Shown: piece by piece, positions 1-64,000 of the stretch
Numbering within the stretch: position 1 is the stretch's first letter
Layout: every line of letters begins with the position of its first letter
Assembly (NCBI GenBank): GCA_000708835.1
Contig: DF237150.1
Coordinates: 61,528-125,527, forward strand
DNA from: Klebsormidium nitens
Taxonomy: Eukaryota > Plantae > Klebsormidiophyceae
Reading direction: 5' to 3'
Length of the DNA stretch: 64,000 bases
The notes under the pieces: generated by a model
Databases searched by the model: none
Told to the model about the DNA's origin: nothing
What the model saw: only the letters and a program-made list of their open reading frames with translations
Program-made: the position numbers and the translations under genes

Positions 1-183
1 CCGGAGGATTCCAAACCCCCAACCCCCACCCTCTGAACTGAACATAGGGGGTCAGCTTCAACATGACCTTACCCTAAAGCTGGTTCACTTTCAAATCACC
101 TAGTATTAAACCAGAAAGGTTTGAAAGGGCCTGCATCAGCAGCATGGTCAATACTGGTGCTGAGGTCCTGAAGGGCAGAGATC

Positions 184-3100
184 ATGGTGTGGGCGGTTGT
201 GCACTTGCTGGCCGGACTTTTGCTTGCAGCTTTGTTCGACCTCTCTCTGGGCGCTGCATTCGGCCGTGATAGGTGGCCATACCCTCTGGCGCTAACATAC
301 GAGGTGCTGCTCTTGCTTAACGTGCCTGTTAACAAGAACGCTTGCTACCTGGTCAAGAATTACCTGTATTTGAGCGCCTTGGTGTCCATCATTCCAGCAA
401 TATGCCAAGAGTCTGTCCCATGGTGGTTGCCTCCCTTGCTCGCTATCCTCCTCTGTGTCCACTTACTTGGTTTCAGGAGATGGTCGGTGCGCTTCGTAAC
501 GGCAGCATTAGTTTGCGGCATTTTCCTTAAAGACAAGGCTCCACGTGCCCACTTCTTCCTGTTTTGGATTGGGCTGGGACTCGTGGACATGCTAAAACCA
601 GTTGATTCAGTCGCTGCTTTGGGCACTCTCTTAGTCCACGCAAATGTTAGCCCCCAAACGAGCAGATTGGTAGTAGCAGCATGCAGCATTGGCTGCGCAG
701 GCCTCTTGCACCTGGTGCATAATTGGGACGTCAAGGGAATGCTTGGCGAGAAGCTCGCGGGGGCGCACTGGTAAGAGTTGCTCGGTTATGCAGGATTGAG
801 ATGCTACAAGATTGCTTGTCCCTTAAAGAAAATGGAGCATAGCATTAGCTTTATTGGACGCTGTCTGCCACGTTCCTGTCTGATGCGGTTCCATGGAAAT
901 TGAAACGTGGAGTCAGTGCACGCTGCTTTGACAATACTCAGGGCACGCTGCTTTACTGGTATTCAGTTCCAAAGGTGGTTATGGCACGTTGATTTTGAGG
1001 TCTGCTTGCCCGCAGTGCCTTCTTTTCTGATCAAGAGCATCAGTTGACGGCAAAACGATGTCCTATTACATCGCTGCATGGTTCAATCTTCCCCTAAACC
1101 AGCTGACCTGCAAGATTCTTTGTCCTGGAGAGCTCGCTTGGGGATAGTCACACCTGATTGAATCCGGGGGATACGGAATGGATTCCTCGTTAATAGTCAA
1201 GCTTCCAAGCCTTGACAGATCCAACTTTGGTGATGCAGGCTACATGACGGAAAGGTCGGGAAGCTCCGGAGCATTTTCACCTTGGGGGTGGTGACACCAT
1301 GGAGCTCTGTCACCTAGATGCGGCTGCAGCAGGAGACAGCCTGGGCAGCGCTAGGCCTCTGCTTTGAAGTTTTGCATGGGCCCAAAACACGCGCGTGGAT
1401 TGCAGCCAGAGTGGAGCAAGAGAGGAGCAAGGCTGCAGAGTACCAGTTGGACTGGTGAGCAGCGGATTCAGTCTCCTCGCTGTTATGTCAGCAGCGCTTG
1501 GCTGAAGTTGTCTCCATTTCTGAGAATCCTACCTTTTATCAGTTTCGTCAGGGAATGGTAATATGCACATAAGTGCGGACAACAAACAGATTCTTACCTG
1601 CGTTACTTCAGGGTTTTTTCTTCATGCAAATGTTTGGAGCAGTTTCTCTGTCAAAAGGATAGTACATGCTCTGGCAGCCAGCAGAGGTGGCCGCCTGCAA
1701 GATATCTCTCTGATAAGAAATCTCGAAAGCGCCAACCCTTGAATTGTGTACTTCCTGTCATTTGTTGATTCCAGCTTCTTCTGCGTGCAGCTATATTCAC
1801 GCCGACAATTGTCACGAAGCGCCGAGCTTCGACCAGGACCCTGAAGACACCGAAGACCTCAGCTTTCTGTGCTCAAAAGCCAGTCTCTTTGCATTCATTC
1901 AGCGGCGCCCTCTCAGCGAGGCGTACATGGTTGAGATCTTCATTAGGAGCGAGCTGCACGTCAAAGGAATGCAATGGCAGGACGCAGTGAAAGTCTTAGC
2001 GCATCTCAGCTACCTCAGAAGCCCCAATGTGCCGTATGCGGACCGATTCTACCTTGCTCTCAAGCTGCTGAAGTGGTGCCGGTCCGCTTTGGAAAAGGAG
2101 GCGGACTCCCTGCACATGTGCGACGTGGAAGGCAGTTTTGCAGGCCTCGGAAATCTGGCAAGCGGCGACGCAAGTAAGCGCTCCAAAATTCCTTTAGATT
2201 GGCAAGAGTCTCAAGATCGGGAATCATTATCAAAGCTCCTTCTTGCTTTGCGAAACCGGTTTGGAGAACCTCTCGTTTAATTCGACTGAGGTCGTTGAGG
2301 TGCTTCTCAGTCCGAAACTGAGCTGCAAATGACGGTCTCCCCTCCTTGGAGTTGTGTTATAGAAAGATGACAGTACAGCTGGCCGGCACCAGTCCATTTA
2401 CATTTTTACAGCGGATATCAACATACAGGAAACCTGGACACATACCTCGTAAAGGTCCCTTCTTGTCCCTTCCTGATACAAGCCTATTCAAAAAGCAATC
2501 TCAAAGAAATCAATGGCAGAATATGTAGCGAAATTGACTTCAAAAGGGGTCACGTACTAGGCCCTAAAGGTCTGTTCGAGACAGTGTTAAAGATATATAC
2601 ACTGGTTGAAATTGCGTTTCCAGCTTGATGGGCGGCTTGTATTGCTAGATTGTAGGGTGGAATCGGATGAAGGTCTGATCGCATGAGTCTCAATCTGTGA
2701 TTGTCCTTGCAGAGATAGGCTTCTACTTCTCAAGCGAGCGCCTCTTCTCCATTGTCGCGGCAATCCTGAACCCGTCCCCAAGTCTAGCAGCAAGTTGCAC
2801 GCTCGCAGGAAACGAAAGCTTCCAGAACTTCGAGCAGCCCTTTGAGCACTACGACTGCGGGTACCGGAGATCAGAACTCTGCGATGCCCGGAAGAGACTC
2901 AGAGCTTCAATTGGTTCAAATTGCGCAAGAAATGAAAGAGCGTCTGCAGTTTTGCCTAGGACAATTTTGGCCGCTTTGGACGGCGAACCTTTGGGGCCGT
3001 CATTCAAGAATTGGAGAAGCTTTACATGGTCTTACGCTGTTCACTGGGCCCAGAGAACCTTAGAGACCGGTGACATTGCCGAACATCGGGAGCTCCTTCA

Positions 3101-5260
3101 GTGTTGCACGTCTTTCAGAAAGGTTCAGCAGACAATGCAAAACAAGACGAAAGAATGGATACGCAAGTATCGTGTGGGGGTCTGGTACCGCTTGCTCACG
3201 TCAGCGGTGCGCTTGATCAGCAGTCTCAGCATAGATGACATCAACCACAATTGGCTACTAGAGCAAGGGGCGCTTCAAGCCTTGAAGAAGATTCTGCAGT
3301 TCTTGCCGGCAGACAGGATGCGGAGCGCGCAGCAAGAGGCGGCGCTGTTCATCTACCGCCTCTTCGAGAATCAGAGGTAAGAACCCCCTTGTTTCAGAAG
3401 AGAAGAAGACTGCGAAGCTTCCTATGGCGTTTCTGTGTGTCGGCCCCCTGATTGGAGCGAGACACAACGTTTTTATCGACGTCTGTAATGCTTGAAGTGA
3501 TCGAACTTGCATGGTATCCCAGTCTGAGCTTGGCAGATACGGCCGAAACAAGTCTTCACTTTCGTGCTCGAAGCGTTGCATCAAGACGTGACTGGAGAGA
3601 ATCAGCAGTTGGTAAACGATTGTAGCAGTCACGTCATTTGATCCTGCGTCACATCTGGTTGATATGTTGGTAAAGACGGCACCAGACCTGCAGTAGTCAG
3701 CTCCGGCGGCTTAAGTCTTTTTTCCATTCTCATTTGCTGGCCCTCTTTTCAAAACCGCGGTTTGCTTGTGAGCTGACAGCTTCCGACCACAATTCAGCCT
3801 AACCGGAGTCGATACGTCTATCTGCGAGCATAGTCGACCCCCGAAACCTCGGTCCTTCAAAACGTGGCAAAATCATATCTTTCTTTTCAGGGTGCACGTT
3901 ATCGTCCGCCAGTCCCCGGCTTTGATGGTGACAACCGGCGAGATCATCTCCGCGCTTCGAGCCATCGACAACGACCTGTTTGGCGAGGGGTGGGGGACGC
4001 GAATTGGAACACAGCTATACGAAGAGCTCGTCGGAGGAGCGAGTCTGGACAAGAAGAGCAGTGGTGAGTCACTCTGGATAATGATAAAGGTTCAATCAAG
4101 TGGTGAGGCACTCTGGATAAAGAAGAAGGTGCAATCAAGTAGCGCGGCTCGACACAGAGAACCGGTGCTAAGAGACAGACGCATCGCTGCATTCCGGATG
4201 GAGAGATTGAAGGGTGAGATACGCGGGTTAGCTCGAAGTCTGTCTGACGTTTATGGTGATCCGAGGTCGCGGTTGAGTAGCTCCGATGTCTAAAACCCTT
4301 CTTGGTGATTCATTACATGCGAGTTTGTGATACAGCTCAGGAAGCCGTTGCTTGTTGCCATGAACACTTGAAAACGGACGGTCCAATCCTCTCCTCTTTT
4401 GAGGTGCTTTTCATCTCTTGAATGTTGCAATGGCCTCGAAGGTCTCATTCGCTCTGAAGCATCTGACATTATCTGGGTCCGACATTCACAACCTACAAAA
4501 CTCGAGTTGCCCCGGCTGTTGACTGGCTGTTCAATGACCGCAACCCGATCCCGTTCTTGTCTTTGCTCAGGGACGGACGGCCGATCTGCTCGACTCGGTA
4601 GCGCCAGCGCATCATCTTCGTCGAGGCGCCACCCGGTGAAAGGAGCGCGGCATCAGAAGGCTAGCAAGAAGAGCGTGGTAAGGGAGGTTGCCATGACCCC
4701 TTCTTTGGCTGACTTTAACGGTTTTCTTTCACGAACCAATCTCAAAGTGCCAGCACTTTGTCCGTCAAACTCAGGGAGACATTTTAGCTACACGCTGGTT
4801 ACTGTTCTCGGTCCTTCTAGGGATGTGAACAAGATCTGCCTTCGGTAAAAAATGACCAGAAAACCTTCTCGACAATGTATGATGATAGTTGTCAATCTTG
4901 GAAAGACTTCGTGCGGTCCGGGACTGTCCCAGACGACGACATGTCTGCTTGATATTGCGCGTTGCTTGAATGAGAAAAAAGGAAACGGGCTGCTTACCGA
5001 ATGAGAGACGAGAGTGCGTAATAACACCCGCCCAAGGATGCTTTGGACTGCTTATCTATATGAAGCTGAAACGTTTGACTTTTTCACTCGCTGACGGATC
5101 GTGTTGCATGCAGAAGTGTGCACGAGAGGGGTGCAGCTTGGAGCGGCAATCTGGGGTGAAGCTCAAGATCTGCGCTGGATGTAGGCAAGTTCGATATTGC
5201 TCAAAGGAGTGCCAAATAGCAGATTTCCCTTCGCACAAACTCGTTTGCAAGTCAGAATAG
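184..5260 (+). pseudogene. Copy 1 of 7-exon membrane-domain/helical/MYND-finger family; in-frame TAG in exon 2 (may be functional if exon 2 is skipped)
   Basis: Exons 184-770, 1239-1454, 1791-2173, 2713-3376, 3891-4063, 4571-4677, 5114-5260, all GT-AG, intron phases 2,2,1,2,1,0. Last exon KCAREGC..CAGCRQVRYCSKECQIADFPSHKLVC fits MYND spacing. TAG at 1315-1317 lies where paralogues have W/Y/F. Confidence 0.75.
4060..4137 (+). repeat. 39-bp tandem duplication spanning the exon-5 splice donor of copy 1
   Basis: agtggtgagtcactctggataatgataaaggttcaatca followed by agtggtgaggcactctggataaagaagaaggtgcaatca; gtgag donors at 4064 and 4103. Confidence 0.85.
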
Positions 5261-7799
5261 CAGCGCGTGAAAGCAAGTCTTGATTCGAGCGCAACAAGAT
5301 TTGTAGGGAAGAAGCAGATTCTTGCTATATGTTGGATGTTCATATGCATGATCAGTCGAAGGCAACGAACCATGACAATCTTTAAGCGGCAGAGATATCG
5401 ATCGGATATAGGGGATGTACTTTATAAGTGTACAGATTCTCCGCAGGAGCTTCAAAGCCTGTACTGAACGCCTTCCATAATAGATAGAAGATTGTACTGT
5501 TGTATTATAAATGATCAAATGCACGTCATGGCATCCCATGCAAGGCGCATGCGCATTGATATCTAGTTAGATGAGAAGTTTGCTGCGTCTATCGCAAGTG
5601 CATACACCAGAATTTCACTCTTGGAAGGTGTATTCACTAGATCCGAATTCTGCCTCCAAATTTCATGATACGTAGTCTGTTTGAGTCACAGCTAGGGTGA
5701 CAAGCCAGTGACCTTGCAGGCGACGCTGAGTCATATCCGAGCAATTCGAATCCGCGTGACCATTGTCGCATCAATTCACGTGACCAATTAAGCGTCCATC
5801 AATTGACACTTTCATCTGGCACATATCCAGTGACTTCAAAGCCCTTGAAGTTTGTTGAAGCACCAACGCGGATCGTCTGCGCTCACTTGATAATGTATAT
5901 GTTCAATTGAATTATGGGTAAGTGATACGTCATTACCAAGTTCTCGAAAAAGTCACGTGACATGCCGCTACTGCGGCAGCTCGCCAAGCACATGAACAAC
6001 AAAGCCTCAGATTTAAGAGATTGGCGTTCAAATGGAGGGCGATCGTCACTATCAATTCCGGCTCTTCCCGTAATCGGTCTGGCAAAGTCACGTATGTGCT
6101 TGCCCCGCCGCGCGCCAGCCGGATCAAGCTGCTGGCCGCGCTAGCTGTTCAGGCTATATTGTGCATAATATCATTGGACCGCTGCACCGCACCAACATTC
6201 ATGATTCGATTGTTTCAAATCAGCAAGCAAAGTCGATACTCGATCGGCCTCGCGAGGAAGCGACCTCATTACATTACTGAATGTCGGAAGTTGCATCGAG
6301 AAAGCGTCATGCATGCATAAGTCCAGGTTGTTAAATGCTATCCTCATGTCTGTGTATACATGAATGGTAAGGGTCAACGTTTAAATCGACACGCTTATAC
6401 CTCTAAGATTTCATCAGCCTGTCCTCTATGTACAATTCAAAGAGCGTGATGCTCTCGCTTTCTTTGAGGCGCACCGGTGAATTGAGTCCTGTACTGCGGC
6501 CGTCCTTTCACCCTGGGCCCGTTAAACCAAACATTTGATCCTCTGACTCGTGCACAACTGTACTTATACTCCAAACACTAGGACTCAAATGTTTCTGGGC
6601 AGGTCATTACGGCGAACTTACGTGCACGCAGTCAAAATTCTTTGAGAGACGGCTCAAGTCTACCTGTCAGTCGCTAGCTCTCACATGTACACCGCCATAT
6701 ATGTCTGCGTAGCCATACACGTTGTTTGCTCTGGGATTGCTCGGTGCCCTATGGAAGTCTTTCTCATGGCTTGCAAACAATTCGATGCGAAGCAAAGTCC
6801 GCTTTCTGACACTCTTTTGAGCAGTACCGGACCTGCCGACAGCGGGCGCATGTTTTCAACTTGGCAGCTGTTTGACCCTCCACGTTGCAGCCGTCTCGTG
6901 CACACGTCTGCACAGAAGACGATCGAATCCGACTCTTTGATTTCTAAGTCGGCCGTGAAGCTCTGTCCATAGCCTTTTGAACGAGTCACTGGATTGGTCT
7001 GTCACAAGAGTCATGACGAGTATTACGCGGGGCATGTGCTTCTAGGGGTTTCGCTTTCTACTTTAGCTGTTTTACATTCATGAGCAAACTCACAGCCATG
7101 TGAAAGCATTTGGACCCAGCAGAATTTATCGACCGCCTTTTCATGTGGCCACGTAGCTGGTATCTACCCGAAAAGGCGTTTGCATAACGTCGCTTTTGCA
7201 TACATCCTTTACACACAAGAAACGCGTATCGAACCTGTTTCGCAGGAATGTCTGGATGATCGCAAACCAAGGAAACAATACAGCGACGAGAACCGACTTG
7301 TTCGATCGCCGGACAGGTGCACACAAGATGATCGGTAAAGATTGATCGTACACTTGGCTTGCCGCTCCTTCTCTTGTGAGCATCCCCCTGAACGGTGCCG
7401 TCCGGCGGTGAAGGCCGGCCGGCGCTCGCCTCGAAACAAAAGCGAGCGTCCGTATCTGCAAAAGGGAGAGCAGCGGTAGGATCAGTGCTCACAGGTGGAC
7501 GGACAATAGGGACCTGCCAAAGCACGGGGTGTTAGGTTGCACAAGATCCTACACTACTTGGAAAACATAAGCTCGTGTGTGTTCATGAAGGTGAACAAAA
7601 GGCTGCTACGTCAGGGAGTCTTCGCAAGCGCCACTCATAGGGAAGTCAGATAACTATTCAGGACCTCATTCACGAAGCGCCAACGTTCCGAAGAACATCC
7701 AGACCCATGCATCTCAAAGCGCCTCTAAATCTCTTCGCCTCCACTGTTTGCCATTCCGCCATCCACTTTTCCATATAAAGAAGCTCATTCATTGACCCT

Positions 7800-8145
7800 G
7801 TCCAAAAAGGCGTCCGGAAAGGCGTCTAAAAGAGTGTCTGCAAAGTCGTCCGCAAGAGTGTCTGGAAACTCGTCCGGAGGGAAGTCCGAGGAAGAAACAG
7901 AGCAAAGGAGGCAGAGCTGGCGGAGGAAGAATGGGCGCCCGGAACGGCTTCCCGGACGTCCGAAATAGCGTCCGAAAGGGCGTCCGCAAGAGTGACTAAT
8001 TCGTCCAAAAGCGAGTCTAAGGAAGAAACAGAGGAAAGAAAGCAGAGTTGGCTGGCGGAGGAAGACTAGACGCTTGGAGCTGCTTCCCAAGCGTCCGAAA
8101 AAGCGTCCGTAGAAGCGTCCCAAGAAGCGTCCGCTGGAGGGTCCA
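7800..8145. repeat. 12-bp-period (c/t)gtc(c/t)-core array with a ~130-bp higher-order duplication, in intron 5 of copy 2
   Basis: cgtccggaaagg cgtctaaaagag tgtctgcaaagt cgtccgcaagag...; blocks starting gaagaaacagag..ctggcggaggaag occur near 7891 and 8021. Confidence 0.8.
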
Positions 8146-11100
8146 CTGGGGACCGTTTCAGAAGCCGGTCAGGATCTTAAAGCGTCCAAGGCCTGCCGGT
8201 TGTATCTATGCAACGTCTCACCTTCCGCTGCTTTGAAGAGCTCTTCGTACAGTTGGAGCCCCATTCGTTGTCCCCAGCCTTCGTCAAAAAGGTCGCTGTC
8301 GATGGAGACAAGCTCGGCGACAATCTCTCGAAGAAGGCCCGTCAGAACGGGAGACTCGCCAATGATCCTGTGCACTCTGTCAAAAGTACGGATTGGGTTA
8401 GTCTCAAGGAGCTCGTATATTCCAGAGATTATTTCCTGGGGGTGCCCCTTCTTGATTTTTATTTCAGTGGGGCGCCCCTGCTTGAGCTCTGTAACTTCAA
8501 GAAGTACAGACTCACAATAAGAGACGCATACTGGCTGTCGAATGCAGACCGCACGTTTTGCAAGCAACAAGGCGTCGCGCAGGCCGTTGTGCAGGTGTTA
8601 AAATCAAATAATGTCAACCGGAAGGCGGAATTCGCTGCTTCATCGTGTCCGATCTACGAACATCTGGGGCAAACTTCATTGGTAAGAGGAAGCAGGTTCC
8701 GAAGCTCTTTGAATCCAACAGGCATGATACTAGAGCCGCTCTGAGACTACGTTGATTCGAAATTGCATAAGACGTCTCCCAATCTGACACTACCATAATG
8801 ATTTAAAGTACCCCAAGAATCTTTGAACACTGTTTTAGCTGAGTCAAATAAGCGGCGGTTCCTTACGCGCGGTTCTCGAAGAGCCGGTAGACAAATAGCG
8901 CCGCCTCTTGGTGCCCGCTCCGCATCCTGTCCGCCGGCAGATACTGCAGAATCTTCCTCACGGCTTGCAGCGCGCCTTGCTTCAGCATCCACTCATGATT
9001 AGAAGCCTCTGTGCTTAGACTGCTCATCAGCCGCAGAGCCGCGGTCAGCAATCGGTACCACACCCCGATCGGAAATCTAGCTACGAGAGGAGACGTGGCG
9101 GCGTTTCCCGGCGGATCAAACGCTCCGAAGAGGTGGCGGATCGAGTACCAGGCCAGGAGCATTCTGAAAGTGAGCGAGTCTTGACTCGACAAGCTGGCGG
9201 TCATAGGCGTTTGCAGCTCCACGGGCAAGTCCGCCCGGGGGAGTGGCCTTAGAGGAACTTCGGTGCGATCAGGCCTCGCTGTTGTTGACGCTCTGACTCT
9301 CCTGCGTGTCTCGCTGAGGTCCCACTCCGCGTAGCCGGTGTCACTGTGCTCGAAGTGGTCTTCGAAATACAAGAACTCCTTGGCGGCCTTGTTGAAAATG
9401 CTCGTCGCGAGGAGCGCGGACGGGTTGAGGAGAGCGGCGAGGATGGAGAACAGGCGCTCGTTTTTCAGGAAAGCCCCCGTGACTGCAAATACGACATTGG
9501 AGTAGAGCTATTGTCACTGACTGCGAGTTCTGTTGATTTTTTCCATTGAAGAAAGAACACAACAGAGTGCGTTGAAGCTCATCTCGCCCAAAAATGCAGT
9601 CGTGACCGCGAAATTACGTCTTTCAAGCTTTGCTATACTTGATATCGCAACCGTTCTTTCAACCCTAGAGAGCGGCTTGCCTGTACCTTCCCGGTCCGTC
9701 TACTCTACCGCCAGTGACAAGTCGATCAGAAGAGATTTTACGCGCAAGCAAGTCTCTGTCTTCGCCTCGACACGTCATTTACTGGAGAGATCACAATCGC
9801 TAAGATAATTCGAGACGCTGCTCCGAGGCCGCAAGGTAAATCTGTGGTTTAGGTGACATAGATCTGTGGACCGGGTGACCAATAGGTTTGATAAGGGAAT
9901 TGATAACCTTGGGGAGCCAAGCGCGCACATCGTCGGGTGTAAGTTCTTTAACCAAGTCCAATCATGCGGACTGCATACTGCCTAAATGTCAAGAGTAAGC
10001 TTTCGAGGTTTACCTGAGTCGCCGCTCGCCAAGTTCGCCAGGCCTCCGAGGCCCACCTTCAGATCGCGCACGTCAGACGTTTCCCCAACCTCCACGTGTC
10101 GCTTCTCAACGGCACTCCGACAGAGATTCACGAGCTGACGCGCAAGACGCAGACGCAACGGGCGGTCTAGATCGAGAGCTTTCACGAAGCTCAAAGGTGC
10201 AAGTGCCTCCACTGCCATCCGCTTTTGGGCCATCGCACGTTCTTCCACTTTGCCTTGATCAACACTTGCGATCAGAAATTCTCCGACCGAACGCTTCTGG
10301 GGGACTAGTTGGCCTCTGAATGAGCAAAGGAACTACAAGTCTGCCATGTCGTCAGAGTTCTGGTCGAAGTAGGGAGCCTGCCCGGTTTTGTCGGCGCGAA
10401 TGTAGCTGGATGCAAAGGAAAAAACGCGTCACTGAGCCATCACAGTAGCATGCACGGATAGTCGGGATGTCGGAGCGATTGTAAAGTTCTCTGAGCCTTT
10501 CGGCCTCAGCGTGATCAGGACTTCCTTCGTACCGTACAGTATCCTTGTCACTATTCATTTGGCCAAAGCCGAAAGGCTACCGTATTGACACAAATTCCAG
10601 AGGACCATAACACTGGTTAGGGCGAGATTCAAAGGCCCATCAAAGCAAGCAGACAGAACAGATTGTGTGTTCCGATGAGAGTCAACAACCATTTTGCCCG
10701 GGCAGCTATTCAGACCTCGGATAGCCTTCAAAGAGAGACCCTTTACGAAGGCACCCACTCAAGAACTGATTCATTCATTTGACGAGAGCTTCAAAGCTCC
10801 TCACCAGTCCAACTGGAATTCAGCGGCCTTCCGCTTCTCCTGCTCCACTCTCGTTGCGATCCAATTGCATGCGTTGGGTGAGCAACGAGTAAGGCCAATG
10901 ACCGTTGCTGACGTTTCGTTGTACAGCCGCGGCCATGTGAGTGTGCTCCAGACCATATCAGCACACAGCCGGAGTTGCCTGCATAACCAGCAGCACTGCA
11001 TTCATAGCGGTATCCTGGCATACTTCAATGTTACTGGAGAGCTTGCGGTTGGCCGCACGCAGCATGGAATATTGCTGGACTTTATAACAATGAAGGCGGT

Positions 11101-11446
11101 ATATAGGTGTGCTGCGAATCGGTTATTCTTTTCCGCCTTGTTCAGTCTGTTCAAATTTCATCTGAGAATCTAGCATAGGAGGTGGTGGTCATAAGGAACT
11201 GAAAAACAACAACTCAAAGCAGATGATCATATGCACCGTCCTGGTCTCTTGCTGAGCTCTAAGACCAATCAGTTGCAGAACAGCTAAGACTCTTTTCAAA
11301 TTTTCTGCGGGTACTGTGAACGTCCAGCAAGCATATGGACCTCAACGCAAAAGTTTGAGGCGGCCAGTTTGAGCAGCTATGCCACAGGGTTCTTAGAAAC
11401 TAGAAGGAGGAACACATACAATAATGAATATGATTTAGCAAACACG

Positions 11447-11490
11447 AAGTCATCGCAACAGCAGCCATAAGTCATCGCAACAGCAGCCAT
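11447..11490. repeat. Perfect 22-bp tandem duplication in intron 1 of copy 2
   Basis: aagtcatcgcaacagcagccat x2. Confidence 0.9.
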
Positions 11491-12718
11491 TTTCTCCTTT
11501 ACTTCTGGCTTTCAGCGCTATTTGTAAGCCAGGCTTTGCACCACTTTACATCGGCTCAATCTTCATGGAAGGGGCAGTCTACAAATACCTCAGCCAGGTC
11601 CCTTCGTTGAACTTTCAATATGCATGCCTCTTCTTGCTGTGCTAACAATGCTTGGCGGAGAGACAAGCGTGGAGAGGTCAAAGATGCAGCAGATCAAGAC
11701 CGCATACGAAGCCTGTCAAACCGTCACCTAATCTGCTCTTAGCTCTTCGAAAGATTCCATAATGCATAAACAGGGCACAGCTTTAGCTCCTTCTCAAAAT
11801 TTTCGCAAAGCAGATTGTCCTCACCTGTCTCCCCAGGTGCCTGTGCTAAGATACCCCTCAGCAAACAGGTGGACCACCACAGATATCGAAGCATAAATCC
11901 CAAAAAGCATCAGGGCTGCCTCGGCTCTGTCTAGGCTGTGTGCACCTAGATGCAGTAGTAGAGTGCCAAGGAGAGCCGGATCGAAGGGTCCCATCTGTCG
12001 GTGTTGTAAAGCTAACCAATTGGTTATGAAGCAAACGCGGTCGCTTATACTATTGTTTCCGAGGTACGAAATGTAGAAGAGCCCCAATGCCCCCACAGCT
12101 ACTAATGCGCAAATAGTGTCTCCTGAAGTACGATAAGAGGAGAATTCAGACAAGAGAAGTCGCTATCTGCAGCCACCAAGGAGCAAATAGAAGAGCAGGA
12201 GGAAGGAGAATTTCCAGATTCTGCGCGTGCAGGTACCAGTACATGAGGTGCAGAATGTTCTGGTGGACTTGCAGGTTCAAAGCTTTGAGCACCTTGTAGA
12301 TGCACAGCACTGGGGCAGGCCAAGCTTCGCAGCCAAGAACAAAGGCTATGATCAGGTCTGCCAGCGGCCAAAGAGCAAACAAAAGCAGCTTCCGCAGCAT
12401 TCTGCGCCCCATTTTTCAACGGCGCCTTCCTGCAATTTGACAAGCTATGTCCTAGGCGCTGGTCCTGAGTTCATTCTTCTCTGAAGATCTGATCCCTCTT
12501 GCCGGCGCTTGCATTGGTTCGAAAGCTCACTCCGACTCGGATCGGCTGCTCATTAAAGCCTCGTCAACTACTGTAGCGAGGTGAAAGGCGCTTCTTCTCC
12601 GCAACGATTCAGAGCCCATTCAGAGTGCCTTCATGGCGCCTCGATCGCTCCGTAAGCAGGGTGGACTGAGCGACTCAGCGACTCCTGCCAGCACTGTCGG
12701 CGGCCCATGATCGGATCG

Positions 12719-12753
12719 CGTGCGGCTTGGTTCGGCCGAAGTTCGACACGTGT
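12719..12753 (-). promoter_or_regulatory. Conserved promoter module of copy 2 (G-box/ABRE-like ACACGTGTC)
   Basis: Minus strand acacgtgtcgaacttcggccgaaccaagccgcacg, ~335 bp upstream of ATG 12412; near-identical upstream of copies 3 and 4. Confidence 0.7.
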
Positions 12754-12898
12754 TATGGTCTTCTGAACGGAGGGTCCAGATCTTCGAAGGGCAAGAATCG
12801 GACGGTAGGATCGGGGTGGATGGGGCGTTACCCTTTGTCGACTTTTTTTAGTAAGTTAAATATATTTTTACAGAAGGGCGAGAAGTACGTCAACCACC

Positions 12899-13003
12899 TC
12901 CGGCGTAGTCTAGTCTGGTTAGGATACCTGGCTTTCAAGTCAGCGAGGCGAAGCCCTCGAACGAAATGCCCAGGCGACCCGGGTTCGAGTCCCGGCGTCG
13001 GAA
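12899..13003 (+). tRNA. tRNA-Glu(UUC) with 31-nt intron (12938-12968)
   Basis: Acceptor stem tccggcg/cgtcgga, anticodon stem cctgg/ccagg, loop ct-TTC-a[intron]c, T arm ccggg-ttcgagt-cccgg; AT-rich TATA-like tract and caa upstream, T6 downstream. Confidence 0.95.
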
Positions 13004-13009
13004 TTTTTT
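13004..13009 (+). terminator. Pol III oligo-T terminator of tRNA-Glu(UUC)
   Basis: tttttt immediately after the discriminator base. Confidence 0.85.
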
Positions 13010-13249
13010 CTGCTCCCTGTCATCCTTTTCGGTGGCGCTTTTTGGTGGGTGCTCCCTCTTTTTGCTGAGGTGGTGTGGCCGTGGCAGCTGGACCGTGGAC
13101 GCTCTCCCCCAATCTGCATTCGCTGTAGAGCAATAGATTGACTGCTACATCCTCTCGAGGCGATGCGCTTGTGACTCCGGCAATCAGCGGTGGCAGTGCA
13201 GGCAGATAATCCCAGTACAATTGTTCTGTGGCCTTTGACCATTTGCCTG

Positions 13250-16200
13250 ATGGCGGGTTTTGAGGAATTCGACTTTTCCTCACCCCTGGTAGATTTGCCC
13301 TCCGTTGAGATGGCTTTTGCCTATGGCTCCGGCGTCTTTCCACAGGGTGCGGAAAGCAGGGCAGGCAAAAAGGAGGAGGTGAGGTTTTATCTTTACCAGG
13401 TGCCGCTGCGCTCCTTGACAGCATTGGTTGTGTTATAAGAGATCTCACTAAACCACCCTTCTTACACGGTGCAAGTCTGCAAGAATGTCAAATTCTCAGC
13501 TTGTCATGGACTTCGTTGATTTGCTCTGCGTCAACTAAAGCGTCCCCAATCTAGCACTGTATGCTGATTGGTTCACTGTATGATTGTGACTTCTCTTCAA
13601 TCTCTTGTGCTCTGAATGCTGTTGTCTACCTGCTCAAACAACAATGAGAAAACAATATGTCCGCTCTTTCATTCTCAATTCAGAGGGTGGCGCCGCCGCT
13701 CCTGGCGCTCAAGAAGCCTCTAGCAGCTGATGGTCATAAGCAGACAGGTAGTTTGAACAATGAACACTGGCTGACTGTCGGCTGCTATGCGGGCCCCTTA
13801 ACCTTGTCAGTGTGCTTCAGAACAGAACACTATAAGAACGATTTTATTGCCTCTATTGCAGGCGCCGATGGTTGACTACATCCTAGCAGTCCAGAGTCCC
13901 CCCGATTGGCACGCCGCCAACATTCAGCAGAACCGGCACCACTACTCGGCGCTCTCCTACTTGGGGCCGCAGGCTGTGGACTGGGTTGCGGAGCGGATTG
14001 GGGTTGGTGTGCATTTCAACACGCTGGTGCCCTGGCGAGACAGAGTGAGCGCCACTTTCAAGAGATCGTTGTTCTTCTTTGATCCTGGTCTGTTCATTTG
14101 AACAATCCCAGCAGGACAGATAAGTTGTCCAGTGGTAAACTTGCAAGCTGGGTGCTTTCGACAAGCCTACAGTGAGAACAGTCCTTTAGGGCGGAAAGCG
14201 GCATTGAATCGCTCCGAATTCCTCCTGGATCCCTGCAGAGTAACACAGATCGTCTCTGATGCTGCCAACTTGAACTTCGGCACTCTGGCTGCGCCGCTCT
14301 GTTTCTCATCGAGAGAACTCGAACAAGGCGAAGGGGAAGATCTGCTAAAATGGAGAATACTGCAAGGCTGCACAAGATGTGGGCCAAGGTTGTCACTACT
14401 GCGGGTCAAGTTACGAGGTTTGCGTTCAGGATCTTGGTGCCAATGCGCGTACCCGCAAATAAATACCCGGTATATTCTACTGCAGCTAATCAAGTACGGG
14501 GTGATTGACGTGGCGCGCCTGACGCACGACCTGCAGACATGGGAGAGCTTGTACATCAGCGGCCGCATGCACAAACCCGTGAGCGAGCATCCTCTTTGAC
14601 TGAAGAAAAAATAATTTCTGCACTCAATCTGGATCCAATTGAATCTGTTTCGCACAGAGGATATGTATGCCTGGGCAAAGGATAGGTATGCTGCCGTGCC
14701 AACACGATTGGAAAAAGTCGTTTAATGATTCAACTTGTGCTTTTCTCTTCCCGTTATTGGCCTCTGTGTTCCCTATTTTCTGCGTCAGCCAGCGTACCTG
14801 GACAGCTTTAGTCTGTTCAAAGTTTCGTCATGCAACAGAGGTTTAACTTCTTTGTCGTTGGCGTCTTCTGAAGCTTTCTGAATTGTGGTTGTGGTGCAAC
14901 CGCAGATCACCCAATCTGTCCCTGAGACTCACTGCAGCTGTATGCAGGTCAGGATGCTTATTGACCACTCCCCGGTTAACGCCGCTAACCAAGTCAACCT
15001 GCGGGCAGCACTTGCGACAGCCCTACTGCTTCTCCCACCCACCTTCACAGACGTGAGCAGATTCAATCTTATAAACTACTGGCAGAGTGTCGTAGATTCA
15101 GGAGTTTGGACTCTGGATGGATCTGGCCAGAAAGGAAAGACGGCTTGCCCCACAATTGCTTTGATCGAAGTTCTGAGATTGAAATACGGTGTAAGGTGTC
15201 TTTTGGTTGCTGCTCGGCGGTTGCTCCTGCTTTATGGCACGATTTGCTGAACGTCTAAAACGAATTCCTTGGATATGGCGCGCTTGGCAGTTGAGTCCTC
15301 TGAGTTCGTGACCCCTCGAAGGGTCAAATCCTGCACAGAGTCTTTGCAGAAGGAACAATGGGCGAACAATTCACGAGCTTCGTGACACAATGGTCCAAAT
15401 GTTTGTCAGCAGCAATGTTCATAAGCTGTTCTATGTTTGTCCTGAGCGGCTGATATCCCGTTTCATACTCGGCTTGTCAGCTTCATTGTCCACTCGGTTA
15501 GGAAATCAGCAACGGCCGCTGTTTCCGATGTCAATCCGCCTTGGTAGACATCTTGGCATACACTGCACATTTCTTCGAGCACGTCTTTTCGAGTCTGTCT
15601 GCATCAGTCCGGGAATGTGACACCACCACTATCCACATGAGAATGTTCTTCTGAGTCATTGGCCTGTCCTGCACTGGCGAAATGTGCGCCCCTTTGAGGC
15701 GATTTGGCCAAACCGTAGCTTGGTCTTGTTGATACTTCTTCTCCTAAGCACATTCTCAACAGCAACCAATAAGAGGGCGTCAGCAAAAGTTCTCCTGGTA
15801 TTATTCAACGGCGACCGCTTCACTGAACTTTGCAGACTATCCGTCGCTTCGGAGTTTGCTGGCTTGACATCCGGCCCTTGACATTTGCGATCACCTCCCC
15901 AAATTTAGCTCAGATCGGCCTACCGCTAAGATTGTCTGTCCGGCATTCCCCGCAACTGTACGCCCCTTCTAACAGCCTTTCTCTTGTGCAGGAGGAGCTG
16001 TATACGTCCATCTGCGGCCTGTCCTACACGGGCGACGTGCGCATGCGCTTCGCTGAAGACCGCGGCAAGGTGCGCAAGATCGTGCTCGGGAGCCTCCCCC
16101 GGTTCGTCGACCTGTACGAGGAGCCCGTGCGGCGGCTGCAGCTGGCGAGCGTCCCGGTAGACTCCCCCGGGGGAGCAGCGGACGGCCTTTGGCGCCAGGT

Positions 16201-17607
16201 AAAGCGCACCCAAGCCTTTGTTTTTTCCTGAACAGGTTATCTTCATAAGGTGCTTGACGTTAGTCTTTCTGTATCCCAGTACTCTATCGGGCTCCTATTA
16301 CTGGTCCCCTGTCTCGCCATCTGAAGGCCGAGGCAGATTTAGTTGGTGTTGTTGAGAAGTGCATTCTCGTATGCGGAAAGCAGCCCTTGCTTGTGGGTCC
16401 GCTTAAGCTCGGATTGTGCGCGTTGTCTTTCCAAGTGCTGTTGCGGTTTGCCGCACTCAAAATTCGTGATCGCGAGGCTCTGGAACAAGTTCTCATTTGT
16501 CGACGCTGACTTGTCCTGAAGGCTTGTCAAACACGTTTCGGATGAGAGCATGCCGTCTGATCCCTCGCTCATGGCTTTCTCAAGAGGTCGATTCTTGTTT
16601 GACCCACTTTTGAAAGTTTATTTAGGATCTGGAGCAGTGAGCAGTTTAGTCAAGTGCGCAGAAAAGCTCTTTGTCTTTGCATGTCGTGTGTAGTCATTCG
16701 AAGCGCAGGACTTTGATACGGGCTTAAAGTCTCTGGTGCGAACGAATGTTTCCTTTGAAGTCCTTTCCAATAGGTATATGGTAGTCAGAAGTCGTTCGGC
16801 CTATCAGACATGAAGTTTGCGGTTCAGGTCGGTCTTTTTGAGAAACTATTTCAAGGGTCGTGCTTACGTTCGCCTTCGAGTGACAGCATCCCCCCATAAC
16901 GGAGACCTAAGAAAGGGTCATGCGCGCTGCCTTTCACCAACGGTTCGGCCGGTTTTCCTAACGTTTAAGACGTTAAGTCAAGTAGAAGCGGGTGCGCCGG
17001 CACAGTCTTTTGGAGTGAGCGAGTGTCAGGAAAACTACAGACAATCAACACTTCTTATCAGTCGCTGCCTCTCTGTGCCGCTGTTGACGCCGTCAAGCTT
17101 TCACACAATCGGCGAATCTGCTTCTGATGGCGGTCACCCTGTGTTGGAACGTCGCCCGTCTTGCTGGGGACGACGTCTCTTCTTACAGTCTTTGGCTCGG
17201 ATTCTTACCCTTCTTACAGTGTCTGATCGGATCCTGACCCTTCTTACAGTATCTGATCGGATCCTGACCCTGGCTCTTCTGCATTTCAGGACGACAGCCC
17301 AACCGGCCGAGCCTCCCTCTTTCACCACCTTCCTTTCACACTCCTCGAAAGCATTGCCGTGGCAGCCGGACACGTTTTCCCGGCCGGCACCCGGTTCCAC
17401 CCCGGAGAGTTGTCCGCTATTCTCGGTCAAACGCTCGAGTCGACGAGCATACAGAGACAAAACGGGTTCATCACAAGCGCAATAGCGAGCATAGTGCAGC
17501 ACTCGAGTCGGCGCCAAGCGGTTGCCGGCTTTCTCTCTGCTGGGTTGCTCAAGTCCGCGAAGTATTTTGGACGCAAGCTGTTGAAAGCACGAGGAGGTCG
17601 GACTTGA
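13250..17607 (+). CDS. TAM41: Mitochondrial phosphatidate cytidylyltransferase Tam41 (6 exons)
   Basis: Exons 13250-13378, 13862-14044, 14486-14578, 14948-15052, 15992-16198, 17290-17607, all phase 0. Motifs AFAYGSGVF, MVDYILAV, GVGVHFN, IKYGVI, LYISGRMHKPV, GLSYTGDVRM..AEDRGKV, SSRRQAVAGFLSAG. Confidence 0.92.
17177..17271 (+). repeat. ~30-bp tandem repeat (about 3 copies) just upstream of the last TAM41 acceptor
   Basis: cggat(t/c)ct(t/g)acccttcttacagt(g/a)tctgat repeated; each copy contains cttcttacag. Confidence 0.85.
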
Positions 17608-18345
17608 AAGCTTTTGTGTCTATTTCCGCCAGATCTGGCCCGGCCAACGGATGAAATAGTTTGCTTTACATGCCTTCCTGATAATTGATCTTAATCAGCC
17701 ACGCGCAGGCTCAGGCATGCACGTCCGAGTCGCTCCTTCTTAAGCACGTGGATCAATAAGCTGACGGCCTCGATTCTATATGCTTTTTGATTGAACTTGG
17801 CACACTGAGTGATATTGAGTTGACAGAGTGCATGGACGCATTTGATGGGTCTGGTACGGTCACATAGGACAGCACTTGTGGGTGCGCATTCATGCCTTAT
17901 ACCATCGGTCCGACATATGTGTGTCACATATGGTATGTGAATTCATGCATGGCTGGCCATGCACGTCAAGCTTACTGTGTTTCCGTACTTCAGCCGTATA
18001 GGATCATTAATCTTGCTTAACCGATCGAACGGATACATAACGGCATAGGTCCATGCGGGCATCAGTACGCAGGGGCCTAGCTGGCCGTTTACGAACTTCA
18101 GAAAGCCTAGAGCTCCTCGACAACATGTTTGTGAACGAGCTATCGAATGGTTAGCTAGTGTTCTGGGTTTCTATGCAGCTATCAAATCCGCGTAGTCTGC
18201 AAGCTCAGTCCTTCCAACTACTTTTGCATGATGTTCGAGAGTGTTTGATTTCGAGCTTGGAATGTGCTTTGCCCTCTCAGAATTGCACAATTGGAGGTCA
18301 AGCTGAAGATCTGCTGGGCCTCCAGTATCCCGGCCAGGCTCCGTG

Positions 18346-18383
18346 ACACGTGTCGAACTTCGACTGGCCGAACCAAGGGCACG
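18346..18383 (+). promoter_or_regulatory. Conserved promoter module of copy 3 (G-box/ABRE-like)
   Basis: acacgtgtcgaacttcgactggccgaaccaagggcacg, ~330 bp upstream of ATG 18674. Confidence 0.7.
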
Positions 18384-18673
18384 CGGTCGCACTCAGCGAT
18401 ATGATTACGTCGAAGCGTTAGCGTATCTAGGGGCGGTGTTTTCGAGAATTGCTACATATGCTGCGGCTTTTTTGGGGAAGAGGCAATGCGCCGACGAGTT
18501 TTGGAGCAGCTGAGCAGGACGACTGCGAAATGCCACTGCCAGGAGCGGACAAGAAGGATCTCCGAGAGATCACTGCTCAAGAGAAACTCACTTGGAGAAG
18601 AAACTGATAAGGTTCCTGTGGAGCACGAAGCTTGTAAGCCTGTCAACTGTCTGCCAGTCGAGGCGCTGATCAC

Positions 18674-21600
18674 ATGATGGCGCGCTCAATGGTGCGGAGG
18701 CTGGCCCTTCTGGCGCTCTGCCTGCTGGCAGACCATGTCGTGGCAAGCCTTCTTGGCGCCGAAGCTTGGCCCGCCCCAGTGCTGTTCACTTATAAAGCGC
18801 TCCGCATGCTAGACCTGCAAGTCCACCAGAACATTCTGTACCTTGTGTACGTGTACCTGCACGTAAGGCTGGGAGCTCTGTTGATAGTTGACAAGCCGTA
18901 TCTCTTTCTCGCTCCATGGTGGCAGCATACTGCCTCTCTCCTTTTATTTTTCTTCCTCCCCTTATTCAGCAGCTTCAATGAAAACGTTTGGCGCGTAGCG
19001 GTGATGGCAGCGGGGATCGTGTACATTAGGAGCTATAGCAATCGCACCCGCTTTTTGACCACCTGGTTGGGTTTAATAGGCTACCAACAGATAGGTCCTC
19101 TTGACCCTGCTCTCCTTGGCACCCTCCTACTGCACTTGTGTGTCTACCACCTCAGGAAAACGGAGCCAGTCTTGATGCTTCTTGCAATCTATGTCGGGGT
19201 CTCTTGGCTCGTCCATCTTTTCGCCAAGGGTTTCTTCAGCACAGGCACCGAATGGGGAGACAGGTAGGAAACATCTGCAATGCATTGACACAGGAAGATA
19301 TAGTGCCCCTTTCTAGGATGTTGAGGTGAAGGAAAATGTCTTTCAGCAGGTTTCGGGGTCTTGACAGGACATGTATGTCTATGCAGACTAGGCCGCCATT
19401 CTCAAGGCTACGATGAGGTCTCGTCTTCCAACTTGTACTTGTCCATCTAGAATGAGTTCAGCCAGAAGATGAGGCAGAAGTCAGAAATTGGATAAAGATA
19501 CAAATGCCCCTTCCTTGAGATTTGGGCCACTTTGAAGCTTCATGGCTTCTAGAAGCTCGAAGAAAACATTTCTTTGAAATGCAATACCGTGTGCTGAACA
19601 AGCATCCAGTCTACTTCGTTCCTCCCCACTTACTTTGATGCTCGCTGTCTGACAAAGGCACCAAACGTTAACCATGAGAACAAGCTGCGGGTGAAGTAGC
19701 AGTAGCCGATATGTAAGGGTCTAATCTGCAGCAGTCAGCTAACCATAAGAATTTTAACGGTCCTTTTGGACCTCCTTGTAGAGACCACCATCATTGGGTC
19801 TCTAATTGGATCTGATCAAAACGCCGAAAAGGCAATCCTCGTTTTGCAGAGGTTCTGTGCGTGCACTAAGAGGACGGGTTTCAAACAAGACGAAATGAAC
19901 TTGACTCACACTTTGAGTCACCGATCTTGCAGGCTACTCAAGCATCATGCTGACACAATCTGGAGCACGGTAACATATTTCCGGTTGTTTTTCGATACGG
20001 CATACGCGCTTATGGGCATCTTTTGCGGTTGGCCTAGCACCCGCACCTGGATTGCAAAGAGAGTGGAGCAAGAGACCCGGAAAGCCGCTGCATATCAACT
20101 GGACTGGTGAGGAAAGTCCTAATCACTCTGTAACGGTACCGAGTGACTTTCCGTCTATCAACGCTACTGTAATGGTTGAGTGCTTGAGAGTTGACCTTCC
20201 CATGCTACAGTTGTTCAAAGTTGCTCCGGAAAACGTATCCTTGATCGACCTTGATTAGGACCGAAGCTCTCTAGAACCGGACCCCTCTTTTATGAGCAGC
20301 GTGTTATGACCAGTGCGCTTGCATTTGGTAACTCTCAAATGCTATCTCTAGTTCTCGTGTCCTGGACGGATGTTGTCGCAGTTGTGTACGCATCGACGCT
20401 GAAATGCAGACGGGTACACCCCCAGTCATATGAGGGTCAAGGAGCACAACCTTAAATATCTTATGTACCTGGAGATAAAGTAAGGTTCTCAGCCTACCTC
20501 TGCAAGAGCTTGTAGAAAGACACGTCAGGAGAATAACACACGAAAAGTTCCGATTGACTTTAGAAGAAAGAGTCGAATAACAAGCAGTGTTCGAGCGTCC
20601 AATTGTTCGTCCAAAGTTTTTGGACGCTTCATAACCTCTTATGTCTTGTTGCGTCCAGCTACATTCGCGCCGACAAGACCAGGCAGCCCCCTTACTTCGA
20701 CCAGAACACCAAAGACACCCTAGACTTGGAGGTTCTTTGCGCTCGATGCATCCCTCTCGAATCCGAAAAGCGCACCGTCAGAGAATTCTTGATCTCCGCC
20801 GCTTCCCGGGGTGCATTCATCAGTGGTACCCGCACGTTCATTGACAGCGAGACGGCACGAGAGTTGTTGGCGCATCTGAGCTTTGTCGAGAGGCAAGATG
20901 GAGATTCGGCGGGGCGCTCTAATCTCGCGCAAGAGTTCCTACGAATATGTCGGCATACGGTTGCAGAGCTACAGGTGCACGATTTGGAGGTGGGTCTTGG
21001 AGGCCTGGCGAATCTAGTGGGAGGGGACCCAGGTACGTCTTGCGAAGTCGAAAATGTCACTATGAAGCTCCAAATTTTCGATCTGTCCATTCAAACATAT
21101 GCAAGAATGAGGTCTGGGGCTTGCTTACTCGAAGCTGCATTCTCTACGTGGACACGTTCTCGTGCTAGTATTTAGGATGTGCTCGTCGTCTTTAGGATTG
21201 ATAGCTCACGGCCAACATTAAGAAATATATCTTCGAGAATGACCTACGAAGTCACGTCATGCGACCCTATTGCGCGGCTGCGTTTTCGGGCGACCGAGAT
21301 GGATCTGGAAACGGTTTCGCTTCACATTAACATTTGTTTCCGCTCACAGCGTTTCACTTTCAGAAGGCAAGGCAAAATCATAGACGGTTTCTGGGTACTC
21401 TTTGCAGTCACGGGATCCCTCTTGCGGAACGAGCGCCTGTTCTCCATCCTCGGCGGTGTCATAGACCCTTCGGCCGTTCTTGCGACCAGCTTCGTCAAGA
21501 AGGCTGCAAAGGAAATGCAATACATCGAGGAACATTTTGAACGGAGTGACCCCGGTTATGCAGAAGGGGACCTTCCCAAGAAACGCAGAGAAGTCAGGGG

Positions 21601-23748
21601 GCCAACAAACTCGGGGACCCAACAGAACTCCCAGAACAGAGCCCCCCCGCACTGACATGCCCCCGGAGTTCCAGAGGATTTTGACCGACACCTTCCTACG
21701 TGATATCTCGATCCAATTCGAATGGCTTTTCATGTGGTACGCAGTCCGCAAGCACCCCGGTGCCTTTGACTCGCCGGGAGTCGCGGCCGCGTCGCACCGC
21801 GACGCGAGGTTTTGGCTCGGGGTTTGGTACCGGTCGCTTACAGCGGCGCTGCGCCTCATCAGCAGTCTGAGCATGGAAGTTTCTAACCATGCGTGGTTGT
21901 TAGAGCAAGGCGCGCTGCAAGCCGTGAAGCAGATCCTGCTGTTTCTGCCGGCGGACAGGATGCGGAGCGGGCACCAAGAGGCGGCGCTGTTCATCTACCG
22001 CCTCTTCGAGAACGACAGGTAAGAATCTACCGGTTGCCTCACCCAAATATAGACAACAGATTGAGTAATTTCGGTGTTGATTTGCCGGACATGTAAGGCA
22101 GGTCAGGGGTAAATAATCTGCAAAACTACTCAGCTAGTCTTCCCGTCGTTCGTTATGGAGTCTCGAACCCTCCTGCTTTTGACCGAAAGATTTGAGCGGA
22201 CGTTCGTACATTGATTTCAATCAACTTTTACTGGCAGTCTATCGCGTCTGAGACGGTGCGTTCCGCGGAACATATTCCTGCAGAACATTGCTCGCGAGAC
22301 GCCTCGTTGCTCGAACACGTGCGATTCGTTTGGTTGATTTGAAAGTTCCAGACGGGTTCCAGATCAGTCTCGAAGCTCAAGAAGGAGCGCCCCAGAGCAC
22401 AGAAAATCAGAGGATCGAACTAATCCGACGCACTTCGCTTCCACAGAGTGCACAGAAGCATCAGCCAGTCTCCGGTTTTGACGGGCCTCTCTCGCGAGAT
22501 CGTGGCCCAGCTTGTCTCCATTGACGGCGACCTTTTCGGCGAGGGCTGGGGCGAACGGATAGGAATACCGCTGTACAGACAGCTCTTCTTAACTGCGGAA
22601 GGTGAGAATCATATCCAAGTATAAAGCAGGAGACAAAGCTTATGTCTTCACCGGAAAAGCTTGTTTAAAAGCTGGTGCATTAATGAGACTGAAATGCTTC
22701 TGTAGATGTCACAGACGAACGGAATGAACGTGCTGTACGTGCTGTGTTCGACAGCTCCAAAGTGGACCACCTCAAGTGCTCATTAACGCGTGTCCTGTGA
22801 TCAAACACGCATTGGGGCTTCGAACATGATACAAGTAAAGCCAGCGTCTTAGTTCACCCTTCTGTACCTCGCGATTTTCCCCGCAGCCTCTCTCCCAAAG
22901 TCAGACGGACAAGGCTCGTAGATTCTTGAGACATTGAAACGGCCCCTTCAACTGAGCGAACTCCAAAGGCCGTCCTTCCGGGAGTGCTCACTCACCTATT
23001 GCTCCTTTTCTCATCAGAGACGGACGTTCAATCTAGATCTGGCGTGAGATCTAATCAGGACGGGAGTGCAGGCTCGCCTTCCTCGCCGGACAGCACACCG
23101 CCGGAGGGGGAAGCTCGGCAGAGGAGAAGCAGAAGGACAAAGGTAGACAAACTCCTTCGCGGCGGGCTTACACGGTGTTTTCTTCCGGGAATTATGACAA
23201 CACGGTTCTCGCCTCATTTACCGTAAAATGTACTTTCTGAAGGTTCTCACTGTGCACAGTAACGGAGCAGACCAGAATACGACAGCTTGACATCCTGTTT
23301 ACACGGTCTTATAAGGACGCGATAACGCGAGCGCCTTTTCAATGGCCTCAAGCTGGTTGTGGTTAGACAACAAACGCGAAGAGAGGGTCCGCTTGGTCTA
23401 GATGCTTTGCAAAAAGTTGATTTCTCTTTTCGAGGTCAAAAGCTAAAGGGGAAGAAATGAGCCTCTCAAACTGGAGCAGACCTTCCCAGTTTCGCTTTAG
23501 AAACTCTTTTGATTGGACCCCAACCTTGTCTGGCCATCTCTCAATGACTGCAACCGACAGCTCTGAAGTGCTCTTCGATAACTTCAACACCCTTTTATGT
23601 GCAGACGTGTTCACGAGACGGTCGTAACGTGGAAGGCCAGACCGGAACGAGGTTGAAGAAATGCGCCGGCTGTAGGCAAGCCCGTTACTGTTCTAAAGAG
23701 TGCCAGAAAGCGGACTTCCCTTCGCATAAAAGTTTTTGCAAGACTTGA
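18674..23748 (+). pseudogene. Copy 3 of membrane/MYND family; frameshift in exon 4 at a C7 run (possibly an assembly error)
   Basis: Exons 18674-19263, 19933-20106, 20659-21032, 21408-22018, 22447-22601, 23018-23142, 23605-23748. Exon 4 is 611 nt versus 664/616/622 in the paralogues (all 1 mod 3). Second MYND Cys reads Arg (TCSRDGRNV). Confidence 0.75.
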
Positions 23749-24710
23749 GCACGCCCTGTATAAGTGTGACGCACCTTCTGCAGACTCGTCCAATCGAGAT
23801 TATTAAAGAGGTGCTCTGAAAACCAGAAACCCTAGACAAAAGGCATTCTAATCAAGCTAAGGCCACACCCATTCTCTTCAGACGTTGCCAGTGAGTACTA
23901 GTTGCACCAGATGTCTGTTTGGTTTTACAAATTCAGTCGCAAAGGCAAGTTGCGTTCGCCAGATGTTTGTTCGACGCCCCGTCCGCTCTACTTTTATGGA
24001 GGGGACCGCGGAACATTGAAAGACACTGGACGAGTTGCTGATGAGGAACTCGTACGCGTTCTAGCTGCCCGCTCGAAACCTCTGGCACACCTGACACATA
24101 TAGTTCGTATCACCAAACGCTACTGGCAGCATTCCACGAATTATGATTCCGAGCACGCAATACTCTGTTGAAGTGGCAGACATGGCTACGCTGAAGCAAG
24201 AAAGGCTAGCTGCAAGCGCGGTGATAGAGACCTTCCAATTTTGTGCCGCCTGACATTATGGTTGCGGAATGAAAAGCAAGAGGCGGCCCGGCCTTCGTCT
24301 CTGGCCTCTTCGATCAATCAACAACTCGCGATCCAAAGTCATGATAATAACCATGTTTACTTATTTCACCCTACCGTGCAATAGGAGTCGGAAAGCCAGT
24401 ATCAGTTAGCAGACGTGTCCACGTTATCTGGAGGCCGGGTCATACATGTGTGGCCCCAGTTTGTCAGTTCGTTCGTCCCCGCAGCTGATGGTGCTGATTG
24501 GTCTGAGATTTTTGTTTATGCATGGATGTTATCAAACCCTTCTTCCAGTAGGCTAGCGCTTCCTTCGCGCAATTCTTAATTGTTTTCTCAACTGATTGTC
24601 TGTTCTGCTTAACACATTATAACGCCTCCTCGAGACCGTAAAATTGGAATGTCATTGAAACTTTGGCCAAATTTGGGCCTTCGAAGCTCGAGGTTCTGCC
24701 GTTATCCGGG

Positions 24711-24744
24711 ACACGTGTCGAAATTTAGCCAAACCAAGCGCACG
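24711..24744 (+). promoter_or_regulatory. Conserved promoter module of copy 4 (G-box/ABRE-like)
   Basis: acacgtgtcgaaatttagccaaaccaagcgcacg, ~235 bp upstream of ATG 24947. Confidence 0.7.
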
Positions 24745-24946
24745 GAGTCGCAATGACAATCGTTTCTCCGAGGCGTCAGATCGACTCACCTGCCTAAAGC
24801 CTGGAAGATGAAAGAAGCGGTGGTCTGGAGTCGGAGCGTTTTGAGCAGCTGAATGCTTTCGCCTTCGAGAAGCGAGGGTGCGCAAGGCTGATTAGATGAG
24901 GAAATTGTACCAGACTGACTTGCAAACAGCAGGCGCTGCTGATCAA

Positions 24947-27900
24947 ATGGCATGGGGAAGACCATTGCTGCAGAGGCTGGCCCTGCTGGCTCTCTGTTTT
25001 TTTGCAGACCTGTTTCTAGCCTTTCTTCTTGGCAGCGAAGCTTGGCCTATCCCGATGCTCCTCGTTTACAAGGTTCTTAGCATGTTGGACCTGCAAGTCG
25101 ACCAGAACATTCTGCACGTTGTAGATTGGTACCTGTACGGGCAAGCCGTGGCGACACTTCTTTTCGCTCTCTGTTGGCTGCGCATGGCACTGTTGCTCGT
25201 CTTCATCGTTCCATTCTCTCGCTTCGTAAAAGGCAAACTTTGGCGCGTAGTCATAGGAGCAGTGGGCTTCTTCTACCTAGGAAACACAGGCGAGCGCACG
25301 AGCTTCATGACCAAGTGGATCGCCTTAGGACTACAACACAAGGGTCGCTTCGACCCTGCTCTCCTTGGCACGCTGCTGGTTCGCTTGTGTGCATGCCGCA
25401 TCAAGAAAGCCAAGCCAGTCCTGACTCCTCTTGCAATATCTGCTTGGGTCTGCTCGGTGCTCCATCTGTTCGCTAAGGGGTACATAAGCACAGGCATTTG
25501 GGGAGACAGGTGAGGACGAGCTGCTTTGCAAGAAGTGGCAAGGAAACTCGGCGGTGCTGAAAAAGAGTCTCCTTCTGGACGCTCCCTGCCCTGAAGCATA
25601 TAGCAGAGACGTCACACAGCAGCTTTGACAGTCCCTATTATTGTCTCTTGTTATTATAGTATCATCCGAATGGCTCTTGTGATAACCACGGTTACCTAGC
25701 AAACTCGCTCAGCGAAGTTACCGGCAGGAGGTTAAAACCAAGGGAATTTTACAAAAAGAAGTGAAGACAATCGCAGAATGCCCTCTTCTTGAAGATTGGG
25801 CCGACGTAAGGCCTGGCTTACAGTTGCTTTAAGTCAGGACCTGTCTGCTTTTGGGATGCATCTTCAATGCAGTGTATCGATACTGATCAATTGCGTCTTT
25901 CTTCGGTTATCTTCCATGAAAGTTTTCTAAGATAGCTGCCTCTTTCCACGGTGTGCGCACTCAACATACTGGTTCAACCTACCTGCGACAGTGTGAAGCT
26001 ACTCTTCAAAGTCCTCTTTCTGGCAGTTTCCCAAAAACTAGAGCGTTTCTTAAAAGCATGAATCTCTGCTTGAGGATTATACGTTCTTTTGTAGTACCCG
26101 TAGCAGTCGCTTGTCTTCGGTCAATCGAACTGAGTGACGAAAATAGGAGAAGTTTTCATTCTACAAATAATGTCGTCCTCGCTTTCGGCAAATCAGGCAC
26201 CCTTCTCAGACACGACAGGATAAGAAGGTAAACTGAACATGAAGTTGGTAATGCAGGCAACTCAGGCTCGCTGGTGAATTCCTTTGGACGAGTCTCACAT
26301 TCGCTCGGCTGTACTCCATAACGATGGGCACGGTCATCGACCTCGCCTGCGTCTGGCCCAACGGCCGCACTTGGATTGCAGAAAGAGTGGAGCAGGAGAA
26401 GCGTAAGGTTGCTGAAAATCACTTGGACTGGTGAGCAGAGTAGTCCTGTAACTCGGATCAAGGTCCGTACAAAGCTAACAGAATATGCTTGAGTCAATGC
26501 CTCCTTTTACTTGTTGAAAGTAGCTGCCCCGAACTGGACGCAATTGAATTCAAAATGAGTCGGTGAACGAGACTTTCCTAAGGACCAGTGCTACGTGTTC
26601 AGTGTGCCAGGATGTGAGAAGCGTCGATCCTTAGCCTGCTTTAGGGTCTCCTCCCCTAATGACGGCAGTAATTGTCTTCATGTGAACCTGGACCCATAAT
26701 CTTCGACGTCAATACCCCTTGAAAGATTGGTGTCTTGAATTGCTCCGTAAAGGGGACTGTTCGCTTAACCTGCATCGGTTGTCAAAGGAGGATCTCAGAC
26801 ACCTTTTGAAGAATGAAGGGTCGCATGAAGCGGAAATGTTCTTAAAATTCTCTCATCCGTTCGAAGTTGTTCGAGAGTTCGGTCAGTCTTCTCCACCGTT
26901 GCGTCCAGCTACGTTCGGGCTGATAGAACCGGCCAAGCCCCCTGTTTCGAGCACAAGGCCGACGACACCGCCGACTTGGAGTTCTTATGCTCAGTACGGG
27001 TTCCTTTGGAATTGTTCCCGACGCACTCCATCAAAGAAGCCTTGATAGCCGCCGCACTTGGGGGCGAAGTCATCAGCGGTACACCAATCAACAAGGAGAC
27101 GGCAGTAGAGGCGTTAGCACATCTGAGCTTCTTGAAGAGTCTCGATCTGAAATCATCAGAGCGCTCGTGTCTGGCTCGTCAGCTCGTAAAGCAGTGTCGG
27201 GGCACCGTTGAGAAGCGACACGTGGCGGCTGCGAAAACAGTCAACGTGGACGAGCTGAAGGTGGGCCTCGAAGGCCTGGCGAATCTGGCAAGAGACGACC
27301 CGGGTAAGGGCTTGCATGCTCGAAACAGCCTCTTAAGATGCTGCTGAAAGTGTTGCTCATCGATTATCTACAAGGAAGATGGTCGAGGCGTTCTACTGTT
27401 CTGCTGAGACCTCTAATTCGAACTTTTGCTATTTTTTGAGCAGCCGAGATCATTAGATCAAAGCGCTGTCAAAGGCTGGTTGAACGGATGCCGTTTTCCA
27501 AATCAAGCAAGCTTTAGAAGCGCTCAGAATGCCCATTGAGTCTCCAAGCTTTTTCTACTCGTGCATTGGTGAAACCTCGCTTGACTGAATGAGTCTCAAA
27601 AGATGGGTATCGGATGATTATGAGCTGCTTCTCGAAGGTTCCTCTCAAGAGATGACGAGCGGACATTCGAGCCCGCGAACAGCTTACAGGAACTCAAAAT
27701 AATCTTCGGTCGTGCAGTCATTGGCTCGCTCCTGAAAAGCGAGCGCCTCTTCTCCATCCTCGCGCGTATCGCAGACCCGCCCGCGCCTCTTGCGGCCAGC
27801 TTATTGAAGGAGGCCGGCAAGGAAGTCCAGGACTTCGAGGAGATCTTCGAGAAAAGTGACACCGGGTATGCAGAGAGGGACCTTCCGAAAAGACGCCAAG

Positions 27901-30067
27901 AGCTTAGGGAGTCTACAGATTGGAGGCCGGCTCGCAACCAGATTCAGACAAGGATGATTCATCTGGCTGAGTTGCCCTCAGAGTTTCAGAGGCGTTCAAC
28001 GGTCAACTTCATACGTGACTCGGAGATATCGGCGCGCTTAGCGCTTCTACTGACCTGGCACACGTTTTGCAATAAACACGTGGCGTTTCAACCGCCGGGG
28101 CATGCGGCCACGTCATACTGCGACCCAAGGTTCTGGCTCGGGGTGTGGTACCGGTTGCTTACAGCAGCACTGCGCCTCATCAGCAGTCTGAGCACAGAAT
28201 CCTCTAACCATGAGTGGCTGCTGGAGCAAGGGGCGCTGCAAGCCGTGAAGCAGAGTCTTCAGTTCCTGCCGGCGGACAGAATGCGGAGCGGGCACCAAGA
28301 GGCGGCGCTCTTCGTCTACCGGCTATTCGAGAACCGCGCGTAAGCAACCGCCGCTTGCTTTACCCGGATCTGCAAGTCCCTCAAAAATTCTTCGAAGATC
28401 CTCATTCGGGTTTCACGTCGGGGGACAGGTCCTGGTGTGTGACGTGAAGACAATTGCACAGCGACTCTTATGGTCTGCTTCTTTAGCAAACGAGTATCGA
28501 TCATGTGTGCTTTTGCGCACGAACTTTGTTCCAGATGCTCTGATCAGGCCAACAAATTCGCTGACTTTGAAACGGCTCGATTGGCACACCTGGGTTATGT
28601 TCATGAGAAAAAGTCTTCTTGCTCATCCTTCTGCAGATTGCTGGTACTTCCAAAGAGGTGATACTTTCTGGAGTCACGAAGCCCAAAGATGATCAACTTC
28701 ATCACCCACTCCTCCCTGACCCATTTTGTTTCTGCTTGAATCCGCAGGGTTCATAGGATCATCAGCGGATCTTCACTTTTCACGGGGCTTCTTTGCGAGA
28801 TCGTGGCCAAGCTTGTCTCATCGACAGCGATCTTTTCGGCGAAGGTTGGGGGCAGCGGATAGGGAGTCAGCTGTTCCAAAAGCTTCTCCAGGCAGCGGAG
28901 GGTAAGACATGACAAAGACAGAAGTGAGAAGCCGAGTGCAAACCGCATGCAGTCAACATAGAGCCTCGTAGCTGGGCATGAGGAGATTGTGAAACTCGGT
29001 TAGGCAGATAGCAGATACGAACCGAGTCTCCAGCACTCGAGAGGCTTAGGATTGAATCAGCTTCGTGGGGATTGGCACCTTAACCAAGTTTGGAATTTGT
29101 CAACGGTACCTGAACAACACACGTGGCGACTGCGTCAAAGCCCAACGGAAGAACTCTCAGCTCGTTTTCACATCCTTCCGAACATTACAGTACACATCTG
29201 CGAGCTTTTGCTGTTCAGGTCGTCACAGCTTGGAGGATCTCAGTACTACCCGAATATTTTCTTTTTGTGAGAAGGCTCCGTTCTCCAGGAATGATCTAGG
29301 GAGCTTCTTGACTGATACTCCTTTCTTGTCAGATACGGACGCCGGATGTGCGCCGGAAGCCGCCTCTAGCTCACCGCCTTCCCCGATTGCCAGCCCGGCG
29401 AGCGATGCTCGGCAAAGGAAAGCCAGCCGGCGAAAGGTACGAGCGCGAAGCTGTCTACTACCATCAACTGATCAATGCATATACTGCCAAATGAGACGAT
29501 TCGGTTTTCGAGGTCTTCGACCGTCTTTCATTTCTGAGACTTCTTGCACGGCGCATTGTTGCGGACTAGGTTTCGTAGCTGGACATCCTGTGCGAAAAAG
29601 ATCAAAAGGAAAAGTATGCTTTATTACGCGACAGATTGCGAGCGCGCTCAAGTATTCCAGCTTGATATGATTGTTTCGGCCTAAAGATCGGAGGGGTCTG
29701 CTGGCTACAGATGCTCCAAAAATGGCAGTCAAATCGCCTATTCTGGTACAATCTTTGACGACTGAAGGACGTTCTCCAGAAGCAGAAGTTCTCTAGACTT
29801 CGACTTAGAGACTTTTCCAAACTCATGAACCCAGTTTGCTCGCTCATTGGCCAGCTCTCGTTCAACTAGAGCGGACGGATCCCAGCCGCTCTCTATTAAG
29901 GGGTCGGTTCTTCCTTCGTGCAGACGTGTGCACGAGACGGCTGCAACGTGGAGGGTGAATCGGACGCAAAGTTGAAGATCTGTGCAGGCTGTAGAAAGGC
30001 TCGCTACTGCTCAAGAGAGTGCCAAAAAGCGGACTACCCTAACCATAAAATCGTTTGCAAGCCGTAA
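24947..30067 (+). pseudogene. Copy 4 of membrane/MYND family; 1-nt deletion in exon 5
   Basis: Exons 24947-25509, 26257-26430, 26909-27303, 27718-28339, 28748-28901, 29333-29436, 29924-30067 (TCARDGC..CAGCRKARYCSRECQKADYPNHKIVC). Exon 5 is 154 nt versus 155 in copies 2 and 3. Confidence 0.75.
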
Positions 30068-31528
30068 GCGAGCAGCAGTCACTATATCAAGCAAGCTACA
30101 TATTAACATGTAAACTTTTAGCCATGCACATAAGGCAACGAACAGGTAGACATTCAGCCGGGTCTTCATTGTACCTTCCACCGACGGCACATTCAACACG
30201 TATGCGACGTGCCCGAAATAGAGTAACTCACAGTGCTAGAAAGAACAAAAGCTTGAAAAGACCTTGTACAGTCACATCGTGATGAAAAGACAAAACGCTC
30301 TCATATGGTGTTTCTTCTCAGAGGAAGTCGACGACTTAGGTTTCAAACCACCGGTCCGGTGCACCGAGAGATAGCAAGAGGAACACCCGATCACATGGTG
30401 TACTTGAATCAGCTGGGAGCAAACAGGCCATGGAGTGACCATGAAAAGTATACAGATCTTGATCCGCGAACAAGATTATCAATTGTAGGCTGGTTGTGGA
30501 GCCACATACCCTACTTCATGAGCAGGTATACAAACCGTTCTACGGAGTGCCCCAAGTGCGCCTCGATTGCCATCATATCTTCCACAATTGCTTGCCAGAA
30601 GTGAGACACTGGCACGACCGTCAAGCACGTGTTCCAATTCTATTGTGGACTCCACTTGAAGTGTTCATGGTTCATGACACGTTGACATGCATCAAAAGGC
30701 CGGCTTGCAGTGCATGTATCACCGGACTTAGTATAGCTCAGCTGGAACCCGGCCCTCGCGCTATGGTGGCGACGGTCTGCTTCACTAGCTGCTATGCTAA
30801 ACGTTGCAGCAATGATGGCATGCTTGAATCTAATTCATTGCGTTATCGATCCGCGGACTGAGTGACATTATATGGTACGGTAGTACCATTCTGATTCGGG
30901 CGGAGTTCATAAAAAGTCGGTCAGCCGCGCGGCCATTCATGGGAACGTGCAACTTCGTTATGGCCTAGCTCGACATACTTAGCTTTGATCCAATAAGAGC
31001 TATGTATAGCCCAAGGATTTACCGTCCCGCTAGTTGGGCTCTGGCCCGCTTGACGTGCATGTGTATGTGCAAGTAACACGTTGAGAGGAGCTGCTTGACG
31101 ATGGAGCTTCGAGGCTTTTGAAAGCACGAGGGTGCGCTGAGTTCTAATGGCGCCAAGAACGGCAATGCTAGGCGTGGCAGGATCAGGCATGTTTCCCTCT
31201 GACATCAATGTACAATACAGCGCTGAACTTAGGGTATATCGCCAATACGAGATTTTCGTGCGAGTTACAGCTTATAGCACGGACGGCATGTCTGAGAAGC
31301 ATCCGCTCGCTGATGGAGGCTGAGCTATATCAGCTCGCAAGAAAATACAACCGTCCACGAAAGCAGCTGTAAGATCCTGTCAACAGGACTTCAACGCAGT
31401 GTTTTGATACACTGAAATTACTCAACCTCACTTTCCAATCACCTTGGGCCACACAGCCCGCAAACACTCGCTGCAAGAACGCAAAGATCCAGTCTCTACT
31501 GGCCCTACCAAGATGTGACGCTGGAATG

Positions 31529-34500
31529 TTAGATATAGAAGTCACCTTGTCTACTACCTGCTTTCAAGTCCTTCAACTTTTTCAAGATCTGACCGTAGTA
31601 CTCTTGGAGATACCTGGAAGCAAGAAAGAAGGGTCAGCTCTGAAGCAATGGTCCGAAGCCTCTTGAGAAGCATATGACAACTCGGTTCAGATATCAAATG
31701 GCACTCGACCAATCAATCAATACGAGGCCTGAGCTTCGTCGCCCAATCACAACCACAGCAAAGGCAAGCGGCAGGAAACCAAGGAGAAATCTGATGATAG
31801 GCGAGGAGCTACAATCCCTGAGAGGGTTGGCTCACTTTTCTAGAGTGGTCGTCTCGAGTGGGTCGACTCCTAGGGCCTTGAATGTCTCGGTCATCGGGGC
31901 CGAGAAGACGGTATCACTCGTCAATACCTGCGCCAACAAAGTCTGTTCAGCTGCTTCCTTAATAGCAGCCTCTACAGCGCCCGACGAGTAAGCCCGACCT
32001 TCTTGTGTCACCCCAGCGGGTCTTAGAGCGTGACTACGCCGTCGACGTGGCCAGAACTGCTCCGAGGCCCTGCTCAGCGCCAATCGGGACGATCAAAACG
32101 AACTGTGTTGGACTCTGGGAGAACCATCTACTTTCATCCGCCGCTGAGCAGCTTAGATTGCCAGCCATGCAGATGCTCAACCTGAAAATATTCTCTCAAA
32201 CCTGGTCGGTCGATGGCTTCCGAAGCAGCCGCCAGACAAGCTACAAAACAACCACAACAGCAGCGTCCACAACAGCAACGTGCGGTCTACTACGTGTTTG
32301 GATCCCTGTATGCATATCCGGTCTGCTGATGAGAACGACATATGTCATTTAAGTGGACAGAGCCCCGCTCCATCCTGCCCCGATCTCGTGGTGTTTGAAG
32401 CGCCCTTACCAGCAGAACGGACTCACTTCGTCAAATAGCCCGGTTTCCCTATTCCGCAAGTCCATTCTTGTTGCATAAAGCCCACACCTCAACAGCAGGC
32501 CAGAACTACCAATGCTCTACTCCTCAACTTCCTTCGGAAGCATGAAACACTTCCCAACCGCCATGAGATCAAGCAACGTGGCGCAACATCGAGACAAATA
32601 AAGTGTGGCGGTCCGTACCTCTGAGAAGGCAAGCCGGTCCGCCGCGTCGGTGGTCCACTGGAAGAGGCGCGTGATCGCGCGCGTCACCCGCAGGATCCCC
32701 AGCGGCACCGTTGTCACCTTCGCATCCTGCCCGGCGAACCGCTCGCACAGCGCAATGATCTGCAGAGGGTCGGATTTTATCTAGCTTGACCATTCCTTAT
32801 TTCGTATACCAACATGCGAAAGAACGGAGGGCAATTTCTTATGAACAATCTTGGCGTCCTGCCCCAGGCGAGCAGCTCACACGGCGTGATGATCTGCACG
32901 AAGGGCAATGTTGCTTTGCAGCTCGTCTTCTTCCTTCAAAGGACCGTAATGATGCATTCAACTGAGCGTTACATTTGATTATGCACAAACTTCCGGCGTT
33001 GAGCTCACACAGCGCGCTACTCTCCACGAAACCTGGTATTCCTGTCAATCGTGAGATTTCGTTCTCCTAATACCCTTTTCGTCAGCTCGAGCAAGTGACT
33101 ATTCACAATGATTCCATTCCATTGATGAGAATGGAAAGCGTCACCCGACGATGTCTCTGAAACACAGCCGCAAAAGTCCCGACGACCATCCGATTCAATA
33201 TACACCGATCACCAAAAGCCTGAAGCCCCGGAACTCAGAGCACCCTGAAAATGGGAGCGCTTACCTCCTGGGTGGTGAAGGCGCGGGGCCCTGCTAGCGT
33301 GGCAACCTGCTTCTCGAACTTCTCGGATCGAAGCGCAGCGAGCGTCCACTTGGCAACATCCTGCACGATAAGAGATTGCAAACCGTTGGTGCACTTATCT
33401 TGCGCATGCTCGCCCTGGCAAGGCCGCTTCTTCCAGAAAAGAGAATCTGTGGGGTACCGGACAAAGAAGAAAGTGCAGAATCTCATGAAGACAGGTGCAA
33501 CGGCTGTTTACTAATGTAGAGAACCAAGATGTCCGTTGAATCGACGAAGCATTCATGCCTTGCCTTCCCGTTCATCAGCCAACTCTGTGACAGGAGGTTT
33601 ACCTGAGCGTCTGTGTACGCAATTCTAGTAGGAGCGTCTGTGCCCCACACAGCCTTCTCCTCGAGAACTGGCACGGCATACTGGCTGATCAGGCCCTGGA
33701 AGATGCAAGATATAAAACGTGTCAGCTAAACAGCTTTCTGCGATGGCGTTGGGCTATTTTTATTTGTCGACGTTGTTGCAGGTGAGCATTCAAGTTACAA
33801 AATTGTGCAGGATTTACTCCGCCTTTGGTTGAGATCGCAGATCGAAAGGAAGCTGAATGAAAGATGTCCCGAACTTGGATTCAAAATAGAACCAACGGAG
33901 CTGACCAAACCCAAATGACGATTGTAAAGTCACAGCTGCGAGATGCCTTCTTGCCGTTTGACGAGTGAGTTGCAGAATCGAGACTTTCAATCTCTGTACA
34001 AGCACGTCAAAGTTGCTGTTGTCCTTGAGCAGCGCATCTTCTACCAAGTCCAGCTGAATAACTGCTGGGAATCTTCAACTCTAGCAAACCGGGGGAGGAA
34101 CGTAAGCCCGGCTTACGCTTATCATCACTCACGAAAAATCAGGTCCGCAAGCAGACCCCTGTCCATTGATGGGTAGCACCAAGCATAGACAGCAACAAGG
34201 GCAACAGCTAAGCCAGTTTCTCATTTTTCCATCATTCTCCAATCCCTACCTGCATGAAACCGCAGAGGCGGAGGACGGTGTAGTCGAGGCCCGAGTCCGC
34301 GAGGTAGGCCTCGGTGCAGCGCTTGATCTCCATGAGCGGCACCTCGGGGTGCTTGTCGCAGTTGTGGATGGAGAAGAACACGTACCGCTGGATGCCCAAC
34401 GCCTTGGCGCACTGGATCAGGGCGACCTTGCCATCCCAGTCCACCTGGAAAAAGAAGCGGAATCTCGGATTGGATAAGTGAAATGGAAGGGACGAGGTGC

Positions 34501-37036
34501 TCCCCTTTTTACGGGGAGCAGCAGGGACCCAGCCAAGTGACTAGTTAACCTTTCCATAGAATTTGGCAGCGAGACATGAAGGGGGATCTGCACGCGCGGA
34601 CTTTGCTAACGGCCCCAAGGAGAAAAGCAGAGTAAACGACATAATTGAAGAGAGCGGTTCCGCCGGATGTGGAGTACATGAGTTGTTGGGCCTTCAGAGA
34701 CTATCTGCCACCATAGTCCACCTGGTAACGAGGCCTCTATATCAGATGGATGACAGGACAGGGCTCAGTGCAGGCGCAGGAAAATGTCAGTCCTCTCTGA
34801 ACTGCCATATCAAGACAGTAAACCTGCTCAATACGAAACAAGGGGGACCTGTTTGCCTGATCCAACCGCACTCAACAGGGTTCCATACTGGACGTCAACT
34901 CCAGCAAAAATGCGGGACTCCGGCGCAGAGTGCAAAAATCTTCTCATGACTTCCGGGTCATGGTACACCAAAAGAACAATCCAACTCTTCCGCACCTTTC
35001 TGATAGGCTCCTCTGGCCGCCCCGTTGCGCAATCAATGACGGTGTGGATACCGACCAGGGCCGCCGGCAGGCTCTCGGGCTTTGTAAGGTCGCCCTGTAA
35101 AACACGGCCAAGCTCGTCAGTCCAATTTTCGCTCCTGACTTGTGCGCGAGGAAGCAATGTAGCTTGCAGTCGCATCGAATTGACTATCATGAAGTTCAGT
35201 AGAAAGGGACCACCCGGGCCTGATCACTTTTCTCCAAAAGGAGAAGCGCAAATGAAGCCGTGAACATTGTTACAAAGCCTCAAGGCAAATGTGAGCCGCA
35301 TGTTTGGCCAGCCGGTCATGTCCAGGTCTGCTTCTCCTTTGCAGCATTTGACACCGTCCATTTTGGAAGCAAGCTGCTGGAGCTGACTGATGCAGCAACC
35401 TCCAGGTTACCGCCCCTTGACAAACTTCCTCTTAACCCCAAGGTCTGCACAGGGCTTATCAGGCCCAGGTTAACAGAAGAGCGTGCTTGAATGCCTTCAA
35501 TGACTATGATCGTAAACTAGACACAATTTGATAACTGCCCTGCACAGAAACCAATGAATATACCAGTAAGCTTTTGCCAGAGTGAGCTTCTTACCTGCAC
35601 CGTCGTTGCCCCCCACTCCCTGAGGAACTCTGCAGACACCGGCCTGGGCCGCACAAGGCACCTGACATCGTAGCCCTCGTCGAGCGCCCTCCGAACAATC
35701 TGCCGCCCCAAGGTGCCGGTGGCACCAACAACTAGGATGCTCGTGTTTCTGACCGGAGTGCCGGACATGACAGCAGCAGTGGAAGCGGCTGCGCATTGAA
35801 CTGCACAAGCGACGACGTTCTTAGATTAGGTCGGTGAGTGGCAGCAACATCTGCCCTAAGAAATGTGCACGTGCGAAGAGTCTGTTTAACGGTCGCGATA
35901 GCAAGAATGCCACCACTGCTAATATTCACTGTTGAACTAGGGCCGTGATCCAGTTCGTGTCTTGCCAAAGGGGTCTAAGACAATTCCAGAGCTTGTACCT
36001 AGTCACTTTACAGTGGGTGCTATTTGGACAGAGATGCAACGAACCCTAGATGGAAGCGTGGACAGCTTTTCAGAGCATCAAGCATGATTTCCCCAAGACT
36101 TTATGATACTTTGATCTATAGAAGATCACCGACCCTGACCAAAGCCTCGCCCTGCCTAAAACGGAGCCGCCTGTGCAGTAAGTAAGCAAGCTCCACTGCA
36201 TTGCGACGCTTTCGATTTGCGCTTGCACTTAACAAGGTCTGAGAAGCTCAGAGAGAGCAAAGAAAAAGCAGAACCAGTGAAAATCCTGCCGAGGGACAGC
36301 AGTTATGGCCAACTTTGCCAACTTGAAGGACTTGTTCAGAAGCTTGCTGGCAGCTGAATAGTGGAACAGAGTGCAGATCCGAATGGTCACAGAGAACCAA
36401 GTTGCCAATGCAGCATGCTCAGTCAAACACTCCATCAACTTCCAGCTCAATCTTCACATCTTACTGGACGGGATGCAGGTTTGGATGTCACTTCAGATTT
36501 TCATGAGCAATACAAAACCATATGGATAAGAGTGTCAGGTGCTTTTCCTCTCAACCAGCAGTTCAACTGGATGCTGCTAGACCACTTCCACTTCAAAGTT
36601 CAAACACCGGAAAGCAAACCCTCACAATGCAGGTCAGATCCCAAAGTCTCATTCTCACACCCTCTTTGCCTTGCATCCATTCAGTGTTGGAGCTACCAAT
36701 AACTGAAGCTGGTAGCGAGTCGCATACTCTTCTCAAAATACAGCATTCTTCGAAGACCGGGTAAATTCAAGCAGATACCTTCCGCTGGAGCTCACCTTTC
36801 CTAGCGTCGCTCACTTTTCCCACTCGTGCTTGTTGAGGCACTGCCATATCATTCCTAAACTGGCCATGCTTAGCAGCGGGAGCCCCCAAGAAGGCACTCC
36901 GGCCAACCGCCTCTGATTTAACAGGCTTCGGCAGGGCGGCAAAACTTTCCTGGTGCCTTGTTGTGCGCTGCGAAGTTAGGCCAAGGCTTGCTCCCGTTTG
37001 CAGCGAGCATCTGCACGCATGCATTGTCGCGGCCAT
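31529..37036 (-). CDS. HCF244: HCF244/Ycf39 atypical short-chain dehydrogenase (NmrA-like), PSII assembly factor, with plastid transit peptide (9 exons)
   Basis: Exons (minus) 37036-36796, 35800-35595, 35094-34996, 34444-34250, 33695-33603, 33360-33265, 32759-32619, 31927-31836, 31613-31529. Motifs [78 protein letters not shown]. Confidence 0.93.
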
Positions 37037-42685
<5,649 letters not shown>

Positions 42686-43853
42686 AGCTTCGAGCTTAGG
42701 TACTTGTGGGTGTACAAAAGTAGGCCAACATGACTTCATAATGCATATTTTGCAGATTTAACGAGTTGCGATTTGTGCTACACAAGGAAAGCGGATTTCC
42801 AACACTTCTTATAAAGATGCCTTCACATTTTCGCCTCAACGGTTTTGATGGCAAGGTAACAAGCACACAAACTCGAGGCAACAAGCACAAAGTTGATGCT
42901 CGTGTTGAGTATTTTGCGTTTATAAGTTTCTTGATGGTGATTGGGTTTATCCGATAGATACAAGCATTGGAATACATGGTGTTGCGGCGATATGCTCAAT
43001 TAGCGCCATGATTTTTAGGTTTGTGGTTCCTATGGAATTGATCTTTTGTTGGGTTGTTGTGCAACATAATCATTGAATGTCGCGACTCACTGCTTTCACA
43101 TGCAATCGTATATCTTTACCAAACTTGCATGCTATACTGTAGCTATTGTTCTGATGCATTATAACATAAAGGCCAGCATGTAGGAGCGTGTACTACCTAT
43201 ATAAGATTGACTGACGTACCATTTTGAACTGTGCTACGTATGCGATGCGGAGTTTCTCGTGGTAACTTCTCAATCATAAACGCCCTTAAAGACACATCAA
43301 GCCATGAAGCCAATCCCCATCAAACCTACGTTTGTTCGTTAACACTAACAGCTTGTCAGAGCTTGCTATGCGACGACAAAGGGATGCTGATTTCATAGAG
43401 CTTCCACTTGCATGCATGCTTGGTTCTTGTCTCAAGTTCGACAAGTTTGTAACACTCGCGCTATCCCACTCCACATGCAAAACAAGATTCGGACATGCAT
43501 GTGCCTAGTGCCAACTCATTGTACCTCTTCGGAGCGTGGCTAGACGGTAGGGAACTCTGGAATATTGACCATTGCGGCAGCATGCCAGCTTGCAACGACA
43601 TGAATGACATCAGTGGTACAGCTTCATCCGACAGGAGTACGTACCTACCTTACCTGGCGGCTTCAAGAACAAGTATTCACCATAATACTATGGTGATTTC
43701 AAACCTGGTGGCCCGTGGGGCTGTCTAAGACGAATCTCGTTGCATGACGCAATCAGCTTCGAAATGACGAAATGGTGATGAAAAAGAGAAAAGCAGGAAG
43801 CTTTCATGTCACTGTCGTCTTTATAGAAGCTAGAGGTGCAATTTGCAAAAGGT

Positions 43854-43926
43854 TTCCGTTGCCGGGATTTGAACCCGGGTCGCGCGGGTGAGAGCCGCGT
43901 ATCCTAACCGACTAGACTACAACGGA
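43854..43926 (-). tRNA. tRNA-Glu(CUC), intronless
   Basis: Reverse complement tccgttgtagtctagtcggttaggatacgcggctCTCacccgcgcgacccgggttcaaatcccggcaacggaa; full cloverleaf, tatatattta and caa upstream, T4 downstream. Confidence 0.96.
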
Positions 43927-44148
43927 TGGATGTGATTGTTGCCGTTTCACTAAATATATATTCAATTAATACTCAATGTCAGTTGCTTTATAGTGTGTCT
44001 GCCAGGCCTGGGCCCTGACCATGCAAATGTAGGTACGACCTTAGCCTTAGGCCTGGTAGGGGCGCCAGCACGTTTCAAAGGCATGCAAGGTCCTTTGCAA
44101 GAGGGCCTGTGACGGCAACACAGCCTCAGGTTCAGCCTACACTCCACC

Positions 44149-47100
44149 ATGTCTCGAGGATTGCAGGCAAGGATGGCTACGTCTGCCAGCATTTCCTTTT
44201 CTGCAGGGCTTTACGATCCCCCAGACGCTGTGCGCGATGGCCTGCATGCGGCGGAAGGGGACACCTTTGATCTCAATCTTCTCAGAACAAAGTCCGTGAA
44301 TCCCACACCGCTAAAAAGAAAATCCTCAGAAGACGTGAGCCGCCTTGATAGGTTGCTGCACAGGAGGGTCAGCCTGGGGGGCAAGTGTCAGGGCTTGCAT
44401 CTAGACCCGGAGACAGAGCAGAAAGCGATGACGATAGGGAACAAAATTGCTCATGCAGCTGCAGAAACTTACTTGATCACACGGCTGGCCTTCATTCTGT
44501 TGAGATCTTTTGGGTGAGTGGTGAAGAGCCCCTTGATCAGTTGCAAGTTCTTTGCTGACTAGGCGGTGTTCTGCAGTGTGGCAGCTTTGAACCTGCATGT
44601 GTGCTCCGCTTGTGGTCTTGTTTTGTTGCGGCGCTCCTCAGCCTATTATTTGAAAGTTACTTTGTTCAGAGTGATCAGATCAAGTTTAGAAAGAACGTTA
44701 AGTCTCTTTCTATTGCCTCCGTCTTGCTTTTCTTCATTTGGATCCCTTTTTGCCCACTCTTTGATCTCCAAGTTTTGGATCCTTTTAAGCCTTAGACCTG
44801 CTTGCTTCAGAATGCTCACCACCCTGCATCGATGGGAACTGAGTATGCCCCAATTACTGCCCCTAAAAGGGGCTGTGAGGCACCTTTCAATTGAGATTTC
44901 TGGAGATGACGCCCAATCCAAAGCCCGACTTCTGTGGCTTACCTTTGTATGTACAGGGTAGATCATATCTGGCCCTGTTAGATAATCGTAGAATGATTGT
45001 GGGTCAATATGGATCAGAGCAGACCCTCGTTGTACTGCTTTTGCGGGCTGCAATTCCAGAATATGATGGGACGCTCAAAGGAAACAGTCATCTGAACAAA
45101 GAACAATGCTCACATGCAACGAAAGGTGCGTTAGGTGAGAGCTTCATTGTCTTCTTACAGGGTTGGCTACCAGTGGATACAGAAGGCGATCTTCCTCGTT
45201 ATCTATGCTGCGCTTCTGGCCCCAGGCTTCGCACAAGGTCAGGCTGCCCCTCGCTGCATCCTGGGATGATCAGGCTCTGGAAATCGCACTAGTGCCTTCA
45301 CATGAAAGAGTTTTGTTCCTTGATGTACAAGCACTGACGCCTTAGCCGGTGTTTGTGGCATGGTTCATCTCAAAGCGCATCTGCAAAGCGTCATGATAAA
45401 ATAGTTTTGGATACACTGAAGCAGAAATACTTCTTGTTCCCAGTTGCTCTTCAGTGGTCGAATCCGTTTGGAATGGCATGGTAGACATCAGAGTTTCAGG
45501 ATGAAAGACCTGGCGCTTTTGTACTGCTCATGTTGCGTGGCCCCCGGGGCTTACTGGAAAACGAAATGACCAGAAAACGAAGGCGGATCTTACAAGTCGT
45601 TCTCCATTCTTGCCTTGCTTCTTCCAGTTGGGTGGTACTACTTTCAATCGCCTCGTGTCTGGCGGAGCGTTGTGTACGGGCCACACCCACGAAACAGGCT
45701 TGACCTTTACTTTCCGGAGGATAGGACCAAGCCGCGACCAGTGGTCATCTTCATAACTGGAGGCGCATGGATTATCGGGTAAGCTGCCTACCATTGAGAT
45801 CTGCTTGAGTACGGATCCTGCCATTCCGTAAAACAGTTGAACTTTGAAGGAAAGGTGTCGACAGCCGTTCTTGTTTCCATTCCCTGAGTGCAAAATCGTT
45901 TAGGACCCTTCAGGACAGTCTCTCATGTTCGGCCCTGAGAAAGGGTCAGGCAGGAAAGAATGATGACGTAAGCCTCCAAGCAGTCTGTGAAGTCTTCACG
46001 CCTGTGTTGGTGGGAAGGCTGCTAAATAAAACCGGAGCGGATGATTGAGGTTCGTCTTTCCAGTCCCATGTTTGCTGCATACGACTGAGACACCCTTACA
46101 GCCAATGCGTTTCGAGACAGGAGACTGCTGCTCAAAGGCCTTATTTCAAAATAGCGTTCCCTTCTTTCCTAAACAAAAGAAAGTTAGCCAGGTATACTTA
46201 GGCCTTACTCAAAGGACTACGTCCACGGTGCAGGTACAAAGCGTGGGGGGCGTTGCTGGGCCAATCCTTGTCCGCACGAGGGGTGATCGTCGCCTGCCTA
46301 GACTATCGGTGAGTCACGCCCCAAGTCTATGTGGTTCAGATTTCGTGGGAAGAGGGTGCGGACGTTGAAGTGGCTCGTTATTCCAGAAAACTTCTCGACT
46401 TGATCCTAATTACTCATAACGAAAATCGTATGACGGTTCACTCCAAAATCAGAGCCGCATCTGGCCGGTAGACTGCGTCCACAGTCAAAGCTGTTGCTGC
46501 ATTTTGAGCGCGTGAGATGAGCATTACCTGAGCGTCTCCAGGAATTCTTGTCAAAGCGAACATTTCACTCTGCGAGCATTTCACTTTGCGAAAGAAACGG
46601 CCTCTGCTTTCGGCAGACAAAAGACCGGACGGTCGTGTAGCAGGACGCTCGATTTCAACCGCGATCCTGAGCCGCCGAACAGTCTGTGAGGCAAATTATC
46701 TTCAAAGTCCCCCCCTGCGTTTGCAGGAACTTTCCGCAGGGAACGGTGATTGATATGCTGCTCGACGTCAGCAACGGCATCAGCTGGGTGCTGGAGAAGG
46801 CCAACGAGCTCGGGGGAGATCCACAGTCGTGAGCCTCTCAGCTTTGGATATTCGCACTCTTCGTTCTGTTCTTCCGAACGGCCCAGACATCTGTTTTCTT
46901 GCATCCAGTGAATGCCGTTCTTGTCATTCTTTCGACATTCGTCGATGCTAGTGCTTCCGATGTAGACGCGTCGCCTCGGCGGAAGAATCATACACTTTTA
47001 TCTCTTGAGATTGAAGTCACGTTGATTTGCATGGGTGCGGGAATGCGTAGTTAGTCGGCGGCGTTCGTATGCGCTTTCGTACCAATCAGCGGAGGTAGGT

Positions 47101-50100
47101 TCTTTCTCTGTTCAACTGCAATCTTCTCTTACGCTTGAATTTGTCCTTGCGCTTATGGCCTCTTTACAGCGAGCTTAACTTTTGGATGCCCCCTCGCGCC
47201 TATGCGTTCTCTGATTCCTTTGGTCGCCACTTGTGGCTTTTCGCTGTGGACTGGACAAAGGGACGCGGCGCGCTCCCGCGCAGCTCTTCTCAGAAGGTCA
47301 AGTGACTCCTCGCATGCAAAAACGGAACTCACAGAGTCTTCCACATCTTAGTAGGTCAATCAAAACAAAAAAAATTCATAGAATTTTGCACTTTGCGGCA
47401 GGGTCGTATTGGTGGGCCAGTCGGCTGGCGCGCACCTCGGTTCGCTCGCGCTCCTGAAGCACGCCATCAAAGAGGCGAACGGGCTGGAGCGGCTGAACTG
47501 GAGCCTGAAGCAGATTCGGGCCTTCGTCGGCGTTTCCGGTGGGTAAGAGCCCAAAGCGCCTTTGCCCAGCTTCTTCAAAGAAGGCCTTGAGTTTCGACGC
47601 TCGGGAGATGCACACTCAGCGAGTCTGAGTCTTTTTGGACGGATTGGATCGGAACGGCCAATTGGGACCCCCTGCACCTTCGATCAGTTTTGAAGGACGT
47701 GCATGTCCTATGCCCACTTTAAGCCCACTGTGAGTACTCTTATTCCGGTGTTCCAGCATGTGAAGTGCTCTGTTGCGTGTGAAGTGCTCTTCTGAAGTTT
47801 GCAGGGCTTGGCGAAAAGCGGTCTAGAGTCGGCCGTTCAGAGCCTCCTTTCAAGTGCTTCGAGAAATGCTTTCCTTATGGTTTGAACCAGCCGTTTGCGG
47901 ATTCCGCCCCCTTCTGCTGTGGCCAATTGCAGGGACGGTTTGTAGAGGGTCTCGCAGGAGTTCGAATTTGCGTCCAGAGGTTGCAGGTATTTGACTAGGC
48001 TCGTTCGTCTGATAGTTTAGCTTTGTGGTTGATGGATCCACTTAGGTCGCTGCACAGCAGCTTCGAGAGAGTACAGATTTCTTACGATGTACGTTTGTCG
48101 GTGCAGGTACAATCTGCACGAGTTGATGGACCACTTCCACGAACAAGGGTTGTATCGCTCAATCTTTGAAAAGTGAGGGCTCTCTCCCGACATGGGACTC
48201 TTGCGCAATCCCTATTGCAGTGCGTGTCACGTGCGCTTCTGCGTGCTGCATGATTTCAGAGCCCGTAAGCACTCCACCGTCGAACAAAGTGAACGTGCTT
48301 ACCGTCAGAAGCCCTTGCCTATGATTGTGAAATTTATGCGATCTTGAACGCATGGAATTAAAACACGTGTCATGTTCCGCCAGGATCATGGACGGGAAGG
48401 AGGTCATGCCCTTTTTTTCGCCGGAGGCAATCCTTGAGTCAAAGGCTTTTGCCGGGAGCGAAAACGCAGCCAAGCTGGTGCCCCCTGTGACACTGCTGCA
48501 TGGGACGCGCGACAAGTCCATACCTCACCAAGCAAGGTGCCGCTTTCTTCCTTCTTAAAGCCCACTTAGTATAGCTAATTCTTTCCTTAAGTAGTGAGCG
48601 TTAAGCGTTCTCTACATGCATTTGGTGTTGGTACACGTGATTAAATTAACCGGAGAGCAAGACACAGTCAGCTGGCTGTTTTGCTAGCATCCGACAGTGG
48701 TTGGATCCCGCTGTACAGTCGCATCCATGTCTTGCACTTGTTCGTGCTGGTTGATCCATGCTCAAATGACCACGATTATGTTTTAGGCTTGTTGCGGCGT
48801 TTGGCCGGACGGGGGAAGAAGAGGTCGACTTTCTGGTTGGCTTGAGCTGTAAGCAGTCCGGATATGCCTGCAAGTTTGACACCACGGTCGCTCGTCCGCG
48901 TTTGAGGATTTATTCACAAAGATCTGTTGCCTTGCAGCGAGCGCTTTGCTGAGAAGCTGAAGAAGCATGGGATTGCAGCAACCACGCGCATCTTCGTTGG
49001 CAAGTCGCACACTGACCCAATCATCCAGGTTTGTTGTAACACTCGCTTTTCTCCTTCAATCTTGCTTCATCTATCTTTTTTCCTTTTTCCTGATTCTTTG
49101 TTTGTCATCTCTGTGTACTGCTGACCTTTCTTCCTCGATCTGTCGAGCATCTGCTGTTTGATTGGTTCTAGCCGTCGAATGTTGTCAGCAATTCCTTGTT
49201 TCACTAATGTGTTGACCTTCTGCGGAGAGGTTCAATCTCTCTAAGACTTCCTCAATGCGTCTTGCGACGGTGAGCCGTCTTTTCAGGAGTCAAGCAGCAT
49301 TTCTCTCTCCTACACACTGTTGTTCGTTCCGAAATCCACGGGCAAGCGGCTGTGTAAGTAGGAGTTGCCATTCACCCATGGCTCACTCTTGGTGTATTGC
49401 TCCAGACTGCTGCTCACACAAATCAATTGTCAGCGGGGCAATTTTCAGCGGGGCAGATTGCTATTTCTATGACACTGTGACGGCGCCAGATCGAAGGTGT
49501 TAAAGTGGGCGTCGGGGTATAAAACCGGTATTTTTCAGACCAAATCGGGTTTCGGCCGAGTCGCTGTAGCTCAGGTGGCTAGCGCGCTCGCCTAGACTTG
49601 GCCAAAAAGTCCGAGGTCCCGCGTTCGAACCACAGAATTGCTACTTTGCTTCTTCTTTTTTGCCGCACCCAGCTATTTAGGCATGCTTTTGGGGCCCTAC
49701 CGGGCACCTGATTTGAGCCCAGACAGGCCATCCGACGATCTCAGATTGTTCAAGGAAATATGGGGCTGATCGAACGGCTAGATTCACAATTATTTTGACT
49801 GTACCGGGCAAAGCATTCCGTGACGTCATACAGCCTCGGCGGTACCTCTAGCTCCCAAAGTACCGTACCTACGCACCCCGGTACGCTGACGACTTTCTGA
49901 TGTCACTAGCAATCGCGACCGTTCGATGGATGGGGCACCGATCGAGCCGATGGAATCCTGGGCGTACGATCAAAACGGGACCCGCGGGTCCCACGCCCAC
50001 TTTAAGCTTACGCATCAACCCATCGAGCTCGTATGCTGTCTACACATGCCCCCGGGCCCTGACGTTTTGTCAAGTAAAATCTTCGTCATCTTGTCCGGAA

Positions 50101-50407
50101 CAATTGCGCCAGTTTAATGGTTCGTTCTTTGTCTAGGATTATGCGTCCGTCAAATAGATTTGCGCCTCAATCAGCGAGAGGAATTCTGGACTTTATTGAC
50201 TTTCGACATCATCATTTCTTCTCAACCCCAACGTGTGTGCCCGTGCAGGACCCATTGCGCGGCGGTAAAGACGATCTCATGGAGGCAGTCCTGGCCGTTC
50301 TCTATGAAGGCATCGATGAAGGCGGGTGGCCAGCGGCACGTCCAGCCAGACGACGGATGGTGCCCGAGCCGTTAATTGCTCTCGCAGGGAGAGCATGCCC
50401 CTTTTAA
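44149..50407 (+). CDS. Isoprenylcysteine alpha-carbonyl methylesterase ICME/ICMEL-like alpha/beta hydrolase (10 exons; start codon uncertain)
   Basis: Exons 44149?-44513, 45161-45237, 45628-45778, 46234-46308, 46727-46828, 47402-47542, 48107-48172, 48384-48536, 48938-49028, 50249-50407. Motifs [70 protein letters not shown]-terminal CPF. Confidence 0.9.
49560..49661 (+). ncRNA. tRNA-derived Pol III-type element (pseudo-tRNA or SINE-like head) in ICME intron 9
   Basis: A box tagctcaggtgg, B box gttcgaacc, T6 at 49656-49661; the 5' half resembles tRNA-Ala(AGC) but the T stem and acceptor stem do not close. Confidence 0.55.
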
Positions 50408-52017
50408 AGAGGGCCGGCCACATGTCTTGCACTGTACACAAGCATAGGCTATCACGCACGCAAATATTAGCACGCATGCACTGCATAAACATTAAGTAGC
50501 CGCCAGGTTGAAGCACTATCCGTTGAATACTTCGACGGTGAAAGAATTCGGTAAAAGTAATAAGCAGAATCATTACAAGTAGCTCGGGTTGCTCCGAAGA
50601 AGTAATGATCAGTTCCGGAAGTTTGTAAGAGCTGATCTGAGCCGACGCAAAGTAGGTACCGATAAAGAGAGACTGTCAAATCAGCTCGAGCTGCCGCAAG
50701 CCAGGAACCAACATTTTCGTAGACCATGGCGCATGTTGACATGGTCAAATATGGAAAAAAGTACAGATATCGAATCCATACAAGGTTTGGACAGGATGAC
50801 AATCGTTCCGCAGCCTATACAATTGAACAATCTTCAATGAGAAGGTCGAGCCGTACCTCATATGCCATCAGGTTGTTCCGCAATGTACGTTGTGCTGCGT
50901 GAACTTTGCACTGCAAAAAGGTTAGTACGAGCACTTCCACCGAGAAGCTGGGATAAGCTATAGCGCGACCATGGATCAAATTCAAGAATAACAGTAAGCC
51001 GAGATAGTAATATGGTAACCGTAGGGTTAGTTTGGGGGTTAGGGTGGGTACGGGTGCGGAGCGGGTGTCTTCCTGGGTTAGGGCTTTTAGTGTTAGTCGG
51101 AGCTTATTATTATCTTGGCTTACTTTTCGGTACTTAAAAGTTAAAGGTATCTTTCTTGAGTTTCATCCTAGTTTCATCCGCCATGGGGGCCCTTTGGTGT
51201 GCCCACGTGCATTTACACGCTGTCGTCCCGGACAGGGGTCCGAGATCATTCCACGACCAAGGCTTGCCCGAGCCCCGTGGTCCACGTGCTTTGAGTAATC
51301 GACGGTCCGGATATATCTGGATTATGTGGATGTAATGATGGCTGTTCGTGACCATCCGTACGCAGTCATCATATCAGGAATCCCCCTTCCTTCTTTGGAA
51401 TGATGGCACCAGTTCCAATCCCATTCTTGCTGCATTGGGGGCGCCAAAAGAAGTTGCCAGGGAAGCTGTGCAATGTGGACGTAAAATAGGGGGAAAGCAG
51501 CTGTTCAGGTCAATTGGATGCAAGCTGCATGGAGCTCTAGCAGTGGCATTGCTGTCGCGGCGCGCTTTTGATTCGGCAGCGGTACGAGCGAACACCAGCT
51601 TCTTAGTTGTTTCGTTTGAGGGGGTTGCATCAGAGTTTATTGGCAGGCTGTCACGGCTTAAGAGTGTCAGAGCTTCCTGTATTGAAAATCTGAACCACTT
51701 TCGGATTAAGGTTTGGCAGCATTCTGGGTTGCCCCTTTCAAGATCCACGTACTTTCACTGTGGCCAGAAGCATAACCGACAGGAAGGTCTGGCAGTGATT
51801 CGGACTGAGAGGAATGCAAGGAGACCGGTGGCATTGCTGCTGTGTATCAGCAGAAGTTCTTATCAATTGCCCCAATTGCTGGTCTTGAAAGACTTGGAGA
51901 TCTTCAGTAGGGTTTCTCAGTGCCGACATTGAAATTACTTTTGAGCTGGCAGACCTACTGTAGCATTTCCATCACGGCAGTCAGATACTGTCTCTCTACT
52001 CAGAGTCCTCTCGAGTG

Positions 52018-53533
52018 ATGGGGACTTTCAGTGATCCTCCACCTTGCCCCGAGGAACAGCTGATTCTCGACTTCTTCGAGGCTGTCAATGATAAGGATTC
52101 TGATAGGCTGCTGAAGATGTTCCATCCAGACTACGAGTCGGAGCAGCCGTGCTACCCAACAAGGAACTTCAAAGGAGGGGAACAGGTAACCAGTCACAAC
52201 TCCTGGCCACCTTAAGATGCCAACCTTGACAGCCTATTGTCCTGATATCAACAGTCTGCTGCAAGATGCAGCTTGCAGCTACTTGCTCGCTCCTTTTTGC
52301 TAAGAATTTTCAAGCCCTGGGCAAAACCATGGCATGTCGTCGTTGTTGTTACTTCAGGTACTTGAATGTGGCAAATGCAGCGGTTGATCTCGCAGTGACC
52401 AACTCCTGAAAAAAGGTTCTACTTTGTAGGCAACAGGGAGATTCACAAAAAAATCAGGAATCCTCCAGTCACAATCACTCTTTGAAAGAGTTCAGGGCCT
52501 GAGCTGCTGATCAATAATCCTGTCGGCGTTCTTTGAATCGTGACGAACTCGGTATGTTTCAGATTTGAAAGCAAGGAGCGCCGCTCTTTACTTGTGAGGT
52601 GCTTTTGAGAGAGACTACGAGATTCACCAACACAAGTTGAAACTTGAGGCCTTTTACTCTGCTGTGTGACTCTTGCAGATCTCAGTGTCATTTGTTAGCA
52701 TGTATCAAAATTCCTTATGCATGGTCTTTCCTTCCTCCCTGATCTCTACGACGAGTCTGTACAAACTGTGCAGGACAAGAATTGAATGCACCGGACAAAT
52801 AGGTTTGTGAGACTTCGTTCGTTGCAGACTTTCTTTAACCGGGGATGTCACATTGGCTTTCATGCCAGGATCCTGTTGACCATTCGCTTGCCCTTAAAGC
52901 TTCAGATCCGAAAATTATCTGGCCTGTCTTCAATTCAAGAGCTTAAATCTCACCCTTCTCCTTGCAGGTGTTGAGAAATTATGAGGCGTTGTCCAAGTTC
53001 AAGAGCGTGAAGTACACTGTTCACCGGACCGCTTTTAAGCAAGAAGGCCCGGGGCGGGTTACGGGGTTTGTGGAGTGCAGTCTGCAGGATGCAGAGAACA
53101 AAGTCAATGTCAAGGGGGTGTTCATTTATGAAACACAGGACAAACTGTTGCGAAAGGTGAGCCGTTCTTCTGTACTGGTTTTGGTCACCTACTTAATCTG
53201 ACATGTTTTCCATAGATTCTCAAAGATACCTTGTGTCTCTTCCAGAATCTTGCAAAACAAGAGTGGAGGAACGTTTCCCTTTTTTGAACATGATATGGCG
53301 CGTATCCATGTGCTGCAATGTTCTTGTCGCAACTCTCTCCACTGACAGAGTCTCTGCTTGAATGCACTTTAAAGCAAGCAATGATTACATGGAAAAAGGA
53401 TAACGCATCACGGTCAAGTTTGTGAGTACTTTTCTTATGATTTCAGGGGAGTTTGTACATGACGCCTGTTCAGAGTTCTGGGCACTCGATCGCCGAGCAC
53501 TTCCGGATTGTGTCAGAGAAGGGCAAGTGGTAG
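52018..53533 (+). CDS. Small SnoaL/NTF2-like protein (3 coding exons; 5' end uncertain)
   Basis: Exons 52018-52185, 52968-53156, 53447-53533, phase 0. LILDFFEAVNDKDSDRLLKMFHPDYESEQP..RNFKGGEQV and terminal LRKGSLYMTPV resemble SnoaL-like folds. Confidence 0.65.
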
Positions 53534-55487
53534 ATAGCTTTGCAAGCTCATTGCGCGAGTAGGTCTTCCTCCACAAAAACAAGTCAACGTCTTGCCGACT
53601 GTCAAAGGTAGAGTTGTGCAATAAAGGTCAGCGGCGGAGCAACCCAGGTGTGAAAGCATTAGCAAAAATAAAGCGATTCTTCATACCTGTTCTTGCGTTG
53701 AACAGTAGGGCTAAGGCTGTCTAAGTGGCATGCTTATGGTGCACATGCAGTGGCAAGTCGCAAAACACCTACGCAACTAAAATAGATCTGCAGGCTAGTC
53801 GCGTGCACTGAACTTATTTACTCGGCGTGAAACACATTTTGAGTATGCAGACTTTGCTCGATTGTAGCACTTTCAGAATGTGCTGTTGACAGACCGTAAG
53901 AGGACATTTGTCAGCGTCCGGTCCGGCGTTTTATCTCTCCTGGTTAATTTCCCAGGGCCGCGCCTTGGGGACATCGCCACTTGATGATTCAGCAAATAGC
54001 ATGCGGGCCCCGCTAGCCTTTGCGCCCGGTCATCATTGCGCAGGATCGATTACGAACAGGACAATTCGATTCCATTGTTCGAATTTACTTATCGACTATA
54101 GCAGCGGCACTGCCATACAGCGAAAGCCCCCACCAACCTACATTGCATATATGTTTGTAACCACAGCAGCTGCCAGCCATCTTGTGCCTTTTGAGGATCA
54201 TGGCATGCCAGCGTTTGAGTCTGCTGGCGATGATACATATAGTTCTGTACACTGTAAGCGGCCTGTAGCATTGAAACCCGTAAATTAGGCATGGCATATG
54301 ATTAAGTTAATTAATGCAAGTATTGCATACTAACGCGTCACTTATGATTGGCAAGTGACTCCGACACACGTTGTGTACTTCGATGCACGCTATGTGTCAC
54401 GATTTTACGTTGAGATATGCATCACGGGAGCGCCGCCTTGATCGACTGTTAAACCAATGATACATGTGGGAATTTGTTTATGTCTGCAGGCTAGCCTAGA
54501 GAATTATACCTGGTGGTCAGCGAGTGCATATGAAGAAACACTGGGCTTGCTACTACCATGCGGCCATGCCGGGGCGCCATCTATCATGCACGCCATGGCC
54601 CGGTATAAAGATTGCTATCATATGTTCAACTGGAACCAAGCGCTCTTATAAGCCTGGTTGTTCAAGATGTTGAGGCCGACCATGAACTAGCTATCGGCAA
54701 CGTGTAGCATCATTGCCATGGTTGCACACAGTACGCATGCGGAACTTCGGAACATGGAGCTAGCTTCCGCACGAATCGCAGATCGACTTTAGTGCCGCCA
54801 GCACCGTATAAACCACTGTACGATGATGAGATTGGGAATTGTGTGCATCTCTAACTTATGCTGTACAGTGTAAACGTGTTGGTGAGTGGTGAGTGCAGAG
54901 TAACAAGTTCATTGAAGATGGCTGTACGGGTCAAGGTACGCACAGCTATAGTAAGCTTGGTACGGAGGATCTCTCAACGTGACGTGCAACTAATAAATAT
55001 GTCATTGAATCAGACCGTTCCTAACCGAAGACTCTAGCCTGCTCCTGACAGTCGACAACGAAACACTCTCATAAAAACGCAGTCCTAACTACAGAGGCAC
55101 GGATATCATGGCAGTCCTACAAAAGCGCTTCAACGCCTCAAAGCCTCTATCACTTGACAGGCAAAAGACCGTTCCACGACCAGTGCGAACGGAGATAGGT
55201 ATGGCCTTAGGGAGAATGGAGGCCGCAACCCCCTAGACTGTAACCCACATGGGGTGTCAATCTCCCGCTCGAAACACAGGGCCACCCTGCAATCCCCGTG
55301 TCCCTTTCGTCCAGCGGTCTTTCAAGAGAGCGACTCATATCCGCTCACAGACAACGGCCCGTCTCTTCCGGCCGTCCCCTTTCGAGATCTTTGGTCGGTC
55401 TACGGACCCCGACCGCTTTTTCCAGAGATCGCGCCTCCCCCACTGTTCGGTCACTACCCCCCCCGGATCCGCCTGGCAATCTCAGTC

Positions 55488-58400
55488 CTATTCAAAGCTT
55501 ATAGCCCGGGCGGTTCGGTTCACTCTAAGGGGCGTCTCCGGCGATTGTGGGTCGTCAAAAATGTCAGGACTGTCTGGTCGTTCGCTCCCGGTGCGAGAGG
55601 AGTGACGGGAGGGTTCTGGCGTGGCCCACTCAGTGTCACCTGGCCGGTTGACCGTACCGGGCAGATCGTCACACGACGAGGCCGGGGGCCGCCTGACGCC
55701 GGCTAGTTGCTGGAAGAGTGCCACGAGTCTGCAGGAAGGGAAGAGTGTCAAGCGGTCAGAAAGCGGACTTGATCAGGACCGGATGGGTGGTAAACTCCAA
55801 TCAGCGAATATGCGAACATTCGAGGGTCGAAAGGATGAATTGGGTTGAGGGAATAACTTCTTCTTCTTTGAAGAGGATGATTTCAAATGAGCCTACGCGA
55901 GAAAATTGACCACTTTCTAGGGACGAAGGTAATGTGCTCCGCTGCTACGACATCTTTAAAACTTTTCATACCAAAGGTTTCAGAGCAGAGTACGGCTACC
56001 CCAGAGTAGTAAACAGCAAAAGAGTTCCATAGAAGAAGCGTACAGGCAGTTTTCTTTCTGCGTCCGGATCAAGAGCGGTTTTTCAAGGGTCCTTTACTAC
56101 TGCCACAGTCTGCTATTCCGTGCATCACTGTCGCTGGTTCGATCGCCCAAAAGCGATGACGTCATCTTGACATCACAAAAAGGCGGATCGTCAGCCAAGG
56201 CCTCAAACTTTCAGCAGAAGGGACTTACTGGTTCACGAGTTGCGCCGCGAGGCTGAGCAGGAAGAGGGCGACCATGGCCCAGGCGATGCCGCTCTGGTGG
56301 ACGCCGTTGGGCGCCTGGAGGAAAACGAGCGCGCACACGAAGATGCCCACCTCGCACGCGCACGATAGCGTCTCCACGAATTGGAGCCGCCGGCTTATGA
56401 ACGGCTGCAAGGTGCATAAGCGGACAGTATAAGCGGGGAGGGCACTTGAGAAAACCGCAGCTCTTATGTTCATCGAAGCAGCCGCCTCTCAAAATTTGTT
56501 GCATCAAGAAAAAGGCGGAGAACGAAAACATGGCCGCTACAGCGAAGCAGTGACAGCAGCGAAGGTCTATTCATTGTCGGCGTACACGTTTAATGAACAC
56601 CTAAAATTGGGGAAAGTTCTTGTCCTTATCTGGCAGAACCTCCTTTGAGAGTGTCAATCGGCTCACCCGTATCAATATCAGGAGGAAGACCTGCACGATT
56701 GACACCGCCAGCACCGCCACAACCTGACCCAAGCTGTGCTGCGAGCTCCCAAACGCCCCCAGCAGAATGGCATACGCTATCACGCGCGTCAGCTCGATGA
56801 CGCGATAAGATACGCGCGCCCTCGAGGCGCGCCGCTCCTTATTCGTACCCCCCCGCCCTACGTCAGCACCCGTGGTCCCGTCTGTTCGAGGCGGCGTTTT
56901 CTGTGGGGTATTCGTTCCGGTTCCGGTCGGGAAATACGGAGCGGAAGACGGATCGGAGACGACGGCCAGCCCGCGGGTGTCCTCGAAGAGACTGCCCCAT
57001 CGCGACAAGAACCTGCGGAGAGGGAGTCGATGACGTCAGTGAAGACGTCACGATTGATCCAAAGGAGATGTCGTAAACACAGCATGCAACATGCGCTGCT
57101 AGAAATCTGTGGCATCCGGGAACGAAGGCTCGACTCTGCGAGCTTGCGCATGCGTCTGGTAGGTGGCCAAAGTTCGGCATCTAGATCAGAAGAACGTCTT
57201 CTCGGAAGGGCGGGTTATACATTTACTAAGGTTTCAAAGACTGTTGTGGGGAGGGGTGACGCATGTCCCTAAGTCGACTGTTCAAACGTTTCTCGAAGAG
57301 ATTGGGTCGGCTATCAGCCCACTTCTCGTCGAACCCATGCTTTACTCCAGACTCATGCAAACCGTTCTTTTCTAAGTGCACCACGAAAAAGGAATGCAAG
57401 ATGGCGGAAAAAAGGAAACACAAGGGGTCTGCTCACTTCGTTTCCCCCGGTTGTATCGAGACCCAGTACCCTTTCCCCGGTCGCTTTCTCGACAACAGCC
57501 GCTGGAATCTCCCCCCTTTGGGCGCCCCGTCCTCATCTACGCTGGCCAGGAAATAACCAACTCGCTCGCCCTGAGAGGATGCCAAATTCGGAAGTTTAAA
57601 GTGAGGCTTTTCAGGTGAGGGTTTAGAGCGAAGTCTCAAGGACGTGCAAAGGGCGGCGGGAAGAAACGCACGCAGAGTAATAGCGCACAATCTGCCCAGC
57701 GGATGGCCATCGTATGGCGAATGCAGGCGCTTTCCAAATTCTGCCTCGGTTTTGAATAGTCGAAGATGGAAGAGGTTACCGGGCCTCATTATCAAATGCA
57801 CAGAAAGCACATCTGAACCACGAGCAGCTTCTCACAAAAGTTAGAACTTCGAAAAAGAGGAATGATGAGGAACTTTGCCTTGGCGTCGAAAGGACGAAAG
57901 AGGAGGACGAGTTTCCAAACTCACCCGCACGACTTTGATCCACAGGAACAGCAGCATCCAGACGACGAACAGCCCCGGCCAGAGAACTAGAAGCGCGAGC
58001 CCCAGCCCGAGGCCCCACGCGGACGTCCCCGCGATGACGATCGAACTAGAGTGCGCGATCCCCGCCACCGTTACCGCCACCAAGAACAGCTCGAAGCGCG
58101 GGTGGAGGAGCGCCCCGGTGGCCAAATTGCGCCCGCGCACGCGTGCGCGCCACACGGCGAAGAGGAGAGTGTGCAGGAAAGTGAGGACGATGAGGAAGAC
58201 GACGGCCCAGATGAGCGCGCGCCAAAACTGACGGAACCTGCAGGGGAACGGTGGCTGGTTAGAAGAGTCTCGAGGGGGTTCGACAATCGTACCAATTTTG
58301 GATTAGTTGCTAGTCAATCAGACTCCGGCTGCAGAAAGAGGCCTTCAGAATGGCCGTCACAGTACCGGTTATCCACACTAATGGACAGGCGACGCAATTG

Positions 58401-61400
58401 GCGAAACCTGCAGGGGAAAGCTGGCTAGTTAGCAGGCGTCTTTAGGGGGTTTCGCGCTCGAGGCTCTGGCAATGCTGAGAATCTCGTCGTCAATGAAAGC
58501 CTCTGATGCATCCGAAGCAAGCTCTCCGAAAGGCTGCCAGAGGCGGAGTACTGGAAGCTGTCGGACCGTTGACAACCCTAGGAGAACGACACACGGTCAA
58601 TTCGCACATTTTTGGTTCAATAATCTCGACGAAGTCTATTCAATCCGCGAATCTTACTCGGCCTGCCCCACCGGGTTGTTCAACCGAGAGCCTGCCGTTC
58701 ACTGCTGCAGATACGGGAGATGTGCAAACCGTCTGACAGCCTGCAACGTCACGGACCCATCAGACTTCGACGAGTCCCGTAAAGAGCAGATGCGAAATGT
58801 CGAAGTTCAGTCACAAACTCACTCCGCGTGCCCCCCCGGGTTGTTCACCCGGGCACTCAGGAAGCCTGCCGTCCACTGCTGCAGGTACGAAAACTCGACC
58901 GGGGTCAGCTCCGGGACGCCCCCGGCAGCCGGCGCCTGCAGCAGCGACCGCCGCTGGTACGTGATGATCTCAGCGAGGACGTCAGGAGTCCACGTGGCAG
59001 CTTTCCCGGACGCGCTGGTGTCTCCTTCGGACGCCCCCGTTTCGATCCCGGACGTCGCCGTGCTTTTTCCGGACGGTTTGGCGCTTTGCCCGGACGCAGT
59101 GAGGACCCTTCCGGACGGCCTGATGTTATTTTCGGACGCACCAAAACCTTCCTCGAACGCTCCAATTCCTTCTTCGGACGCTTCGGTTCGAAGTTCGGAG
59201 GTGTTGGTGTTTGTTTCGGACGCTTCGGCACCCCGATTCAACGCCCCAGCCGCGCCGAGCGTGCCCGGGTCACGGGACCACCGACTCAGGGCCGAGTGGA
59301 TGCTGACGTCATCCTCGGACGGTTCGGATCGCTCCTCGTACGCTACGTACCGGGAACCAACCGTTTCGGACATCAGGGCGCGCTTGGCGCCGTCCAGTTC
59401 CCAGTCGGGGTGGAGGCTCATGGCATATTTCAGCGCCTGAGTCGAGCTATGCCTGGCGCGCTCGATAGGCGATCCCCCTCCCCCATACGCTATCCGCTCC
59501 TCGCTCACGCCCGCGCGGTCGGCGTCAAAACGGTGGTGCAAACCGAGCTCGTCCGGGTTGGTCTTATACAGCAGTTCCCCGTCGTTGAGGTGTAGGAAAA
59601 CGGGTTTGGTGGACGGATCATCCTTTAACCTGCGGGCGTGGCTCTGACCCGCGTTTAACCCGTCCCTTTCCGTAAGACACTCATCGTCCCCCGTGCACTT
59701 CAAACCCCTCCTCGTCGAAACCTCTACCCGATCCCACTCGTGGCCTCGATTTGGCCCCGGCAACAAACCCGGAAGGAAGGCCGACGCCGAGCGGTTTCCG
59801 CCGAGACTTTCGTACCCGTTTTGGGTTTCGAGAAGGCCTAACCGTGCGGTTAGAGAGAGGAACCGCTGCTGTAGGGCAGCGCAATCGGTGGTCGCGGCGG
59901 CGCCGGTCTTCTCGCGCGCGAGGTTGAGGTTGTCGAACAACTTGGTATCCTCCGGGAGAGGGACCTGGGGTCAAAGCGGAAAACTTAGTCAGGATTAATC
60001 CGAGTCAGGGTTCAAGTCAGGGTTATGGTTAGACCGAGGGTTGAAGATACGAGCAAACGAAGCCACAACAATCGAAGATAACAGCTTCGAGGTGCTGAAG
60101 AGGGCCTGAATCGTAAAAGCTTACTAAGCGACGAAGGCGAAAAGTTGAAAGAAACAGGTCTGGTAACAAAAGATAACTCAAAGAGCTCTGTTGGTTTTGT
60201 CCCACGTTAAGAGTTTGAGCGACTGATACAGTAGAGCAACGGACATGCTCTGCCTAATCTACCAGCACAGAAGGGCACGAGGTGATAGATGCACGAACGT
60301 TTGTTGCAAGTGAAGCGAGACAGAAAGACGAAAAGTCTCAAGTTCAGCTCGGAATAGTGAGAATCCGAAGCAAGAATAGGGGGACAAAGGACGAAGCAGC
60401 TATGAAACCATATTGTCTCTCACTCAAAAGCGAGAGACAGCCACAAAAAGCAAGTTCTGCTGCAACATTTGGCACACGCAATAGATGATTACGATAGAAG
60501 ATGCGTGCCCGTTTTAAGCCGCGGAATCAGAGTGATCATCAACCACACACCTGGAAGAGCGTCCAGCGCAGTCCGTGCGCGCACTCCCGGAACAGCGTGG
60601 GCAGCGGAACGGCCAGGCGTTCCGCCATCGCAAAGAGCTGCATGTGGAAAAGAGTCCCCAGCAGATTCCGCGCCGGGTGCGTTCCGATCACCGGAGAGAA
60701 GCTCCCGGGCGGAAGCGGCTGCGAGGAGAGGTACCCCGAGAGCCCCGGGGGCGCCACGTGGCCGCGTGACGTGTACGCAACGAGCGCTGACGTGGCGCCG
60801 GAGAGGAGCGCGGTGGTGCCGAAGGCGGCGGTGGAGGTGGCCCACACCGCCTGGGCCTGGCGGGTGACGTCACCTGCGGGGAGAGGTGACGTCAGCGAGA
60901 GGAAAGCGGGAGAGGGAGCCGATACAAGGGGTTTCACGATGAGCAGGGACTCAGCCGAGAAAGTGCTGGGTCTGATGGCTCGCATTGAATACGGGAGGAA
61001 ATGACGTCAGCAGAGACAGCAAAGACTGCTGAAAGGAACGACGGAAAACGGGAAAAGCTCCTTCGAGTACGCAATGGGCCCAACCCATCCGAAACGGTTC
61101 TACTTAGACGATGCTACTTTTGGCGAGCTTTGAGCGCTCTGTTTACAGAAAACCACGCCTCGAATCTTCAGTGCCACCAACCACTGGATTCCACTGAATA
61201 ACAGACGGCAGTGCGGATTCAACGCAGCAAAGCTGAGAGCGAGCCTTACGGATGTCAACGAGTAGGACGTTGGACGCCTGGTTAGCGTTGCCGTAGTTAT
61301 CCCTAACCACGCCCGCCGGGACGCTAATCTCGAGGTGCGAGGTTTTGGGGGTTTGGACCAGGACTTGGAACACGCGCCCGACGTTCTGGTCCACGGACGA

Positions 61401-64000
61401 AAAGCTGCGGACGGGTTAGGGACGGGGTTAGCAAAACCGTTGCGAGCAAGGTTAGCGTTCCATAATAGGCAAGATACCCCGTCAGGGGGGCATGGTTTGG
61501 CATCCGGGTAACATGGAGACGACAAGAGCCGATACAGACAGGTATCATGCAAGAGAAATATCCGAAGAAGCAGCAATACTTTTCAAAATCGCGGGGGAGT
61601 CGGACAGGGTTTAAAGACATATCGCAAATCGCTCGCAAGTTGCTTCGGTGGCGACTTCGCCAATGGGCACGTGTCACAACGCCCATTTATATTGGGAGCA
61701 AAACTCCAACTCATATTGGAACACAGCGCCCTCTTATACTGGAATCACAACGCCACTTAATTTAGGATCACCCACTTATACTGGGATCGATGATAACGGG
61801 TTAATGTTAATAACTTGCCAGCTAATGTTGCCGCCCGTAATCCGGACGTCCGCCTGCGCGAAGCCGAGGGCCGCCGATGAGAACTCGATGAGCACGGGGA
61901 AGAGCCGCTCGGACGTCCGCCGGGGGACGCTCGTCACGATGCGGACGGTGAGCGGATCCGTGTCTGTATAGAAGAGCGCAGATTGTTGTTATGTTGGATT
62001 CAAGGGTACTTTCTTTGTTCAGGCACTTGTTGCTGTTTTTGTTGGTTCTTCCTCCCCCCGCCTTTTACCCAGTTTTCAGAACTCGAGAGTCACAAAAGTC
62101 AGGCTTACATACTGAGGTCCCGAAGACAGATTCTCTGTGGATTTAAGTAACAACCAGATTAGATCTCGCCCAACCCGGCATCGTACGCTCGCTTGAACTT
62201 TGGAATAGTCGTGGAAAACATCATCTTCTTTTCAAAGGAGAAGGGGCGGGCATCGTCAGCTGTCGACCGAACAGACGCCAAGCTGGCTGTATCAGCGGTT
62301 GCGCATTTGTAAGCGTGTTCTTTTCAAAGCTGGCGCGAGAATTTCCGCGTTTGCAAGACTCGTAAAGTGGTCAGACCCGTCAGAATGTAGAGCACAAGCG
62401 CGTGAAGTTGGAATTGCTATCATCAGCCGTGTGAGAGGTAGTGAGAGTTGAGCAGTGTAGCGATAGTACTCAAGTGGGTGTACGTGTGTGCAATTCTGAT
62501 CTTACCCGCATGCCCCGGACATCGAAGGACGGTTCCGCCGGAATCCTTTCAGTGGGTTGCTGCCCGGAACCCGTGGAGAAGAGCGAGCAGTCGTGCGTGT
62601 TGTGTGCTACGGTGCGGAAGCGCCCGCTGTGTGCAGGGGCGCGTTCACACTGGTGGCTGGGTGCGTGAGAGCGCCCAGTGTGAAAAAGCTCGTGATGTGT
62701 GCAGTGTTGAGAAACACGATTCTGTGCGGTAGAGACGCCTGTGATGTGCAGTGTGAATAAGGCCGTGGGTGGGTGTGAAGAGTCACAGATGTGTGGATGG
62801 TGCGTCAGTCCAGTGCTGGAAGGAAAAAAAATTGGCGTTTTTGCCGTTTGAATTCGAGTCGGGAGAAAAGAAGCCATGAAGTATCAAATTTAGAACTTCT
62901 CCCGGTTGCAGTAGACTGGCAGCGAGATAGCATAGAGCAGGCTCCAGAAGGTTTCAAGATCTGCTGATCGAGCCTTCAGAACTGCAAAGCCCACTCTTGA
63001 ATTCTTAAAGTCAAACCGTGTCACAACACGATTCAGCACAATTCCTGCAAAATCATGCGCCTCATACCTCGTGTGCGACGAGAACCTGCTTAATAAAAAT
63101 TCAATCGTGAAGATCCTTGATTCGAGCTACTTACTGACAAAGACGGTAGTTGACCCAGATGCCCCGGATGACGTCACAGCCCCAAGGGGAAGCGTTACGG
63201 TGACAGGAGTCGCAATTTTGGACTGGGGCTCCGGAAATGCCATAACCCGGTAAGAGTCCTGAGCGGCTGTGGGTGCTCCGGTAGATTGGATCTGGTGGAA
63301 AGTGCAGAAGAGCATTCGTCTTGCTTGCCAGCTGTTTTAAAGTCTTGTTCCTTAGGTGTGGTAAATTAAGTGTCTGTTCTTATGCCATTTCAAGGGGGTG
63401 ATTAGCATGGGGTTCGATGATACGAGGTTCAGAAAACGCGAGAGTCAGGGCTGAACTTGATAGCAGAATTCATTGACGCTTGCGCGCAAGTTTCTTGCTG
63501 TCTCTGTCGACTTCAGCTCAGAAGCAGAACCTGGATATTGCAGAGACATAGCCAAAGCCGTCATTGCGCGCTCGCATGCGAGAACGGCACTTTGCAGCAA
63601 AGCTTGCTTCCACGTATCATAAGCGGGGCTGCTTATGCTGGAAACCCGACCTACCTGAAACGTATACGTGTTGTTCCCCACTGGTACCGGCTGCCCAACG
63701 ACCGCCCCGTTCGTAACGTTGATACTGTTCGCGCTCACGTTCGTTACGTTCTCCGGGAAGGTGATGTTCAGCGGAAACACGGATGCGTTCGTGACGAGCC
63801 CCGTGAAAGTCTGTCCAGTTGGCAGCGTAAAGTTCGACTGCGCCAAACTCGGGACCGGGGTGGGTGTAACGATCGGGGCCACAGTAGGGACGAGCGTTAC
63901 GTTGCCGACCGGGCCAGCTGTCGGCACAACGAGCGACGGGCTCCCTGTTGCGTTTGTTGCCGCAGTTGGTCCTGGCACCAAAGTTGGAAGCAGGGTTGCG
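55488..64000 (-). CDS. Large membrane protein with Pro/Thr-rich stalk, two bacterial-Ig-like (Big_13-type) folds and a multi-pass C-terminal region; 5' end outside the window
   Basis: Exons (minus) >64000-63655, 63291-63135, 61963-61819, 61404-61250, 60978-60551, 59964-58823, 58237-57925, 57570-57437, 57012-56667, 56404-56229, 55728-55488 with consistent phases. Ig-like motifs LNITFPENVTNVSANSINVTNG and ISVPAGVVRDNYGNANQASN; hydrophobic helices around HMQLFAM, HPRFELFL, RWGSLFEDTRG, PFISRRLQFVETLS. Confidence 0.8.
59007..59237. repeat. 21-bp-period array: 11 copies of cggacg (2 variant) with 15-nt variable spacers; encodes 7-aa repeats on the minus strand
   Basis: cggacg or a variant every 21 nt from 59007 to 59217; protein ASETNTN TSELRTE ASEEGIG ... 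PSGKSTA TSGIETG ASEGDTS ASGKAAT. Confidence 0.85.
61675..61790. repeat. Degenerate 20-25-bp minisatellite (about 5 copies) in a GC-AG intron
   Basis: Core c(c/a)cttatactgg(g/a)atc and variants at roughly 20-25-nt spacing. Confidence 0.6.

What the first reader, a model, noticed from the sequence alone, without database searches (positions are those of the whole stretch)
184..30067. Four-copy array of an unrecognised membrane-domain + helical + MYND-finger gene family
Seen: the same chain of homologous blocks occurs four times (184-5260 +, 6764-12412 -, 18674-23748 +, 24947-30067 +): a hydrophobic ~190-aa block, WIAxRVEQE..LD, YIRAD..DLEFLC..GLxGLANL, ERLFSI..GVWYRxLTAALRLISSLS..LLEQGALQAV..LPADRMRSGHQEAALFxYRLFEN, DLFGEGWGxRIG, an Arg/Lys-rich linker and a MYND finger. 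Intron phases match in all copies while the proteins are visibly diverged. Known: MYND fingers are protein-interaction modules, mostly in soluble proteins. Inference: this is a lineage-specific, rapidly turning-over family of ~700-aa membrane-tethered adaptors or sensors. Local clustering, mixed orientation and frequent disablement match the birth-and-death pattern of immune or allorecognition loci. I do not recognise this architecture. This is the best candidate for an undescribed system in the window.
Basis: partly seen in the sequence, partly recalled or inferred. Interest (0 to 1): 0.85.

Follow-up and report, generated by a model that had tools for sequence, protein, structure and literature searches.

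The report
Broken membrane armadillo-MYND gene cluster
A cluster of five related genes in the land alga Klebsormidium encodes an undescribed membrane domain joined to armadillo repeats and a MYND zinc finger; the genes were kept by selection for a long time, yet every full copy found, in this strain and in three other samples, has recently been broken by its own separate mutation.

The parts
184..5260 (+). Copy 1, whole gene (7 exons, 758 codons); partly annotated as KFL_002010080 (GAQ84692.1), which starts after the stop
184..770 (+). Copy 1 exon 1, hydrophobic multi-helix domain (GRAVY 0.90)
1239..1454 (+). Copy 1 exon 2, long helices leading into the ARM core
1315..1317 (+). Copy 1 lesion: in-frame TAG where the orthologue has TGG; an ATG follows directly
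1791..2173 (+). Copy 1 exon 3, ARM core
2713..3376 (+). Copy 1 exon 4, ARM core with a variable middle loop and the most conserved last third
3891..4063 (+). Copy 1 exon 5, end of ARM core
4571..4677 (+). Copy 1 exon 6, Ser/Arg/Lys-rich linker (low pLDDT in the paralogue model)
5114..5260 (+). Copy 1 exon 7, MYND finger
   Evidence: PF01753, E 1.7e-11
6764..12412 (-). Copy 2, exons 12412-11825, 10978-10805, 10405-10014, 9482-8867, 8376-8222, 7455-7352, 6907-6764; partly annotated as KFL_002010100
12146..12148 (-). Copy 2 lesion: TGA in exon 1
12100..12110 (-). Copy 2 lesion: frameshift in exon 1 (position approximate)
10333..10335 (-). Copy 2 lesion: TAG in exon 3
18674..23748 (+). Copy 3, exons 18674-19263, 19933-20106, 20659-21032, 21408-22018, 22447-22601, 23018-23142, 23605-23748; 5' part annotated as KFL_002010120
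21605..21625 (+). Copy 3 lesion: 5-nt deletion in exon 4 (position approximate)
24947..30067 (+). Copy 4, exons 24947-25509, 26257-26430, 26909-27303, 27718-28339, 28748-28901, 29333-29436, 29924-30067; annotated as part of the chimeric model KFL_002010135
28818..28821 (+). Copy 4 lesion: 1-nt deletion in exon 5
29924..30067 (+). Copy 4 exon 7, MYND finger
   Evidence: PF01753, E 2.4e-11

Best explanation
Shown: this is one small Klebsormidium gene family (five copies at one locus of K. nitens) whose intact form encodes a 720-760-aa protein: hydrophobic N-terminal domain, armadillo solenoid, disordered basic linker, C-terminal MYND finger. It was under purifying selection through most of the time since two Klebsormidium species split, and every full copy sampled has since been broken recently and independently. 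Inferred: the hydrophobic domain is a multi-pass membrane anchor, and the protein works like a membrane-tethered Mub1, that is a non-enzymatic adaptor. The ARM groove and the MYND finger (the two most conserved parts) bind partners and clients and bring them to a ubiquitin ligase or chaperone at a membrane. Also inferred: the gene is useful only under some conditions or is costly, so null alleles keep arising and are common in clonal lineages, while intact alleles survive somewhere in the population.
Confidence: 0.45

Rival explanations
1. Immune or self/non-self sensor. The ARM domain senses a ligand or foreign protein (as SARM1's ARM does), the membrane domain signals or kills, and active alleles are costly, so inactivation is itself selected when the enemy is absent.
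For: SARM1/TIR-1 ARM domains take ranks 1, 3 and 4 in the fold search. Protein evolution is 40-60 times faster than in the neighbour gene. Seven of ten copies counted carry exactly one lesion and none carries zero (Poisson probability about 0.08). The middle of exon 4 is highly variable (0.72).
Against: No region has dN/dS above 1. SARM1 is tied with ARMC8, plakophilin and designed ARM proteins. There is no TIR, NB-ARC or known pore-forming domain. Only five copies at one locus, with three lineages stable across species.
Confidence: 0.2
2. Relaxed selection. The family served a life stage or condition (for example zoospores or sex) that several Klebsormidium lineages recently stopped using, so the copies are now decaying in parallel. 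A ZMYND10-like co-chaperone origin would fit this.
For: All copies are hit at about the same small depth. The nearest Atlas structure is an unnamed 462-aa MYND protein cluster, mostly chordate (TM 0.36/0.44), which could be ZMYND10 (not verified). No transcript-derived relative turned up in the protein collection.
Against: It needs near-simultaneous loss in lineages separated by dS 0.4 or more. The Atlas match is below TM 0.5 and its identity is unknown.
Confidence: 0.2
3. The lesions do not fully kill the genes. Re-initiation or alternative splicing gives a separate membrane protein and a soluble ARM-MYND protein.
For: In copy 1 the stop is followed directly by an ATG; annotated models of copies 0 and 1 give open ARM-MYND frames of 629 and 536 aa.
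Against: In most other copies the lesion is inside the ARM core (exons 3-5), at unshared positions.
Confidence: 0.08
4. The lesions are sequencing or assembly errors and the genes are intact.
For: One-base indels in copy 4 and some metagenome copies could be errors; locus L003 is a 1x long-read contig.
Against: 5-, 7- and 8-nt deletions and substitution stops are not typical errors. Several independent assemblies show the pattern. The neighbour gene is clean in both species.
Confidence: 0.04
5. The blocks are transposon or viral cargo, or long-dead relics.
For: Tandem, mixed orientation, all disabled.
Against: Six conserved spliceosomal introns, orthologous positions across species, dN/dS 0.32-0.46 with upper bounds under 0.6, no hit in IMG/VR, BFVD, JGI metagenomes or GTDB.
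Confidence: 0.03

Closest known systems
Fungal Mub1/SamB (S. cerevisiae Mub1, S. pombe Mub1)
   Same: Armadillo-type helical domain, disordered stretches and a MYND finger near the C-terminus; similar size for the soluble part; no catalytic domain (PMC8645331, PMC12505455).
   Different: Mub1 has no N-terminal membrane domain that I know of and is a conserved gene; no sequence similarity outside the finger was found here; binding to a UBR-type ligase is untested.
ZMYND10/BLU (dynein-arm assembly factor)
   Same: Helical body plus C-terminal MYND (own knowledge); possibly the unnamed 462-aa cluster that is the top Atlas structure hit.
   Different: ZMYND10 is cytoplasmic (PMC5895051 abstract) and conserved across ciliated eukaryotes; TM-score is below 0.5 and the cluster's identity was not verified.
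SARM1/TIR-1 ARM domain
   Different: 8-13% identity, tied with other ARM proteins; no SAM or TIR domain here.
Expanded MYND-finger orthogroups of volvocine algae
   Same: Lineage-specific MYND families without known function (PMC8226300).
   Different: No sequence hit to them; no membrane domain or universal disablement is described in the passage read.
Annotated K. nitens proteins KFL_002010070, -080, -100, -120, -135
   Same: They are these genes.
   Different: All are hypothetical fragments or a chimera of copies 3 and 4; none holds membrane domain, ARM core and MYND together.

Membership tests
zf-MYND proteins (PF01753) | MYND finger above Pfam cut-off | tested here: met
   44 bits against cut-off 22.7 for copies 1 and 4
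Armadillo-repeat fold | Alpha-solenoid matching solved ARM structures | tested here: met
Armadillo-repeat fold | Sequence match to Pfam Arm repeats | tested here: not met
   No Arm hit at E 0.5
Mub1/SamB | ARM domain followed by MYND | tested here: met
   definition from PMC8645331
Mub1/SamB | Sequence homology over the ARM domain | tested here: not met
   Exon-4 profile and P0009 residues 1-450 found only this family; no direct pairwise test, as no Mub1 sequence was in hand
Mub1/SamB | Binds a Ubr2-type E3 ligase and recruits substrates | not testable with these tools
   needs interaction experiments
ZMYND10 | Homology along the helical body | tested here: inconclusive
   Atlas cluster TM 0.36/0.44, identity of the cluster unknown; only the finger matches PDB 2dan, E 0.71
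SARM1-like immune sensors | SAM and TIR domains after the ARM domain | tested here: not met
   Only MYND found
Birth-and-death immune or allorecognition locus | Tandem cluster with frequent pseudogenes | tested here: met
Birth-and-death immune or allorecognition locus | Positive selection (dN/dS above 1) in a recognition region | tested here: not met
   Highest region 0.72 (0.59-0.86) with pairwise counting on three pairs; site models not run
Birth-and-death immune or allorecognition locus | Within-species allele or presence/absence polymorphism, induction by challenge | not testable with these tools
Integral membrane protein | Several membrane-spanning helices | tested here: inconclusive
   GRAVY 0.75-0.90, 3-4 strong hydropathy peaks, 8 predicted helices, low-confidence model; no topology predictor available
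Transposon or viral ORF | Match to viral or mobile-element proteins, intronless, dispersed | tested here: not met
   six conserved introns; orthologous positions

The most novel reading that the evidence does not exclude
An undescribed membrane-ARM-MYND sensor or executor of Klebsormidium self/non-self or pathogen recognition, whose active alleles are costly enough that loss of function is repeatedly selected, so that nearly every sampled genome carries only freshly broken copies.
Probability: 0.15. Interest if true: 0.8.

Novelty: new variant of a known kind. Interest (0 to 1): 0.48.

Why it matters
The domain order membrane-ARM-MYND was not found in any search here, and the ~190-aa hydrophobic domain has no known family or fold. 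The stronger point is evolutionary: genes clearly held by selection across a species split are nevertheless broken in every full copy sampled, each by a fresh private lesion. That points to a gene whose benefit is conditional or whose activity is costly, in an early-diverging streptophyte where little is known about defence or non-self recognition. It gives a defined locus for a strain-resequencing test. If the cause is only relaxed selection, this is an ordinary small orphan family in decay.

Tried and rejected
Folding used public database proteins (P0012, P0010) with exon-level alignments. No hits: Pfam for exons 1-5, NCBIfam, PDB sequences outside the finger, JGI metagenomes, IMG/VR, GTDB, BFVD, Atlas features for exon 1, fold searches for exon 1-2. 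Exon-1 ORFs of this strain are not in the protein collection as exact sequences. An exon-1 profile found only family members; that tool sees only proteins of similar length. Exon 1 is not a repeat of the exon-4 core. Paper searches for MYND with Klebsormidium, algal expansion or immunity gave nothing on this family. Rejected: assembly error, old relics, transposon or viral origin, exon 1 as a separate gene. Intron indel rates (about 40 per kb) are inflated by alignment noise and were not used as the neutral expectation. The 1-per-12-substitutions frameshift rate is my assumption; the stop expectation is computed.

Full report
Source. Proteins recovered by the exon-4 profile are annotated Klebsormidium nitens proteins KFL_002010080, -100 and -120, with -070 and -135 found next. 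All lie on scaffold DF237150.1 of GCA_000708835.1; window position 1 is about record position 61528.

Observation. The four copies are real. Each has seven GT-AG exons with phases 2,2,1,2,1,0 and 718-758 codons. Exon 1 is hydrophobic (GRAVY 0.75-0.90; 3-4 segments pass a strict threshold). Exon 7 is a MYND finger. A fifth copy, here copy 0 (KFL_002010070), lies just upstream on the other strand, head-to-head with copy 1 across a 1.2-kb gap. A Tam41-like gene (named from motifs, not tested) and an intron-containing tRNA sit between copies 2 and 3.

One gene, not two. Exon 1 precedes exon 2 with the same phase-2 donor in every copy that could be checked, including those from other samples. Its tree has the same orthologue pairs as the core tree. 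It is under purifying selection (dN over pooled dS 0.43, interval 0.37-0.49). The public models of copies 0, 3 and 4 make the same junction.

Distribution. An HMMER scan of 1.84 billion representatives with the exon-4 profile gave nine hits, all from this family. Their contigs: L001/L008 and L002 (run SRR23617307), L003 (ERZ26165376), L004/L005 (GCA_043761985.1, SRR23617210) and L007 (ERR10899985). L001/L008 is syntenic: a copy-4 orthologue followed by the HCF244-like gene and the start of FtsH. L002 holds orthologues of copies 0 and 1 in the same head-to-head arrangement. I infer that SRR23617307 contains another Klebsormidium species; the organisms behind the other samples are not identified.

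Selection. Orthologue pairs give dN/dS 0.46 (dS 0.51), 0.41 (dS 0.41) and 0.32 (dS 0.57), with bootstrap upper limits below 0.6. The neighbour HCF244-like gene has dS 0.42 and dN 0.004 and is intact in both species. So three of the lineages are at least as old as the species split, and the proteins evolve fast but under constraint. By region: MYND 0.11, last third of exon 4 0.13, rest of the core 0.3-0.5, middle loop of exon 4 0.72, linker 0.56. Nothing exceeds 1. Copies 2, 3, 4 and the L001 copies form a younger clade with changed order and orientation, so duplication, loss or conversion did go on in that subgroup.

Universal recent breakage. Lesions: copy 0, 8-nt deletion in exon 1; copy 1, TGG to TAG in exon 2; copy 2, stop and frameshift in exon 1 and stop in exon 3; copy 3, 5-nt deletion in exon 4; copy 4, 1-nt deletion in exon 5; L001 second copy, frameshift in exon 1 and stop in exon 3; L001 third copy, 2-nt deletion and stop in exon 1 and 1-nt insertion in exon 4; L002 copies, 7-nt and 1-nt deletions in exon 3; L003 and L007, frameshifts in exon 3 (L003 is a low-coverage read and less reliable; L007 lacks most of exon 1 and the second L002 copy is cut inside exon 7 by the contig end). 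No lesion is shared between orthologues. The only copies without a visible stop or frameshift are partial: L004 (exons 3-7 only, no exon 2 in 1.2 kb upstream, one MYND cysteine replaced) and the 3' end of the first L001 copy. In copy 1, 4.4% of random changes make a stop, so neutral drift along a branch of 0.2 would leave about 20 stops plus frameshifts; 1-3 lesions correspond to roughly 0.005-0.02. The genes therefore died in the last few percent of each branch. Ten of ten broken puts the broken fraction above 0.74 at 95%. The metagenome copies were found through an open exon 4, which cannot bias towards broken genes.

How it most likely works. Shown: architecture, fold class, long-term constraint, recent parallel loss. 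From established knowledge: MYND fingers and ARM grooves are peptide-binding modules, and fungal Mub1 combines them as a substrate adaptor of the Ubr2 ligase (PMC8645331, PMC12505455). Inferred: the intact protein is a membrane-tethered adaptor of that kind, and it is conditionally useful or costly, so that nulls are common (0.45). Rivals are an immune or non-self sensor with selected inactivation (0.2), relaxed selection after loss of a life stage (0.2), split products (0.08), sequence error (0.04) and mobile or old relic (0.03).

Comparison and verdict. It meets the MYND and ARM-fold tests and resembles Mub1 in layout, but shows no sequence homology to it outside the finger, so it is not filed as Mub1 or ZMYND10. 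It lacks the domains of SARM1 and shows no positive selection. MYND expansions of unknown function are already reported in green algae (PMC8226300), and earlier notes of this scan describe other decaying MYND and membrane-anchored families in this genome (unchecked), which suggests that such decay is common here and lowers the surprise. The membrane-ARM-MYND order and the all-copies-freshly-broken pattern were not found described. New variant of a known kind; interest 0.48.

Limits. Spliced models were searched exon by exon by reference and the joined search step was left out. Unannotated copies elsewhere in the genome could not be searched.

Noticed in passing
L006:9631-15193 (just upstream of window position 1, opposite strand): Fifth family member, KFL_002010070, head-to-head with copy 1; 8-nt deletion in exon 1; a 1.2-kb N gap separates it from the window.
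   Followed up: yes
L006:13170-13520 and L002:10120-10480: Intron 4 of copy 0 and of its orthologue holds serial partial duplicates of the exon-5 acceptor and first codons, present in both species.
   Followed up: no
L007:2604-2982: This more distant copy has exons 5-7 fused in one open frame (two introns missing, shorter linker).
   Followed up: partly
L001:8460-8520: Short relic resembling the end of exon 4 between two full copies, perhaps a trace of a lost further copy.
   Followed up: no
window:21732-28862: Public model KFL_002010135 (749 aa) is a chimera of the 3' half of copy 3 and most of copy 4.
   Followed up: yes
window:12899-13003: Intron-containing tRNA (Rfam 52 bits, probably Glu-TTC) missed by ARAGORN.
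   Followed up: partly
window:13257-17608: Tam41-like gene (named from motifs by my own knowledge) lies between copies 2 and 3.
   Followed up: no
window:7823-8125: About 170-bp diverged direct repeat in intron 5 of copy 2; the annotated model KFL_002010100 reads into it.
   Followed up: no
window:31900-35800 (minus) and 37818-42687 (plus): HCF244-like gene (intact, used as control) and an FtsH-like gene, syntenic in L008.
   Followed up: partly
L003:1-4439 versus 6140-10798: The contig joins bacterial genes (Rho, ABC transporter) to the algal gene; likely a chimeric single long read.
   Followed up: no
L004 (GCA_043761985.1, JAYUNF010000003.1): This assembly contains an intron-bearing algal-type gene of the family with bacterial-style gene calls; possibly eukaryotic contamination of a metagenome bin.
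   Followed up: no
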